From Candidatus Aenigmatarchaeota archaeon (lineage in GTDB: Archaea; Aenigmatarchaeota; Aenigmatarchaeia; QMZP01), in the NCBI GenBank assembly GCA_016185435.1, contig JACPNN010000013.1, forward strand, positions 3,396 to 67,395: a DNA stretch of 64,000 nt, given 5' to 3'. A model generated the notes under the pieces. The model did not search any database, was not told the origin of the DNA, and worked only from the letters and a program-made list of their open reading frames with translations. Positions 1-64,000 of this stretch are shown in pieces (position 1 is the stretch's first letter; each line of letters starts with the position of its first letter). Position numbers and translations under genes: made by a program.

Positions 1-462
1 GAAAAAACCGGCAGCCACCAGGATGGTGGCAATTGTCTGTATGGCGCTGCTGCCGCTGACTGCAAAAATGAGCAGTGGTATGGCAAGCGGCAGGAGGGCT
101 GCCAGGACGAGGATACCAACAGCTATTGAAGTGAACAGGTAGGGCAGAAACCTGGAAGGCGCAAAGCTTACTGCAGCAGAAAAAGAGCTCTTTGACTTCA
201 CCGAATCATATGCCAGCTTTATTGCTATTATGGAGGAAAAAACTGACACCAGCCCGGAGATTATCATGACCGCGAGGGCTGACACAATGTAAAACGAATA
301 CTGGGAAAGCATCTGGGAAAGGTCTGCCGCGTCGGGTATATCCGTAATCAGCAGAGCGCCGAGAGTGCCGATGAATGTGCTCAGCAGATAGGGAAGGGCA
401 ATCACGGGATTTCTGCAAAGAATTTTGAAGGATTCCTTTGCTGTCCGTATGGAATCAATCAT
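1..462 (-). CDS. Integral membrane protein (partial, runs off window start)
   Basis: Manual translation MIDSIRTAKESFKILCRNPVIALPYLL... stays open to the window edge with several hydrophobic segments; not in the ORF track. Confidence 0.7.
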   Translation of the reverse strand, partial: MIDSIRTAKESFKILCRNPVIALPYLLSTFIGTLGALLITDIPDAADLSQMLSQYSFYIVSALAVMIISGLVSVFSSIIAIKLAYDSVKSKSSFSAAVSFAPSRFLPYLFTSIAVGILVLAALLPLAIPLLIFAVSGSSAIQTIATILVAAGFF

Positions 463-520
463 ATTATATTTTTGTCGGGCTTCAATATAAATGAGATGCG
501 TTTTGGAAAATGATGCCGGA

Positions 521-1324
521 TCACTTCTCATGCTTGGAGCCGGACTGCCACATGGACTCAAAATAAGGCTTTATTATGTCTTTTGCGGCATGATTGGAAT
601 TTGCCCAGAAGGCGACATCCTGCGTCTCATGGACATCCTTGTCGTCAGTCAGGGCGAAGAGAACATGTTTGTCGTCGATCAGGAAAATGCGGCCGGAAGG
701 AAAAGGAAGGTGCCTCAGTTCGGCAACCTGGGAAAGAGCGTTAGTGGCGGAAGTATTGGAAAGGGGGGCCAGAATCTTCACTTTTGCTCCCCTTCTCGCA
801 ATTTTCTTCAGCATCCTGAAGTGGTTGCTGTAGAGGTCATTCAGGCCCTGCTCTGTGGTGACTATGCTTATCTTGCTCTTCGCGTCCCTGAATAGCGTCC
901 GAAGCTGCCTGTTTATCGTGTGCCTCCCTTTCAGCGTGCCTATAAGGTCTGCAGGCGTCATCAGGCTTAGGCTCTGCTTGTGGATCTGTTCAAGCTCATT
1001 CAGCACCTTTGAGCCGGCCATTTTTTCTATCCTTGACACAAGCGTCTCATAATTCTTTTCGAGGTTCTGCTTCACCCTTTCCAGTGCTTCCTTGGGCTCA
1101 AGCGCCACATATTTTATGGGCTTCGAGGGCTGCACCATGGCAAAGCCCTTCTCAGCAAGGCTCTCAAGGACGTCATAGCTCCTGCTCCTCGGAACATTGG
1201 CCAGTTCAGAAAGCTCGGCTGCAGTCGCTACGCCCCTAGCTAGCAAAGCAACATATATCTTTCTTTCATAGAGGTTTAGTCCTATGCTTTTGAGCGCATC
1301 AAGAGTTTCAGTCGAGGCAACCAT
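521..1324 (-). CDS. TrmB-family transcriptional regulator
   Basis: LKSIGLNLYERKIYVALL...ANVPRSRSYDVLESLAEKGF wHTH plus C-terminal PLD-like effector domain. Confidence 0.92.
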   Translation of the reverse strand: MVASTETLDALKSIGLNLYERKIYVALLARGVATAAELSELANVPRSRSYDVLESLAEKGFAMVQPSKPIKYVALEPKEALERVKQNLEKNYETLVSRIEKMAGSKVLNELEQIHKQSLSLMTPADLIGTLKGRHTINRQLRTLFRDAKSKISIVTTEQGLNDLYSNHFRMLKKIARRGAKVKILAPLSNTSATNALSQVAELRHLPFPSGRIFLIDDKHVLFALTDDKDVHETQDVAFWANSNHAAKDIIKPYFESMWQSGSKHEK

Positions 1325-1588
1325 ACACGCACCCGTTTTATTTCAATGATTTGTCTCAGGTCGGTTATTAAGTATATCATCTGCCTATTTAAATGCTTTG
1401 GTTTTTCTTACCGCCCTGTGACTTTTCTCTGGAATTAATTTCGGAATTAAAAATATATTGCTTTGTCATGCATGCGTAGCTACAGAAGGCTTCCAGCGCA
1501 TGGTTTTAGAGGCATGTATAAAAGAGCTTTTTCCAGAAACGATATGCAGAGAACTAATTAAATTATGATTCGTATGATTTATAAAATG

Positions 1589-3613
1589 TCAGATATTTCC
1601 TCCCTTCTGCTCCGTCTTTCCCTTCTGTTCCGTCCTCCCTTTCTGTTCCGTCCTCCCTTTCTGGTCCGTCTTTCCCTTTTGCATCCTGTAAATTTTTTCA
1701 AGCCTGTCCAGATCGTCCGCATCCTCTATGCCCTTATCATCCCTCAGCCTGATGAATCTCGGGAACCTCAGGGCATAGCCTGAGTCATAGTTCGGGCTTT
1801 TCTGTATCTCTTCATAAGCGACTTCTATCACAATCTTCGGCCTTATCTTCACCTCCCCGCCCTCATCATGATATATATATGGCTTAAGCATCTTTGTCAG
1901 CTCTTCAAATGTCAAGTCGTCTTTATTTCCCTTCTTCTCCTTTATGCCTGTGCCGAGCATGCCGCACACCAGGAATTCAGATGTGTTGGGTTTTCTGATG
2001 CCCAGAATCAGGCTCCCTATCCAGCCTGCCCTCTTTCCAGTGCCCCACAGGCCGCCTATTATGGCCGCATCAAGCGTCTCGAGAGTCGGCTTCACCTTCA
2101 GCCAGCCTCCTGCTACTCTTCTGCCGGGCTGGTAGCTTGCCTCAAGGTTCTTGACCATCACCCCTTCCTGGCCCGCTTCTATCGCTTTCCTGTAGAATCC
2201 TTCTGCCGCCTTTATGTCCTTTGTGATTACTTGTTCTGCAAGGTCAAACCTTCCTTTTACTGGAACTATTATATCTTCAAGCATCCTTCTCCTTTTCCCA
2301 AGAGAAAGATCAAACAACTGCCTCCCGTCTATATGAATCGCGTCAAAAAGGTGCATCTGGACGGGTATTTCCATGGCCATCTGCGGGATGTCGTATTTCC
2401 TGTGTATCCTCTGGCTGAGGGCCTGGAAAGGCAGGGGCTTGGAGGTTTTCGGGTCGAAGGCCATCAGCTCGCCTTCAATTATGCATTCCCTGGCCCTGAC
2501 GCATTTCTGCGCCAGATCGACAAGATCAGGGAACTGTTTGGTTATATTCTCAAGCCTTCTCGTGTAAATCCATATTTCCTTCCCCTTTTTATGTATTTGG
2601 GCCCTTGCGCCGTCAAATTTCACTTCTATGGCCGGCTTGTCAAAGGCCTTTATGGCTTCTTCCAAAGAAGGGGCCTTTTCAGCCAGCAACACTTCTACGG
2701 GTTTGCCAACTTCCAGAGAGGCTTTTTCAAGGCCTTCAAGGCCCTTTTGCCTGGCAAGCAAGGCCACTTCCCCATAGTCTGGCCTCAGGAACCAGGCCCA
2801 TTCGACAGCGTCATTTATTCTCTTTTTGATTTTCCTTGATTCCTCATTATCTTCTGCAAGCACATAATCATACCCGCCTTTTGCCCTCCAGAGGCCTCTG
2901 TCTGTTATCTTCCCTTTGTCTACTGTGTTCCTCTCCCTGAAAGCATCATATTCTTTTTTGGTTATTTTTTCCTTTCCACTTAATTTTTCTACTATAGAAT
3001 CATGGTCCAATATTTTTTTATTTTGTTTTCCCAGCAATCTGATTATCTTCTTTTCATCCCAGACAATCTCAGAGAAGTAGGCCTTTGCTATGGCATCCCT
3101 CACCACACCCTTCTCGACGCCCATCCTGAGCTCTCCCAGTATAGTCCTCACGATGTATTTGGCTTCTGTCGGCTGGGCTGAAGAGAGCAGCTCAGAGACA
3201 AGCTGGCCTTTCCTCTCCTGGCTGCCCTGGCCTTCTGTGTAGGCCAGCTTCTGGAGATTTTCCACCACTTTGGATACAGTAAGCCCTTTGCTGAACAATG
3301 TTTTCTGTTTCTTTTCACTGGCCAGTTTTTCTATAACGAGGCCAAAATCTCCAAGCTTCTTGTAGTGCTTCTGTATGTCAGTTTCACTGTAACCGGTAGA
3401 GGCAGATACAATCTTCAGCATCAGCTGGCCTGCAATGCCTATCTCCTTCTCGTGCCATGGTGGAAATACCCTCCCCTGGAGAAGGAGGACCACAGCAGGC
3501 AGGGCAGAATCATCCGTTCTCCTTAAAATCCTTGCTATTGCAGACACCTTCTTCAGCCTGGCAGGAGTCTTCTCCAGATATTCGCAGAGGCCGGCCAGAA
3601 TGGAGTATTCCAT
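1589..3613 (-). CDS. lig: ATP-dependent DNA ligase
   Basis: EVKFDGAR (KxDG), EGVMVK, WLKVK and ALRFPRF motifs; start moved to MEYSIL at 3613. Confidence 0.97.
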   Translation of the reverse strand: MEYSILAGLCEYLEKTPARLKKVSAIARILRRTDDSALPAVVLLLQGRVFPPWHEKEIGIAGQLMLKIVSASTGYSETDIQKHYKKLGDFGLVIEKLASEKKQKTLFSKGLTVSKVVENLQKLAYTEGQGSQERKGQLVSELLSSAQPTEAKYIVRTILGELRMGVEKGVVRDAIAKAYFSEIVWDEKKIIRLLGKQNKKILDHDSIVEKLSGKEKITKKEYDAFRERNTVDKGKITDRGLWRAKGGYDYVLAEDNEESRKIKKRINDAVEWAWFLRPDYGEVALLARQKGLEGLEKASLEVGKPVEVLLAEKAPSLEEAIKAFDKPAIEVKFDGARAQIHKKGKEIWIYTRRLENITKQFPDLVDLAQKCVRARECIIEGELMAFDPKTSKPLPFQALSQRIHRKYDIPQMAMEIPVQMHLFDAIHIDGRQLFDLSLGKRRRMLEDIIVPVKGRFDLAEQVITKDIKAAEGFYRKAIEAGQEGVMVKNLEASYQPGRRVAGGWLKVKPTLETLDAAIIGGLWGTGKRAGWIGSLILGIRKPNTSEFLVCGMLGTGIKEKKGNKDDLTFEELTKMLKPYIYHDEGGEVKIRPKIVIEVAYEEIQKSPNYDSGYALRFPRFIRLRDDKGIEDADDLDRLEKIYRMQKGKTDQKGRTEQKGRTEQKGKTEQKGGNI
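1601..1680 (-). repeat. 18-bp tandem repeat, about 4 copies, encoding (K/R)T(D/E)QKG at the ligase C-terminus
   Basis: + strand ccctttctgttccgtcct-like units; peptide KTDQKG-RTEQKG-RTEQKG-KTEQKG. Confidence 0.9.
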
Positions 3614-3695
3614 TAGAATAATTATTGTCCCCCTGTAATGTAAATGTTGCACATGAAAAGGATTTTCCTCTGCCGGCAGCAATTTAAATACAAAC

Positions 3696-4463
3696 ATGAA
3701 TTGGATGCCTATGGGAAGGGAAACAGACAGGGAGGCCATTGCAAATCTGGAGAGAAGGCTGGAGGAGACCATAGATGATTTCGGCCCTCCTGAATGCGGA
3801 AGAACAGCGGCAATCATCGCCCCAAATGTGGGCAATGAACCCGTTTTCATAAAGAACATCTCCAATGTTTCAACAGCCCTACCCCACCTCGGCTTCACGA
3901 GACTTTACATTGTGTCTTCAGAAGAGGGATTGGCAGAAGCTTCCAGCCCACCGGCGCTCGCTTTCAAATATTTCAGGGGGTATGCTCCGACAAAAAGAGG
4001 CATGGAGGACTGCGTTTCAGGCATGGGGAAGGCAGTAAAGCAGGGCGATATATTGGCCATTTACATGACCGGCCATGGCTACAGGAGCTTCTTTGGAAAG
4101 TCGCGCATGACACTTGAGAATGGCACTCTGACTGACAGGGCCCTTGCCCGAATGCTTCACGAAGCACTGTCTCAAAAGGAGCCCATAGGCAGAATTGTCG
4201 TAGCTGACCAGTGTTACGGGCTGGGATTTGTCCGGAAGCTGGAGTCAGAAGTCTACAGGGGCATTGCAGCGTCTGAAGAGGGGACATCCGACAGAACATT
4301 TTCCAGAGCCTTTTTCCGGGCCCTGATAAGGAAAAGGAATCTGAAGGGGGCCTTTGAGCTTGCAAAACAGAACGATTATTTCTCAAGGAAAGGAGAGCAT
4401 GTGCTGGCCTTTGTGTCCTCGGCGGAAAGGAAAGGCTACACTCATATTAGGGGTGCGACATAA
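3696..4463 (+). CDS. Caspase/legumain (clan CD) fold peptidase-like protein
   Basis: IYMTGHG His motif followed by VVADQCYG Cys motif. Confidence 0.65.
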   Translation: MNWMPMGRETDREAIANLERRLEETIDDFGPPECGRTAAIIAPNVGNEPVFIKNISNVSTALPHLGFTRLYIVSSEEGLAEASSPPALAFKYFRGYAPTKRGMEDCVSGMGKAVKQGDILAIYMTGHGYRSFFGKSRMTLENGTLTDRALARMLHEALSQKEPIGRIVVADQCYGLGFVRKLESEVYRGIAASEEGTSDRTFSRAFFRALIRKRNLKGAFELAKQNDYFSRKGEHVLAFVSSAERKGYTHIRGAT

Positions 4464-4510
4464 TATTATGAGGGAAATGACGGCAGGGAGCAATATAGAC
4501 GCCTACAGAA

Positions 4511-5758
4511 TCAGCTCATGTATCCGCTCTCCTGCTGGTGCCTTAAGAGGGCTTCCCTGCACATTCTGGAGAATTCATCCATGCTTTCTTTTGACGCCAC
4601 AGAATCCAGCTTTTCCCTTCTCATAGCCAGAAATTCAGCGTGGTCAGGCATTATCACATTATCCAGTGCCCTCTCTCTGACGCCATTACGCTCTTTAACC
4701 TCCGCAAACCCCAGCGCATAAAGCCATCTCTCCATATATCTTTCATAGAATTTCCTGCCGCTTTCAGTAAGCTCCAGTTCTGAAAATTCCTCCCGGGTTC
4801 GGCCTTCCTCAACCTTGATCATGTTTGCCTTTCTTAGTATGGGGAGAATTGAACCAACAGTACTTTTATTGATTCCTGTGATTTCAGATACCCCCCTTGC
4901 GCTTAAAGGCTTCTTCCTGTCTCTCAGGCATGACATTACATTTTCAGCATACATTTTATAAATTGCCAAACTTTCTTTTTCATAGTCTCCCATAAGCCTC
5001 CTGACCCTTCTAGGATCAAGAGGGCTTCCCTCTGCTTTTGGTACGACTTTCATCTCATCTTCAGGGTGCTTGGCCTCATAATGGACAAGGCCTGTCTCTG
5101 CGAGTCTCGGCAGATTATGATTTACCAAAGATTTACTCAATTCTCTGTACTCTCTGCTCTTTCTTCTAAATCTGCCAGCATCAAACTCGTAATAATCGTC
5201 AATAATGTCCATGAGCCTGACTGTTTGTCCTTCTACTGTATTTTCATGCAGCCATGCAAGAATCATAAGGGTTGTGAGAGGCGCATATCTTTTTCCCGAA
5301 GAGTGTGCGGCACCAAAAATTTTATAAGCAGAGCTTTTAGTCAAGCCAGATGATGATTCCTCAAGGCACAGGAAGGCTGTGGCATCTCCCAGTAAAGCTC
5401 CTAAAGGCGTTTTCCTGTATCCATTGACTTTTCTCTCGGCAAGGCCTGTTTTCTTTTTTACCCTTGCCTTTTCAGCCAGCGGGATTGTGAGCTGCAGGAT
5501 TGCATAATCGAAATAATCGCTAACAAGTTTGTCTCCTAATACTCTCAGATAATCTTCAAGCAGGATTCCAAGAACATTGTTGACCTTTTCTGCAATATAG
5601 TGCGGAGACTCTCCACCGAGAGGTGTTTCCAGCAAAGTCAGGGCCTTCCTCGGATTGTTTCCGCATGCCCTTAACAGGGAACCTGAATACTCCCCAAAAG
5701 TCTTTGGCTCGATTATCCTGTCCCATGAATAGCCTTCAATCTGGCAGGTTGGAATCAT
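4511..5758 (-). CDS. Uncharacterised multi-winged-helix DNA-binding protein, copy 1
   Basis: LSARGVSEITGINKSTVGSILPILRKANMI HTH and ELELTESGRKFY wing; start MIPTCQ chosen by alignment with copy 2. Confidence 0.75.
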   Translation of the reverse strand: MIPTCQIEGYSWDRIIEPKTFGEYSGSLLRACGNNPRKALTLLETPLGGESPHYIAEKVNNVLGILLEDYLRVLGDKLVSDYFDYAILQLTIPLAEKARVKKKTGLAERKVNGYRKTPLGALLGDATAFLCLEESSSGLTKSSAYKIFGAAHSSGKRYAPLTTLMILAWLHENTVEGQTVRLMDIIDDYYEFDAGRFRRKSREYRELSKSLVNHNLPRLAETGLVHYEAKHPEDEMKVVPKAEGSPLDPRRVRRLMGDYEKESLAIYKMYAENVMSCLRDRKKPLSARGVSEITGINKSTVGSILPILRKANMIKVEEGRTREEFSELELTESGRKFYERYMERWLYALGFAEVKERNGVRERALDNVIMPDHAEFLAMRREKLDSVASKESMDEFSRMCREALLRHQQESGYMS

Positions 5759-5770
5759 AATTACTCTGTG

Positions 5771-5787
5771 ATAGTTAAATTTATAAA
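5771..5787 (-). promoter_or_regulatory. Putative TATA-box promoter of the wHTH gene (also at 7159-7175)
   Basis: TTTATAAATTTAACTAT is identical upstream of both diverged paralogs, about 25 nt before the ATG. Confidence 0.5.
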
Positions 5788-5898
5788 TATTCTCAGAATT
5801 GTGTCCTCGGCGGAAAGGAAAGGCTACGCTCATATTAGGGGTGCGACATAATATTATGAGGGAAATGACGGCAGAAAGCAATATAGACGCCTACAGAA

Positions 5899-7146
5899 TC
5901 AGCTCATGTATCCGCTCTCCTGCTGGTGCCTTGAGAAGGCTTCCCTGCACATTCTGGAGAATTCATCCATGCTTTCTTTTGACGCCACAGAATCCAGCTT
6001 TTCCCTTCTCATGCCCAGAAATTCAGCGTGGTCAGGCGTTATAACATTATCCAGTGCCCTTTCCCTGACGCCATTACGTCCCTTTGCCTCTTCAAAACCC
6101 AGAGCATAAAGCCATCTTTTCATGTATCTTTTATAGAACTCCCTGCCGTTTTCAGTAAGCTCCAGTTCGGAATATTCCTCCAGGGTTCGGCCTTCCACAA
6201 CCTTGATCATGTTTACCTTTCTTAGCATGGTGAGAACTCCACGAACAAAACTTTTATTGATCCCTGTTCTCTCAAATGTCTCGGCTGCGCTTAAAGGCTT
6301 CTTCCTGTCTCTCAGGCATGACATTACATTTTCAGCATACATTTTATAAATTGCCAAAGTTCCTTTTCCATACTCTCCCATAAGCCTCCTGACCCTTCCG
6401 GGATCAAGAGGGCTTCCCTCTGCTTTTGGTGCGACTTTCATCTCATCTTTACTATGCTTGGATTTATAACTGACAAGACCTGTCTCTGCGAGCCTCGGCA
6501 GATTACAATTTGACAAAGATTCACTCAATTCATTGTACTCTCTGCTATCTCTTCCAAACCTGTCAACATCAAACTCGTAATAATCGTCAACAAAGTCCAT
6601 GAGCCTGATTGTTTGTCCTTCTTTTGTTTTTTCATGCAGCCAAACAAGAATCATAAGGGTTGTGAGAGGCGCATATCTTTTTCCCCGAGAGTTCGCGACA
6701 CCAAAAATCTTATAGGCAGAGCTTTTAGTCAGGCCAGATGATGATTCCTCAAGGCACAGGAAGGCTGTGGCATCTCCCAGTAAAGCTCCTAAAGGCGTTT
6801 TCCTGTATCCTTGGACTTCTCTTTCTGCCAGGCCTGTTCTCTTTTTTATCCTTGCCTTTTCAGCCAATGGCAATGTAAGCTGAAGTATTGCATTATCGAA
6901 ATAACTGATAACCGTATCACCTCCTAACCCTCTCAGATAGTCCTCAGGCAGGATTCCAAGAACATTGTTGACCTTTTCTGCAATATAGCGCGGAGACTCT
7001 CCTCCGAGAGGTGTTTCCAGCAAAACCAATGCCTTCCTCGGATTGTTTCCGCATGCCCTTAACAGGGAACCTGAATACTCCCCAAAAGGCTTTGGCTCGA
7101 TTATCCTGTCCCATGAATAGCTTTTTATCTGATCTGAATGAATCAT
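5899..7146 (-). CDS. Uncharacterised multi-winged-helix DNA-binding protein, copy 2
   Basis: Colinear paralog of 4511-5758 with identical length. Confidence 0.75.
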   Translation of the reverse strand: MIHSDQIKSYSWDRIIEPKPFGEYSGSLLRACGNNPRKALVLLETPLGGESPRYIAEKVNNVLGILPEDYLRGLGGDTVISYFDNAILQLTLPLAEKARIKKRTGLAEREVQGYRKTPLGALLGDATAFLCLEESSSGLTKSSAYKIFGVANSRGKRYAPLTTLMILVWLHEKTKEGQTIRLMDFVDDYYEFDVDRFGRDSREYNELSESLSNCNLPRLAETGLVSYKSKHSKDEMKVAPKAEGSPLDPGRVRRLMGEYGKGTLAIYKMYAENVMSCLRDRKKPLSAAETFERTGINKSFVRGVLTMLRKVNMIKVVEGRTLEEYSELELTENGREFYKRYMKRWLYALGFEEAKGRNGVRERALDNVITPDHAEFLGMRREKLDSVASKESMDEFSRMCREAFSRHQQESGYMS

Positions 7147-7181
7147 AATCACTTTATAATAGTTAAATTTATAAAATATAC

Positions 7182-7484
7182 TTGCCCAAAAAGTTCTCAG
7201 AGGGGGGGGAGGCCAGGCTTCTCCTGGTCTATGAGCAGACCATACTTTCCAAGGAAAGGACTGCCCTCAGCTTCATGCAGATAGGGCTGGTGTTTGTCGG
7301 CCTCGGGCTTGGCCTGATTGCTGTTTACCTGCAGAACCACATAATCGGCCTCGCAATAGGCTTCTTCCTTATAATAGTCGGCTGGCTCGAGATGATGGAA
7401 TCGCATGCCAAGCTGAAGAAATACGGCAGCTTGTTGGATGAGGTGAAGGCGAAGCTGAGGAAGATAGGGGTGGAGGTCGCTTAG
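7182..7484 (+). CDS. DUF202/YidH-family small membrane protein
   Basis: TILSKERTALSFMQIGL motif and two TM helices; TTG start. Confidence 0.8.
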   Translation: MPKKFSEGGEARLLLVYEQTILSKERTALSFMQIGLVFVGLGLGLIAVYLQNHIIGLAIGFFLIIVGWLEMMESHAKLKKYGSLLDEVKAKLRKIGVEVA

Positions 7485-7504
7485 AAGCCACTGATTCGGC
7501 TTTT

Positions 7505-8470
7505 CTAATCGGAAATGCCATGCTGTAGGCCATGCCTTATAAGCAGGTTAAGGAATTTTTTTCCTACAGATCTGTCGAGCTGTTTGGTCACCTCTTCCCT
7601 TATCATTTTCAATCTGTAGGCCTTGCTCAGTTCTTCCTCTTCCCTGAAAATCAGTTTCGTATCTTTCTTTGCTTCTTCAAAGCAAGTGCCTGCGGCAATG
7701 AATCCGGTAGCATAATCCACTGTTTCAATGCAGCTCAGGGCAAGATATTCACAGTATTTTCGTACTCCAAGCAGCCAGCCGTTTACGCCATAGGATCTTG
7801 ATCCTATCTGGGTGCTGACGGAGCCAGGACCCTGCAGGTTCCATGGATCGAAATCAATCACTGTTTCCCTCTTTCTGTCCTTTTCCAGGGTCTCCTCATA
7901 GGCCTTTTCAAAGCGCCTGGCCGAATCGGATATTGTGGCAGCTATATTTTCAAGAGAGGCAGGCGAAGTTATGAGCAGGTCTTCATCCAGCCTTTCCGCA
8001 GCCGCCCTATATCCCAGACCGCTGAAAAAAGTCGTTGTGGTAGGATCTTCGTCATCCTTTATCTTCTCCCTGAACCATGCTGCGATGATGCCGCCCATAT
8101 AAGGCCGTGACACCTCTTTGCTCAGCTCATCGTTATAGATAACTCTTCTTTGCGGCAACCATGACACGCCCAGATCAAGACCCCTGCTTCCGACAAATTT
8201 CTCTTTCCCTAACGCATATTCTATCCTGGGATCATAGATGATCTCATCCCTTCTCACATCCGGCTTGAGGCCGGGCTTTATGCTGTCATATCCCAGCCTT
8301 CCTGCCATGTGTTTTATTCTGTTCCATAGGCGGTATTTTTCCGAAGAAACAGGCTTGGGGAGCCTGATTCCCAGATTCCTGTAATCCAAATGAAACCAGT
8401 CGCCCATTATGCCTGCAAGTTCGATTACATCTCCCTCCAGATCCTTTCGTGTCCTTATTTTTTCTGCCAT
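7505..8470 (-). CDS. Hypothetical protein
   Basis: 321-aa ORF with ATG start and upstream TATA-like element; no family recognised. Confidence 0.7.
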   Translation of the reverse strand: MAEKIRTRKDLEGDVIELAGIMGDWFHLDYRNLGIRLPKPVSSEKYRLWNRIKHMAGRLGYDSIKPGLKPDVRRDEIIYDPRIEYALGKEKFVGSRGLDLGVSWLPQRRVIYNDELSKEVSRPYMGGIIAAWFREKIKDDEDPTTTTFFSGLGYRAAAERLDEDLLITSPASLENIAATISDSARRFEKAYEETLEKDRKRETVIDFDPWNLQGPGSVSTQIGSRSYGVNGWLLGVRKYCEYLALSCIETVDYATGFIAAGTCFEEAKKDTKLIFREEEELSKAYRLKMIREEVTKQLDRSVGKKFLNLLIRHGLQHGISD

Positions 8471-8572
8471 AATCAGCTGTGATTACATGTCGCATCTCAT
8501 AATAATCTGATACTGCTAGAAATAAAAATCCGCAATCCGCATATTTATAAATCTCGCATCTCATATTAGACT

Positions 8573-9535
8573 ATGGCCTTTGTCCGATGGGGATATCTGC
8601 TTGCAGGCATTTTCTTGCTTCTCCTTTCCCAGGCAGTCTTTTCAGCCGACACCGGCGATTTCCAGAAGAAAATATCCCTTTCCCTTGAGCCCGGCCAGAG
8701 GTACAGCTTCCCGCTGGCCCTCAAGAACATAACCGAGATCACTTCGGTAACAGCTTCCGGCGATGCCTCATCATGGTTTGCCTTCGGAGGCAACCTTGAG
8801 CCGGCATACAGGATAACAAACCTCGTCGACCAGAGCGTTGAAGTGATAATCATAGTGCCCAATTCGGCCGAGGTAAGGGACTATTCCGCCCAGATAAAGG
8901 GCAACGACAAGATACTTTCCACAGTCGAGATAAAGGTGGTTCAGCCCCTGAGCAAGAGGGTGCTGACAATTTCAGATTCAATAACTGACATAAATGTGAA
9001 GCTCCAGCAGCTCCAGAGCATACAGGACAGGCAGACGAAGCTGGACAACAAGCTCAGCGAAGTCATCATAAGGCAGGACAAGATGGAAAGCACGGCAGGC
9101 GACAGCTTTGCCGACCTGAAGAAGAAGGCGCTGGAGCAGGAATCGTACAACAAGAATCTCAAGGCCCTTGAGCAGAATTTCAATGAGGAAAAGGGCAGGC
9201 TTGAGGCTGCTGTAACTTCCCTTGAAAGCGAAAAGGCAAAGCTTGCCGACGAGAAGAGGCGGCTTGAAAAGGTGACGGGAAGCTATCTGCTCGGCTCTTC
9301 CCCTGCCGGAATATTGGCGTCTTTCCTGATAGGCATTCTCATAGGCCTTGCCCTTGTCAAGGGCGTCAGGATGCCGAATCTGGCCCTGCCAAGGATTCCA
9401 AAGGCCGAGCCACCCCAAAAGGAGCCGGCGGTCAGCTTCAGGCCCGAGCCGGTGAAACTTGTCCCGGGCCATGAAAGGGAAGGCATGGAGAGGCTGAGGC
9501 AGTTCAAGTACGATTTCAGGCCGAGGAGATGGTGA
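8573..9535 (+). CDS. Exported, membrane-anchored coiled-coil protein
   Basis: Signal peptide, beta-rich domain, heptad coiled coil and C-terminal TM helix. Confidence 0.75.
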   Translation: MAFVRWGYLLAGIFLLLLSQAVFSADTGDFQKKISLSLEPGQRYSFPLALKNITEITSVTASGDASSWFAFGGNLEPAYRITNLVDQSVEVIIIVPNSAEVRDYSAQIKGNDKILSTVEIKVVQPLSKRVLTISDSITDINVKLQQLQSIQDRQTKLDNKLSEVIIRQDKMESTAGDSFADLKKKALEQESYNKNLKALEQNFNEEKGRLEAAVTSLESEKAKLADEKRRLEKVTGSYLLGSSPAGILASFLIGILIGLALVKGVRMPNLALPRIPKAEPPQKEPAVSFRPEPVKLVPGHEREGMERLRQFKYDFRPRRW

Positions 9536-9641
9536 ATTATCGGGCACGCAAAGCAGATAGCAGTGCACATACATTACTGTGGTAATTGTCTTGTTAAACT
9601 GATATAAATCTTGTGAGGAAGGAAATTCATAGGCAGATTTT

Positions 9642-9968
9642 ATGTTTTATCCAGTATCTCCAAGGATCGTTCAGACAGGTGATTCCGCCACTTCCAGGAA
9701 AAATTCAGCACAGGTTCAGGGCGGTCATACATCAATCAATGATATTTTGACAGGCTATTTCTGGAGCCTCATGGAAACCTTTGATGTGCCCATTGATGCA
9801 AGCAAGCCATTTCCTGATGTTAAGGGAAAATTGACGAACACAATCAGACTGAAATATGGAGAAGAGTTATGGAAAAAGGCATCAAAAGTTCTTGATGAGA
9901 ATCCCAGAATCCTCATTCTCCAAAGCTTAAAAGGTTTACTGCCAATAGAAAGGCATGAATCGCCCTGA
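9642..9968 (+). CDS. Hypothetical protein
   Basis: 108-aa ORF overlapping the start of the downstream peptidase. Confidence 0.5.
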   Translation: MFYPVSPRIVQTGDSATSRKNSAQVQGGHTSINDILTGYFWSLMETFDVPIDASKPFPDVKGKLTNTIRLKYGEELWKKASKVLDENPRILILQSLKGLLPIERHESP

Positions 9969-11346
9969 AATTGCAGATTTGTTTGCCAAAGAGACCGTTG
10001 ACGGAAGGTTCAGAAGCCAGTTGCATGATCTTGTTGGAATTCCGACAATAAGTTCGCAGCCCGAAAGAGGAGATGATATCAGGAAAGGGGCAGGCCTTGT
10101 TCAGAAGTACCTGGAAGATATCGGGGCCGAAACAAAGCTGATAGTGACTCCGGGCAGTCCCCTTGTCTTCGGAAAGATAGAAGGTTCGGTCGGAAGCCCT
10201 ACCATTGGCTTTTACGGCCACTACGATGTGCAGCCGGCTGCTATGGAGGACGGCTGGAATACTGATCCTTTCAGTATGGTGGAAAAGGACGAGGTTTTCT
10301 ATGGAAGAGGGACTGCAGACCAAAAGGGACCGCTCCTGTCCTCAATGGAGGGGGTCAGGCTGGCGCTCAAAGAAGGCCTTGATCTCAATTACATCTTCCT
10401 TGCAGAGGGCGAGGAGGAAATGGGCAGCAGGAACTTCAGGGACGCTATTGACATTGTGGCGGGACGCTTTAAGGCTGATGCCGTCGTCGTGCCGGATGTC
10501 GGCTGGCTCACTGAAAGCATGCCTGCGGTCATGTATGGCCTGAGAGGCCTTGTGTATATGCACTGGACGTACAGGACTGCGGAAAGGGACGGCCATTCCG
10601 GACATCTCGGAGGTGTCGCAGACAACCCCCTTGATGAGCTTATGAGGTTGCGTCAACTGTGCAGCTATTCTGAAACTGGAATCTTCAAGATTCATGAGAT
10701 GTATGATGATATCCGGGAACCAACAGAAGAAGAACTTACGGAATGGAAATCCCTTCCCATTGATCCTGAAACATACAGGAGGGAGCATGGATTGCGGCGG
10801 ATGACTACCCCGCGGATGATTACCAGCGATAAGCTAAAGATGCTGCAAAATGTCTGGGCTTATCCTGCCATGGATTCCCACGGGCTGGCCGGGGGCTACA
10901 ATGTGAGGGATGGAAAGAAAACTGTCATGCCGGCCTATGGCCAGTTGCTTGTGAGCATCCGCATAGTTCCTGACCAAGATCCTCGGAAGGTTTTCAAAGA
11001 GGTGAAATCTTTTATTGAAGGGAAGAACCCCCATGTGGATGTAAAGGCAGCAGCCCTTGCCCGGCCTTATTTGGGAGACTTCAGGGGGCCGCATACCATG
11101 GCCATGGTTGATGCAATGGAGGAAGGTTTTGGAATCAGGCCTGTGAGGATACGCGGCGGCGGAACTATAGGGGCTGTAGCCGACATGGTGGATGTCTTTG
11201 GTAATATTCCCATAGTCATGCCCGGTGTTGAAAAGCCGAGCTATGCTATCCATGGCCCGAATGAGCATTACGGCAAGGATATGGCACGCGGCGTGATAAA
11301 ATCTGTCTTCGGCTACCTGGACAGGGTTTCCCGAATGGGAAAATAA
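9955..11346 (+). CDS. M20/M25/M40 family metallo-dipeptidase
   Basis: YGHYDVQP, YGRGTADQKG, EGEEEMGS and IHGPNE motifs. Confidence 0.93.
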   Translation: MNRPEIADLFAKETVDGRFRSQLHDLVGIPTISSQPERGDDIRKGAGLVQKYLEDIGAETKLIVTPGSPLVFGKIEGSVGSPTIGFYGHYDVQPAAMEDGWNTDPFSMVEKDEVFYGRGTADQKGPLLSSMEGVRLALKEGLDLNYIFLAEGEEEMGSRNFRDAIDIVAGRFKADAVVVPDVGWLTESMPAVMYGLRGLVYMHWTYRTAERDGHSGHLGGVADNPLDELMRLRQLCSYSETGIFKIHEMYDDIREPTEEELTEWKSLPIDPETYRREHGLRRMTTPRMITSDKLKMLQNVWAYPAMDSHGLAGGYNVRDGKKTVMPAYGQLLVSIRIVPDQDPRKVFKEVKSFIEGKNPHVDVKAAALARPYLGDFRGPHTMAMVDAMEEGFGIRPVRIRGGGTIGAVADMVDVFGNIPIVMPGVEKPSYAIHGPNEHYGKDMARGVIKSVFGYLDRVSRMGK

Positions 11347-11424
11347 AAATTGCAGCGGCAATATGCAAATCTGCTTGTTTTGGAGTGCATGCCGCTGACG
11401 TGATGAATATCCGTCCGCAGTTTC

Positions 11425-12114
11425 TTAGTAATCATCTGGAAATAGCTGCGAAGGCAAGTGATTCAGCCCGCTTTTGTCCGGCTGTCTTTCAATCCTGTAC
11501 TCAGGGATGTCTTCATACCCGGATAATCTCTTCCAGCCCACAATCCTGAATTCTTCTGTGCCGGGAGCCAGCACACCCTTCCTTACGAACTTCTGCCTGA
11601 ACCGGTTAACGGTTCTCCATGTCGTGCCGCTGAGTTCAGCCAGGTCAGCGCTGCTGACAGGCAGGATTATGCCCTTCCGGGTCCTGATGCCGATTTTTTT
11701 CGCCATGTGCTTCATTACCATGGCAATAAACGGATAGACGCTACGGCCACTGTATGACCTCTCTGCAATCATGTAATAAGCTTTCTGGGCCTGAAATGCA
11801 AGATAACCATGAAAAGCGAGCTTATCTTCCGGATTCTGCTCAAAATAGTGCATCAGCTCGGCCTTGTCCGTCACCATGATAGCAGAATCGACAATAGCCT
11901 TCGTTTCTGAACGCCTTTTGGGAATGTAGAGGCATCCTTCCCCGAAAATCTCTCCTCTGCCATGCAGCAGGGCAAAGCAGTTGCCGCTTAAGGAAGGGTA
12001 TCTTTCCATCACCGCCCCTTTGTCCACCCTGTATACCCTGTGAGCCTTATCACTGACGGAGTATAGAACCTCCTTCCTTTTCAGCCTGAACCTTTTCCAT
12101 ATGCTTTCCGGCAT
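11425..12114 (-). CDS. Crp/Fnr-family transcriptional regulator
   Basis: cNMP-binding-like GEIFGE and HTH SADLAELSGTTWRTVNR. Confidence 0.8.
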   Translation of the reverse strand: MPESIWKRFRLKRKEVLYSVSDKAHRVYRVDKGAVMERYPSLSGNCFALLHGRGEIFGEGCLYIPKRRSETKAIVDSAIMVTDKAELMHYFEQNPEDKLAFHGYLAFQAQKAYYMIAERSYSGRSVYPFIAMVMKHMAKKIGIRTRKGIILPVSSADLAELSGTTWRTVNRFRQKFVRKGVLAPGTEEFRIVGWKRLSGYEDIPEYRIERQPDKSGLNHLPSQLFPDDY

Positions 12115-12263
12115 AGTTTTCGATCCATTATTTTCACGAATTCTTCCCCCTGAGGGGCACAAACGACATATTTCTGTATCTCCCCGTTTCCGCTATTTCG
12201 CTGCCTCTGCGCCTGTATTTTATCAGCGGGCCCTCGGCCTGGGGGGCCAGCATTATCCCGCCT

Positions 12264-12713
12264 TCAGCCAGCTGCCGGCCGACAATGAATGTCCCAGGGA
12301 TAGCTTTGCAGGCCGCTCATGACATATTCCGGCAGAAAACAGATCGGAGTCACGCCTCTGTTGAACCTGAACAGCCTGCCTTCCCTCAAAGCCGGATATC
12401 TCTGAACAGTTCCCTGAACGTGTCTAAAGGCATTGGGATGGACAATGAGGGAAGCATTTTTCCTTGCTCGGATTTCAAACCATGGCAATCGGATGTCGAT
12501 ATTGTCTGCATTGTCTATGCCCAAATATTCAAGGACGCACCTTACACTCAAGTAATCATCCTCCTTTATCTGAGAATCATCAGGGACTGCTATTTCCGCT
12601 CCGTTCTGCTGGTTGTAGTTGTCTATAGTTTCCTGAATCTCTCTTTTCTCGTTTCCGATGAGGAGAGCTTCAGACACCGGAACACGATACCTGAAATATC
12701 TTATTTCCGCCAT
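12264..12713 (-). CDS. Hypothetical protein
   Basis: 149-aa ORF downstream of hisS. Confidence 0.6.
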   Translation of the reverse strand: MAEIRYFRYRVPVSEALLIGNEKREIQETIDNYNQQNGAEIAVPDDSQIKEDDYLSVRCVLEYLGIDNADNIDIRLPWFEIRARKNASLIVHPNAFRHVQGTVQRYPALREGRLFRFNRGVTPICFLPEYVMSGLQSYPWDIHCRPAAG

Positions 12714-12754
12714 ACCTCACAATTTAAGGGCCAAATTATATAAACAGAACATCC

Positions 12755-14068
12755 CTATCCTTCCTGCATTTTCAGCCTTTTGATTATGCTCTCAAGGTTC
12801 ATTCTTTCCTCTTTCCCTGTCTTCATGTCCTTCAGATGGAAGGCATTTTCCTTCATTTCCTTTTCCCCCACAACAATCACATAGGGCATGCCTGCCGAAT
12901 TGGCATAATCAAGCTGCTTCCTCAAAGGCCGTCCCATGAGGTCTGTCTCCGCATTTATGCCGTTTTCCCTTAAATTCCGGGCTATTCCTATCGCATCATT
13001 TCTCAGGGATTCATTCACGCTTGCCACAAGCACTTTAGTCTTGATCTTGGACATGTCAAGCATGCCCTCAGACTCCATTATGTCATAAAGCCTGTCGATT
13101 CCGAAGGAGAAGCCGGCGCAGGGTGTAGGTTGTCCTCCATAAAGGGCCACAAGGCTGTCATACCTGCCGCCTCCGGCCACGCTGCCCACATTCTTCTTTG
13201 CCTTAATGGAAATCTCGAATATCGGGCCCGTATAATAATCCAGGCCCCTCACGAGGCTCAAATCAATCGAAATGTTCCGGATTCCATACGCTTTGGCCTT
13301 TTCTGCTATCCCTTCCAGCTCTTTTATCCCCTCATCAGCTTCGCTCAATCCCCCCAATTTCTTTCTTATTTTTTCGATCAGCTCTTCCGGCCTCCCTTTC
13401 AGGTCAATAAAGCCTAAAATATCAGACGCCTTCCTTTCCCCTATCACCCTGCCAAGCTCTTTTAAGGTTTCTTCCCTTCCCGCCTTCTCAAACTTGTCAA
13501 GGATCCTGAAAACAGCAGGCTCATCATCCTTTTCCACACCAGCAAATGAAAGAAGGATATTTAATATTTTCCTGTTATTGAGCCTTATTGAGTATTCATT
13601 AAAACCAAGATTCATGAGAACACTCCCAGCAACGGCAAGGCACTCGGCCTCGCAGTCCATGCTTGCCGAACCGACAATGTCGACATCGGCCTGCCAGAAT
13701 TCCCTGTATCTTCCAGATTGAGGGTTATCATATCTCCAGACCTGCTGAATCTGGTATCTCTTGAAGGGCTTTGGCAGCTGCGGGTTGCTGGCTATCACCC
13801 TGGCCAAAGGGACCGTCAGATCAAATCTCAATCCCAATTCCCTGTCACCTTTATCCTTGAAATAGTAAATCTCGTTCTTTATGGCCTCTCCTCCGCCCCC
13901 TTTGGCTGAAAGAAGCTCCCATGACTCAAAGGCAGGCGTCTCAAGGGGCTGGAAGCCGAACCTCTCGAAGATATTCCTCACGGTATCGATAATGTACTGC
14001 CTCTTGATCATCTCCTCAGGGAGGAAGTCCCTGGTTCCCTTGGGTGATTGGAACTTTGACATAGTCAT
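12755..14068 (-). CDS. hisS: Histidine--tRNA ligase
   Basis: PKGTRDF, LRFDLTVP, GRYREFWQ, RGLDYYTG and GGGRYD motifs. Confidence 0.98.
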   Translation of the reverse strand: MTMSKFQSPKGTRDFLPEEMIKRQYIIDTVRNIFERFGFQPLETPAFESWELLSAKGGGGEAIKNEIYYFKDKGDRELGLRFDLTVPLARVIASNPQLPKPFKRYQIQQVWRYDNPQSGRYREFWQADVDIVGSASMDCEAECLAVAGSVLMNLGFNEYSIRLNNRKILNILLSFAGVEKDDEPAVFRILDKFEKAGREETLKELGRVIGERKASDILGFIDLKGRPEELIEKIRKKLGGLSEADEGIKELEGIAEKAKAYGIRNISIDLSLVRGLDYYTGPIFEISIKAKKNVGSVAGGGRYDSLVALYGGQPTPCAGFSFGIDRLYDIMESEGMLDMSKIKTKVLVASVNESLRNDAIGIARNLRENGINAETDLMGRPLRKQLDYANSAGMPYVIVVGEKEMKENAFHLKDMKTGKEERMNLESIIKRLKMQEG

Positions 14069-14787
14069 AATTGACTTCCTAGGTTAAAACCTTTGGACTG
14101 GTATTCCGTAGCTCTGTTTACCGTTACTTGCGCCAGCACCTTGATGGTGTCGATGAACTGGATTTCAGGCATGCATAGATCAAGGAGAGGCAGTTCGGTG
14201 CAGCCGAGGACTATACACTGCGCTCCTTCTGTACACATTCTTTTGGCGATCGAGGCAATGATTTCGACATCGGCCATGCTGCGCCGGCCGGCCATTGTTG
14301 ACTCGATTATGCCGGAAATGTCCTTCTGCTCCAGCGTGGTAACCGGCACACTGCTGATTCCAAATGGTTCAAGAGCCTGTTCGTAGAGCCGGCTCCGAAC
14401 AGTCGTCTCAGTTCCCATAATGCCGACTTTCGCAAAGTTGCGATCCTTTAGAAACCGCGCAGTTTCCTCGACGATGTTGATGACCGGTATGCCGACCGAG
14501 CTGCGCAGGTCCTTGATAAAGACCTGCACCGAGTTGCAGGGGATGGCAATGAATTCGCAGCTACAACTTTCCAGTTTCCGCGCCGCTGTCAGTAACATTT
14601 CCCTAACCCCAACTTCGTTTTCCAGGTCGTACAGGACATCGGGTATCGGCAGGTTGCAGATGAACATCTTCGGGTAGTCGCTGTCATTTGTGGCTGCATA
14701 TTTGCGCTGGAACAGTCTGATTATTTCCATGTAAAACCTTGCCGTCGCTTCCGGCCCCATGCCGCCGATGATGCCGATTGTTTTCAT
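14065..14787 (-). CDS. Aspartate/glutamate racemase family protein
   Basis: IGIIGGMGPEAT, IPCNS and LGCTELP catalytic cysteines. Confidence 0.93.
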   Translation of the reverse strand: MKTIGIIGGMGPEATARFYMEIIRLFQRKYAATNDSDYPKMFICNLPIPDVLYDLENEVGVREMLLTAARKLESCSCEFIAIPCNSVQVFIKDLRSSVGIPVINIVEETARFLKDRNFAKVGIMGTETTVRSRLYEQALEPFGISSVPVTTLEQKDISGIIESTMAGRRSMADVEIIASIAKRMCTEGAQCIVLGCTELPLLDLCMPEIQFIDTIKVLAQVTVNRATEYQSKGFNLGSQL

Positions 14788-15821
14788 CCGATTTCCCTCA
14801 TTATCTTGGAGAAGATGTCCAAAGTGGCATCAACGGCTTCGTCCACATAGCCAAGCTCTTTGGCAATCCGGGAGAATTGCCACATTGTTTCCGGCCGCGT
14901 TTTTTGCAGAAAGGCCCGCGCTTGGTCGATGTCCATGTCGAAAGTTATATCTTCTCTGTTCCGATATGGTGCTACGCTGCCTACTGACGGTGTAATGGCA
15001 TCCTGGGAATAGGCAAAAATGAAGCTCACGTCAGCCCTAGCAATCAGCCTGTCGAAAACCTTCTCCTTCTGGCCACCAATCTTGAGCCGCACGTCGCTTG
15101 TTTGCTTGAGTGCCAGGGCCTCGGCTATCTCCAGAGGAACATACAGCAGCGACGGGTCGCTTGCTCGGTATTTCAGAGGAACTGCGGTTTGCCATTCCTT
15201 CCTGTTTTCTGGCAATCTTTCAAGCAATCCGGACAGTTCATCCACATAGCTGTCTAGAACGAACAACTCCCGTGCCGTCAGCATGAGTACCTCTGCCCCG
15301 GCTTGCTTGGCCATGACCTGGAAAACCGTCTTGCGCCGCTCTTCTTTGCCAACGTCAGACAGTTCCAGCATCTTGCTTAATATGCCAGCCGGCTTCTCGG
15401 AAAGCTTGATGTCCAGTTGGTTGAGGAAATCATACGGGTAGGCATCATAAATAATTGCAGTGGGTTTCCTGCCGGAAAGACTTTCCGCAGACTGCTGGTA
15501 TTTCCGGATAGCTATCATTATCAGTAGGTTGCGGTACTGTTCCAGGTCTCCGCCGATTCCGAAGTAGGCATTTGGCACTTCTTCAAGGGCCTTCAGCCTT
15601 GATACTAGCGGCTTCCTATAATAACCACTTCTGCCTTCTGGGGCAAGATATGGCGCCTGGAAGATAGAAAAGAACGTCTGGACACCAGCAGGCGGCACGT
15701 CGGACAACAGGCCTTTCACATTCGGCAGCTTAAGGTAATCTGTACCGCGCCGCAACTGTTCATAGCCGATCTTATCCTCTATTTTCTTGATAGGATTGTC
15801 AGTAACCATATCAATCACCAC
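14784..15821 (-). CDS. Hypothetical protein, possible class Ic aaRS/CDPS-like fold
   Basis: LYVPLEIAEALAL...LKIGGQKEKVFD resembles the TyrRS/TrpRS YP..Q..D...GG.DQ segment; no HIGH/KMSKS. Confidence 0.55.
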   Translation of the reverse strand: MVIDMVTDNPIKKIEDKIGYEQLRRGTDYLKLPNVKGLLSDVPPAGVQTFFSIFQAPYLAPEGRSGYYRKPLVSRLKALEEVPNAYFGIGGDLEQYRNLLIMIAIRKYQQSAESLSGRKPTAIIYDAYPYDFLNQLDIKLSEKPAGILSKMLELSDVGKEERRKTVFQVMAKQAGAEVLMLTARELFVLDSYVDELSGLLERLPENRKEWQTAVPLKYRASDPSLLYVPLEIAEALALKQTSDVRLKIGGQKEKVFDRLIARADVSFIFAYSQDAITPSVGSVAPYRNREDITFDMDIDQARAFLQKTRPETMWQFSRIAKELGYVDEAVDATLDIFSKIMREIG

Positions 15822-16441
15822 AGCTTAAGCTCTTCCTTTGTCGGCTTGCGGCCGAAATATTTCATCAGAAATTCTTCGGCCTCGCTAATCCATCGTTGCT
15901 CTGGCGTCCCTCCATTAGACCACACGTCCTTGTCTTTTTCCGTAAACGTGTCAAGATAGTGAAGCTTGTTTGATTCGAAAAGCCGGTAAATCAGATCTTT
16001 TGCCACGCTTCGATAGGTTGGATCTATCAACTGGTCTTTGGAAACTGTTTCATCAAGGGCGACAGATCTGAAAATTTCGAATTGGTTTCCGGTGCAGAAT
16101 CTTAACGGAGGGCAAAATTCGAGCTTGGGCAGGTATAGAAGCTCGTATTTAACCCTAACACCATCATTTCCAGTTTTTTCCAATTCAATATCATAATCTT
16201 GCTCATCGTCCTCACTCTGCTTATACCTGTCTCCCTTTCCAAATTTTCTTCTGTATCTAGGTTCTCCAAATATAAAAGGATATTTTTCCAGTGCATATTG
16301 AGTAAGAAAATAATCCATTAATTCATTTGCGCCAGGAGGCCCAATGTCTATTTTTTCCCCGAATGGTACAGGTGTTCTACCAGTGAGATTAAATTCGGCT
16401 ATCAATGCTTCTATCAGTCTCTCAGTTCTAGGGTTTCTCAT
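15815..16441 (-). CDS. Hypothetical protein
   Basis: Start MRNPRTE with GAGGTGA SD just downstream of tRNA-His. Confidence 0.7.
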   Translation of the reverse strand: MRNPRTERLIEALIAEFNLTGRTPVPFGEKIDIGPPGANELMDYFLTQYALEKYPFIFGEPRYRRKFGKGDRYKQSEDDEQDYDIELEKTGNDGVRVKYELLYLPKLEFCPPLRFCTGNQFEIFRSVALDETVSKDQLIDPTYRSVAKDLIYRLFESNKLHYLDTFTEKDKDVWSNGGTPEQRWISEAEEFLMKYFGRKPTKEELKLW

Positions 16442-16718
16442 TTTTATCACCTCTTTCAGGGCCAGGCCCGGGAATTGAACCCGTACCTGAGGCTCCACAG
16501 GCCTCTGTGCCATCCCCTACACCATCCTGGCCATTTTTGAAAATCAGGAATGCAATATTTTTCCTTAAATCAATGGCTATAGAGATGTCAGAATCAGTAT
16601 CAAGAGCGAAATTCTTTCTTATATCGGAAGGAATCGATATCCTTCCCTTTGAATCTATCCTTGCCTTCCTGAAAACAAGGCTCTTAGAGGCAATCTTATC
16701 TCTAAATAAATCGGCTAT
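16428..16718 (-). CDS. AbrB/SpoVT/MazE-type DNA-binding protein overlapping tRNA-His (ATA start or frameshifted)
   Basis: Manual translation ...KARIDSKGRISIPSDIRKNFALDTDSDISI...; GGAGG 7 nt before ATA. Confidence 0.6.
   Translation of the reverse strand: MADLFRDKIASKSLVFRKARIDSKGRISIPSDIRKNFALDTDSDISIAIDLRKNIAFLIFKNGQDGVGDGTEACGASGTGSIPGPGPERGDKNEKP
16460..16532 (-). tRNA. tRNA-His(GUG) with encoded G-1
   Basis: G-GCCAGGA...GAGGC CT GTG GA GCCTC...GGTTCAATTCC...CCTGGC-C cloverleaf. Confidence 0.93.
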
Positions 16719-16831
16719 GAACTAGCCTCCTGCTTTTCCTGCCTACTATGAACTGAACCACCTTTCATGATAATCACCGATATGGATAATGGATGAGCAT
16801 GTATTTATAAATGAGGTGGGATGGCGGAATA

Positions 16832-17308
16832 TCACGGCATGTACTCTCTGAGAGCCATCCTGAGGGCTTCCAGGGCTTCATCTCGTGTCAGGCCGTAACC
16901 TCTTATAATCTTTCCAAGGGTTTGAGTATTGATGCCTCTGTATTTTCCCTCCTCTATAGTAGAAACAGATGCATGGCTTAATCCGGACATGCGCGCCGCC
17001 TCTCTTTGAGTGTAGCCTTTCCTTAAGCGCGCTTTCAGCAGATATTGCCCAAGACTTGTATCCGTTCCTTCGTATTCTGCCTCTTCTCCGGATAGTTCTT
17101 CATATTTCAGCACAGCGCACAGTTTGTTTATCTTTTTCCGGTGCCTGCCGATTTTTGCCAGAGATTCCCCGAATTCCGGAGAGTCATATCCATGCCCCTT
17201 TCCTTTGGCAGAAGCTCTAATAGCCTCACCCTCGCACAGATGAAGCTGATGGAGAAGCTCTTCGAGGGCTTTTTGGTAAATTTCAGCTTCTTCTTTTTCA
17301 TCATTCAT
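16832..17308 (-). CDS. XRE-family HTH protein
   Basis: LKARLRKGYTQREAARMSGLSHASVSTIEEG. Confidence 0.85.
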   Translation of the reverse strand: MNDEKEEAEIYQKALEELLHQLHLCEGEAIRASAKGKGHGYDSPEFGESLAKIGRHRKKINKLCAVLKYEELSGEEAEYEGTDTSLGQYLLKARLRKGYTQREAARMSGLSHASVSTIEEGKYRGINTQTLGKIIRGYGLTRDEALEALRMALREYMP

Positions 17309-17367
17309 AGCAATTCATGCAAAACTCAGAAATTTAAGCTTCTGCCACGTCATTTAACACAATATTT

Positions 17368-17388
17368 GCAATCCTAGTCTGCTGCCTC
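17368..17388 (-). repeat. Duplicated 3' end of nre (21 bp identical to 18296-18316)
   Basis: gcaatcctagtctgctgcctc occurs at both positions and brackets the methyltransferase gene. Confidence 0.85.
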
Positions 17389-17412
17389 TCACGAACATGG
17401 CTCTTATTAAAA

Positions 17413-18270
17413 ATGAATGCAATTGCTGATATGGTGGGAGAAAAAAATATAGCCGACTACTATGACAACTGCGAAATCGATTACAGGCTTATCTGGGACC
17501 TGAAAAGAAGCATGTCGATACACTATGGATACTGGGATAAAGGCACAAGGAACCTCCATGATGCTCTTCTCAACACCAATCGCATAATGGCCCGGAGGAT
17601 AGGGATCAGTAGAAGGGACCACGTCCTTGATGCAGGCTGCGGTGTTGGAGGCTCTTCGATATTTCTTGCAAGGAACTATGGCTGCACTGTGGAAGGGATA
17701 ACGCTCAGCAGGCGACAGGTCAGGAAGGCAAGGCTGAATGCTGAAAGGCATGGGGTTGGCGGGAGTGTTTCGTTCCATGTCGGGAATTTCATGGATACAG
17801 GCTTCCCTGACGGGTCCTTTGATGCCATCTGGGCCATCGAAAGCGTATGCCATGCAGACAGAAAAGCAGATTTCATGAAAGAAGCATATAGGGTTCTCAA
17901 AGAAGGGGGCAGAATTGTGATTGCGGATGGTTTCAAAGCAGAGGGTATAGAGCCGGAGGAAGAAAAGCTGCTGGAAAAAATGATCAGGGGATGGAGCGTC
18001 CCCAATCTCTCAACTGTTAATGCTTTCTGCAGGAGCATGCGAAAAGTAGGTTTCAGGAATGTAAAAATGACAGATGAGACCCTGCACATATTGCCTTCTT
18101 CCAGGAGGCTGTATTATGCGTCTTTTCCAGGCTTGCTGATCACCAAGCTTGGCGAAGTTGCCCGCATAAGAAACAGAATACAGACGGCCAATGTTATGGC
18201 AGCTTATTATCAATACAAGGCCCTCAGGAAAGGTGTCTGGAGATACGGCCTCGTGTCGGCAGAAAAATGA
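17413..18270 (+). CDS. SAM-dependent methyltransferase (tocopherol/sterol MT-like)
   Basis: IHYGYW, VLDAGCGVGG and FDAIWAIESVCH motifs. Confidence 0.9.
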   Translation: MNAIADMVGEKNIADYYDNCEIDYRLIWDLKRSMSIHYGYWDKGTRNLHDALLNTNRIMARRIGISRRDHVLDAGCGVGGSSIFLARNYGCTVEGITLSRRQVRKARLNAERHGVGGSVSFHVGNFMDTGFPDGSFDAIWAIESVCHADRKADFMKEAYRVLKEGGRIVIADGFKAEGIEPEEEKLLEKMIRGWSVPNLSTVNAFCRSMRKVGFRNVKMTDETLHILPSSRRLYYASFPGLLITKLGEVARIRNRIQTANVMAAYYQYKALRKGVWRYGLVSAEK

Positions 18271-18282
18271 ATGGCTTGCAAA

Positions 18283-19440
18283 TCACACAAAACTCGCAAT
18301 CCTAGTCTGCTGCCTCATATGCCTGAGAAGCCTGCTTTCTGCCCTGTACCTCTCCATGGGCAGTGCAAGCCTTGATGATATGTATTCCAGTGCTGCCATT
18401 AAATTTGAAAATCCTGCAGGTTTCGACTGCATGGCCTTTCTGGTCTCTTCCCTGCACAGCCATACTCCTGTCGGAATGTAGCCTCTGTAAGCTTCTCGGA
18501 ATACAACCACTCCTGCCTGTTTCTGCATTCTTTCCAAGGCTTCAAGAACGGCAAATTTCACTGAATAAAAACAACCTCCTACAGAAGAGTATCCGGTCTT
18601 TCCGGTGTACGGCTCCCAGTCCGAGAACAGGAGCTCCTCACTGCCCATCACATGGAGGAAGGTCTCCATCCATTCGTACTGCCAGTAAGTGGGCAAAAGA
18701 AGTATCACGAAATTGTTCTTCATGGCCTGGAACTGGTACGCCTGATATGTGTCAATCATTTCATATTCCTTCACCTTTTTCAGCAAATAGCCGGCCAAAG
18801 TATCATCAACCGCTGTTATGCTCCATCTTGTCGGGACAAGCTTCCTGTTCTTCCCGAGGCCCATCGTGCCGACTGAAAAGGCCTTCTGTATCTGGGAGAA
18901 CAGGAGATTTTTGTTGTATAAATCAACAACAGCTTCAGCCGCTTTTAGGTCAGCGTCATAATATACTTTTTCCAGTTGATACTCCCATTTGACATTTGAG
19001 AAATCAAGAGATTTTATGGGTGCAGATGGGCCAAATGGGCTGTGGTCCATGTTGAATGTGACGCCTCTTGGCCTGCTCTTGAATTCGGCCTCTGTCTCTG
19101 GGGACTGTTTTGCTATAGCTATTTCTTGCAGCTGGCTGACGAATCTGCTGTCAAGATCCTTTATTGAGACAAGGGATTTTCCTCTCACCAGCTGCAGTCT
19201 GAAATTCACAATTGTCTGCAAGAATCTGTTATCCAGCCAGCCTTCAGGCGTATCGAGGCCGGATGTGTCGCCATGAGACGGGGTAAGCATCGGCCCAGCA
19301 TACACTTTAGGATAGCCTGACCGGCCGATAAAGACAGAAGGAGGGGAAGTCCCTTCAAGCCTCTCGCCGACTTCCACAGACCTGAAGCGGCCTGTCCTTG
19401 AGGTGAGCTTTTTCAGGTAAACGCCCTTGCCGATGGCCAT
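18283..19440 (-). CDS. nreA: Nre-family archaeal DNA repair protein
   Basis: SPPSVFIGRSGYPKV, RKLVPTRWSITAVD and C-terminal PIP-like QTRIASF. Confidence 0.88.
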   Translation of the reverse strand: MAIGKGVYLKKLTSRTGRFRSVEVGERLEGTSPPSVFIGRSGYPKVYAGPMLTPSHGDTSGLDTPEGWLDNRFLQTIVNFRLQLVRGKSLVSIKDLDSRFVSQLQEIAIAKQSPETEAEFKSRPRGVTFNMDHSPFGPSAPIKSLDFSNVKWEYQLEKVYYDADLKAAEAVVDLYNKNLLFSQIQKAFSVGTMGLGKNRKLVPTRWSITAVDDTLAGYLLKKVKEYEMIDTYQAYQFQAMKNNFVILLLPTYWQYEWMETFLHVMGSEELLFSDWEPYTGKTGYSSVGGCFYSVKFAVLEALERMQKQAGVVVFREAYRGYIPTGVWLCREETRKAMQSKPAGFSNLMAALEYISSRLALPMERYRAESRLLRHMRQQTRIASFV

Positions 19441-19538
19441 GAATAATTATTGTTCGGACTGTTTTTATAGGCTGACAGGGGAGGAGGCCGCTTTGCCGGT
19501 TGAATTCGATATTTATTCTACCCACTCTAAAGCTATTC

Positions 19539-20819
19539 ATGGAAGGCATTGGAGAAAGCAGCCTTTTTGAATCCAAAGATAGAAAATTGTTGCCGCTTTT
19601 TCTCCTTTCCCTCGTCCTGATATCAGTCATAGTCGGCAACTTTTTCTCAACATTTTTCACAACTCTGATATCTGTTTTCGTGCTTTCCCTTATCTACTCC
19701 GCCATAAAAATCAGGGCCCTCAACCATGATTTGTTCATGAAATTCAAGGAAACATGCTACATACTGGCCTTTTCGCTTCTGACCACGCTGATTTTTGCTG
19801 TCGTCTTTCCCTTCATAATTTTCCATGATTCGTTCTCTAGCATTTATGTTATCAATTTTATCTATGGCCTCCCTGTAGTCTTTGTTTTCTTTTTCTGCCT
19901 CTACTTTTTCGGGAGCCTTCTGAAAGAAGAATGGATAGAATATGGCTATTTTGCCAGAAACTCGCTTCTTCTATCAGTTATTCTGGCTGTGATTTCATTT
20001 ATTCTGGCTGTCTGGGTGATGAACTATATTTTTGAATCGCAGACATCAATGTTTTATGAAACGTATGGTCACATCGCCAAACAACAGGAAGAGACGACTA
20101 ACTTGTATCATGAAGGCCAGGTATTCGTAGAAATCAATGAATATCATGACAACTTTTTGGAAGAAGCTAAAATGCAGATGGAAAGGACAGAGGCTTTTGA
20201 GTCGGAAAGAGGGGCTTGTGTGCTGAAAGAGTGCGAAAAAGTTGTAATAGATAACATTTATAACTCGATTGTTTTTGCGGTGACTTCGCACTCTATCGAA
20301 ACGTCATTGGGGATAGCAAACAATGAAACGGCATACATAGAATCCGAACTGTTCAAAGAAAACTTCACCTCCCTTGAGGAATATCTTGGCTTCCTTAAGG
20401 AAAACGTCGAATACCTGAGCTTTAATTTAACACCGATGAGCAATGATGAAAGAGAAGATCTGAGGCTTCTTGAGTCTGATTTCTCATATAATGAGGGGAG
20501 GAAGCTATACGAAAAATATATCTTATCCAATAAAGGAGAAATTTTTTTTAACTTATTCCCCGAGCCAGATTCAATATTTTCCAGAAGCCTGTTCTATGTG
20601 GCTGAACATTCAGCATTTCAGAAGCACTTAATAAGAACAGCAGCGAAAACTCAGATTTATCTGCAGCGAATCAGCATAAATGAGGAGCTGCCAGCTAAAT
20701 TATATAATGGCAGATATGCAAACGAGTCGATAGAAAGCAAAATAATACGGTACAAAATTCTCAAGTACTGGATAGAACGGTTTATACAAGCAAGGGAAAG
20801 CGAAGAACAAAATGGCTAA
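19539..20819 (+). CDS. Hypothetical membrane protein
   Basis: About 5 N-terminal TM helices plus a soluble domain; AT-rich. Confidence 0.7.
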   Translation: MEGIGESSLFESKDRKLLPLFLLSLVLISVIVGNFFSTFFTTLISVFVLSLIYSAIKIRALNHDLFMKFKETCYILAFSLLTTLIFAVVFPFIIFHDSFSSIYVINFIYGLPVVFVFFFCLYFFGSLLKEEWIEYGYFARNSLLLSVILAVISFILAVWVMNYIFESQTSMFYETYGHIAKQQEETTNLYHEGQVFVEINEYHDNFLEEAKMQMERTEAFESERGACVLKECEKVVIDNIYNSIVFAVTSHSIETSLGIANNETAYIESELFKENFTSLEEYLGFLKENVEYLSFNLTPMSNDEREDLRLLESDFSYNEGRKLYEKYILSNKGEIFFNLFPEPDSIFSRSLFYVAEHSAFQKHLIRTAAKTQIYLQRISINEELPAKLYNGRYANESIESKIIRYKILKYWIERFIQARESEEQNG

Positions 20820-21841
20820 CCAAAAAACCTCCCCAGTCCCGAATGCTCTTTCTTATTCGAGGCCTTCAGCATTTCTATAACCTTAGCCACTCTCTCCTCT
20901 GAAAAGCCGTGCTCTGAGACCATTATTTGTTTTAGTTTTTCAGGATCCAATTCTGCTTTTGGAATTTCCATTTCTTCGACCGGCGGATTCTTGAAAAAAT
21001 CAAATATTTCTTCAGGAGTGATTTCAAAGGGCCACTCAACCTGCTTTACCACATTTTCCAGTGTTTTGAATTCCTTCACAAACGCAAGGGCTTTTTTCGG
21101 CCCTATCCCCTTTATCCCCTCAGGATTGTAATCAGTCCCCACAAGGATTCCTAATATTATAAGCTGATCCTGGCTGATCCCAAGATTTTTCAGGGCTTCC
21201 TCCAGTTCGATGAGTTCAGGGGAAACATCAGTGTATTTTTCCTTATTGGCGACCTTTCTCTTCCCTGATATGGCCAGGTTTTTCAGCATCCTCGGTGCTC
21301 CGAAAAGCAGGCTGTCCCAGTCCTGGCTGGCAGAGGCGTATACTGTCCCTTTTTTGGCCATATAGGCTGCCTGCGCCTCGCCTTCTGACTTGGCCTGCAC
21401 ATATGATATTCCCATGGCCCCCAAAAGCTCTTTGGATTGCCCGATCATTTCACCCGTAAGCCTTGCGGACCTCGTGGCAGCCTTCCTCGCCTCCTCAAAC
21501 CTTCCGGCCTGCAGGTGCGAGATCCACTGCTCTTCAGCTTCCTTCCTCGCCTTTTTCCTCTCCTCGACTGTCTTGGCCTTAAAAGCAGGCGGCTCCCCAT
21601 CAAACACAAATACCGGCCTTATCCCAAACCCGACAAGTTTGCTTGTCCTGTATAAGAGGCCTGAAAGGTGGCTTGTGATGCGGCCTTCAGAATCCTTCAA
21701 TTGCTCCCCTGTCATCCTGTCCCTGATAATGCTGAGAAACTGGTACAGTGTATTGAAGGCATCAATGGCTATCGTTTTCCCTGCAAGGTCCTCGAAGGAT
21801 ATCTGCTTCGGCTCAATGAGGCTCGTGAGCTGGACTCCCAT
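20816..21841 (-). CDS. fen: Flap endonuclease 1
   Basis: IDAFNTLYQFL, FVFDG, EGEAQAA, SQDWDSLLFG, GTDYN and C-terminal PIP-like SGLGRFF. Confidence 0.97.
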   Translation of the reverse strand: MGVQLTSLIEPKQISFEDLAGKTIAIDAFNTLYQFLSIIRDRMTGEQLKDSEGRITSHLSGLLYRTSKLVGFGIRPVFVFDGEPPAFKAKTVEERKKARKEAEEQWISHLQAGRFEEARKAATRSARLTGEMIGQSKELLGAMGISYVQAKSEGEAQAAYMAKKGTVYASASQDWDSLLFGAPRMLKNLAISGKRKVANKEKYTDVSPELIELEEALKNLGISQDQLIILGILVGTDYNPEGIKGIGPKKALAFVKEFKTLENVVKQVEWPFEITPEEIFDFFKNPPVEEMEIPKAELDPEKLKQIMVSEHGFSEERVAKVIEMLKASNKKEHSGLGRFFG

Positions 21842-21922
21842 TGTTATAATTGGACTTGAAATTTAAATCGGATATTTGTCGGAAAGTTTCAATCTTTTTA
21901 AGAAAGGAAGCAAATAATATCC

Positions 21923-22094
21923 ATGAAATTCAGGGAATGGCTAAGCAAGCTTGGAATCTTCAGGTCAGGGACACGGGGCCAAGGTCTACACAAGCGGAAA
22001 GGACATGCCCATAGAATTTGTTTCTTCCGGTGTTTTCAACAGGGAAAAGGACATCATGTTCGACCTCGACAAGAGGAAAGCGAAGAAAAAGTGA
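21923..22094 (+). pseudogene. Small basic protein apparently frameshifted in a GGGG run
   Basis: Removing one G gives MKFREWLSKLGIFRSGTRAKVYTSGKDMPIEFVSSGVFNREKDIMFDLDKRKAKKK*. Confidence 0.4.
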
Positions 22095-22194
22095 CAAGGA
22101 TGCCTGCCCTGGCTGATGATATTTTTCAGGAAATGGTCAATGAGTGAAGGGATTTCCACTTAAACATATTTTGCTATCTTTGTCCTAAGAATCA

Positions 22195-22971
22195 TCATAT
22201 GATAGAAAGCAATAAACCTAGAAACAGTAAACTCATAATATTTGCAACAGTACTGAAGAAAAACGCGTCCTTTATTGTCAATGTTTTTTTATTCAGAAGA
22301 TAGATTATCAAGGTCTCTATTATAGCAAAAGCTAGGAAAACTATCGGAATTGACAGCCATGAGAGAAGGAGAAATACAGGCACAAACATGAGAGTTGCGA
22401 GAACTACCGTGAAGCATACTTTTTTCTGCCTCATCTTTTTTGCATAGAAAAATGCTATGAGCATCTGTGAGATAAAAATTAACCAAAAATAACCTACTGA
22501 CTGCCTGAATTCATCTGTTTGCAATAGTGGAGTCGTTTCTTTTACAGTTGATGTTCCATCAGGATTGAAATTTATTTCCAGTTTGGTATACCTTTTTTTG
22601 GTCTCTAATGTATCGGTGACGAGAGTTTTTTCAATATGTGTACTGTAAACTGCAACTCTATATTGTCCGGATAGCCTTGATAAACCGCAATGACTGCTAG
22701 TGCAATCGATTTCCTCTCCAAGCGGCTGCCAATAGCAATTTCTTTCAGGATCAAAAAGCGAGAAGTTTGTAAAGTGCGGCCTTTGCAAATTATCTTCTAT
22801 TGTGAGCAGCTGTCTATAGCATATCAGTTGAATTGAATAAAAAATAGGATCCTCAATAAGTTTTTCGTCATACATGACTTCAATATCTGCTGTTCGAATA
22901 ACAATTGTGGCTGAAGCAGTGCCTATTGAAAGCAAAATAAAAGCAGCAGCCAAAATCCAGAAACTTTTCAT
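22195..22971 (-). CDS. Hypothetical exported/membrane protein
   Basis: Signal peptide, Cys-containing extracellular domain and 4 C-terminal TM helices. Confidence 0.7.
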   Translation of the reverse strand: MKSFWILAAAFILLSIGTASATIVIRTADIEVMYDEKLIEDPIFYSIQLICYRQLLTIEDNLQRPHFTNFSLFDPERNCYWQPLGEEIDCTSSHCGLSRLSGQYRVAVYSTHIEKTLVTDTLETKKRYTKLEINFNPDGTSTVKETTPLLQTDEFRQSVGYFWLIFISQMLIAFFYAKKMRQKKVCFTVVLATLMFVPVFLLLSWLSIPIVFLAFAIIETLIIYLLNKKTLTIKDAFFFSTVANIMSLLFLGLLLSII

Positions 22972-22994
22972 TGATCAATAATTGCACAGATTGA

Positions 22995-24419
22995 TTAAAA
23001 GCCTTCGAGCATCTCCACCAGCATCCTTACTCCCCAGCCTGTGGCCCCTTTCTTTATATGGAACCTGTCCTTCTCGTACCAGGAAACCCCTGCAATGTCC
23101 AGATGGGCCCATGGGGTTTTCTCCACGAAACTGCCTATGAAGGCCGCTCCTGTTATCACGCCTGCATACTTCCCGTTGTTGTAGGCCAGATTCTTGAGAT
23201 CCGATGTCTCGCCTTTTATCTCCTCCCTGTATTCATCGTACAGGGGCAATTGCCATACCCTCTCATATGTCTTCTGCCCTGCCTCAAATATTTTCCCCGC
23301 TAACTTTTCATCGTTAGATAACAGCGCGGCAACATATTCCCCAAAGCAGACAAGGCAGGCCCCTGTTAAGGTTGCAAGATCTATTATGGCCTTCGGCCTG
23401 TATTCCTTTTCGATGAATGAAATGGCATCCGCCAGCACAAGCCTGCCTTCCGCGTCTGTTGTGTTTATCTCCACTGTCTTGCCGTTGTACGCCCTGAACA
23501 CGTCTCCAGGCTTGTAGGCCCTTGAGCCCACTATGTTCTCGGCCAGCGGCATCACGGCCATGACATTCGCCTTTGAGCCAAGCTCGGCAAGCGTCTTGAT
23601 TGTGGCAAGGACGGCTATGGCTCCTGACTTGTCGTCCCTCATCGTTTCGATAAATCCTGTAGGCTTAAGATTGATTCCGCCGCTGTCGAATGTTATGCCC
23701 TTCCCCACTATCGCTGTCGTTTCATTTGACCTTGGATTTCCTTTGTGCTCAAGGATGACAAGCTTCGGCTCATACTGGCTCCCCCTGCCCACAGCAAGGA
23801 TAAGGTTCATGCCCAGCTTTTCCATTTCCTTCTTTCCGAGAACCCTTATTTTCAGTCCGCTTTCTTTTGCAACCTTCCCTGCCAGCACGGCAATGGCTTC
23901 AGGGTTCATCCTGTCCGCATTATCATTTATCGTGTCTCTGGCAAATGCCACGTTGTCGCAAATAGTTTTTGTTCTCCGGGCAAGATTTTTGATTCTTCTT
24001 TCTGATTTCGAAGAGCAACCGAGAGCAAGCTTTTTTACATGGATCTTTTCGTCTGTCCTGTACTTGTCAAAGGCATAGTCACCAAGGATAAAACCTTCCA
24101 TGGCAGCAGAGGCAAAATCCTCTTCAGAAAGCTTTCCGCAGCTTCTGGAGTGGAGGACGCATGAATCCGCCTTTATCTTTTTCGCCTCCAGGACGGCCAA
24201 AGACGCGGCCCTTCTTATTTTCTCTTTTGTGGCCTCTTTTGCCTTCCCCAGACCCGCCAGAATGTCCGCCCTGAATTCATTTCCAGAGGGCTTGACGAAT
24301 GTTTTTCCGAATTCAGGCGCAAATACAGCCTTCAATCCTTTTTCAAGGGCATCTTCTTCAACAAGAAGGATGACATTAGCGTCTGCTTTCTGTGGTCTTG
24401 ACTGGACTGAGATATCCAT
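22995..24419 (-). CDS. pepA: Leucyl aminopeptidase (M17)
   Basis: VGKGITFDSGG, NTTDAEGRLVLAD, DLATLTGA and WAHLDIAG. Confidence 0.96.
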   Translation of the reverse strand: MDISVQSRPQKADANVILLVEEDALEKGLKAVFAPEFGKTFVKPSGNEFRADILAGLGKAKEATKEKIRRAASLAVLEAKKIKADSCVLHSRSCGKLSEEDFASAAMEGFILGDYAFDKYRTDEKIHVKKLALGCSSKSERRIKNLARRTKTICDNVAFARDTINDNADRMNPEAIAVLAGKVAKESGLKIRVLGKKEMEKLGMNLILAVGRGSQYEPKLVILEHKGNPRSNETTAIVGKGITFDSGGINLKPTGFIETMRDDKSGAIAVLATIKTLAELGSKANVMAVMPLAENIVGSRAYKPGDVFRAYNGKTVEINTTDAEGRLVLADAISFIEKEYRPKAIIDLATLTGACLVCFGEYVAALLSNDEKLAGKIFEAGQKTYERVWQLPLYDEYREEIKGETSDLKNLAYNNGKYAGVITGAAFIGSFVEKTPWAHLDIAGVSWYEKDRFHIKKGATGWGVRMLVEMLEGF

Positions 24420-24529
24420 ATATGATTATTGTCAGTTCCGGAATAATAAATCCGATTATTTCTGATGTCATGTCACCGTCAACAATAAATAGTTTCATGC
24501 ACAACCTTAAGATAGAGTCGGTGCTTTCC

Positions 24530-25174
24530 ATGCTCAAGCGGATAGGCGACATAATATTGATTCAGCTCTCTTCGAGCGACTCCAATATCTATCTGATAGG
24601 CGACACGGCCATTGATTCTGGAACCGGGTTCAATTTCACAAGGCTGAGGGACATACTGCGGATTCTCAAGAGGGACCTCAAGGATTTCAGGCAGGTCATA
24701 CTTACCCATGCGCATTTCGATCACATAGGCGGCCATGGCTTCTTTCTGGAGGCGAAAGCATCAGTGCACATGGATGATGCAGGCGTGCTGGAAAGAGGGG
24801 ACTCAGAAGCTGCAATCGCTGATTTCTTTGACGGCTCCCTGAAGGCCAGGAAGCCTGATATCCTTCTGAAGGGAGGAGAGAAGATAAAGGCCGGCAATAT
24901 GGAGCTGGAAGTGATTCATACGCCGGGCCACACCCCGGGCAGCATTTGCCTATATGATGCGAAGAGTGCTACTCTTTTTTCAGGAGATATTATATTTGCC
25001 AATAGTGTAGGAAGGACAGACACGCCAGGAGGCGACGCGAATGCATTTGCCGCCAGCATGGAAAAGCTCAGGAAGCTGAAAATAGAAAGGCTCCTGCCAG
25101 GCCACGGAGATCCTGTCCTTTCAGGGGCAAAGAAGGTGCTTGAGGCCAAGCTGGAAGAGACTGAGTATATGTGA
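24530..25174 (+). CDS. MBL-fold metallo-hydrolase (glyoxalase II-like)
   Basis: THAHFDHIGG, HTPGHTPG and PGHG. Confidence 0.92.
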   Translation: MLKRIGDIILIQLSSSDSNIYLIGDTAIDSGTGFNFTRLRDILRILKRDLKDFRQVILTHAHFDHIGGHGFFLEAKASVHMDDAGVLERGDSEAAIADFFDGSLKARKPDILLKGGEKIKAGNMELEVIHTPGHTPGSICLYDAKSATLFSGDIIFANSVGRTDTPGGDANAFAASMEKLRKLKIERLLPGHGDPVLSGAKKVLEAKLEETEYM

Positions 25175-25284
25175 GTTCCCAATTCTTATAGTGACAGCAA
25201 AATTCATATATTGAAAATCATTTAAATAGTTTACTGTTCAGTAGTGTCAGATTTATAAGCCTTTGCCGCTATAATACCAGAATT

Positions 25285-25749
25285 ATGGCACTTAAATTTT
25301 TGTCTGTTGGGCAGGCACAGGCCGTTGGATACTTACTTCATGCCCTGCAGAGAAGGGGAGAAGAGTTATTGGATGATGGCAGGGCAGGGCAGCTTGCCGA
25401 TTATTATGCTGAAACGCATGGGGATTTGCCATTAGGGGCGGCAATTGCATATCTCAGGAATCCGACAGGCAAATACCGTGATGTTCAGCAGCAGCTTTAT
25501 GTGCAATTTGGCCTTCTCGGAAGCCCTGGAAGCGATTCGACTGGACGTGTGGAGATAATCGCTAATCGCTTCCCGGCTACTGACCGCTCAGGAGATTCCG
25601 AATCTCGCATAGAAACTGTATTTTTTGACTTCCATCCTGAAGGAGTTCAGCCTTATTCACCATATCCTGTTATAAGAGCCATTGATACAATGGAGCCGAT
25701 AGCGCCAATATCCGACCCCAGAAGGGATCTGATAGAATCAAGGAGCTAG
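25285..25749 (+). CDS. Hypothetical protein
   Basis: 154-aa ORF with TTTATAA about 25-30 nt upstream. Confidence 0.6.
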   Translation: MALKFLSVGQAQAVGYLLHALQRRGEELLDDGRAGQLADYYAETHGDLPLGAAIAYLRNPTGKYRDVQQQLYVQFGLLGSPGSDSTGRVEIIANRFPATDRSGDSESRIETVFFDFHPEGVQPYSPYPVIRAIDTMEPIAPISDPRRDLIESRS

Positions 25750-25919
25750 CTCCTCATCCGCACAAAACTTCACCTACAGCTATTGATCTGCTTGAATTTT
25801 TTGTAGAAATCCTTTTAGACGCTTAATCTTAGGAGGTCACTCATTTTTATAGGATTTCAACGGAGCTAAGAAGTCTAACTGTTATCCCACAACACAGTCT
25901 CAGAATAAGCGTATAAGGA

Positions 25920-26585
25920 ATGGAATTAACTTCTGTGATGATCATCGGCATCGACAGTGCAGAAAATATGACCTATACGGGAATCATTTCCGGCAGCTTG
26001 GCCGATATTTACAGTATCTACGAGAGATTTGCCGGCATCTTCCAAAAGCGTGGGGTCAACCCTCCATTCCACTGGAGGAAAATATCAAGAAAGGTCAAGG
26101 ACTCCTCCATGAAGGTGATTATTGAAGCAATCAACAGCAGCAGGCTGAAAATCAATGTATTCGAACACAAAAGGCTTCCAAATGCTGAAAGAAAAGTTGT
26201 CTTCTATGAATTATTGCCTCAGCACATTTGCTTGCGGCTGCTCCCATGGACAAAGGAGTTGACAGGAAATCTTACGATTGAGGTCGATGATGATTACAGG
26301 ATTAAAGGAAAATTCAATATAACCAAGGCCTTTGCAAAATCTCTTGTGGAAAATATGTGCTTTCAGTTGATTGGGATGAGGGTGGATTCAAGAGATGAAA
26401 GCGACACGATAAAAGCGACTATAAAGCTGAAGAAAGGCATACTGAACATTTATGGAAAGGTTATGAGGTCAGATAACTCAAAAGCAATTCAAATGGTGGA
26501 TATCATCCTTGGTTATTTTATACACTATCAGTGCAGAGATTTCAGCAGAAGCCACGTTCATCATTGGAAGATTTTCAAAAATTAA
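25920..26585 (+). CDS. DUF3800-like (RNase H-fold) protein
   Basis: N-terminal IIGIDSAE, FHWRK and C-terminal SKAIQMVD (QxxD); start may be 25938. Confidence 0.65.
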   Translation: MELTSVMIIGIDSAENMTYTGIISGSLADIYSIYERFAGIFQKRGVNPPFHWRKISRKVKDSSMKVIIEAINSSRLKINVFEHKRLPNAERKVVFYELLPQHICLRLLPWTKELTGNLTIEVDDDYRIKGKFNITKAFAKSLVENMCFQLIGMRVDSRDESDTIKATIKLKKGILNIYGKVMRSDNSKAIQMVDIILGYFIHYQCRDFSRSHVHHWKIFKN

Positions 26586-26587
26586 AA

Positions 26588-26670
26588 ATGACTCCCACCA
26601 CTGTGGTAGGAGGGCGAGTTTTCAAACACCCATAAGGCCACGACCCATAGGGCTCATACCTTAAGAGCTA
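26588..26670 (+). ncRNA. Candidate structured RNA downstream of the DUF3800-like gene
   Basis: GC-richer island with hairpin ctcc-c-acca...tggt-a-ggag and possible closing stem atga..ccc/ggg..tcat; strand uncertain. Confidence 0.4.
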
Positions 26671-26738
26671 AACTCTAATATATATTCTGCACATCATCTT
26701 TATAAAAGGAAATGTATACTAGAAAATATATATTAGTT

Positions 26739-27776
26739 TCACTTTTTGGGTTTTTCCTCGTCCAGAAGCCCGAGGAAATTCCTTGGCTTCCTTGCCTTCC
26801 AGCTGCCTGTGTGGTAGGCATAAGAGGCCAGAAGAGGAAGGAGGGTTGTCGCCTCGCCGAAGACCATCTGCTCATGGGTCGTGCTGACTTTGCCCCAAGA
26901 GCTGGCCTCCTTGAGGGTTGAGGAGGAACAAGCTCCATCCCTCACATCAGCGACAGTGAGCTGTACCGCATACTTATGGACAGGCGACTGGTGGCCAAGG
27001 ACTTCAGCGCATACCACTGTGTCCTGGGCGAAGTTCTTTGGAACCCCTCCGCCTATCATCAATAAGCCTGTGTCCCCGCTTGCTATTTTCAGCCGGGTAA
27101 GCTCCCTGAAGTCCTTCACAGAATCTATTGAGAGGTGCTTCTCAGGATGGCGGGTCTGGTGGAGCACGAGGCCGAAGCCGGCTGAAGAGTCGGAAAAGGC
27201 CGGGCAAAAGATTGGAACATTGTTCTCATATGCCACCTGCACCAGAGAGCCCTGCTTCTTGGCATGCTTTACAAGATGCCTGCCCATGGCCGCGATGAAC
27301 TCGCGGGAGGAATATGGCCTCGGCTCAAGCTTTTCGGCAATTGAGGCTATGACCTGGTCGCATGCCTGGAGCTGCTCCTCATCGATATATGTGTCATATA
27401 TCCTGTCTATATAGAGCTTGCGCAGCATGCCGTCATCCGCCTCGGGCGTCCCCTGATAATGCCTGAAACCGAGGGCCTCGAAGAAATCCATGTCCACTAT
27501 GGAGGCGCCTGTGGCGACTATGACATCCACCATCCTGTTCGCCACAAGGTCTGAATAAATCTGCATGCAGCCTGCAGAGCTTGTGCTCCCGGCAAGGGTG
27601 AGCCAGACAGAGCAGTTCCTGTCGGCAAGCATCATGCCGTAAATCTTCGCAGCCCGGGCGAGATTCCTTGCCTGGAAGGACATCTTCCCGTAGGCATTGA
27701 TAATACTGGTAGAATTGAATTTCTTGATATCGATATGCTCCACAGCTTCCTTAAGGAAATCCTTTTTCTCAGGCAT
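26739..27776 (-). CDS. Deoxyhypusine synthase / DHS-like homospermidine synthase
   Basis: IDRIYD, PIFCPAFSDSS, GGGVPKNF and EASSWGK. Confidence 0.92.
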   Translation of the reverse strand: MPEKKDFLKEAVEHIDIKKFNSTSIINAYGKMSFQARNLARAAKIYGMMLADRNCSVWLTLAGSTSSAGCMQIYSDLVANRMVDVIVATGASIVDMDFFEALGFRHYQGTPEADDGMLRKLYIDRIYDTYIDEEQLQACDQVIASIAEKLEPRPYSSREFIAAMGRHLVKHAKKQGSLVQVAYENNVPIFCPAFSDSSAGFGLVLHQTRHPEKHLSIDSVKDFRELTRLKIASGDTGLLMIGGGVPKNFAQDTVVCAEVLGHQSPVHKYAVQLTVADVRDGACSSSTLKEASSWGKVSTTHEQMVFGEATTLLPLLASYAYHTGSWKARKPRNFLGLLDEEKPKK

Positions 27777-27826
27777 CTGATTTCAGTAAGATATTGTGAA
27801 ATCCATTTAAAAAACTATCAATAAAT

Positions 27827-28912
27827 ATGCATATGCCTGATTTCAGAGGCCGCCTGACGGACGGGAAAATTTTCGGCACATTTCTGGATAATGACAGCAA
27901 TCCTCCACTGGAGAAGTCTGATGCCGGCATATTGGGGGTTGCATTTGATGCCACTGCCTCCTACAGGAAGGGGGCAAGCCTCGGGCCTCATGCGATAATG
28001 CAGGCAAGCCACCAGATAGAATACCCGCCGACTGGCCATATGGAAAAGCTTTCCGAGATGGTAAGGATGCATTTTGCCGGCATCCTCGAGTATCAGGATT
28101 TTGAGAGGCATGAGGATATTGATGCGTCTTCAAAAGCCATGGTCGGGGATGTCAGCTCCCTTTCAGGAAAAATGCTTGCGCAAAAGAAGCTTCTCGCAGT
28201 CTTTGGGGGGGAGCATTCCATCCTGAACGGCCCCCTGAAGGCCATCTGGGGCATACAGAGCCCCAGGGATGTCACAGTCCTGCAGATAGACGCGCACCTC
28301 GATATGAGAGAGTCGTTTGATGGCCTGGAGTACAGCCACGGGAGCGTCATGCGCAACTGCATCGAAGCAGGCTTCAAAACTGTCCATGTGGGCATAAGGG
28401 ACCAGATAAGCGGAAAAAGGGATAGTGGCGGGGAGGCTGAATACATTCTGGAAAAGGGCCTTGGGGACAGGATTTTCTTCTGCGCGACGCAGCCGAAGGC
28501 ATTCTATATGAGAAACACAGGCCTGAAAAAGGCCGGAATTGATCCAGGCAATCTTATCTTCAATGGCATGCTGGATGAGAAAATGCTCAGCAAAATAGGG
28601 GATCTTGTAAAAACAAAATACCTCTGGCTCACGATAGACGTGGACGGCTTCGACCCCTCAGTCTTTCCGGGCACGGGGACTCCGCTGCCCCACGGCCTGC
28701 AGCTTTCAGGCGTGGAAAGCCTTATATACGGCCTTCTGAAGAGCAGGAAGGCAAAGCTTCTGGGCTTCGATATTGTGGAGGTCATGCCCCAGATGCAGTC
28801 AAATGCGAAGGAATATGAGGTGCAGAACACAGTGAGCACAATTACAGAGATGAACGCCGCCCTGCTTGCCTACAAGATCTTCTTCTGGAATTTCATGGGG
28901 AAAGGCAAGTGA
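27827..28912 (+). CDS. speB: Agmatinase (ureohydrolase family)
   Basis: GGEHS, IDAHLD and TIDVDGFDPSVFPGTGTP. Confidence 0.88.
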   Translation: MHMPDFRGRLTDGKIFGTFLDNDSNPPLEKSDAGILGVAFDATASYRKGASLGPHAIMQASHQIEYPPTGHMEKLSEMVRMHFAGILEYQDFERHEDIDASSKAMVGDVSSLSGKMLAQKKLLAVFGGEHSILNGPLKAIWGIQSPRDVTVLQIDAHLDMRESFDGLEYSHGSVMRNCIEAGFKTVHVGIRDQISGKRDSGGEAEYILEKGLGDRIFFCATQPKAFYMRNTGLKKAGIDPGNLIFNGMLDEKMLSKIGDLVKTKYLWLTIDVDGFDPSVFPGTGTPLPHGLQLSGVESLIYGLLKSRKAKLLGFDIVEVMPQMQSNAKEYEVQNTVSTITEMNAALLAYKIFFWNFMGKGK

Positions 28913-28982
28913 ATAGATATTTTCAGGATAAATTGCTGCCCGGCTTTGCCGCCTAATAAATCCCGCCTCCAATTTCTTTTAT

Positions 28983-30278
28983 ATGAAAAGTTACGGTTAC
29001 GTGCAGGAATCCCCGGCTCCAGCCCTGCAGTACAGCTTCGGCAGCATAGAGTTCATCGGGATGTTCGCGACCGTCAAGATGGGGGAGATGCCTGCTGTCT
29101 TCAATGTGGGAGAAGGCGGCAGCGTGATGTGGGGAAGGCCCCTGGCCAGAAACAACCATATTTTTTTCGGCGCCTGCGACAAGAGGCTTTATTGCATTGA
29201 TCTGGAGGGCAGGGAAGTGTGGCATTTCGAGACCAACGGGCCTGTTGCAGGCTACCTTGCCATGGACAATAATGCCATTTATTTCGGCTCATATGACCAC
29301 AATTTCTACGCCGTATCGTTTGAAGGCAGGCTGCTGTGGAAGTTTGCGGCGCAGGGAAAGATCTATTCCAAACCGCTTGTCCTGGAGGGCAGGATATTTT
29401 TCGGCTGCGAGGATGGCAACCTGTATTGCCTCGGCAAGAAAGGGAAGCTCTTATGGACATTTTCTGCAAAGGCCCAGATTCCCAACGGCGCCTGCCTCGG
29501 GGATGGCTGCATATATTTCGGCAGCTATGACAGGAACCTGTACTGCCTCGGGCTGGACGGCAACTTGAAATGGAAGTTCGAGGCCAACGGGATAATAACA
29601 TGCGTCCCTGCATATCACAAAGGCATTGTCTATTTCTCAAGCTACAACAAGAGGCTTCATGCGGTCAGGCATGACGGAAAGCTCCTATGGACGTATAACC
29701 TGAAGGACCAGACCTTCGGGAATCCTGTAGTACATGGGAATGAAATTTATCTGGGCAGCCACAGCGGCATGGTGAGGGCCTTCTCCCTTGGCGGCAGGCT
29801 TTTGTGGGACTTCAGGGCAAAGGACTGCACGTCTGATGAGCCTTCATTCGATGGCAGGAATATGTATATCGGCTCTGCAGACTTCAATGTCTATGCTGTA
29901 TCCCTGAAGACCCATGGGCTGGTGTGGAAGGCCACCACTTCAGGCGCGACGTGGTGCATGCCTCTGGTTTACAAGGATAGGCTTTTCATAGGCTCCCACG
30001 ACTGCAAATTCTTTGCATTCGGCACAAAGGATGGCAGGAAGCTGTGGGAGTTTGGGACAAGCTCAACTATACAGGCGCCTTTCGAGCCTGACACTGTCGC
30101 AGGTAGGGAAAAGGTGTTCGAGGTTGTCTGGCGGCCAATACCAGAAGCAAAAGAAGATGAGAAATACGGGGCAGTGGCAAGGCACCAGGAAGATATGGGA
30201 AGCGTGTATGGAAGCCTTGATACAGGATATGCCAGCTCAAGAAAAGAGTACACAGGAAAGAAAAAAGGCTACAGGTAA
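28983..30278 (+). CDS. PQQ-like (BamB-type) beta-propeller repeat protein
   Basis: Repeated IYFGSYDxxLYxxxxxGxLxWxF blades. Confidence 0.88.
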   Translation: MKSYGYVQESPAPALQYSFGSIEFIGMFATVKMGEMPAVFNVGEGGSVMWGRPLARNNHIFFGACDKRLYCIDLEGREVWHFETNGPVAGYLAMDNNAIYFGSYDHNFYAVSFEGRLLWKFAAQGKIYSKPLVLEGRIFFGCEDGNLYCLGKKGKLLWTFSAKAQIPNGACLGDGCIYFGSYDRNLYCLGLDGNLKWKFEANGIITCVPAYHKGIVYFSSYNKRLHAVRHDGKLLWTYNLKDQTFGNPVVHGNEIYLGSHSGMVRAFSLGGRLLWDFRAKDCTSDEPSFDGRNMYIGSADFNVYAVSLKTHGLVWKATTSGATWCMPLVYKDRLFIGSHDCKFFAFGTKDGRKLWEFGTSSTIQAPFEPDTVAGREKVFEVVWRPIPEAKEDEKYGAVARHQEDMGSVYGSLDTGYASSRKEYTGKKKGYR

Positions 30279-30279
30279 T

Positions 30280-30912
30280 CTACTCTCTCATCCTCACAAA
30301 CGCGCATCCTCCATGGCTTTCAGTCCGCAGGCTCTTCTTTTCCTTTACCCCAAGAATCAGTTCCTGATAAAAATCCCCTGGCCTGGACACAGGCGCTGCT
30401 ATCCTTCCCCCATCCTTCAGTTGCCGCGCAAGCCTCCTGAAAGTCTCCATGTCTATTCCGCAGCTTATCACAATAATGTCATAAGGCTTCTTTTTCTCAT
30501 ATCCCTTGGACCCGTCAGAAACTATCACTTCAACATTTTTTATCTCGGCCAATTTCAGATTCCTTTCAGCGAATTCAGCCAGCATAGGGTCTATTTCCAT
30601 CGCATAAACCTTCCTGCAGAGCCTTGAAAGTATTGCAGCCTGGTATCCCGAGCCGGCCCCTATTTCCAGGCACTTGTCTCCTTTTTCGGGCGAGACAAGC
30701 TCTGCCATCATGGCCACCATGTGAGGAGCCGATATAGTCTGGCCGCTGAACAGAGGCAGAGGCTCATCGGCATAAGCATATTTCCTGTGTTCAGGCATGA
30801 CGAAAAGCTCCCTTGGAACAGAAAGAAAGGCCTTTCTCACATTTGCTGTCTTGATATAGCCTTCCTTATGAAGCCTTTCTGCAAGGCTTTCAGCTTCAGA
30901 CATGCTCATCAC
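30280..30912 (-). CDS. pcm: Protein-L-isoaspartate O-methyltransferase
   Basis: VPRELFV, GQTISAPHMVA and LEIGAGSGYQAA. Confidence 0.95.
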   Translation of the reverse strand: MMSMSEAESLAERLHKEGYIKTANVRKAFLSVPRELFVMPEHRKYAYADEPLPLFSGQTISAPHMVAMMAELVSPEKGDKCLEIGAGSGYQAAILSRLCRKVYAMEIDPMLAEFAERNLKLAEIKNVEVIVSDGSKGYEKKKPYDIIVISCGIDMETFRRLARQLKDGGRIAAPVSRPGDFYQELILGVKEKKSLRTESHGGCAFVRMRE

Positions 30913-30943
30913 CGATTTATAGTATGGAAGCAGAAGTTATAAG

Positions 30944-31597
30944 ATGGACTTCTTCATTGGCCAGAGGAGTGAAGCAGGGAGAGCAGTGTCTCTTGCAAGG
31001 GAGCTTGGGTGGAGCAGCATCTGCATCCTTTCCGGCTCCGGGGAGGAGGCCATGCCTTCGGAACCCGGGATTGATATTTACAGGGGCATCCTGATGGAGC
31101 CCAAAAAGCAGCCTGAGCTGGAGGAGATGGTAAGCAGGTTCAGGAAGAGCGCTGAGGTGCTGGCCGTCAAAGGAGGGGACATAGACATGAACCGCGCTTC
31201 CATTGAGGCCGGCGGGATTGACCTTCTGGTGGACCCGTTCACTGACTACAGCGACGGCATGGACTATGTGATGGCAAGGCTGGCCAGAAGGAACAGGGTC
31301 ATGATAGGCTTCGCTTTCTCAAGCCTCCTGCACTCGGCAAGGCAGAAGAGGGCGGACATTTTCTCAGGCATGCTGTCGGTCGCTTCCCTTGTCAGGAAAT
31401 ACAAGACGGGCTTTGCTCTTGGCTCCTTCGGCCTGACGGCCTATGACATGAGGGCCCCGTCAGAAATCATGTCCTTCGGAAGGCTGCTGGGCTTCGATGA
31501 CAGGCAGATAAAAAATGCCATGGCCTGCACAGTGATCAGGGAAAACAGGGAAAGGCTTAGCAGCAAGTGGGTTATGCCGGGGGTCGAAAGAGAATGA
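30944..31597 (+). CDS. rnp3: Ribonuclease P protein component 3 (Rpp30)
   Basis: VKGGDIDMNR, MDYVMARLA and YDMRAPSE motifs. Confidence 0.8.
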   Translation: MDFFIGQRSEAGRAVSLARELGWSSICILSGSGEEAMPSEPGIDIYRGILMEPKKQPELEEMVSRFRKSAEVLAVKGGDIDMNRASIEAGGIDLLVDPFTDYSDGMDYVMARLARRNRVMIGFAFSSLLHSARQKRADIFSGMLSVASLVRKYKTGFALGSFGLTAYDMRAPSEIMSFGRLLGFDDRQIKNAMACTVIRENRERLSSKWVMPGVERE

Positions 31598-31601
31598 AGG
31601 A

Positions 31602-31874
31602 TTAATGCTGCCCGACAACAAGCTTCTTCAGCTTTTTTGAAAGGGTGCTTGGAGATCTGTTGTTCACGTCATAGCCAAGCTCATCCAACTTTTTTGGCAG
31701 CTCTTCTGGCGAATATTTGCCTTCTACACTTGCCGGACCTGATCCCAATAGGGCCAATTCAAACAAATTTTCCGATGGCAGGTAGAGGACAGACAAACGA
31801 GCTTTTCCATTCGCCATCAGACGCCAGTAATCTCGTGTTCGTCTGATCCATCTTTCCTTATAGCGGACTGTCAT
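31602..31874 (-). CDS. Hypothetical protein
   Basis: Start MTVRYKE; 90 aa. Confidence 0.5.
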   Translation of the reverse strand: MTVRYKERWIRRTRDYWRLMANGKARLSVLYLPSENLFELALLGSGPASVEGKYSPEELPKKLDELGYDVNNRSPSTLSKKLKKLVVGQH

Positions 31875-32018
31875 CAGATATGTTGAAAGAAAGGAATAAA
31901 AACATGCAAGATTCCAAATTTTGCCTCTGACAACTGGCGGCAACCAGGCCAAAGCATTTAAGCATATCAAATAATTATTATTTGTAGCGCATCCGTAGTG
32001 CAAAGGTATGGTATAGCT

Positions 32019-32198
32019 ATGCAAAAGACAGCCATGGTGCCGATAAAGGCCTACAGGAAGGAAACCCTGCTGGTGCCTGTCCGCATCACACAGGAGCAGA
32101 ACAGGTATCTGCAGGAGTTTGTCGAGAAGGGCATGTTCTCCAGCAGGCAGGACGCCATAAGGTTCATGATATCGGAGAAGATGCTGAGGGAGAAATAG
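32019..32198 (+). CDS. Ribbon-helix-helix (CopG-like) protein
   Basis: VPVRITQEQNRYLQEFVEKGMFSSRQDAIR. Confidence 0.75.
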   Translation: MQKTAMVPIKAYRKETLLVPVRITQEQNRYLQEFVEKGMFSSRQDAIRFMISEKMLREK

Positions 32199-32240
32199 CT
32201 CTTTCTTTTTATATTTTCCTGAATTGGTTTAAGTGGGATT

Positions 32241-32885
32241 ATGAGTTCGGCGGACAGACAGGGGAAGGGCCTGGATTATCTTGAAGTCAAAGGCGGAAAA
32301 GATGCTCTTTTGGTGGGCCTCCATGGCAGAGGAAGCTCCCCTGAAGGCTTCGCCTCAGTTGCAGAGCTGATTTCCCCTGACTTCACATATATTTTCCCAA
32401 GGGCCCCTTTCAGGTTCCTGAACGGATATGAATGGTACCATTTCGATGACAGGCAGGAGGAAGGGATAATGAGGAGCATGGAGCTTCTGGGCAGATTCTT
32501 TTCAGAAATAAAGGAAAAATATCAGGCAGGCAAAGGAAAAATAATTCTTTTCGGCTTCTCACAGGGGGCTGTCATGGCCTTCCACTATGGCCTCCAGCAT
32601 CCCCGGATTTTCTCGGGCCTGATAGGCATGAGCGGCTACCTGTATCGGCCTGAGAGGCTCTCCAGACTGATATCAAAGGAAGCGGAAGGAATGCCTGTCC
32701 TGATCATCCATGGAAGCAGGGATGAAGTGATAACAGATGAATTCATGACAGGAAGGGAAATCGAAACCTATCTCAGAGGATTCAGGATAGGCGCTGAATT
32801 CCTGGAGTTCGATATGGGGCATGAGGTCACAATGGAGTCGCTTGATGCTGCAAGGAATTGGATTGAAGCGAGAATCAAGAAATAG
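32241..32885 (+). CDS. Phospholipase/carboxylesterase (alpha/beta hydrolase)
   Basis: LHGRG, GFSQG, HGSRDEV and MGHEV. Confidence 0.9.
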   Translation: MSSADRQGKGLDYLEVKGGKDALLVGLHGRGSSPEGFASVAELISPDFTYIFPRAPFRFLNGYEWYHFDDRQEEGIMRSMELLGRFFSEIKEKYQAGKGKIILFGFSQGAVMAFHYGLQHPRIFSGLIGMSGYLYRPERLSRLISKEAEGMPVLIIHGSRDEVITDEFMTGREIETYLRGFRIGAEFLEFDMGHEVTMESLDAARNWIEARIKK

Positions 32886-33516
32886 TGATTATCTTTCCCA
32901 CGCTGTTTCTGGCCCCATTATCATCCTTTACCGTCAGCCACACAGCATATTCCCCCGGCCTGCTATAGGTCGCCTTCACCGTCCTGCCTTCAGCCTGCCT
33001 GCCGTCGCCAAGGTCCCACCTGAATTTTATTATCCTCCCGTCCCTGTCATAGCTCCTGTCCGCATCAAGAGTTATTTCCTCGTTCACGGCACCTTCGTCA
33101 GGCATTTCCAGGATGGGGACAGGCCTCTCATTGTAGAGCTTTGGATATACCCCACTGACTTTCACAGTCATGGATATGGAGTTCTTCTTCCCTTTCCCGT
33201 CCTCAACAACAAGCTTTGCGGCATACTCGCCTGGGAAATCATAGCTGTGGCCTATCAGCACGTCTTCTCCTCTGGATCCGTCGCCAAAGTCCCATTCATA
33301 GGAAATTATGCTTCCGTCGCTGTCATAGCTCTCAGAAGCATCGAAAGTTATTTCTTCTGTTTCGAACGGCTCTGAAGGGGAATAAGAGAAAGCAGCATAG
33401 GGAGGATAATTTGCCGCAATGTAGCCTGTCGGCTCAAAAAGGGCCAGATATCCTGCAAACAGGAGGCCTATCACTGCAAGGCCGAAGTACAGGAGGTAGA
33501 TTCTGCGCTCCATCAC
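32875..33516 (-). CDS. Membrane-anchored PKD-domain protein
   Basis: N-terminal TM helix plus two PKD repeats (SYDSDG..YEWDFGDG). Confidence 0.88.
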   Translation of the reverse strand: MMERRIYLLYFGLAVIGLLFAGYLALFEPTGYIAANYPPYAAFSYSPSEPFETEEITFDASESYDSDGSIISYEWDFGDGSRGEDVLIGHSYDFPGEYAAKLVVEDGKGKKNSISMTVKVSGVYPKLYNERPVPILEMPDEGAVNEEITLDADRSYDRDGRIIKFRWDLGDGRQAEGRTVKATYSRPGEYAVWLTVKDDNGARNSVGKIITIS

Positions 33517-33560
33517 ATATATTTTGCAGCCTTCAGCTTATATTCAGCCGGCTTTCCTGA

Positions 33561-34433
33561 TTATGCCAGGCCAATTTTTTTCCTGAACTCATAAACTTCT
33601 CTCTCTATATTTCTTCTTCGGGCAAGAGCAATTTCATATGCTCTGATTGAGCTTATTTGAGCATACTGCATCGCATCCTCTTTTGAAAAGCCTGCATCCA
33701 ATGCCTCAAAAAGATCAATGGCCTTTGAATATGTGAGAGCAGGATGAGCTATAGATGTCCATGGATGCTTTTTCCCGATTCTAGATGCACGTTCATGTAG
33801 AACGTAAGAAGGCACCCCGATTATTTTTCCCATGTCTTTATAGGACAGGTTTGACTCAATCATGATGGCCGTTTCCGCAAGCCTGTTTCCCTCTTCTGAA
33901 AGCAATTTCCTCTCTCTGGCGCCGTAAAGGGGCTTTTCTTCTGCCTCCTTAAGTATCATGCCTACCTGTGTAAAGGATATTCCGCACCTCTCGCCTAACT
34001 CCATTAGAGACAGCTTCTCGCCTGAATCCTTTGCCTCATAATAGGCTTCAAATAGGCTGACTATGGACTCAAAAGATGTCTTATGCGTCTTCTTTTTGTA
34101 ATGGCGCTCCAAGGCTTTCCTGAGAGGCCTGGACTTCTCAGCCTTTTTGAGTGAAATCAAATATATTGTTTCGGCCAGATCTTTCAATGAATCTTTTCTC
34201 ATCGCTGCTTCTTTTCTTCTTACTTCCTTTCTCCTTTCTTTCCATTGCCCATGCAGATTTCTTTTTATCAATTCCTTCCGTATCGTTTCGCGGCTGACAT
34301 TAAATTCAGCTTTCATTTGCCACAATGAGCTCCCTTCTGCGGCATAGGCCCCGAGGTCGCCATATTTTTCCTTCTGCAATGGCTCATGGCCCTTTTCAGG
34401 AGGATTCGATTTCGGATGCTCGAAGTTGGACAT
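33561..34433 (-). CDS. Hypothetical multi-HTH protein
   Basis: Several HTH-like segments (FNVSRETIR; [18 protein letters not shown]). Confidence 0.65.
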
Positions 34434-34549
34434 ACATAGAATTGCAGGCAAATTTTATATTCGGCAGGAGGTTGAAAATGGCATACGCTTGTACTGGCCA
34501 TCAGAGCTTTCAAAAGCTTTTAAAACCATTCCGGCCTATTATTGCAAAT

Positions 34550-36553
34550 ATGGCTGAACTGCTCGTACCTTTTGCGGCCAGCATCCTTGCCATACTTTTC
34601 TCAGTCTACCTGATATTCGATGTCAGGAAGAGGCCTGCCGGAACAAAGAAGATGCAGGACATTTCAGGAGCAGTGAGGCAGGGCGCCATGGCCTACCTTG
34701 CAAGGGAATACAAGACCATAGCCGTCTTTTTGGTTCTGATATCGATAGCGCTATATGCCTTCCTTCCGCAGGACTCTAAAATGCCTACAGTCATCACATT
34801 CCTTCTGGGGGCCATATTTTCAGCCTCGGCAGGTTTCATAGGCATGAAGATGGCCCTGACAGCAAACGTCAGGACAGCGGCTGCTGCTGAAAAAGGTTTG
34901 AAGCAGGCCCTTGAAGTCGCTTTCAGAGGAGGAGCCGTCACTGGGATGCTTGTTGTCGGCCTCTCTCTGCTGGGAATCGTGATTTCCCTTTACTTATTCA
35001 GAGAACCCATACTGATTGTGGGTTTTGGTTTTGGCGCAAGCCTTGTAAGCCTCTTTGCAAGGATAGGCGGAGGCATATATACAAAGGCTGCTGATGTGGG
35101 CGCTGATCTGGTAGGGAAAGTGGAAGCCGGAATTCCGGAAGACGATCCAAGGAACCCTGCAGTGATAGCCGACAATGTGGGTGACAATGTGGGTGACTGT
35201 GCGGGAATGGCCGCAGACCTGTTTGAGACATATGCTGTCACAGTTATAGCGGCCATGCTTTTGGGAAGCCTCCTGGCTTCAACTGTGGGCCCTTCAGGGA
35301 CAAACATTCCCCTCCAGATAGCCAGTGCATCAATAATAGCGAGCATAATAGGCATCTTTTTTGTGAGATTGGACCGGAGCGGCAATATAATGAGAGCCCT
35401 GTATAAGGGCCTTATAGCCAGTGTTGTTGTAGCAGGCATTGTTTTCTATTTCATCCTGCCTGATTTCAGCCTCCTGCTATCGGCATACACAGGCCTTTTC
35501 GTGGCTCTCATTTTCTTCGCGATAACAGAATACTACACAGGCAAGAGCTGGCCTCCGGTCAAGGGCATAGCAGAAGCGAGCAGGACAGGCCCTGCGACCA
35601 ATATCATTTCAGGGATATCCGTCGGCCTGATATCCACTTGGATGCCCACGGTTGTCGTGGTGGCAGCAATACTGCTTTCCCATTACCTCGCAGGCCTCTA
35701 TGGGATTGCCATAGCCGTGACAGCCATGCTGGGGATGGCAGGCGTGATCATAGCCCTTGACAGCTACGGCCCCATAACCGACAATGCCGGGGGGATAGCT
35801 GAAATGGCAGGCCTGGACAAAAAGGTGAGAAGAATTACTGATGCCCTGGATGCAGTGGGGAATACAACAAAAGCAGTGACAAAAAGCTTTGCCATCGGAT
35901 CAGCAGCCCTAGCGGCCTTAACCCTGTTTGCAGCTTTTGTTATAGAAGTCGAAAAGGAAAGGATAAAAATAGGGAAGATTGACAAGCTGGTATTCAGCCT
36001 CTCAGATCCCTATGTTCTTTCAGGCCTTCTGATAGGGGCTCTCATACCTTTTGTTTTCTCAAGCTTAGTTATAAAATCAGTAGGAAGGGGGGCATTTTCT
36101 GTAGTGGAAGAAGTGAGAAGGCAGTTCAAATTGGGAATATTGGAAGGAAAGGCAAAGCCTGATTATGCCAGGGCAGTGGATATTGTGACTAAAGCTGCCC
36201 TGAAAGAAATGACTCTTCCGGCTTTAATCGCTGTTCTGGCGCCATTGCTGGTTGGCCTCCTGCTTGGGCCATTGGCATTGGGAGGCCTCCTGCTGGGATG
36301 CATCTTGACCGGATTTCTCATGGCCACCCAGATGTCCACCGGAGGCGGGGCCTGGGACAACGCGAAGAAATATATAGAGGACGGCCATCTTGGAGGGAAA
36401 GGGTCGGATGCGCACAAGGCCGCTGTGGTCGGGGACACGGTAGGCGACCCGTACAAGGACACTGCCGGCCCCGCAATCAACCCGCTGATAAAGGTGATGA
36501 ACACGATAGCGATAATATTTGTCGGGGTTATTGTGGCCTTCGCTCTTGTGTGA
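34550..36553 (+). CDS. hppA: Membrane-bound H+-translocating pyrophosphatase, K+-independent type
   Basis: [20 protein letters not shown] and GNTTKA (Lys at the K+-dependence position). Confidence 0.95.
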
Positions 36554-36567
36554 ATTTTTCTGGAAAT

Positions 36568-36792
36568 ATGATAATCTCCGTGAAAGTCCATCCGAATTCA
36601 GGCAGGAAAGAAATCATGGAAAAGGGCGGGGTCATCCATGCCTACCTGAAGTCTGCAGCCGAGGCCGGAAAAGCCAACAGGGAGCTGGTCTCCCTTCTGG
36701 CTGAAAAATACGGGATCCATGAAAGCGATGTGAAAATAGCCGGAGGGTTTTCTTCCAGAACCAAGATGATAGAAATAAAGGGCAAAAGCTGA
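36568..36792 (+). CDS. DUF167/YggU family protein
   Basis: VKVHPNS, AEAGKANRELV and GFSSRTK. Confidence 0.88.
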   Translation: MIISVKVHPNSGRKEIMEKGGVIHAYLKSAAEAGKANRELVSLLAEKYGIHESDVKIAGGFSSRTKMIEIKGKS

Positions 36793-36914
36793 GTGCTTTA
36801 TTTAAAAATCCCCTCTTGTTTAAAGTTCTGTGTCACAACATCTATGTGGTGATTCAGGAGATGTATAAAGCTAGAATCTGGATTAAAGACACATTTCATT
36901 ACAAGGAGAAAATT

Positions 36915-37160
36915 ATGCCTGAATTAGTTTCCATAGAAAGTATGCCCATAGAAGCAAAGATTGAATTACTTAAGGAATTGGAATATAATTCAGATGGTAT
37001 ATTTGTTCTTGATAAGAATGGCAAGAAACATCTTGACAGGTATACTGGACAGCCTGTCAGAATAGACAACATGGTCATTTTCTCAGGAAGCACAATCGTA
37101 CTGGACAACAACCCGCTCAGTATATCCTCCTTCTTGGAGGAGTTTGGAGATGTCATCTGA
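36915..37160 (+). CDS. Hypothetical protein
   Basis: AGGAG SD; AT-rich; overlaps the next ORF. Confidence 0.65.
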   Translation: MPELVSIESMPIEAKIELLKELEYNSDGIFVLDKNGKKHLDRYTGQPVRIDNMVIFSGSTIVLDNNPLSISSFLEEFGDVI

Positions 37161-37848
37161 TGAACCGAATCCGACTGCTGATATAGCAGAGGGTGTTACA
37201 AAAGGGGTGCTTGATTGGTCATTAGATAAAATAAAAGAATTGGCCAAAAAGTTCAGAAACAGAGAGCTTGTTTTTATCAAAGATGTTGAAACAATTAACA
37301 TTGCAAAGGAACAAAGAGCTTCTTCAGAATGGGAGATTTTCAAACACTATATAGATGATAGAAAATTTCGTATCCTTTTTCAGATGGGGTTGACTTTAAG
37401 AATATTGGAGAGGGATAAGAAGAATGAAAAATTAGATAGATTAAGAAAAATAATTAGAGATAGATATGACACCAATGGTTTGCATGTAGCCCAAACCATC
37501 CAGAGCGGTATTTTTAACAAATATATTGGAATAGTTTTAGGGACGACTACGACTCCACAAAAACTCAAATTTGAGATTAACAATTTGTTTGAAAATATTG
37601 AAAAAACAGTAGCTTTTATACAAACGACAGATGATGTGGACAAAAAAACAAAGGAAATATATATAAAAATAAATGCAAATAGCCCAAAAACTTTCATAAT
37701 TTCAAGTTTTGGAACAACTATGGATGCTTGTGAGAAAATTAAAGATGGTGTGATTGAGGAAATTTCGGGTTATGAATGTGAATTATATGCGACAAAAAAT
37801 AGGAAGGTTTATTTCTTGACTAAGATAGAAAATGAAGATTCTGTTTAA
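37150..37848 (+). CDS. Hypothetical protein
   Basis: Long AT-rich ORF coupled to the upstream ORF. Confidence 0.7.
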   Translation: MSSDEPNPTADIAEGVTKGVLDWSLDKIKELAKKFRNRELVFIKDVETINIAKEQRASSEWEIFKHYIDDRKFRILFQMGLTLRILERDKKNEKLDRLRKIIRDRYDTNGLHVAQTIQSGIFNKYIGIVLGTTTTPQKLKFEINNLFENIEKTVAFIQTTDDVDKKTKEIYIKINANSPKTFIISSFGTTMDACEKIKDGVIEEISGYECELYATKNRKVYFLTKIENEDSV

Positions 37849-37948
37849 AAACTCACCATCCTGTTTAATAAGTCGCCCTCAAAAGAGAGTTTTTAAACAA
37901 AGCCAAAGCTGAGAAAACTTTATATTATACATTACACAAAATATCCGT

Positions 37949-39478
37949 ATGCATTACAGACTCCTTTCTGTTATCACTGCTTTTGCCATACTACTCTCCC
38001 CCCTTGCTTTCGCCCTCCAGCCGGCCCCCTGTTTTGACTATTACAGGTATGGGGAGCTGAAGTTCGACTGGTTCCACCCCGAGAAGATAGCTTATAATGC
38101 AGGGGAGCAGCTTATCGGTAAAGTTGAATTGAAGAACACTTTGCCCTATCCCATCGCACAGGGAAACATCAAGGTATTTGTCCTGTACAGAGGTGAGAAG
38201 GACATAGACACGATATATGGGGATGAGATTATAGATGAATTCTTCCTTCCGGAAGAAGTGAATCTGAGGCCGGGCGAAACATACAAGGCAGGCTTCACCT
38301 GGGAAATACCGGGTGATGCCAAACCGGGAGTGTATGCACTTAACGCCTATCTGATGGAGACCACAAACTTCAACCTTGCAGGCCTCGCGTTCACAACCTC
38401 AACGCCTGCCGCCACTTCCACCTTTACCATAAAAAATTCAGGCTCATATGTGGTCACTGGCCTTGACAGGCCTTCAATCGCCATCAATGGGAAGAAATAC
38501 GCAGAGAGGACATTTGTTCCTTTCTTCAGCCCCGGCGAGACCATAACAATAACAGCAAGTATGGCCGGGGATGCGGACATGCTGGACAAGGAGCTCTATT
38601 CATGGGATGACAACTCGGGAACCCTTCTCTCAGGCGAGAATGAGGAGGATTTGAAGAAGGGCCAGAAGGTGAGCTTCATGCTGCCAGGCCTCAAGGAAGG
38701 CGCATATTTAGCCAAATTCACCTCAATCAGGGACGGCAGCGCCTCAATCCAGCTTGTCAGGTTCGCGATACCCGGCAATGTGCCCAGGATACAGCATACA
38801 GGCCTTGACAGGTTCCCGCTCAGGAAGGGGGAAAAGGCCACCCTTCACATCTGCGCCACCAATTCTGCTGGCCAGGCAGGGGATCCGAGGCAGATAGACA
38901 CAACTATTGATATCAGTCTGAATGACAGGAATGGAAAGGTTCTGTTCTCTGATTCCTACACCGGGAAAATAAGCTCTGATGTGCACGGCTTCACTGCTGA
39001 ATTTGCCTCCCCGTCAGACCTTTGCTTTGCCTCCATTGAAGCGAAAATGGCATCAGGAAGCAGCATACAGCAGACAGCCCATGTGTATGACGCATCTGAA
39101 TTCACTTCGGGCCAGAAGAACGACATACAGCTTACAGGAGGCGTCTCGGGAGGCAGGCTGGCATACAGAGCCATTGCCACAGGGGCAGGAGGCTGCCCAG
39201 CAGGCGGAGAGATGATTTACTATATTCTTGACGGGAATGGAAATGTGGCCAAATGGGCAAAGGGCAGAGCTTCAGGGGAAATTGACACAGCAGGCCTGCC
39301 CAAGGGCGCTTACACGCTGAAGGCCACTGACGAGACAGGGGCGGTGGCCGAGATGCCGTTCGAGGTCGCAGTTGAGGATAAGAAGGACAACACGATGCTG
39401 TTTATAATAATCGGGGCCATAGCTGTCATAGCCTTCGCGGCCATGGTATTCATGGCTGTCAGGAAGAAAGAGAAGTGA
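37949..39478 (+). CDS. Exported Ig-like domain surface protein with C-terminal TM anchor
   Basis: Signal peptide, beta-rich domains, TM helix and RKKEK tail. Confidence 0.8.
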   Translation: MHYRLLSVITAFAILLSPLAFALQPAPCFDYYRYGELKFDWFHPEKIAYNAGEQLIGKVELKNTLPYPIAQGNIKVFVLYRGEKDIDTIYGDEIIDEFFLPEEVNLRPGETYKAGFTWEIPGDAKPGVYALNAYLMETTNFNLAGLAFTTSTPAATSTFTIKNSGSYVVTGLDRPSIAINGKKYAERTFVPFFSPGETITITASMAGDADMLDKELYSWDDNSGTLLSGENEEDLKKGQKVSFMLPGLKEGAYLAKFTSIRDGSASIQLVRFAIPGNVPRIQHTGLDRFPLRKGEKATLHICATNSAGQAGDPRQIDTTIDISLNDRNGKVLFSDSYTGKISSDVHGFTAEFASPSDLCFASIEAKMASGSSIQQTAHVYDASEFTSGQKNDIQLTGGVSGGRLAYRAIATGAGGCPAGGEMIYYILDGNGNVAKWAKGRASGEIDTAGLPKGAYTLKATDETGAVAEMPFEVAVEDKKDNTMLFIIIGAIAVIAFAAMVFMAVRKKEK

Positions 39479-39567
39479 GATATGAAATCCTTTGTCTGGC
39501 TGGTTTTTGTGGTGCTAATTGAGTAGTGCTTTCTATAAAAATCGAAAGATTTACAAGGAAAAGAAAA

Positions 39568-39713
39568 TAGCGGGGGATGGATTTGAACCATCGGCCTCTG
39601 GGTCTCTCAGCAGGAGCATATGAGCCTTCCGCAACCCTTTTCCGCAAGCGCTTTTGTGACTTATATCCAGGGCAAAGGGTTTCAGCGAGCACTCCTAGCT
39701 GCTCCACCCCGCT
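39568..39713 (-). tRNA. Initiator tRNA-Met(CAU) with two introns (56 nt at 29/30: 39627-39682; 15 nt at 37/38: 39604-39618)
   Basis: Spliced product AGCGGGGTGGAGCAGCTAGGAGTGCTCG CTGGG CT CAT AA CCCAG AGGCCGATGGTTCAAATCCATCCCCCGCTA; A1-U72 and three G-C anticodon-stem pairs; both junctions fold as BHB. Confidence 0.92.
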
Positions 39714-39805
39714 ATGAGAATATATTTGACCCTGTGCGCTTTATATGCTTGCTTTTTGCTTTCACAGAGAAAGTTTTTGTTCTTGAATCATATGATTCTT
39801 ACATG

Positions 39806-40462
39806 TCATCTGCCAGACAATATAGCATTCAGAGGGGCATTTTCTTTGATCACAACATAATTCCCCTTCGGAAACGACACAGTCTCAAGACTGAAATCCT
39901 TTGCCAACGGCCATCTTGCGATGTTGAACCCGAACCCCTTTTGTTGGAATTCCTCCAGGGCGTCCATCAGCGATCCGTCATAATAGAGGATGCCTTCCCC
40001 CATTGCCTTGGAAATGTCATAAAAATAATGAGCCCTAGGCCTTCTGTCAGGTCTGCTATAAGGCAATACATCAATCTGCTTCCCATCTAATCGTATGTTA
40101 CAGATAATATCCGAATCCGGATCTGTCAAGAAATTCTCAAAAGGGCACATGTCAAGGTGCGGATATTTTACTGCTTTGAATGATGTTCCTGATATAATTT
40201 TTCCGTTTTGGACATGCTTTCCGGAGTCAAGATTCCTCAATTTTTCCTCAATTTCTTCGTCGCCGAACTCCATCTGTTTGAGAGATGCTCTGCACTCATC
40301 AAGATAACGCATCCATCTCTCAGTGCCGAGTTCGATGAATATGATGCCTTCAATATAGCCCATTCTCTCTGAAGTCAGAAAACTCGCTAGGCTGGCCTCT
40401 TGCTGCACATAATTTGGAGGATTCCATACAGGGCCCTGCTTATTCACATAGAGATTCGCCAT
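39806..40462 (-). CDS. Hypothetical protein
   Basis: 218-aa ORF divergent from rnhB. Confidence 0.65.
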   Translation of the reverse strand: MANLYVNKQGPVWNPPNYVQQEASLASFLTSERMGYIEGIIFIELGTERWMRYLDECRASLKQMEFGDEEIEEKLRNLDSGKHVQNGKIISGTSFKAVKYPHLDMCPFENFLTDPDSDIICNIRLDGKQIDVLPYSRPDRRPRAHYFYDISKAMGEGILYYDGSLMDALEEFQQKGFGFNIARWPLAKDFSLETVSFPKGNYVVIKENAPLNAILSGR

Positions 40463-40511
40463 AGCATGCAGTTATGGAGCTAAACTTAAATAATGAGGCT
40501 AATTATTAGGG

Positions 40512-41219
40512 ATGTCTGAAATAGTTGCAGGCATAGACGAAGCAGGGAGAGGTGCAATAATAGGCCCCATGACCATCGCTGGTGTCAGCATTTCAAAGGA
40601 TAAGCTGCCCCTGCTTGAGAAACTGGGAGTAAAAGATTCAAAAGAGCTCAGCCATCCAAGAAGAATTAAACTGGCCATGCAGATAGAGAAGCTTGTCAAG
40701 GACATAGTGGTCATCAAGGTTGAGGCCTGCAGGATAGACAGCTATCGGAATTCCGGAACAAACCTGAACCAGATAGAGGCCAATAAGATGGTGGAAATTC
40801 TCGACATTATCAAGCCTGATGAGGCCATTATCGATTCTCCGGATGTCAACACAAATAAATTCAGATTGAGAATAGAAAATAAGCTCATGCACAAGTGCAG
40901 AGTGATAGCCGAGCACAAGGCCGACAAGAACCACAAGATTGTTTCAGCGGCCAGCATCATAGCGAAGGTCGAGAGGGAGAAGGCTATTGAAAAGCTGAAG
41001 AAGAAATACGGGGATTTCGGCCCCGGCTACACGAGCAATGAGATAACCATCAGGTGGCTGAAGGAATGGAAGGAGAAGCATAATGATTATCCGGACATAG
41101 TCAGGAAGACATGGATCACTGTAAGCAATATTGAGAGCCGGAAAAAGCAGAGCTTCCTTTCGAGGTTCCTTGGCCTCAGGAAGGATGAGTGCGGAGGAAG
41201 GGATGGCTTTGGGACATAA
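40512..41219 (+). CDS. rnhB: Ribonuclease HII
   Basis: GIDEAGRG, VKDSK, VSAASIIAK and PIP box QSFLSRF. Confidence 0.96.
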   Translation: MSEIVAGIDEAGRGAIIGPMTIAGVSISKDKLPLLEKLGVKDSKELSHPRRIKLAMQIEKLVKDIVVIKVEACRIDSYRNSGTNLNQIEANKMVEILDIIKPDEAIIDSPDVNTNKFRLRIENKLMHKCRVIAEHKADKNHKIVSAASIIAKVEREKAIEKLKKKYGDFGPGYTSNEITIRWLKEWKEKHNDYPDIVRKTWITVSNIESRKKQSFLSRFLGLRKDECGGRDGFGT

Positions 41220-41638
41220 TTGTCTATAGATAGCGGTTAAGAAAAGCGATATAAGAACCTGTCCGAAAACAATGAACCACAACGATGGCATATTCTGCGT
41301 TCTGCGAACAGACATACAGTGGAAAGCATTGCCCTGTTCCCCGGATGCACCAAGCACTATAGTGTTACCGGCAGCGGCAGCACAGATTTCTGCTGCCGGG
41401 TTTGCCAGGCTTTCAGGAACAATCAACGGTCAACTAGTCCATGACACAGGATTCGGGAATTTGGTTCTTCTGAAGCTCTTCTACATCAGAAAAGTCCCAC
41501 TGATCGAGGTCCGGCTTAAGTATCATGATAACTCCTTCAAAGGATTAGGATATCATAAACGAGGCGTCGCAACAAGAGCCACCGGCACGGGAAGTGCGGC
41601 AAGCTTTATAAATCCGAGTTGTATAAATCCATACAGCT

Positions 41639-41902
41639 ATGCCCAGCAAGATCCTGCACTATCCGCGCCTCGATACCGTGCTGATGGTAGAGCAGACCAT
41701 AAGAGAAGCGCCGGAATACCCGAGCAAGAAGCAGCTGTGGCTCTCCTTGCCCAAGAAGGTGCAGTACCAGACCTTCAAGCTGATTATTGATTACTTGCAG
41801 GAGAGCGGAAAGATTGTAATTCACAATGGCAAGATCGTCTGGGTCTGGGATCCGGAAAAGATAAAGCACTACCTGTCCCATCCTGAGCTGAGAGTGAGGT
41901 AA
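41639..41902 (+). CDS. Small winged-helix protein, possible antitoxin/regulator
   Basis: YPRLDTVLMVE...LPKKVQYQTFKLIIDYLQESGKI; TATA-like tttataaa upstream. Confidence 0.7.
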   Translation: MPSKILHYPRLDTVLMVEQTIREAPEYPSKKQLWLSLPKKVQYQTFKLIIDYLQESGKIVIHNGKIVWVWDPEKIKHYLSHPELRVR

Positions 41903-42018
41903 TGACCACAGGAATATTCTTTGCCGATGAGAAGGTGAAGGCCAGTTATGAAAAGCTCAAACAGGGATATGATGATGAGAAACCTTTTTCGATTGGTCTT
42001 GTATCAAAGACTCTTTGA
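41902..42018 (+). pseudogene. Truncated partner gene (possible RelE-like toxin N-terminus)
   Basis: TAATG-coupled ORF MTTGIFFADEKVKASYEKLKQGYDDEK ends after 38 aa. Confidence 0.35.
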
Positions 42019-42052
42019 ATCTTCTTTTCTGAACAAGTTCTGAAAATTCCAT

Positions 42053-42736
42053 TCACTTCTCGCTCAATGATTTATGGATATCGAGTCCCTGTGCTTTAGC
42101 CCACGGAAACATATCCCTCCTGAGCTTGGCCATTCGGTTATTGAAGCAGGCCGCTGCCTGCTTCGTATCCAACTTGCCTGTTGATGGCTGTATGAAAACA
42201 ATTCCTTCTGGAAACGCAATCTCGCCAGTTCTTCTTCTGATGAAAAGAGAGAATAAATCTTTCTCGAACCATTGCGATATGCTGTCAAAAGTTTTTGGAT
42301 ATTTCCCCCAGCTTTTGTAAGCCAAATGCTCTCTTGCATAAGTACTAAACGGCACCCATAAATGCCCTTCAATTTTTAACGGATTTCCATTGACCTTTTC
42401 TCCTATGAGTTCTCCAAACCACTGCCCGTCTGGCAAATCGCAATAGCCTTTGTCAAAAGACTCCAGCAATCCTTCCATGATATGTTTTTTTCCTTTTGAA
42501 AAAAACAACAGCCTGTTCATCCTATTCCAGACGCTTGCAATAGTGCCATTTTCTATCACAATTGATACATTAGTCCCGTCAAGCTTTTCTGTCGCCAAAA
42601 CACTATCATCATTAAAAACCCATTCATATCCCTCGGCTATTTTTGGCGTGACTACATACTGTCCGTTAATCATTTCTCTCGCGAATGGGGATTCCAATTT
42701 TGGCATGTCATGCGGTATTATTGGCATAGTCATCAT
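42053..42736 (-). CDS. ATP-dependent RNA ligase family protein (nucleotidyltransferase domain only)
   Basis: ATEKLDGTN (motif I), FGELIG, PEGIVF and MAKLRR (motif V). Confidence 0.8.
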   Translation of the reverse strand: MMTMPIIPHDMPKLESPFAREMINGQYVVTPKIAEGYEWVFNDDSVLATEKLDGTNVSIVIENGTIASVWNRMNRLLFFSKGKKHIMEGLLESFDKGYCDLPDGQWFGELIGEKVNGNPLKIEGHLWVPFSTYAREHLAYKSWGKYPKTFDSISQWFEKDLFSLFIRRRTGEIAFPEGIVFIQPSTGKLDTKQAAACFNNRMAKLRRDMFPWAKAQGLDIHKSLSEK

Positions 42737-42973
42737 CTGTCACGCATTAATTTATATATAATTCTGCTTTTATAGATTTTTTTACCAGAGTTAAAATAGA
42801 TTATTGGCTTCAGCAGCAACGCTATGAATTTCGCTTTTATTCTTTTTTTGGTCTGTTCACCGGTGATATAATTTATCTCGTCAGAATATGCCGGCTTAAA
42901 GCCAAAAACACGTTCACAATCGTTGCACAGGGGGCAAAGTCGGGAGGGGATATGCGACACCGTAGCCACTTAG

Positions 42974-43675
42974 TCAAGAGCACATAGTTGAATTGACAAG
43001 ATAACTGCTGGCGACTTTATCGGTCGCGAACCCGAACCGCAAGTACCAGTTGTTCGGCTTGCTATAACCAAGCTCGCAGGATGGATTCTCAGCTTCCCCA
43101 GTCTGAATCTTCTGAGCTACGGCTGCGGCCGCGTTAGCCTCATTTTTCTGTGTGGCCGACATGTACGAGGTGCACAATACGCGTTTACAATCCTGGACAG
43201 TGAGATTCGGACACTCTTGGTAGGAGGAGAGGGGTTCGGTCATAAAGCAGTAGATCCTATTCTCGCACACCTTGTATTCAAATGACCCAAATGATAGATT
43301 CGCCGTATAGTTTGCCCTTCCATCGCAATTCCAATCAAGTTGGGGATACTTCTGTCTCAGGCCAAAGTATGTCTCGCAGAATTCGGCAGCCTTCGCTGGT
43401 TTGTCTGCCGGGCTCGCATTCATGTAGCTGTTGCAAAGAATCCTGCACGTGTCTCTGAATGCCTCCCTTAGAAAGCAGTTGGTCGGGTATGTCGGAGTGG
43501 GTGCAGGCTCAGATCGCTGGGGCACCGAAGAAACGCTTGGCAGAGGCAGATCGGGTACATCATTCTTGGTTGTGTATGTGAAAAAGCTAATGGTTAGGAT
43601 AGCCCCCAAGGTCACAATCACTGCCGTAAGTACCAATGCCCAATTAGCAAGCGCCCGGAGACTGTGATCCTCCAT
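42974..43675 (-). CDS. Membrane-anchored cysteine-rich exported protein
   Basis: N-terminal TM helix, Pro-rich linker and about 10 Cys; start MEDHS. Confidence 0.65.
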   Translation of the reverse strand: MEDHSLRALANWALVLTAVIVTLGAILTISFFTYTTKNDVPDLPLPSVSSVPQRSEPAPTPTYPTNCFLREAFRDTCRILCNSYMNASPADKPAKAAEFCETYFGLRQKYPQLDWNCDGRANYTANLSFGSFEYKVCENRIYCFMTEPLSSYQECPNLTVQDCKRVLCTSYMSATQKNEANAAAAVAQKIQTGEAENPSCELGYSKPNNWYLRFGFATDKVASSYLVNSTMCS

Positions 43676-43893
43676 CCCATCCGCTAATAATGATTGGATC
43701 GCATCTATATAAGTTGCACAGGTGGTAAAGCCAGGAGGTGGCATGCGGCATTTTGATGGCATCATGTTCTTCCGCAATTTCATCAAAGCACACTGGGCCC
43801 TTGGCGAAAAAGGAGATCAGGCTGGTGGTAAGGGATTTGTACGGCATTCCTGAAAGGGCATTCGCATGGAGGCTCAGATGATGAGAAATCGGT

Positions 43894-44172
43894 TTATTCA
43901 ATAGCCTTCGGCCCCTTGAAATATCCTTTCTCCCTGTTCCTGGCATTTTCCAGGGCCTCTTCCTGTGAAAGGCCTTTGCTGACAACGTCTTCCCTCATTG
44001 AATCCTTCAGTTCCACCGGATGGTAGGCAGGCCTTGCTTTGGGATCTGCCTTCTGGAGGATCCTGAATGAATCCAGTATGCTTTCCAGGTCTTTTGCAAA
44101 GGCCTGCTCTTCTTCCCTGGTAAGCTTGAGCCTCGCTATCTTCGCCACTTTCCTGATTACTTCCTCATCCAT
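43894..44172 (-). CDS. gatC: Asp/Glu-tRNA amidotransferase subunit C
   Basis: IRKVAKIARLKL, MREDVV and GYFKGPK. Confidence 0.9.
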   Translation of the reverse strand: MDEEVIRKVAKIARLKLTREEEQAFAKDLESILDSFRILQKADPKARPAYHPVELKDSMREDVVSKGLSQEEALENARNREKGYFKGPKAIE

Positions 44173-44200
44173 GTTCAACATTTCCTTATTGCCCGGCCGG

Positions 44201-45457
44201 TTAAAATGCTTTCCGGGATATGAAGTCGCCTGTCCTTTTCGCTCCCTTTCCCCTGCCGGTTTTTTCTGCAGGCCTTTCCAGCTGCTTCTTTGCGTTTCTC
44301 CTTGAAAACTCCTCAACCATTTCCATCGCATCCTTCTCCTTCCCTTCGCAAAGGAGGTCGAAGATTGTCTCGAATATCTCCGGCTCCAGGCCCCTGTCTG
44401 ACAGACCTGCCCTTAATATGCCTTTCCCCAGTTCTGTGACGGATGGCATCTCAAGCTGCATTTTTTCTCCCTGAATGCTGTCAGCCATTTCTCTCCTGAA
44501 GGATATTATGGCGTCCTTTGAGTACTTTTCCGCTATGAGCTGCAAAAAATCATTTTTTGAGCTGTGCCTTATCCTTATCAGGGGCTTTTTATCATGCTTC
44601 TTCTCCAGTATTTGCCCGATAAACTCTTCGATGCTATTCCTTTCTGCCTGGCCTGCATCAAGGAAATAAGTCCTCCTCTGCTTCTCAAAAGAAACGTAGT
44701 TCAGGCTGCTTTCCCGGGTGTCGAGAAGCCAGATGCCCTTCATCTCCTCTGCCTTCTTGTCAAGCTTGGTCGCTATGGTGGAGCCTGATATCAATAGGGT
44801 GGATCCATTCTTTCCGGCCCTTTCCATATGCTTCTCGTGTATATCGCCGTCTATCAAGATGTCAAACCCTTTGGGCACGTTCGTCAGCTTGAGCGGCCTG
44901 TGGCCAAAGGCAAAGCCTTCAATTATCTGGTGCATCAGCAGCACATTGTAGCAGCCTTCTGCCGGTTTGGGGTCCCATTGTCTGAGTATTTCAGGAAGAT
45001 AAGCGTCTGGTACAGCAGACAGGCCCTGGACTGCAACCCTTTCCCCGTCCTTTTCCAGGATTGCGCCATTGGCATGGAGATGGATAAGGAAGCCCGCCTT
45101 CTCCATGGCCTGGACAGGATTCAGCAGGCCTCTCGCCCGCCTCTCATGGTTGCCGTGCAGGGCAAGGATAGGGATGCCCATCAGGCACAGCGGATTGAGC
45201 TTTTCCATGTCCTTTCCGATCCCCTTTATCGAACCAGTCCTGTTTTCTGAAAGATGGGCCTTAACCATGCATTCAATGGCCCTCGAAAAGGTTTCAGCAT
45301 CAGGGTGCTGGCTGTCGAATATGTCCCCTGCTATCAGTATGGCGTCGCACTCAAGGCTTTTTTCAATGGCCTCCTCAAACGCTTCGAATGCATCCTGATA
45401 CCTGCCCTCCAGCCTTCCGAAGCCGAGGTGGGTGTCAGAGAAGATTGCAAGCTTCAT
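44201..45457 (-). CDS. mre11: DNA double-strand break repair nuclease Mre11
   Basis: SDTHLG, AGDIFD, HGNHE and GDIHE phosphoesterase motifs. Confidence 0.88.
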   Translation of the reverse strand: MKLAIFSDTHLGFGRLEGRYQDAFEAFEEAIEKSLECDAILIAGDIFDSQHPDAETFSRAIECMVKAHLSENRTGSIKGIGKDMEKLNPLCLMGIPILALHGNHERRARGLLNPVQAMEKAGFLIHLHANGAILEKDGERVAVQGLSAVPDAYLPEILRQWDPKPAEGCYNVLLMHQIIEGFAFGHRPLKLTNVPKGFDILIDGDIHEKHMERAGKNGSTLLISGSTIATKLDKKAEEMKGIWLLDTRESSLNYVSFEKQRRTYFLDAGQAERNSIEEFIGQILEKKHDKKPLIRIRHSSKNDFLQLIAEKYSKDAIISFRREMADSIQGEKMQLEMPSVTELGKGILRAGLSDRGLEPEIFETIFDLLCEGKEKDAMEMVEEFSRRNAKKQLERPAEKTGRGKGAKRTGDFISRKAF

Positions 45458-45509
45458 GATGAATGGCTGTTTTTTAGGCATTTAAATGCTTATCTGGCAA
45501 TAACCAATC

Positions 45510-45815
45510 ATGAAAAAGTTCGATTTGTCTGGGAAACAAGATAAACTTGAAGACAGGAAACTCAGATTAACCGATGGGCTCTATGTGCCTTTTGAAGGGA
45601 GCGAAGTTCATCTCTATGATTATGATGGCTATGCAGGGAGCGCAACCCCCACTTATAAGCAAGACAGATTGGATGTCGGACTGATAAGAGCTGACCATTA
45701 TGGTAGAATAGGTTATTACAGAATAAACAGACCTGATTTATTGATTAACGGCGGCTCAGTTTTAACAATATTGGATGTTGAAGTTAGTGACGAAACTGTT
45801 CCCAGGAGTTATTAA
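45510..45815 (+). CDS. Hypothetical protein
   Basis: 101-aa ORF divergent from mre11. Confidence 0.55.
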   Translation: MKKFDLSGKQDKLEDRKLRLTDGLYVPFEGSEVHLYDYDGYAGSATPTYKQDRLDVGLIRADHYGRIGYYRINRPDLLINGGSVLTILDVEVSDETVPRSY

Positions 45816-45870
45816 ATTCTTGCTGCGGGCCCTTGATGTTAAGGAGATATTGGCGATAGCTTTGAATATA

Positions 45871-46518
45871 TTACTGAACCAATCTTGCATTTTCATCTCC
45901 GTGAAAATGTAGACCGTGATCATTAATAATAAGGGCTCTTAAACTCGCTTTTGAATATGGGTCAGAAGAAAAAATGGCCTTTTCTATTTCCTGCTCTGCC
46001 GCTCTATGAGAGGCTTCGACTGACTCTTTGGTGCTGTCCCCTCTAATCAAATGTAATGGGACCAAGTTTGATGTTTCCATAACAGGTCTGGATACAGGAT
46101 CATTAAGAGGCTGTGAATATTTTTCATTCTGGTACGCATTCCAAAAATTGGATTTATAGCCAATAAAACACTGGCAATTGTGCGTGCTTACTGCCTTTTC
46201 ACCGAGTTCAGTAGCGGAGTTACATGAACGAACGAAGCTAATGGTATCTGTAAATACATGGGCTTCACTTAAAGTTATAGCTGCGCATTTATCATTTCCA
46301 TAGAATACTGTGTTATTTCCGTGGCCGTTCAAAAAAACAAAGTCAGGTTTAAGAGCTTCCATGCAAGATAGTATTTTGCCCTTTAATGCTTTTACTCCAT
46401 CTATTTTTGTCACTCGGAAACCTTTGTTTTCCGCTTCATTGATCACAGGAATTGACCAATGAAACATGTAATGGGTGATTGCATCATGGTCTGTTCTAAC
46501 TACTAACATTTTTTTCAT
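45871..46518 (-). CDS. Caspase/gingipain-fold (clan CD) peptidase-like protein
   Basis: FVFLNGHGN, FVRSCNSA and CFIGY; start MKKMLV. Confidence 0.65.
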   Translation of the reverse strand: MKKMLVVRTDHDAITHYMFHWSIPVINEAENKGFRVTKIDGVKALKGKILSCMEALKPDFVFLNGHGNNTVFYGNDKCAAITLSEAHVFTDTISFVRSCNSATELGEKAVSTHNCQCFIGYKSNFWNAYQNEKYSQPLNDPVSRPVMETSNLVPLHLIRGDSTKESVEASHRAAEQEIEKAIFSSDPYSKASLRALIINDHGLHFHGDENARLVQ

Positions 46519-46747
46519 GTCTCTCCGCAATCTTTCTAGAAATAATTGGCATTTGCTGGATGAATAATATTTCCATCTCAACGGCTGCATTCCCCACATC
46601 GGTGCCATTCTTTATTTCCTCGATTAACTGATTACGAGTGAAACCTCCGTATGTCCCAATAGAAAAACTGACGTTTGAGGGTACCTGTGTTAATCTGATA
46701 ATTGCAAGCTCCCTGATATCCTTATCGAATTTCATACTCATATCCAC
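46496..46747 (-). CDS. Small hypothetical protein (operon with caspase-fold gene)
   Basis: Overlaps the downstream gene; SIG..GGFTRNQLIEEIKNGTDVG. Confidence 0.7.
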   Translation of the reverse strand: MDMSMKFDKDIRELAIIRLTQVPSNVSFSIGTYGGFTRNQLIEEIKNGTDVGNAAVEMEILFIQQMPIISRKIAERHEKNVSS

Positions 46748-46748
46748 A

Positions 46749-46982
46749 TCATTCTTTTATTACATTTATTTTTTTAAGCTGTCTCAGTATATCAATTGAA
46801 TTCTTACCATCGTTTCTGATTTCGATATATGCAGATTCCCACGTAAATGGCTGGCCATTTACAACCGCGATAGTTTCACCCCTCAATGGAGCCGGAACGG
46901 CAGCAAATGTTTTGAAAAAAGCTGCTTGAAGTTTCTCATATGCAGCTTTACCCATACGACTGCCATCAGACATCTCACTCAT
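46749..46982 (-). CDS. Small hypothetical protein (operon with caspase-fold gene)
   Basis: PFTWESAYIEIRNDGKNSIDIL; abuts the next ORF. Confidence 0.65.
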   Translation of the reverse strand: MSEMSDGSRMGKAAYEKLQAAFFKTFAAVPAPLRGETIAVVNGQPFTWESAYIEIRNDGKNSIDILRQLKKINVIKE

Positions 46983-47042
46983 TAAATAATATAATGGAAT
47001 ATCATATAAATAAGAACTTTCGTAATATAGATGTAAACCAAG

Positions 47043-47222
47043 GCCGAGATAGCCGAGAAGCTCGGCATCTGCACGGCGTCCGTAATCCACTACACTAAGG
47101 ATATGCCCGGAAGACGAGGCAACCCGAGACTCGGCGGCAATTCCTTACGCCTCCTGAAGGAGCTTATGGAGAAGGGATACTACATCCAGAAGGGCGAGGG
47201 CTACATGACGCAGCATTGGTAG
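47043..47222 (+). pseudogene. HTH gene remnant lacking a start
   Basis: AEIAEKLGICTASVIHY...LRLLKELMEKGYY; in-frame stop just upstream at an AT/GC junction. Confidence 0.5.
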
Positions 47223-47281
47223 ATTTTTTCATTCGGAACTACTGAGGCTCCATGCCCAACGCGGATGCTCAATACTTCCAT

Positions 47282-50200
47282 TTATCCTTCAGCTCTTCTA
47301 TGCGTGGCTGAAAAGTACAATACGCAGCAGACGGCAGCTATCAGGGCCAGCCATTCCAGAGTCAGCTCTGAAAAGCCTACAGGGGGGGAAATGATGACTG
47401 TCATGGTGTCTGAATCCTCATCCCCTAGGACGCTGTATGCGGACAGGTCAAGCCTGTAGCTCCCGGGCTCGGAGGAATAGATGTCGACATATACGGCCTT
47501 TTCCTCCCCTAGCCGGAGGGCCGCAGTTGCCTGCGAGCCGTCGCCGGATACTTCAACGCCGTCAGTGGGCCTCTGCCTGCTGAAGCCTGCCTGCCTGTAG
47601 CCGTCGAGCTTCAGGTATATGGTTGCATTGCTTTCCTTCAGGTTCCTTGCAAGAACCTTCGTCTGCTGCTTTCCGCCGAGATTCAGCTGGACAGCCCTTT
47701 CGGCAAAGTTTGCCAGCGGGTGCCTTACAAAGAACATCCAGCCGCTGGAAAATGAATTTTCGGCCTTGTCGGTCACATCTATCTTGGCCTTCGCCTGCCC
47801 TTTCAGGCTGAGATTGAGGCTTATGCTGCAGTTGCTCCACTGCATCACACCTGAGGCAGGGCATTCCTTCTCTACGCGCCTCTCCCCTCCTCCATCATCG
47901 ACAAAGGCCTCTATCCTGTTGCTCATGATGCCGGATGTGTTGTCGATTGCGCCTGAAAATATGTCAATCCCTCTCAGCTCGCCCTTGATCACGCCGGGGC
48001 TCAGGGCAGTTCCGTTCTGGTTGTACAGGCCGATGGACAGGTTTGGCCGGATGAAATCTGCCTGGAATTCCAGCAGCCTTATCTTGTCCGCGCTCTTGCC
48101 CGGATTCGGCCACTCCTCCTGGCCGCCGGTATGGGTCGCTGACAGCATGAGCCTGTATGTCTTCCCGTGCGAGATGCCATCCGCCAGCCTGAAAAGGGCT
48201 TTCCTGTCGGTCAGGCATGTCTGCCCGCCGCTGGAAAGGCCCGGCCAGAGGGCCGGATCATAGGCGACAAGCCCGCCCGAGCTGACATTGTACTTGATAT
48301 TGAAGCAGATGATGCCAAGGCCCATAGACCCGAAGCTTATTCTGACGCCGCTGCTTGTGACGTGAGAAGAATTGATATAGGCAGGCAGGGGGCGGAAATA
48401 TGAGGAATTCAGGAACATGACCTTTGAGCTGGCATAGCCGTAATCGCCCTTGTTTCCAGCATAGTCGGTTGCCATGCATCTGAATTCCAGCGTGTCCTCC
48501 TTTGTCCCCTGGTAGGGGATTGTCACAGAGCCTCCGGTTGTTGAGTTGGGAGCGGCCGGAGACCACTGCGAAGTCGAGTTCCTGTATTCAAGGCTGCCTT
48601 CCCTGACGCCTGAGCCGCCGTCCGCCAGGGACCATGAAACTTCAACATTGGTGCCGGTGTAAGGCCCGACATCTATTGAGCAGCCCGGCTTTCCTGTGTC
48701 CACAGCCACGCCTTTGGGGAAGCTGAAAGAGGATGCCATGCCCTTCTTCGATATGCCTCTTGCCCTGAACTCGTAGATCCTGCCATCGAAAACTGTTTCG
48801 GCTTCGAGATTGCCGAAGATGGCCGACGCCTGCCTTGTGATGAGCCATCTTTCCCAGTCATGGAGAAGAACAGTTGAGACATTGCCTTTCAGCTCTGGGA
48901 AGGCCGGCTTCTCTATTGTCACATTGTATGTCCTGTACTGGACCTCATATGCGTCAAGGTCGCTCATATTGGCCGACCATGAGACATTGAAGGCGGTGAT
49001 GTTGGTGAACCATCTGCCGGACAAGGATGAATAAAAGGACGGGGTTATGCTTATGATGCCCGAACTAGTCACCAAAGGGCTGCTGATTGTCACATTGATT
49101 ATGCTGTCCATGTTCGCGCTCGCCAGGCCGAGGCTGTCCACCGCCATGACCGAGGCTGTATATGTTCCCGGATATGCGTATGTGTGGTATATTGTGGGCT
49201 GGATGGTTATCATTGTGATGCTGTCCCCGAAATTCCATAAGTAGGAGACTATGGAATCATTGTCCGGATCATAAGAGCCTGCGGCTGAGAACAATATTGC
49301 CAGGACAGTGCTTGCAGCCTGCGGCTCCGCGCTTATTCTGGCCACAGGTGGGCTGTTGTTTATGACCAGAAGGGTGGAATTCGCATATGGTGACCAGGAG
49401 TTGCTGTCATCCCTGACCCTGAAAAGGACGGTATAATTTCCCGGGGAAAAATCAGACCTGACAAATGAAGACTGGTTGGAGGCAATGCTTCCGTTTATTG
49501 TCCATTCATAAGCGGCGATGATGCCCTCAAAATCATAGCCTGAGCCTGAAAAGCTGACAGTCTGGTTCGGGTTGGCGACGGATGGGAAGATACGGTCGAT
49601 GCTTGCAATGGGCGGGGAATTGCCTCCAACGCTGAGCGTAGCGTTAGTAGGCGCAGACCATAGGCCAAGATTGTCCCTGACCCTGAAAAGGACAGTGTAG
49701 TAGCCGGGAGAAATGTCGGCCCTGATGAAGGAGCTTTCAGAAGATATGGCTGTTCCGTTTATGGCCCACTCATAAGCGGCAATTGTGCCGTCTGTGTCAG
49801 TCCCTGATCCGGTGAAATTGACGGCCTGGCCCTGCGCGGCCGGATTCGGGGATATAAGAATTATAGCGGCCTCTGGCGGCGAATTCGCAGCAGGCTGCTC
49901 GCTCCCCATGGATACTGACGGCTCTGAAGTTGCATACTTCCTGACAAACAGCCAGTCAATATCTGTCGTTGCGTAATAGTATACCCACAGCCTGACATGC
50001 TTGCTGGCAAGAGCTGGAGCTGCATTTGACAGGCTCGCCTTTTCTGAACCGTCAATAAACAGCTTTGCGTTTTCTGAAATGTGCCACAAAAAACGCTTCG
50101 GCGTAGAGAAATCGAAAGTAAAGGCAGGCGATGTGCTGACACTGTTTACTGTGAAGACTATCTTATTGTCGAATTTCGACATGAAAATCCCGTTATTGGC

Positions 50201-51499
50201 CCCCGGGTCAGAGGATGTGCTGTCAGTCAGGACTGTCCTGTACTGGGAATATGTCTGCCCCTGAGACGACAGGGAGAGCATCTTCTGCTCGAACCTGAAT
50301 TTGTCTCCAGAAAGCTGGTTTTTGGAAGACAGGCTTACTCCACCGCTATTCGAAGACTGGAAGGCGAGTTTTCCATTTGACACAGAGTAAGAGCCTGTGC
50401 CGCCAGCATAGGAAAGAAGATTCTGGTTCCATTTGGAAGTGTTAAGGCTTGTCCCCTCAAAATCATCGAAGAAATCGAATGTGGAGTCCCCATTGCTGGC
50501 AGAGGCAGCGGAAGGGTTGCCATAATTGACATATATAGTTTTTGTCCCTGATGGAATTGAAGGAATCTTTACCCAGAACCTGCCGTCAGACTCTGTCCAG
50601 AAATTCAGTTGTGTTGAACTGTCTGAATCAACAAACCTTATGTCGTCATAGTTGGGCTTGGCCTTGGCTTCGTAAAGTGACTGTATTTCAGCTGAGGATA
50701 AAGCCCTGCTGTAAATTCTTACTTCGTCAATCGTGCCGTTGAAATATTCAGAACCGCATCCTGTGGTTCCGGAAGAAAAGTCATAACCAATTGCCAATGA
50801 AGAGCTTGAAGATATTGATTTTCCAGAGGGAGCCGTAGCAGTGCCTATCAGTGTCCCGTCAACATAAAGACGGAGGAGACCATTATCATTGACGCCCGTG
50901 AGATGATGCCATGCATTGTCATTGTACGTGCTGGATGAGGTTACCCTTGCAATTACATTTCCTCCATCGTCAATAATGAAAAAATCAGCTACACCGGCAC
51001 CTCCTGATTTTCCTATTCTCAGGCGATAGCCTGGAGTTCCGCAGGCGCCTTTTGCTATGACATTGCCTATTCCTGTACCACTCGTTTTAAACCATGCCGA
51101 GAGCGTGAAGCTTGTTGTCGACGTTGGGAAGTTAAATGCAGCAATATTGCCTGCATCGGCATAATCATTGACTCCGTCAAAACCGATGGCCTTCCCATGC
51201 TTGCCGTCAGACCATGAAGGATTATTGACAAGAGTTCCTGTATTCCCGTTTCCGCTGCTGTCCATGGCAGTTGTGCCTGAACCCTCATCAAAGTGCCAGG
51301 AGCCTGCCAGACCCGATTCATCATAAACAGGATTCGCAACCATAACCTGGTAGTCTATCAGGTTGGAGCTGCTATTGATGCTGACAGGCTTCTTGTACTG
51401 CCATGACTGGGCAGAAGCCTGCTGCGGGAGAAAAACCAGTAAGAGAAGCAGAAATATGATGCCCGAAGTGATTTTAAAGCTGACCTTTCCTTTTGTCAT
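47282..51499 (-). CDS. Large surface protein: DUF2341 + LamG + PKD/Ig repeats + C-terminal TM
   Basis: Signal peptide; WHFDEGSG...IDEVRIY (LamG); DDIRFVD..FWVKIP..YGNP (DUF2341); YLWNFGD (PKD). Confidence 0.9.
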   Translation of the reverse strand: MTKGKVSFKITSGIIFLLLLLVFLPQQASAQSWQYKKPVSINSSSNLIDYQVMVANPVYDESGLAGSWHFDEGSGTTAMDSSGNGNTGTLVNNPSWSDGKHGKAIGFDGVNDYADAGNIAAFNFPTSTTSFTLSAWFKTSGTGIGNVIAKGACGTPGYRLRIGKSGGAGVADFFIIDDGGNVIARVTSSSTYNDNAWHHLTGVNDNGLLRLYVDGTLIGTATAPSGKSISSSSSLAIGYDFSSGTTGCGSEYFNGTIDEVRIYSRALSSAEIQSLYEAKAKPNYDDIRFVDSDSSTQLNFWTESDGRFWVKIPSIPSGTKTIYVNYGNPSAASASNGDSTFDFFDDFEGTSLNTSKWNQNLLSYAGGTGSYSVSNGKLAFQSSNSGGVSLSSKNQLSGDKFRFEQKMLSLSSQGQTYSQYRTVLTDSTSSDPGANNGIFMSKFDNKIVFTVNSVSTSPAFTFDFSTPKRFLWHISENAKLFIDGSEKASLSNAAPALASKHVRLWVYYYATTDIDWLFVRKYATSEPSVSMGSEQPAANSPPEAAIILISPNPAAQGQAVNFTGSGTDTDGTIAAYEWAINGTAISSESSFIRADISPGYYTVLFRVRDNLGLWSAPTNATLSVGGNSPPIASIDRIFPSVANPNQTVSFSGSGYDFEGIIAAYEWTINGSIASNQSSFVRSDFSPGNYTVLFRVRDDSNSWSPYANSTLLVINNSPPVARISAEPQAASTVLAILFSAAGSYDPDNDSIVSYLWNFGDSITMITIQPTIYHTYAYPGTYTASVMAVDSLGLASANMDSIINVTISSPLVTSSGIISITPSFYSSLSGRWFTNITAFNVSWSANMSDLDAYEVQYRTYNVTIEKPAFPELKGNVSTVLLHDWERWLITRQASAIFGNLEAETVFDGRIYEFRARGISKKGMASSFSFPKGVAVDTGKPGCSIDVGPYTGTNVEVSWSLADGGSGVREGSLEYRNSTSQWSPAAPNSTTGGSVTIPYQGTKEDTLEFRCMATDYAGNKGDYGYASSKVMFLNSSYFRPLPAYINSSHVTSSGVRISFGSMGLGIICFNIKYNVSSGGLVAYDPALWPGLSSGGQTCLTDRKALFRLADGISHGKTYRLMLSATHTGGQEEWPNPGKSADKIRLLEFQADFIRPNLSIGLYNQNGTALSPGVIKGELRGIDIFSGAIDNTSGIMSNRIEAFVDDGGGERRVEKECPASGVMQWSNCSISLNLSLKGQAKAKIDVTDKAENSFSSGWMFFVRHPLANFAERAVQLNLGGKQQTKVLARNLKESNATIYLKLDGYRQAGFSRQRPTDGVEVSGDGSQATAALRLGEEKAVYVDIYSSEPGSYRLDLSAYSVLGDEDSDTMTVIISPPVGFSELTLEWLALIAAVCCVLYFSATHRRAEG

Positions 51500-51698
51500 T
51501 GTTTAATAATATTTGCCTTATTAGTAATATAATCCACTTGAGCCTTATGAGAACCAAAGACAAAACAGCCTTCTACCCTCTTTTTCCAAAAAAGAGGGTA
51601 AGCTATCCAGAAAAAGGGATTACAGAGACCAAAATAGATAATTCCCCTCATTGGCTTTCCATAGTTCCTATTTAATGACCATTTTAATATTGATAGTC

Positions 51699-52196
51699 AT
51701 GAAACTCAGAAACAGAACAGCTTTTTTCGCAGGCAGGTTCCAGCCTTTGCACATGGGCCACATGCATGCCCTCAGAGAGCTGTTTAAGGAGTATCCAAAG
51801 GTTATAATAGCCATAGGCAGCATAAACAGGAGCGGCCCAGATAATCCGTTCACTTTTGGCGAAAGAAAGCAAATGCTTGATGCTGCCCTTAAGAAATACA
51901 AAGGCAGATACCGGATAATTGGCCTCAGGGACAGGGGCTCCAATGAGGAATGGGCCAGCAATGCGATAAAAACGGCCAGGTTCGATGTCGTGGTTACAGG
52001 GAATAGTATAGTAAGGGAATGCTTCTTGCCCTTGAATATCGAGATAAGGGAGCCTGATTTCTTTCATCCTGAAAAGTACAATGGGACAAAAATAAGGGGT
52101 CTTATTTTCAAAGTGGGAAAATGGAGGCATCTGGTGCCGGAAGAGGTATCAGAAATAATCAGAATCAAGCATAAAAGCCTTCCCCTCTCCAAATAA
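51699..52196 (+). CDS. nadM: Nicotinamide-nucleotide adenylyltransferase
   Basis: GRFQPLHMGH, NPFTFGER and NGTKIR. Confidence 0.9.
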   Translation: MKLRNRTAFFAGRFQPLHMGHMHALRELFKEYPKVIIAIGSINRSGPDNPFTFGERKQMLDAALKKYKGRYRIIGLRDRGSNEEWASNAIKTARFDVVVTGNSIVRECFLPLNIEIREPDFFHPEKYNGTKIRGLIFKVGKWRHLVPEEVSEIIRIKHKSLPLSK

Positions 52197-52242
52197 TATG
52201 AGAATGCTGATTCAAAGTGGCTGAATGAGGGATAAAGGAAAT

Positions 52243-55221
52243 ATGGCCGAATACAACCATCTGAAAATCGAAGGTGAAATTCATCAAAAGTGGAAAGCAG
52301 AAAGAGTAGCTGAAAAGATAGTCGATACGGACTGGAAAAGGAAGAAATTCTATCTCCTCGACGGCCCGCCATATGTGAATGGCGTCCCCCATGTCGGCCA
52401 TGCCAAAACCACGGTATTCAAGGACATCTGGGGGAAGTTCAAATTCATGCAGGGCTTCGGGGTATGGTTCCAGCCGGGTTTCGACTGCGGCGGCCTGCCT
52501 ATTGAGAACAAGGTGGAAGAGAAATTGGGCATAAGAAGCAAGACTGAAATTGAGACTAAGGTGGGGGTGGACAGGTTTATAGAGGAATGCAAGTCCTTCG
52601 CCAAAGGGAATGAGCCTGTATGGCTTGATTTTTACAAAAAGATAGGGGCCTGGAGAGGATGGATGGAACCCTATCTGACTTCAGAAAACTATTACCTTGA
52701 ATCAGGCTGGTGGACAGTCAAGCAATGGCATGACAAAGGCCTGTTTTCAGAGGGCCTGAGGCCGGGCTTCTGGTGCCCCCGCTGCGAGACAGTCCTGGCC
52801 GGGATAGAGGTGACTGAGAGCTACAAGAACCTGGAGGACCCCTCCATCTTTGTCAAGTTCCCAATAGAAGACAAAAAAAATAAGGGCAAGGAATTTCTGC
52901 TTGTCTGGACCACTACGCCCTGGACCCTTCCTGCAAATGTTGCAGTTGTCGCCCATCCCGATGAGACATATGTAAAGGCTGATGTGAACGGGGAAAAACT
53001 GATACTGGCTGAAAAGCTGCTCCCTGAAATTGAAAATAAAGGATTTTCATGTAAGATTCTGGAAAAATTTTCAGGCAAAAAACTGGATGGAATCAAATAC
53101 AAGCCTGTACTTGATCTGCCGGTTCAAAAGGAAATATCAGACTCGCCAAAAGCCCATACTGTATTGCTGTCAATCCCTGTCATGAAGAGGAGGGTGGCCA
53201 GCAAGACGCAGGTAAAGAGTGAAATAGGAGAATCGGATGAATTCGGCCACATGGTGACAATGGAGGCTGGGACAGGGCTGGTGCATACTGCCCCTGGTCA
53301 CGGCGATGCGGACAGCAGGGTCGGGAAGCATTATGGGCTTCCAGAACCCTCTCCTGTTGATGAGAAAGGAAGATTTACTGAAGAGGCTGGAGATCTGGCT
53401 GGAATATTTGTGAAAAAAGCGGATCCTCTGATAATTGAAAAGCTAAGAAAAAACAATCTTCTGCTATATTCAGGAAAAATAACCCACTCATATCCCCTGT
53501 GCTGGAGGTGCAAGACGCCTCTGATATACAGGATGAGCAGGCAGTGGTTCCTGAAGATGGATCTGCTGAAGGAAAAGATAATAGACGCCAACAAAAAACT
53601 CAGATGGCTGCCTGAATTCGCAAGGGAGCAGTACAATAACCTGATTTCTGAGGCCCCGGACTGGGCTGTCACGAGGCAGAGATACTGGGGAATCCCTTTG
53701 CCGATATGGAAGTGCGGGAGGTGCAATTCAATGAAAGTAATTGGCTCGAGGGAGGAATTAAGGAAAAATTCAGTTGAAAAAATTCCCGAAAACTTCGACC
53801 TCCACAAGAACCTTGTGGACAGGGTAAAATTGAAGTGCACTAACAAAGGCTGCGAAGGGAAAATGGCCAGGGAGAAGGACATCATGGACGTCTGGTTCGA
53901 CTCGGGAATAGCGCCATGGGCCTCGCTTGGCTATCCTTTCAGGAACAAGGAATTATTCGAAAAGCTGTGGCCTGTAGACCTTGTGAATGAGGGCCAGGAC
54001 CAGGTAAGGGCGTGGTTCAACACCCTGATGGTGTGCGGCTTTGCCACTTTTGGCAGGGAGCCGTACCGGACTGTCTGCCTCAACGGCTGGACCCTGGATG
54101 AGAAAGGGGAGAAGATGAGCAAGAGCCTGGGGAATGTGATACTGGCCGAAGACGCCTGCAGGCAGCTCGGAGCAGACGTCATGAGGCTCTATATCTGCCA
54201 TGATGTGGCCCCATGGGAGACCCAGAAGTTCAGCTTCAGGCAGGCCGGCGATCTGAAGAGATTCATGAATGTATTATGGAACACCTATAATTTTGCGGAG
54301 ACGTATGCTGCAAAGGAAGAGTATGCAGAAAAGGCAGAATTAAAAATAGAGGACAAGTGGATAATTTCAAAAATAAATTCCATAAACAAATCAGCCACAA
54401 ATCATATAGAGAATTTCGAGTTCCATCTGGCCGCGAGGGAGCTGGTAGATTTCCTTCTGAATGACCTCTCAAGGTGGTATATCAAAATTATAAGAGACAG
54501 GCTCGCCCCAACATATTGGAAGGAAGACAAGAAAGCGGCATCCTTTGCCCTGAGATATGTCCTTGAGAGATATTCAGTTTTGCTGTCTGTATTTTCCCCC
54601 TTCATTTCTGATGCAATATATTCAAAACTCAGGGGAAAAGGCAGCGTGCATCTTGAGGAGTGGCCAAAGCCTGAGGAAAGCAGGATAGGAAAGGGCCTCG
54701 AGGATCATATGGAAAAGGCAAAAGTGGTTGTAGAGGCCATAAATGCCGCAAGGTCTGAGAAAAAGGTGAAGCTGAGGTGGCCTGTCGAATATGTAAGGAT
54801 AAAATTCAAGGATAAGGAAGACATCAAATCAATAGATTCTGTAAAGGATGTAATAGCCTTGCTTTCCAATTCCAAATCAATAGAGATGTCGGACAGATTG
54901 AAGGAGCCTTTTGAATTCTCCCTGGGCAAGCTCGAAATAGGCAAAGTCCTGATGGACAAGGCCGTAATAAGGGAGATAATAAGGCACGTGCAGGAGCTGA
55001 GGAAGAAGGCCGGGATGAATGTGCATGAGAAGATTGAGCTTTTCATCAAATCTGACCCTGAATCAGAAAAACTGGCGGAAAAAAACAGGCAGGAACTTCT
55101 TTCAGGGGTGAATGCATCCAAAATAAATATCGGCCAGGTCCCTGAAAAGCACAAAAAGGAAAGGCTTGAGGTGGAGGGGAAGGTTTTTGAGATTGGTTTT
55201 GTCAATACAAATCAAAATTAA
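52243..55221 (+). CDS. ileS: Isoleucine--tRNA ligase
   Basis: DGPPYVNG..HVGH, WTTTPWTLP, GTGLVHTAPGHG, RQRYWG and KMSKS. Confidence 0.97.
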   Translation: MAEYNHLKIEGEIHQKWKAERVAEKIVDTDWKRKKFYLLDGPPYVNGVPHVGHAKTTVFKDIWGKFKFMQGFGVWFQPGFDCGGLPIENKVEEKLGIRSKTEIETKVGVDRFIEECKSFAKGNEPVWLDFYKKIGAWRGWMEPYLTSENYYLESGWWTVKQWHDKGLFSEGLRPGFWCPRCETVLAGIEVTESYKNLEDPSIFVKFPIEDKKNKGKEFLLVWTTTPWTLPANVAVVAHPDETYVKADVNGEKLILAEKLLPEIENKGFSCKILEKFSGKKLDGIKYKPVLDLPVQKEISDSPKAHTVLLSIPVMKRRVASKTQVKSEIGESDEFGHMVTMEAGTGLVHTAPGHGDADSRVGKHYGLPEPSPVDEKGRFTEEAGDLAGIFVKKADPLIIEKLRKNNLLLYSGKITHSYPLCWRCKTPLIYRMSRQWFLKMDLLKEKIIDANKKLRWLPEFAREQYNNLISEAPDWAVTRQRYWGIPLPIWKCGRCNSMKVIGSREELRKNSVEKIPENFDLHKNLVDRVKLKCTNKGCEGKMAREKDIMDVWFDSGIAPWASLGYPFRNKELFEKLWPVDLVNEGQDQVRAWFNTLMVCGFATFGREPYRTVCLNGWTLDEKGEKMSKSLGNVILAEDACRQLGADVMRLYICHDVAPWETQKFSFRQAGDLKRFMNVLWNTYNFAETYAAKEEYAEKAELKIEDKWIISKINSINKSATNHIENFEFHLAARELVDFLLNDLSRWYIKIIRDRLAPTYWKEDKKAASFALRYVLERYSVLLSVFSPFISDAIYSKLRGKGSVHLEEWPKPEESRIGKGLEDHMEKAKVVVEAINAARSEKKVKLRWPVEYVRIKFKDKEDIKSIDSVKDVIALLSNSKSIEMSDRLKEPFEFSLGKLEIGKVLMDKAVIREIIRHVQELRKKAGMNVHEKIELFIKSDPESEKLAEKNRQELLSGVNASKINIGQVPEKHKKERLEVEGKVFEIGFVNTNQN

Positions 55222-55286
55222 TGTTCACTCCGCTATCGCCGACAAGGTTACAAATATATAGCTTACAGTTAAGTTATAAAATTATT

Positions 55287-55745
55287 ATGCAAGACAAAAA
55301 AAGCGGATGGGATACACTGCCTATTGCAATAAGAACTGTGATTATAATATTTGTTGCCAAAGCTCTTCTCGGCGTTTTTGCAATAATGGTTTTGTCAGCT
55401 TCAATGCCAAGTGTTACCCTTGGGACTACATCTGGCCAGGAAATGAAGCCCCTTTCATCCTTCGATTATGTGGGAAGTGCCGTGGCATCTTCAGTTTTTT
55501 ATGCGCTTATAGCTCTCTATTTCATAGAACCTCTCCTTTATTTAGGTGCGGCGATACTCTTACAGTCAATGACCAGAATTAGCTTCTATCTGGCCGCATT
55601 CTTATCTTTATTGTCACTGCTTAGCATACCATTGGGGACAGTTCTTGGGTTGGTATCACTCTATCTGCTGATTTCAAGTATGGAATATTTCGGCTTTAAG
55701 CAGGTTCACAATAAGCCAGTTACTGAAAAACCAGGAAAGGCTTGA
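55287..55745 (+). CDS. Hypothetical membrane protein (cargo between ileS 3'-end repeats)
   Basis: About 4 TM helices with SIPLGTVLG; stop codon lies inside the distal repeat. Confidence 0.7.
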   Translation: MQDKKSGWDTLPIAIRTVIIIFVAKALLGVFAIMVLSASMPSVTLGTTSGQEMKPLSSFDYVGSAVASSVFYALIALYFIEPLLYLGAAILLQSMTRISFYLAAFLSLLSLLSIPLGTVLGLVSLYLLISSMEYFGFKQVHNKPVTEKPGKA

Positions 55746-55791
55746 GGTGGAGGGGAAGGTTTTCGAGATAGGATTTGATAAAACAGATTAA
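55733..55791 (+). repeat. Duplicated 3' end of ileS (31 bp identical to 55157-55187, then diverged, with its own stop)
   Basis: Encodes ERLEVEGKVFEIGFDKTD* versus ERLEVEGKVFEIGFVNTNQN* in the gene. Confidence 0.92.
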
Positions 55792-55862
55792 TGCCTATTG
55801 AGAGGCTGCACTGCATTACAGCCTGAAAAAGGTATAAATATCTTAGTTTTGATAGATATGCT

Positions 55863-56429
55863 ATGGGAGTTGGTTCAACTATCTCACGAATGCTAAAAAG
55901 AGCGATAGGATTGTACAGGGATGACACGTCTCCGCAATTAGATGCTCCGCAAAGTAAAGGCACCCCTATCACCCCATATCAGATTCCCTTGGGAGATGCA
56001 GCAACATATGCGTGTTTGAAGGAGCGTGAATCCCCTTCAGAAAGCGACTACGGCCTCTTTGTAGAAGTTGCTGCACAGAGTAACCCTTTTCTTCCCCATT
56101 TGCTGTGGACAGCAACGAAAAATGCCGAGGTCTATTTCCTAAAAAGAGGTGTCTGGAAGACACCGGAAGACAGAATGTATAGGGAACAATCTGTGCGTGC
56201 ACAGCTGACAAGAATCTGGAGAGATCCCCAGAAGCAGGAAGATTCGAATGTATTCTATGTTGAAGTTGGGGGTTTTTGCTCAGGCAGACTGGAATTACGC
56301 AAGATGCTGGAAGGTCAGCTTGACGATGAAACTGCCATACTGAAGACGAGCTACCCGCACGATGCAGAAAGAATTGACAGGGCCAGAAGACAAATAGGAA
56401 TAGTTGTACCGATGACACAGGGTGGATAA
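55863..56429 (+). CDS. Hypothetical protein
   Basis: 188-aa ORF with TATAAATA upstream. Confidence 0.6.
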   Translation: MGVGSTISRMLKRAIGLYRDDTSPQLDAPQSKGTPITPYQIPLGDAATYACLKERESPSESDYGLFVEVAAQSNPFLPHLLWTATKNAEVYFLKRGVWKTPEDRMYREQSVRAQLTRIWRDPQKQEDSNVFYVEVGGFCSGRLELRKMLEGQLDDETAILKTSYPHDAERIDRARRQIGIVVPMTQGG

Positions 56430-56436
56430 GCGAAAT

Positions 56437-56544
56437 TCATTCCACTCTCCACTTCTCCACCTCGAACGCCTCTGTGCTGCCGCACTTGGGGCACTTCTTG
56501 CCTTCCCTGAACATGTTGTCGCAGGAATCGCAGAACATCGCCAT
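56437..56544 (-). CDS. 35-aa zinc-ribbon microprotein
   Basis: MAMFCDSCDNMFREGKKCPKCGSTEAFEVEKWRVE with a GGAGGTGA SD; below the ORF track cutoff. Confidence 0.75.
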   Translation of the reverse strand: MAMFCDSCDNMFREGKKCPKCGSTEAFEVEKWRVE

Positions 56545-56713
56545 GAGGGTCACCTCCATCTTATTTAATGGGGATGCTGTTGGCTATATTATTTATGCCT
56601 TGAAAATGCTTTTCAAATCCCTTAAATTAGATACTCTGTTTTGTAGATTTTTTGGCTAAATAAGTTTAAATATATGTTTAAACAAATATAAAACAAAGCT
56701 GGGGGGATGAATT

Positions 56714-56965
56714 ATGGCGGTCAAAACAATAACCATTACAAAGGATGCATATAATGTCCTCAGGGGGATGAAGATGGAAAAGGAAAGTTTCAGCGATGTT
56801 ATCAATAGGATAGCTTTGGAGAAAAAGTCTGTAAAGGATTTCCTGGGGATACTGAAAGATATCGATGCTGAAGCCCTTCAGAAGCGGGCCAGGGAGATCA
56901 GGAAATCTGTATCCGGCTCATTTGAGAGGAGACATGATCGTCTTAGACACATCAGCCGTCATTGA
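56714..56965 (+). CDS. vapB: VapB-like antitoxin
   Basis: KTITITKDAYNVL...ESFSDVI. Confidence 0.85.
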   Translation: MAVKTITITKDAYNVLRGMKMEKESFSDVINRIALEKKSVKDFLGILKDIDAEALQKRAREIRKSVSGSFERRHDRLRHISRH

Positions 56966-57305
56966 GGTTCTGAAAGGCAGCCAAAAGGGTGAGAAAATAG
57001 CTGATCTGATAGGTGCAGATGAAACAGCAGTAACAGCTTTTAGTGTCTATGAGATGCTGGTTGGGGCCAAGAGCAATGAAATCCCGAAAATCGAGGCATT
57101 CTTCAATTCTGTCAGAATCCTGAGCTTCAATCACATAGCAGCCCTTGAAAGCGCCAGGCTGGAAATGGAGCTGAAAGCCAAGGGCAGGATGATAGAAAAG
57201 GTTGACATCTTCATATCATCCATATGTATAGCAAGCAATTCAAGGCTCATAACACTGGATAATGATTTCAGGGAAATAGAAAATCTGGAAGTAGAAATAG
57301 TGTAA
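56934..57305 (+). CDS. vapC: VapC PIN-domain toxin
   Basis: IVLDTS, VYE, DIFISS and LITLDNDF. Confidence 0.92.
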   Translation: MIVLDTSAVIEVLKGSQKGEKIADLIGADETAVTAFSVYEMLVGAKSNEIPKIEAFFNSVRILSFNHIAALESARLEMELKAKGRMIEKVDIFISSICIASNSRLITLDNDFREIENLEVEIV

Positions 57306-57315
57306 GAGACGTATA

Positions 57316-58227
57316 TCACTGCTTCTTTTCCTTATCCATCTCTCCCAGCCACTTTGTCACAATATCCGCCACCTCTTTACCGAAGCCGTTGAAGTTGTGG
57401 CCGGCATTGACTATCACTCCCACCCTCGCCTGCCTTGTCTTCTTCTTGAATATCTTTCCCGCTTCCATCACAGAGGGCAGGATGAAGCTGTCTTTGCTCC
57501 CGAACAGGACAAGCATGGGCAGCTCAAGCTCGGTAATTTCCCTGAAACCTTCCTCAGGGCTATGATAGGGAAAAGTGTTTCCAGGGCCCTTGGGCGTCAG
57601 GTATCCGAAATAGGCCTGAGCAGACATGGGGCATATCGGGCTCATATCCTCTCCCAGCATCTCCTTTCCCCTGCCTTCCTCTACCATCCTGTAAATCTTT
57701 TCATTGGCCTCGTCAAATTTTTCGCTTAAGGCCGACTTCTGCAGGGCGACATCGTTGCAAGGCGAAAGGAGAATCAGGCCTGCAACTTTAGTGTTCCTCC
57801 TCTGGTGCTGGGAGTAGACAATCTTGTTGGGGCCGAGGCCATGCCCTGCAAGAATGAACTTGTTGAAGCCCCTTGCCTCAAGATAGGAGAGGGCAGCCTC
57901 GATGTCATGTATGCACTCCTCGAACCTTTCATACGCTCCGCCGATGGTGACGGCCTTCTCCTGCTCCCCTGTCCTCTGGATTATGTCGGCAAAGTAGTCG
58001 TGGCCCCTGTTGTTGAAGCTCAGGAAGGCGTATCCAGTCTTCAGGGCAGATTCGGCAATGTAGTTGACAAGCCTGTTCTCATAGAAATTGCCTGCAGTCC
58101 CGTGTACATAGACAACGGCCTTTTCCGTCTTCGCTTCAGGCTCGCATAAAAGGCCCTGCAGCTCCAGCATGTCTGCCGTGAAGAACTTGACTAGTTCGCC
58201 TCTGAGCGCCTGATGGATGGGGTCCAT
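57316..58227 (-). CDS. Alpha/beta hydrolase (DUF1749-like) lacking the nucleophile Ser
   Basis: YVHG, NNRGHD, GHGLG in place of GHSLG, AGHNF. Confidence 0.8.
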   Translation of the reverse strand: MDPIHQALRGELVKFFTADMLELQGLLCEPEAKTEKAVVYVHGTAGNFYENRLVNYIAESALKTGYAFLSFNNRGHDYFADIIQRTGEQEKAVTIGGAYERFEECIHDIEAALSYLEARGFNKFILAGHGLGPNKIVYSQHQRRNTKVAGLILLSPCNDVALQKSALSEKFDEANEKIYRMVEEGRGKEMLGEDMSPICPMSAQAYFGYLTPKGPGNTFPYHSPEEGFREITELELPMLVLFGSKDSFILPSVMEAGKIFKKKTRQARVGVIVNAGHNFNGFGKEVADIVTKWLGEMDKEKKQ

Positions 58228-58287
58228 ATTAAATATTCGGGGGAGAAGAATTTAAAGAAATTTTCTGCCAGCGGAGACGGCCAGTCA

Positions 58288-58410
58288 TCATTTCCTCATC
58301 TGGGGCATGGAAGGAAGCTTCTCATTCCCGCATCTGCACCTGTTTCCTGCGACAAGCCTTCCGCACCTCTCGCATACCCATTTCAGCTGCATACGCAACA
58401 CAGATTTCAT
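58288..58410 (-). CDS. 40-aa Cys-rich microprotein
   Basis: MKSVLRMQLKWVCERCGRLVAGNRCRCGNEK...; ATGA overlap with the upstream ORF. Confidence 0.55.
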   Translation of the reverse strand: MKSVLRMQLKWVCERCGRLVAGNRCRCGNEKLPSMPQMRK

Positions 58411-58586
58411 TGACCGGCCTGTGATTCTCCTGCCGCATTGCCTGAAGCCTCAGGCTGGCCGCCAACAGGATTGCCGCAGGACGGGCAAGCGTCATCATCA
58501 GGCCCGCAGTATTCATCGCATATGAAGCAGTACCTAAGGCCTGTCTCATCCTTTTCTTCCCGCTTCTTCTTCGGCTTTCTCTTCAT
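58407..58586 (-). CDS. 59-aa zinc-ribbon microprotein
   Basis: MKRKPKKKREEKDETGLRYCFICDEYCGPDDDACPSCGNP... Confidence 0.65.
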   Translation of the reverse strand: MKRKPKKKREEKDETGLRYCFICDEYCGPDDDACPSCGNPVGGQPEASGNAAGESQAGQ

Positions 58587-58622
58587 AGCTGTAAATTGAA
58601 ATTGGATGGGTGTTTTAAATCT

Positions 58623-58925
58623 TCAGACGTCCACAAGGATATCCTTCCCTCTCACTTCCACCCTGTAAGTCTCGATTTTCAGTCCGGGAACAGTCCTGCA
58701 TGAGCCTGTCTCGACATCGAACTGCCAGCCGTGGAGGGGGCATGTTATCACATTGTCCTCAAGGCTCCCTTGCCCCAAAGGTCCCTGCTCATGGGCACAT
58801 GCGTTTGTCGTGGCAAATATCTTCCCGCTGACATTGTAAAGTGCTATCTCTTTTCCGCTGACGATTACTGTTCTCGCTTCTCCCGGCTTCAGATTATCCA
58901 GAGTAGCGACCTTTACAAGTGCCAT
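58623..58925 (-). CDS. Rieske [2Fe-2S] ferredoxin
   Basis: CAH...CPLHGWQFD. Confidence 0.93.
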   Translation of the reverse strand: MALVKVATLDNLKPGEARTVIVSGKEIALYNVSGKIFATTNACAHEQGPLGQGSLEDNVITCPLHGWQFDVETGSCRTVPGLKIETYRVEVRGKDILVDV

Positions 58926-58990
58926 AAATCCCCTTGAAATTATGTTCTGATTATTAAAAAGAACGGTTTCCGGCGCTAAGCAGGAATTCG

Positions 58991-59434
58991 TCAGCCCTTC
59001 ACCGCAAGCTCCTCCAGCGGCCTTCTTGAGACCGAGCCTGAGCTCAAAGGGTGCCAGTGGCTTATCCCTGTTTCTCCCCGCTTCCAGCAGAGGAAGACGA
59101 GCTCACCGCTCCTGTCGTAATAGAAGTCCACAAGGCCTTTGTCGAGGTCTTTGACTATGCATCCATGGCTGCTGATGGCCCCTATCTCTGCCTTGATTGA
59201 AAGGGCTGCAGCCTGCTTCTTTTCCATGCTCTGCCTGTACAGCTTATTGTCGATGTTTGCCTCCTGAAGAAGCTCCTCGCCCCATATCTCGTAAAGAGTC
59301 TCCATGTCCCTGTCGAGCTGCTTCATCCTCATCTTGAGGCCTGCTATCTTGTGAAGGGCGGCCTCGAGAAAAGGGAGGAGCCTGTTGGCCTCTTCAACCG
59401 TGAACGTCCTCACAAAGCCTTTCTGGCTGTCCAT
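58991..59434 (-). CDS. DUF2203 family protein
   Basis: FTVEEANRLLP, VKDLDKGLVDF and LCWKRGE. Confidence 0.88.
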   Translation of the reverse strand: MDSQKGFVRTFTVEEANRLLPFLEAALHKIAGLKMRMKQLDRDMETLYEIWGEELLQEANIDNKLYRQSMEKKQAAALSIKAEIGAISSHGCIVKDLDKGLVDFYYDRSGELVFLCWKRGETGISHWHPLSSGSVSRRPLEELAVKG

Positions 59435-59572
59435 ACTGATATATATGGCTGCGAACTTTTATATTGGTTTTTGGCGCAGGCCTGCCGCCAAGGAAGATGC
59501 CAGTTTTCATATAACATGAAAAACAGCATACAGGATCTTTAATGCGCACATGAAATCATAATATAGCGGCCC

Positions 59573-59962
59573 TCATTCGACAGCCCTGCTGAACTTCTTT
59601 TTCAGGTCGAAATAGCACTCCACATGCGGGTATTCGAGCATTTCCCTGATGAAGGCCTTTCCTGTCGTGGCTTCCTTTTTATCAATCGGGATTGCCTTTG
59701 CCCTGATATTGTTCCCGACAAGGGTGTCTATTATGGAAGGGTGGGCAGGCATGCCGGAAGGCATAAATCTTTTGCAGCCCTTTGTTCCGTTGATATCGTA
59801 GCTGCCGGCCATGGGAGATATTTTCCTGTAGCGCCCTTCTGCTGTCGCCCTCAGGCCGCAGCCATAGCGTACTCCGCCTTCCCTATTCATGCCTATGGCC
59901 TGATGCCTGCAGAAGTCAGGCAAGATTCTTAACCTTTCCAGGAGGAAATCAGCGCCTTCCAA
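59573..59962 (-). CDS. Hypothetical Cys-containing protein
   Basis: ORF divergent from the ATPase genes; start uncertain. Confidence 0.5.
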   Translation of the reverse strand: MEGADFLLERLRILPDFCRHQAIGMNREGGVRYGCGLRATAEGRYRKISPMAGSYDINGTKGCKRFMPSGMPAHPSIIDTLVGNNIRAKAIPIDKKEATTGKAFIREMLEYPHVECYFDLKKKFSRAVE

Positions 59963-60003
59963 TAAATTTAAACCATCCCCGGCAATAATTATACCTGACG
60001 GGT

Positions 60004-60345
60004 ATGGAAAAGGAGAAGGTTTTGATTGCGATAAAGGAGGCTGAGGAAAAGGCCAGGAAGAACGTGGCCGGCGCCGAGACCAGGAAAGCTTCCATTGTCA
60101 GCGATGCAGTTGAAAAGTCAATTGAGAGGGAGAAGGCCGAGACAGAATCGTATGTGAAGCAGCTTGCCATGAAAGAGCAGAAGGAAAAGGAGGCGATAAA
60201 AGAGAGCGCCAGGGATATAATCGAAAAGGGCAGGAGAGAGGCTGACAGCTTCTCCAGGCTTGCGAAAAGGAACTGGGCTTCATCACTCAGCCAGCTCGGG
60301 AAGGAATTTGAGGCGTTTTTGAGGCAGATCGCCAGGGAAGGCTGA
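60004..60345 (+). CDS. A/V-type ATPase subunit H/G (peripheral stalk)
   Basis: Charged coiled coil IKEAEEKA directly upstream of subunit I. Confidence 0.75.
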   Translation: MEKEKVLIAIKEAEEKARKNVAGAETRKASIVSDAVEKSIEREKAETESYVKQLAMKEQKEKEAIKESARDIIEKGRREADSFSRLAKRNWASSLSQLGKEFEAFLRQIAREG

Positions 60346-60350
60346 TTTCT

Positions 60351-62162
60351 ATGTTCTACCCCGAAGAGATGCAGAAAGCTTTTATCGCCGTGCACAAGTC
60401 CAGACAGAAACAGGTGATAGAGGAGCTTTACAGGCTCAGGGCAGTGCACGTGAAAGAGCATGAGTCAACAGATGGTTTCCCTATAGGCTTCCCTCTGGAG
60501 GGCGCCGAAGAGCTTTCTGAGCTGCTCCTGAGGCTGAAATCCATAAGGGCGGCCCTTGGCATAGGCGGCCAGAAGGCAGGCGCAGAAGGCATCAGCATAC
60601 AGCAGGTAAAGGATCTGGAAAAGGGCCTTTCGGCAAGATTGGGCCCTCTCCTGGAAGAGCTGAAATCGCTGTCTGACAGCCTTTCTGCTGAGCAGTCGAA
60701 GCTTGAGTCGCTGAATTTTCTGCGCAGAGCCGGTATAAAGCGGCTTGACGTGCTGCGCGAGTATGAGGGGCTTGAAATAATATCAGGATATGCGAGGATT
60801 TCTGAATTGAAGGCCAGGGATTGCATAGCCTTCATTGAGAAGGTGGGAAAAGAGAAGGCCTTTGTCCTTTTTGCAAAAAAAAAGGAATCGGGCAGAATAA
60901 AGGAAAGGCTGGCAAAAGCAGGCTTTGCGGAATTCAGGCCGAATCTGGATGCGAGGGGGCAGGTTTCAGAAGAGATAGTTAAGCAGGAAGAGATCATATC
61001 CAGGCTGCTGGAAAAAAAGAGCGAATTGGAAAAAAAGCTTGCCGGGATGCGCGGGGAATATCAGGATAGGGTTTCAGATTCGGTCTTCTGGCTCGGGGAA
61101 AGGCTGAAGATAGCTGAACTGCCGCTTAAACTGGGGGCAAGCTCAAGCGTCGTGCTCATTTCAGGATGGATACCCAGGAAAAGCCATGAGGCGGTGTCAA
61201 AGGCTTTGCGAAAGGCTGCCCCGAACTCCTATATCCGTTTTGAGGAAACTGATGACGCGCCTACGAAGATGGACAATCCCGTTCTGGTAAGGCCTTTTGA
61301 GTTCTTCGTGAACCTCTATTCAACTCCGGCCTACAGGGAGATCGACCCCAGCTTCCTGATTTTCCTCACCTTCCCCCTCTTCTACGGCATGATACTGGGG
61401 GACATAGGGTACGGCCTGATTGTCCTTCTCCTGGCCCTCGGGATAAGGCTCGGCACGGGCAAGGCAAGGCCCATAGCTGACGTGACCATACTTTCAGCCC
61501 TTGTGGCCATAGCCTTTGGCTTCCTGTTCGGAGAGTTCTTCGGCCATGAAGAGGTCTTTGGTTACCCGCTTGAGCCCGTCATAAGCAGGGTTCATGATCT
61601 GAACAGCGTATTGCTGCTTTCTGTGGTGATAGGCCTTGCGCACCTGAGCCTTGGCTACATATTTGCCATAAAAAATGAGATAGGGCATAACTGGAAGCAC
61701 GCGATTTTCGGAAAGACAGGATGGCTGCTGGTTGAAGTCGCTTTCGCTTTCCTGCTGTTTGACCTTCTGTTCAAAATAAGGTTCCTTGACACAATGGCTT
61801 CCTTTGGGATACTTGCCATGGGGGCACTACTTGTCGCTTTAGGGGAAGGCGTGATGTACCTGATTGAAATTCCTTCTCTTCTCTCCAATATCGTCTCGTA
61901 CACACGATTGGCTGCCTTCGGCCTCGCAGGCACGAGCATAGCCATAGTCGTGAATACGACTGCCGGCCAGATGTTCGAGAGCGGGGGATTTATGACCGTA
62001 GCGGGCATATTAGTCCTTGTTGTAGGCCACGCATTCAATCTGGCTCTGGCCATGCTGGACTCCTTCCTCCAGTCGCTCCGACTGCACTATGTGGAGATGT
62101 TCTCCAAGTTCTATAAGGGGGCCGGGAAGGCTTACAGGCCGTTTGGCGGGGGGCAGGGCTGA
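60351..62162 (+). CDS. atpI: A/V-type ATPase subunit I
   Basis: PAYREIDP, GMILGDIGYG, VSYTRL and LRLHYVEMFSKFY. Confidence 0.95.
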   Translation: MFYPEEMQKAFIAVHKSRQKQVIEELYRLRAVHVKEHESTDGFPIGFPLEGAEELSELLLRLKSIRAALGIGGQKAGAEGISIQQVKDLEKGLSARLGPLLEELKSLSDSLSAEQSKLESLNFLRRAGIKRLDVLREYEGLEIISGYARISELKARDCIAFIEKVGKEKAFVLFAKKKESGRIKERLAKAGFAEFRPNLDARGQVSEEIVKQEEIISRLLEKKSELEKKLAGMRGEYQDRVSDSVFWLGERLKIAELPLKLGASSSVVLISGWIPRKSHEAVSKALRKAAPNSYIRFEETDDAPTKMDNPVLVRPFEFFVNLYSTPAYREIDPSFLIFLTFPLFYGMILGDIGYGLIVLLLALGIRLGTGKARPIADVTILSALVAIAFGFLFGEFFGHEEVFGYPLEPVISRVHDLNSVLLLSVVIGLAHLSLGYIFAIKNEIGHNWKHAIFGKTGWLLVEVAFAFLLFDLLFKIRFLDTMASFGILAMGALLVALGEGVMYLIEIPSLLSNIVSYTRLAAFGLAGTSIAIVVNTTAGQMFESGGFMTVAGILVLVVGHAFNLALAMLDSFLQSLRLHYVEMFSKFYKGAGKAYRPFGGGQG

Positions 62163-62163
62163 C

Positions 62164-62493
62164 TTATTTCAGCTTCAGGAGGTTCCTGAGAATTTCGTCA
62201 ATCTTCTCCATAATTTTCGGCTCCAGTTTGCCTATCCTGGTTTTCAGCCTTGCCTTGTCAATCGCCCTTATCTGGAACACGAGAGCGACAGATTCATCGC
62301 TCAATCCATTTGCAGGAGATGGAGATAAAGTAAGGGTATAGCCAAACCTCAAAGCCTGAAGGTTTGATGTGACCGGTATGACTATGCATATTGAAGTCTG
62401 GGTGTCTGAAATCAAAATTGCGGGTCTTGTGCCAATCTGTTCATGGCCCGAAGTTTCTGCCAAGTTTACTATCCAGATTTCCCCTTTTTCCAT
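62164..62493 (-). CDS. mazF: MazF/PemK-family toxin
   Basis: KGEIWIVNL, GHEQIGTRPAILIS, PVTS and QIRAIDKARL. Confidence 0.92.
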   Translation of the reverse strand: MEKGEIWIVNLAETSGHEQIGTRPAILISDTQTSICIVIPVTSNLQALRFGYTLTLSPSPANGLSDESVALVFQIRAIDKARLKTRIGKLEPKIMEKIDEILRNLLKLK

Positions 62494-62702
62494 AACTGGC
62501 TCTCAAAATTTGCCCAGGCCTCATCGCTGAGATTCTCCCAGGCCTGCAGTTCAAGCTTCAAACTCAAATTCTTGCTTATTGTGTCCAGATAGAACAGGAG
62601 GGCTTGGTTTACCACTTCATTTTCATTCAGGCCCAAAGCATGCGCAGCTTCTCCTACCTTTTTCTCGACTTCCTGTGAAAGTTTCACTTGCATGGCATTC
62701 AC
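62469..62702 (-). CDS. Cognate antitoxin (RHH-like)
   Basis: Overlaps the mazF start; WENLSDEAW tail. Confidence 0.75.
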   Translation of the reverse strand: MNAMQVKLSQEVEKKVGEAAHALGLNENEVVNQALLFYLDTISKNLSLKLELQAWENLSDEAWANFESQLWKKGKSG

Positions 62703-62774
62703 CTGCTAATAATTGTTTGCCTCCCGCTTTAAATATGCCGATGTATATCTTTTCAATGCCTGTCAAGTCATCCA

Positions 62775-62834
62775 ATGTTCTCCAAGTTCTACAGGGGGGC
62801 CGGGAAGGCTTACAGGCCGTTTGGCGGGGAATAA
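62775..62834 (+). repeat. Duplicated 3' end of atpI (copy of 62097-62153, with its own stop)
   Basis: Encodes MFSKFYRGAGKAYRPFGGE* versus MFSKFYKGAGKAYRPFGGGQG* in the gene. Confidence 0.93.
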
Positions 62835-62937
62835 AAGGGCTGCATCTTCTGCATTAAGGCAAAAATCACTATCATGCCGTCATAAGATTCGGGATTGGCA
62901 GGCCAAAGCATATATTTCTTGCCTCCAATGCTTGTCT

Positions 62938-63243
62938 ATGACAGTGGCATACAGAGTCGGCGACGGCAGCTCCAAGGGCGACGGCTTTGCCCTGACAAGA
63001 GGGGAGATACCTGAGGGCGAGAGGGAAGAGTTCCTAAGGCAGTATTTCAGGGGGGAGGAAGGGAAGCTGTATTCCGAATATAACTGGGGCTCCGGATACC
63101 AATGGGATACAGGCACAATGGACAGAATCCCGTTGACGCCAGCATGGAATACCGTCCTCCGATATGGGCCAGTGACAGAAGCCGAAGTTAATGCCCTGAA
63201 GAAATTCCAGTGCCATGTGAGGGACATGACAGAAAGATGGTAA
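62938..63243 (+). CDS. Hypothetical protein
   Basis: Start MTVAYRV with TATA-like element upstream. Confidence 0.55.
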   Translation: MTVAYRVGDGSSKGDGFALTRGEIPEGEREEFLRQYFRGEEGKLYSEYNWGSGYQWDTGTMDRIPLTPAWNTVLRYGPVTEAEVNALKKFQCHVRDMTERW

Positions 63244-63592
63244 AGCAGAGCCGCGGCTGTCATGTATATGCGTACGACTTTCGAAAATTCATCTCCCATC
63301 ATGCATGGCCATCAGTTTCAGGCTGCGTCTTTTGCGTCATCTACCCCTGGAAACAAATAAAAGCATCGGCATGCAGAATATTCTGTGAAATCCCATCGCT
63401 ATTTTTTTGTTATACGGCAGCCAAATCTCTGCCGCTTTATTGGCGTTCTGGTGCTGCAAAGCTGTCAGGAGAAAAACGACGCCAGGAAAGGTACTGAAAT
63501 TTATTTCAGTAAAACAAAAAAGGTCCGGTCAGGAGACTGCAGCCATGTGCATCTCTACCTGCTCATAGCTGCAGTCCTGCCGGGCCCCACCT

Positions 63593-63817
63593 TCAGCCAT
63601 TTTCCTTCTTCTTCTTTCTCCCTTCGGGCGGAAACTTGACGTGAAGATACCAGCCAGATAGAGTAAAGGACAAGAGGATGGCAATAGCCCATGCTAGGAA
63701 TATGCCATACTTTGTTGCTTTCCCGAAAGCTGGATTGATTCCGACGCCAAGGGTTAGAATCAATCCGAGACCCAAAAGAACCGCCAGAAAGCTTAATAAA
63801 GCTGCTGGTTTTGTCAT
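63593..63817 (-). CDS. Small two-TM membrane protein downstream of ATPase subunit K
   Basis: GGAGGAG SD, two hydrophobic helices and a basic tail. Confidence 0.7.
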   Translation of the reverse strand: MTKPAALLSFLAVLLGLGLILTLGVGINPAFGKATKYGIFLAWAIAILLSFTLSGWYLHVKFPPEGRKKKKENG

Positions 63818-63844
63818 TGTCTCCTCCTTTGCACTCCTTTGCAG

Positions 63845-64000
63845 CTACATGAGAAAGACCAACACAAAACCCAGGATGACGAGAGTCTCGGGTATCGTCA
63901 ACACTATCAATCCCGGCCCCAGGTTCTTTTCGTTTTCGGCAATTGCACCAATCAGAGCCGCCCCGATCTTACTTTGGGCATGCCCGGTTCCGAGGGCCCC
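63845..64000 (-). CDS. atpK: A/V-type ATPase proteolipid subunit K/c (partial)
   Basis: Manual translation GALGTGHAQSKIGAALIGAIAENEKNLGPGLIVLTIPETLVILGFVLVFLM*. Confidence 0.88.
   Translation of the reverse strand, partial: GALGTGHAQSKIGAALIGAIAENEKNLGPGLIVLTIPETLVILGFVLVFLM

Follow-up and report, generated by a model that had tools for sequence, protein, structure and literature searches.

Short accessory cassettes, predominantly toxin-antitoxin pairs, are inserted at the very end of housekeeping genes in the genome of a Candidatus Aenigmatarchaeota archaeon, where each appears to have brought a replacement gene end and pushed the old end downstream. The kind of scar is known and its density here is new. 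The scar is unusually frequent in this genome and no integrase gene stands beside the cassettes. The data point to conserved gene ends as landing pads and suggest that ordinary recombination with DNA of close relatives, and not a cassette-borne enzyme, does the work.

The analysed stretch of DNA (the window) comprised 64,000 nt of assembly GCA_016185435.1 (contig JACPNN010000013.1, positions 3,396 to 67,395, forward strand). The host genome (G000) is a 23-contig, 1.35-Mb assembly from a groundwater metagenome. It was compared with a sister species of the same genus (G001) and with two relatives from the same family (G002 and G131). In the following, R1 is the proximal copy of a gene end, R2 the distal, displaced copy, X the cargo between them and Y an accessory segment beyond R2.

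Duplicated gene ends in the window

Four repeat pairs with offsets of 1388, 928, 576 and 678 nt had been noted, and all of them were present: at locus 1 (4411–4710/5799–6098, 300 nt shown, 94%), nre (17357–17388/18285–18316, 32 nt, 91%), ileS (55157–55215/55733–55791, 59 nt, 86%) and atpI (62097–62151/62775–62829, 55 nt, 96%), respectively. At nre, ileS and atpI, an in-frame copy of the last codons (32–59 nt) lay 576–928 nt downstream, past a cargo of one or two genes. Pfam matches agreed with the names originally given to these three genes and to the methyltransferase and mazF cargo. Direct reading of the translations confirmed that the three distal copies stay in frame to a stop codon. The bracketing layout had been proposed for four loci; it stood for these three, and locus 1 proved to be a head-to-tail duplication of a 1388-nt unit with a wHTH gene.

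The nre locus contained the following features:

17334..17388, minus strand, displaced nre end (R2), in frame RQQTRIANIVLNDVAEA to a stop codon, original stop lost; abuts an HTH_3 gene (16832–17308)
17413..18270, plus strand, cargo, SAM-dependent methyltransferase of 285 aa (Pfam), convergent with nre
18283..19440, minus strand, nreA-type host gene with Nre_N and Nre_C (Pfam)
18285–18316, minus strand, R1, the last 10 codons of nre

Before their stop codons, the two nre ends read RQQTRIASFV (R1) and RQQTRIANIVLNDVAEA (R2). The best metagenome-contig relatives of the methyltransferase were at most 48% identical to it, and an nre gene stood beside such relatives in none of 80 metagenome loci. 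Each distal copy had been described as followed by a further accessory gene. This was the case at ileS and at locus 1 but not at nre, where the HTH_3 gene next to R2 is conserved in G001.

The ileS locus contained the following features:

52225..55221, plus strand, class I aminoacyl-tRNA synthetase gene (ileS) of 998 aa, with an anticodon-binding domain (Pfam)
55157–55221, plus strand, R1 (repeat alignment)
55287..55745, plus strand, cargo ORF of 152 aa, no Pfam family; putative membrane protein
55733..55791, plus strand, displaced ileS end (R2), in frame ERLEVEGKVFEIGFDKTD to a stop codon
55863..56429, plus strand, ORF of 188 aa in segment Y behind R2, no convincing family; absent from G001
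56440–56547, minus strand, Cys-rich (zinc-ribbon-like) gene of 35 aa, convergent with ileS; also in G001

The last codons of the cargo ORF are read out of frame into the displaced ileS end, and weaker, indel-bearing homology extended about 30 nt further upstream of R2. The ends terminate in ...GFVNTNQN (R1) and ...GFDKTD (R2), each followed by a stop codon. In G001, the ileS stop is followed by 17 nt and then by the convergent 35-aa Cys-rich gene, so the whole stretch from 55222 to about 56440 is missing there.

The atpI locus contained the following features:

60351..62162, plus strand, A/V-type ATPase subunit I gene (atpI) of 603 aa, V_ATPase_I (Pfam)
62097–62162, plus strand, R1 (repeat alignment)
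62164–62493, minus strand, cargo, MazF/PemK toxin gene (Pfam)
62469–62702, minus strand, cargo, 77-aa ORF upstream of the toxin gene; the cargo as a whole spans 62164..62702
62775..62834, plus strand, displaced atpI end (R2), MFSKFYRGAGKAYRPFGGE followed by a stop codon

The 77-aa ORF presumably encodes the antitoxin. The two atpI ends finish with ...GGGQG and ...GGE, respectively, before the stop codon. A search of 200 other genomes of the class turned up MazF homologs in 11, in none of which the homolog lies beside atpI; 14 genomes sampled from the archaeon's own family gave none.

Locus 1 contained the following features:

3696..4463, plus strand, host ORF of 255 aa, no Pfam family; its last 53 nt are the start of the duplicated unit
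4411..5798, no strand assigned, tandem unit 1 of 1388 nt, with a copy of the host ORF end and wHTH gene copy 1
4511–5881, minus strand, ORF of wHTH gene copy 1; 417 aa from the likely start
5799..7186, no strand assigned, tandem unit 2, with the second host-end copy (5799–5851, in frame to TAA) and wHTH gene copy 2
5899–7152, minus strand, wHTH gene copy 2, within tandem unit 2

The repeat was no short bracket of last codons, as had been thought, but covered the entire unit (1377 nt aligned at 89%), and the supposed cargo gene and the gene after it are wHTH paralogs with 82% identity over 417 aa. Locus 1 is thus a tandem duplication of a gene end together with its cassette. A head-to-tail repeat of a whole unit with homologous content was seen, among the four loci, here only. 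The G001 region orthologous to the host ORF aligned to window positions 3006–4469 at 85%, and both tandem units were absent from G001.

Frequency in the genome and in its relatives

The last 66 nt of 988 genes (at least 150 aa) were used as probes for direct copies within 5 kb downstream (score of at least 18). Copies were found with 21 end probes, compared with 7 mid-gene, 7 5'-end and 0 reversed probes. The end alone recurred, with no copy of the rest of the gene, for 16 of 988 ends versus 1 of 988 mid-gene probes (Fisher p = 0.0003; reversed-probe control, 0/988), which bore out the expected genome-wide enrichment over controls. We judged 11 of the 16 loci to be clean. Three others were tandem- or paralog-like (C17:148852, C22:6940, C22:71490), one had a distal copy that reads on without a stop (C19:5185) and one was weak, with a score of 18 (C23:111196). 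Behind one gene, three ends formed an array (C7:94929–97282), which is sequential use of one site.

The same scan returned 1 of 642 genes in G002 and 2 of 699 in G131, one of the latter two over a masked run of N. With almost no cases in these family relatives, the gene-capture route cannot be called general, as it had been.

The anchor genes belong to the conserved core and include Rad50, Lhr, RtcB, two ribonucleotide reductases (RNR), IleRS, AtpI and NreA. Displacement affected only the last 10–35 codons, and the protein encoded by the new end is the same. The cargo measured 0.5–2.2 kb throughout, with one to four small genes each, mostly HEPN-MNT, MazEF or PIN modules.

Empty sites had been anticipated in related genomes, and the sister species G001 was indeed empty at ileS, Lhr, RNR, Rad50 and locus 1. 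At RtcB it had the same cargo and R2. At atpI its own pair of gene ends enclosed a different cargo of 170 aa, and at nre a remnant occupied the same place as R2 beside another cargo, an HTH-nucleotidyltransferase gene. No complete integrative element was present in the G001 loci examined.

Origin of the duplicated ends

In all 11 clean loci, the homology between R1 and R2 stopped close to the last base of the stop codon, from 11 nt short of it to about 1 nt past it, while the repeat length varied from 27 to 105 nt. A boundary at the stop codon is expected where two versions of one coding end precede different DNA; a randomly placed target duplication would not yield it. Among the codons differing between R1 and R2, 47 of 81 (14 loci) and 24 of 42 (11 clean loci) differed synonymously, compared with 22% predicted for random substitution (p = 4e-12 and 1e-6, respectively). 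Against the fairer null in which only R1 is constrained (about 40%, our estimate), the bias was less decisive and indeed marginal, with p = 0.0008 over all 14 loci, 0.018 over the clean ones and 0.07 once the PQQ locus was left out. All six differing codons were synonymous at RNR, where the stops are TAA and TGA, as were all three at RtcB. At Rad50, R2 together with 80 nt of its flank aligned with the G001 gene end and flank, including the same TGA stop, and R1 ends in TAG. At RNR, four sites of R2 and two of R1 agreed with G001. In these two comparisons R2 is probably the resident end. Three clean loci had identical or nearly identical copies and were hence uninformative on origin; perfect repeats occurred at Lhr (30/30) and at a DUF7502 gene (35/35).

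Since the homology ends at the stop codon in every clean locus and the differences are mainly synonymous, homology-anchored uptake from relatives fits best among the three routes of the original prediction. We give about an even chance to the reading that the scars reflect gene-end displacement at strain-variable insertion hot spots, anchored by homology and fed by DNA from close relatives. What follows on donor, joining step, enzymes and the part played by the toxins is our inference. The incoming DNA, be it of a sister chromosome or of a close relative, would carry the same conserved gene end followed by a different accessory cassette. It would pair with the resident gene through the gene-end homology, and illegitimate joining would link its non-homologous far end to that gene, a few tens of bases short of the stop codon. 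The layout would then be gene, R1 (imported end), X (new cassette), R2 (resident end), Y (older cassette) and conserved neighbour, with the gene intact and the old end remaining as a dead in-frame stub. Partners with the same cassette would produce a tandem duplication, as at locus 1, and repeated rounds would produce arrays of stubs. A cassette-borne recombinase would be unnecessary, as host homologous recombination and microhomology end-joining would suffice. Toxin-antitoxin cargo would stabilise the insert against loss through recombination between R1 and R2.

This route would amount to homology-facilitated illegitimate recombination, reportedly described in 2002 by de Vries and Wackernagel and by Prudhomme et al., and in 2003 by Meier and Wackernagel. 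A variant would be a single crossover with a small circle that has one copy of the repeat. ILLEGITIMATE joining does occur in G000, as the locus 1 junction enters the last 53 nt of the upstream gene. The donor arrangement (gene, R1 and X without R2) was not found among the MazF genomes and the metagenome methyltransferase loci, a weak search because the relatives are distant (at most 59% identity for MazF and, as above, 48% for the methyltransferase). Generic host recombination should, however, scar relatives too, and G002 and G131 are nearly free of scars. This near-absence may only reflect cassette load, as MNT-type matches numbered 29 in G000 and 27 in G001 versus 2 each in G002 and G131 (1–16 among 29 relatives), and it leaves room for a lineage-specific factor.

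The main rival reading, possible though doubtful, is site-specific recombination. The inserts would be miniature elements, either decayed remnants or integrase-less and mobilised in trans (CIME-like), with R1 and R2 as attL and attR and an attP that includes the end of the target gene, like elements integrating in the 3' ends of tRNA or protein genes. The anatomy matches that of archaeal elements integrated in 3'-distal parts of protein genes, and the repeat lengths lie within the archaeal att range quoted in the same source (PMC6563490). Arrays, and different cargo at the same site in two species, are what re-used att sites typically show. Such elements often carry toxin-antitoxin genes, which would outlast their other parts, and a lineage-specific feature suits a lineage-specific agent. 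Against this, at least 11 unrelated targets would need many specificities. Genome-wide profile searches for seven recombinase and transposase families returned two genes for tyrosine recombinases and single matches to rve, Cas1 and a DDE transposase, the last of them partial; serine, IS110 and Y1 enzymes were absent. The matches were at C6, C17, C23 and C7:113308, all outside the window, so the statement that the window contains no recombinase holds for these seven families. The search for tyrosine, serine and IS110-type enzymes that had been recommended thereby left a programmable IS110-type recombinase, another of the three routes, unsupported. PF00589 matched only at C6 and at C17:90.6 kb, PF00239 nowhere, and Cas1 only at C23:168.5 kb; the rve and the partial DDE match sit away from cassettes. 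Between G000 and G001, the DNA stretch with the C6 tyrosine recombinase gene is 85% identical and the protein 97%. The protein is also 63–74% identical in four other genera and present in the nearly scar-free G131. It looks like a conserved chromosomal gene.

The inserts themselves also spoke against att-type integration. No cargo contained an integrase match at E ≤ 0.01, and no repeat-bracketed element of 8–100 kb was found at the end of a large gene, the one exception being a weak C22 pair of 39–40 nt at the 3' end of a gene for 944 aa. The cargos were mutually unrelated and their ends had no common motif (no 8-mer common to at least 4 of 22 cargo ends), and the repeat cores likewise had none, in line with the description of the cores as unrelated. 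A cargo size of 0.5–2.2 kb throughout would be odd for independent decay.

It is unlikely that the cassettes of the genus form an integrase-free, 'self-addressed' population in which every toxin-antitoxin or defence module carries a single copy of a conserved host gene's last codons. Such a cassette would exit as a small circle by recombination between its flanking repeats and re-enter a related genome by short-homology recombination at the gene end, and its toxin would punish cells that lose it. If true, this would be a distinct mode of toxin-antitoxin mobility without a dedicated recombinase, and it would explain the ready spread of such modules in genomes poor in classical mobile elements.

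We consider duplication in place improbable. Unequal sister exchange, or replication that switches to foreign DNA as template and resumes behind the break, would yield a long target-site duplication whose copies then diverge. Locus 1 is exactly such an event, a head-to-tail unit whose far flank is joined to the upstream gene end, and the perfect repeats at Lhr and the DUF7502 gene would fit as well. In another family, a perfect 28-nt repeat of sequence immediately upstream of rpl13 flanks a MazEF homolog on both sides, and 5' ends were also duplicated upstream (6 of 984 genes versus 2 for mid-gene probes). However, random placement should often pass the stop into intergenic DNA, which happened in 0 of 11 clean loci, the supposedly dead copy also changes synonymously (RNR, RtcB), and the stops and tails of R1 and R2 differ (Rad50, ileS, atpI).

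An artefact of assembling a strain mixture into one MAG is hardly credible: the assembly is a 23-contig metagenomic one, its identical cores of 31 and 35 nt could confuse a graph with k = 31, and Logan contigs break exactly at these cores, but in two runs the cargo contigs (55158–55762, 62122–62824) had a depth of 11.8–15.8 versus 12.8–14.4 for the flanks and about double (25–34) for core-only contigs, runs of a second study contained the same sequence at ≥99%, in the independently assembled G001 single contigs showed this architecture at atpI, nre and RtcB, and the two relatives scanned alike were nearly free of the pattern. Moreover, the cargo contigs continue at either end from sequence specific to the cargo into the repeat core, so the cargo is physically flanked by gene-end sequence in the reads.

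Relation to known systems

The classical bacterial gene-end target is icd, used by e14 and phage 21. CIMEs (ICESt1/ICESt3 paradigm) are cis-mobilisable, integrase-less inserts between att-like repeats at a gene 3' end and grow by tandem accretion. The cassettes resemble them in position and in lacking an integrase; unlike for CIMEs, no parent element with att site and integrase was found, nor any related complete element with the same att site, in a genus sampled by two genomes and thus weakly. In Neisseria, minimal mobile elements are different cassettes exchanged by homologous recombination at the same site between conserved genes. The cassettes likewise differ at one site, although minimal mobile elements are said to lack a duplicated gene end. 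Transposons or insertion sequences were rejected in view of the variable repeat length, the cargo ends without common sequence and the rve and DDE matches elsewhere. Integron gene cassettes were rejected in view of the missing attC-like site common to the cargo ends (the integrase was searched as PF00589).

Sequential, or C-terminal, displacement belongs to polymorphic-toxin loci; at Rhs loci it was reportedly described by Jackson et al. in 2009. The model, as outlined in PMC5361080, has been proposed for effector-immunity arrays of the type VI secretion system (T6SS) in Vibrio cholerae and for Rhs loci. Its features there include a conserved upstream anchor, the import of a new 3' end with new genes, an old end orphaned downstream, growth of arrays by repetition and no dedicated recombinase. 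Our loci likewise had a conserved anchor upstream and older ends downstream, also as arrays. They differ in that the anchor is the invariant end of a housekeeping gene and not a toxin gene with a variable tip, that only 10–35 codons are displaced and the same protein is encoded, and that the host is an archaeon and the cargo toxin-antitoxin and similar genes.

Replacement of gene ends by inserted DNA is a known signature of archaeal integrated elements. In Thaumarchaeota, 14 of 68 integrated elements were located in 3'-distal parts of protein genes, where the end is rebuilt with an alternative stop codon (Krupovic et al. 2019, PMC6563490). As described in that survey, direct repeats bracket the insert, the end is rebuilt, sometimes with another stop, close relatives have empty sites and one gene can be hit by unrelated elements (PMC6563490). 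The loci in G000 showed the same, with repeats placed as attL and attR would be, rebuilt gene ends and alternative stops at Rad50 and RNR. The elements surveyed are multigene and carry their own integrase or casposase (PMC6563490), unlike the small inserts here, and at least 11 different targets are used in one 1.35-Mb genome. In contrast to classic integrated elements of this type, no cargo here contained a match to a tyrosine or serine recombinase or a casposase.

The movement of toxin-antitoxin and small defence modules outside recognisable mobile elements is poorly understood, and G000 with its congener offers a dense natural series that combines 11 clean scars within 1.35 Mb, arrays, and sites that are empty or differently filled in the sister species. 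The family consists of reduced, symbiont-like archaea, and the cassettes account for part of this lineage's extra genome size. The scars also bear on annotation: the displaced stubs are gene ends that are in frame but dead, and ORFs that enter them, such as the ileS cargo ORF, are partly built of them.

Duplicated gene ends in the window and across the genome

The genome under study (G000; 1.35 Mb, 23 contigs, numbered with a C) had archaeal-type gene content, including NreA, A/V-type ATPase subunit I, RtcB and Lhr. The window corresponds to C7:3396-67395. The original prediction had placed four cassettes in the window, each bracketed by a second copy of the upstream gene's end, and all four repeat pairs (4411/5799, 18296/17368, 55157/55733 and 62097/62775) were present. 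The layout was as described at nre, ileS and atpI, with a 32–59 nt copy of the last codons downstream of the gene, in each case in frame and ending at a stop codon:

nre: copy 928 nt downstream; cargo, a SAM methyltransferase gene
ileS: copy 576 nt downstream; cargo, a 152-aa ORF of no known family
atpI: copy 678 nt downstream; cargo, a MazF toxin gene and a small upstream ORF

The feature was therefore real at three of the four loci. The remaining one (locus 1) was not a short bracketed cassette, since similarity spanned the whole 1388-nt unit (1377 nt, 89%). Each unit contained one wHTH gene, and the two proteins were 82% identical over 417 aa. Judged from this alignment, locus 1 is a head-to-tail duplication; its left edge, as it happens, falls 53 nt within the upstream ORF. 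Elsewhere in the window (1599–1681), four to five tandem 18-nt units (CCCTTCTGYTCCGTCYTY-like) were observed within a long minus-strand ORF (1589–3898).

A genome-wide comparison with controls was made on 988 genes of at least 150 aa, called crudely (greedily by length). The probes were the last 66 nt, a mid-gene 66-mer and the first 66 nt of each gene, plus reversed versions; a seeded ungapped scan kept the best direct match up to 5 kb away in either direction if it scored at least 18. Downstream recurrence was found for 21 of the 988 gene ends, 7 mid-gene probes, 7 5' ends and no reversed probe. After removal of tandem paralogs, 16 gene ends recurred alone, compared with 1 mid-gene probe and 3 5' ends. 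The excess of gene ends over mid-gene probes, anticipated by the original prediction, was significant (16 vs 1, Fisher p = 0.0003). Eleven of the 16 loci were judged clean from their alignments, having a short repeat and a distal copy not within a paralogous gene. In the mirror direction, upstream copies of the 5' end were present for 6 of 984 genes, compared with 2 when mid-gene probes were used.

Genes with recurring ends in G000
Clean loci (11), hosts: Rad50; Lhr; NreA; IleRS; AtpI; PQQ-propeller protein; RtcB; class II ribonucleotide reductase (RNR); cyclase; DUF7502 protein; NrdD
Set aside, tandem- or paralog-like: C17:148852; C22:6940; C22:71490
Set aside, distal copy continuing without a stop: C19:5185
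Set aside, weak: C23:111196
Upstream-duplicated 5' ends, inserts of 0.9–1.4 kb, two examples: C9:57817-57919/58695-58797; C7:105683-105937/107099-107353

The hosts were conserved core genes. One of them, the class II RNR gene (C17:38732-43330), encoded 1532 aa; an intein with a LAGLIDADG domain (Pfam) was also present in this gene. Outside the window on the same contig, three ends of one gene formed an array (C7:94929-97282, in the stretch C7:94929-98554). The 463-aa gene's own end was followed 1.4 kb on by a 107-nt copy (92.5%) and 0.8 kb further by a degenerate 39-nt copy. These copies represented the gene's last ~35 codons, and small ORFs of no known family lay between them. A similar end was found on a 413-aa paralog 4.2 kb upstream of the array.

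The cargo included genes for HEPN and/or MNT-type nucleotidyltransferases (four loci), MazEF, a MazE-like protein and a PIN protein, besides an ATPase_2 + DUF234 gene, a methyltransferase gene and several small ORFs of no known family. The ATPase_2 + DUF234 cargo occurred at the Rad50 locus and at the paralog-like C22:71490 pair, the latter outside the clean loci. The G+C content of the cargo was 0.40–0.475, compared with 0.44–0.48 for the contigs. The cargos had no sequence relationship to each other. Among 22 cargo ends, no similarity was detected and no 8-mer was common to four or more.

Empty sites in the sister species and distribution in the family

Nine loci were compared with the sister species (G001), the only other genome of the genus in the comparison. 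Empty sites, which the original prediction had expected in relatives, were found there at ileS, Lhr, RNR, Rad50 and locus 1. In G001, the ileS stop was followed after 17 nt by a convergent gene for a 35-aa Cys-rich (zinc-ribbon-like) protein, so the sequence corresponding to window 55222 to ~56440 was missing. At the Lhr and RNR sites, 1634 and 1523 nt were absent, respectively, and neither wHTH unit was present at locus 1. At every site empty in G001, the G000 insert consisted of the proximal gene end (R1), the cargo (X), the distal end (R2) and a second accessory segment (Y), and Y was likewise missing from G001. The Y segments held a 188-aa ORF, a PIN pair, an HNH pair, a 166+135-aa pair and the second wHTH gene. 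Their position behind the distal ends indicates that the sites are hot spots at which cassettes accumulate.

Other G001 sites were occupied. Its atpI gene (G001:C19:2650-3414) ended in KAYRPFGEKG and a stop, and a second end (KAYRPFGER and a stop) followed; between the two, on the opposite strand, lay a 170-aa ORF without a known family, distinct from the G000 cargo. At nre, the last 13 codons persisted as a remnant next to a conserved HTH_3 gene, and an HTH-nucleotidyltransferase gene replaced the methyltransferase gene. RtcB was followed by the same HEPN-MNT cassette and R2 as in G000, at 88% identity.

Two relatives of the same family were scanned identically. One end-only case, adjacent-paralog-like, was found in G002 (851,213 of 886,365 nt; 642 genes), and two were found in G131 (1,010,275 of 1,090,058 nt; 699 genes), one of which overlay a run of masked Ns. 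Together this was 3 of 1341 genes, compared with 16 of 988 in G000 (p = 0.0002). MNT-type nucleotidyltransferase (PF01909) matches numbered 29 in G000, 27 in G001, 2 in G002, 2 in G131 and 1–16 in the 29 other family genomes searched. HEPN-MNT-type modules were markedly expanded in the genus, which also had the largest genome of the family sample. The occurrence of scars thus parallels a build-up of toxin-antitoxin cassettes specific to this lineage.

In a genome of another family (G190, contig C42), a perfect 28-nt direct repeat (1025–1052/2055–2082) bracketed three ORFs: one for a MazF homolog (54% identical), the one upstream of it and one of 71 aa. The second repeat copy was directly upstream of the rpl13 start; thus, duplicated-target brackets extend beyond the genus and beyond 3' ends. 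No atpI was found near the 11 MazF homolog loci among 200 genomes of the class, and no nre was found at the 80 methyltransferase loci kept of 272 metagenome relatives (at most 48% identical), all of these relatives being too distant to decide on a donor arrangement. No description of the pattern in DPANN archaea or Aenigmarchaeota was found in the literature searched, mostly titles and the beginnings of abstracts.

Gene-end displacement and site-specific integration as candidate mechanisms

At all 11 clean loci, homology between R1 and R2 (27–105 nt) ended close to the final base of the stop codon, from 11 nt short of it to ~1 nt past it; at none did it run into the intergenic DNA beyond. A randomly placed target duplication would often overrun the stop, because containing the stop suffices to keep the gene intact. 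The observed boundary would be expected if R1 and R2 were two versions of the same coding end with different DNA behind each.

Codon differences between the copies were synonymous in 47 of 81 cases (14 loci) and in 24 of 42 (11 clean loci), compared with 22% for random substitution. Against a fairer null, with R1 constrained and R2 drifting (roughly 40% synonymous by our estimate), the p values were 0.0008 for the 14 loci, 0.018 for the clean loci and 0.07 without the PQQ locus. The bias is suggestive but not decisive.

With G001 as the outgroup, R2 looks like the resident gene end. At Rad50, R2 and 80 nt of its flank aligned with the G001 end and flank, both with TGA as the stop, whereas R1 had TAG. 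At RNR, R2 agreed with G001 at four sites and R1 at two, and every difference between the copies was synonymous, including two different stop codons. The nre stub in G000 had lost its stop and gained two replacement changes, in keeping with a dead copy. Illegitimate joining does take place in this genome: at locus 1, a far flank is fused to the final 53 nt of the upstream gene.

The best-supported explanation is gene-end displacement via homology-anchored recombination. A close relative, or a sister chromosome, would supply DNA with the same conserved gene and another cassette behind it. This DNA would pair with the resident copy through the gene, and its far end would be joined by an illegitimate event a short way upstream of the resident stop. 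Such displacement would account for the stop-codon boundary, the synonymous bias, the resident-like R2 and the R1–X–R2–Y layout, as well as for the arrays, the core-gene hosts and the lack of a common cassette end. Identical cassettes in both partners would give a tandem duplication, and locus 1 would be this special case. The same displacement model has been put forward for T6SS effector-immunity arrays and Rhs loci (PMC5361080).

The main rival reading has att-bearing mini-elements inserted site-specifically by an integrase acting in trans. Such an anatomy is documented for archaeal integrated elements, with 14 of 68 situated in 3'-distal portions of protein genes (PMC6563490), and a restriction to one lineage would suit this model as well. 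It has to reconcile the 11 or more unrelated targets with a pair of conserved recombinase genes and the lack of a parent element. Those two tyrosine recombinase genes (C6:6230-6865; C17, 90.6 kb) were found in six-frame searches of G000, together with one rve, one partial DDE_Tnp_1 and one Cas1 match. None of these lay in the cargo or, as originally stated, in the window. The IS110-type or serine enzymes suspected earlier were not found genome-wide, nor was a Y1 transposase. No convincing repeat-bracketed element of 8–100 kb was detected in G000; the only repeat pair in this range at the end of a large gene (944 aa, C22) was weak (39–40 nt).

The short C6 recombinase was considered as the cause and rejected on present evidence, as it looks like a conserved chromosomal gene and is also present in the nearly scar-free G131. 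Its DNA stretch was 85% and its protein 97% identical to G001, and orthologs (63–74% identical) occurred in four other genera; none was found in G002.

This kind of scar is already known, and G000 stands out by the density of scars, their toxin-antitoxin cargo and the archaeal host. With this series of loci, the mobility of toxin-antitoxin cassettes becomes testable.

Independent assemblies of the cassette region

Independent Logan contigs from four runs of two studies were compared over window 54500–63500. As is inevitable in a k = 31 graph, they broke off at the two identical repeat cores, of 31 and 35 nt. On both sides of the cargo contigs, cargo-specific sequence continued into the core, which shows gene-end sequence to be physically joined to the cargo at either end. 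As the contigs do not pair the two sides of the 31–35 nt cores, an integrated cassette and a circle look alike, and a small circle is also compatible with these data.

In one run of the second study (X6), a single 257-nt contig of depth 4 joined 62116 to 62795 (window 62007–62941). This hints at a real empty allele, an atpI site without the MazEF cassette, but with such low depth and a core (35 nt) longer than the assembler's word length, the contig may reflect a path through the graph.

The depth of the cargo contigs (55158–55762 and 62122–62824) was 11.8–15.8, compared with 12.8–14.4 for the flanks, and the cargo is carried by essentially all cells of the sampled population. Core-only contigs had about double this depth (25–34). 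An assembly artefact is a highly improbable source of the repeats, given the equal depth of cargo and flanks, the twofold depth of the cores, the same architecture inside single contigs of the independently assembled G001, and the near absence of the pattern from G002 and G131 under the identical scan.
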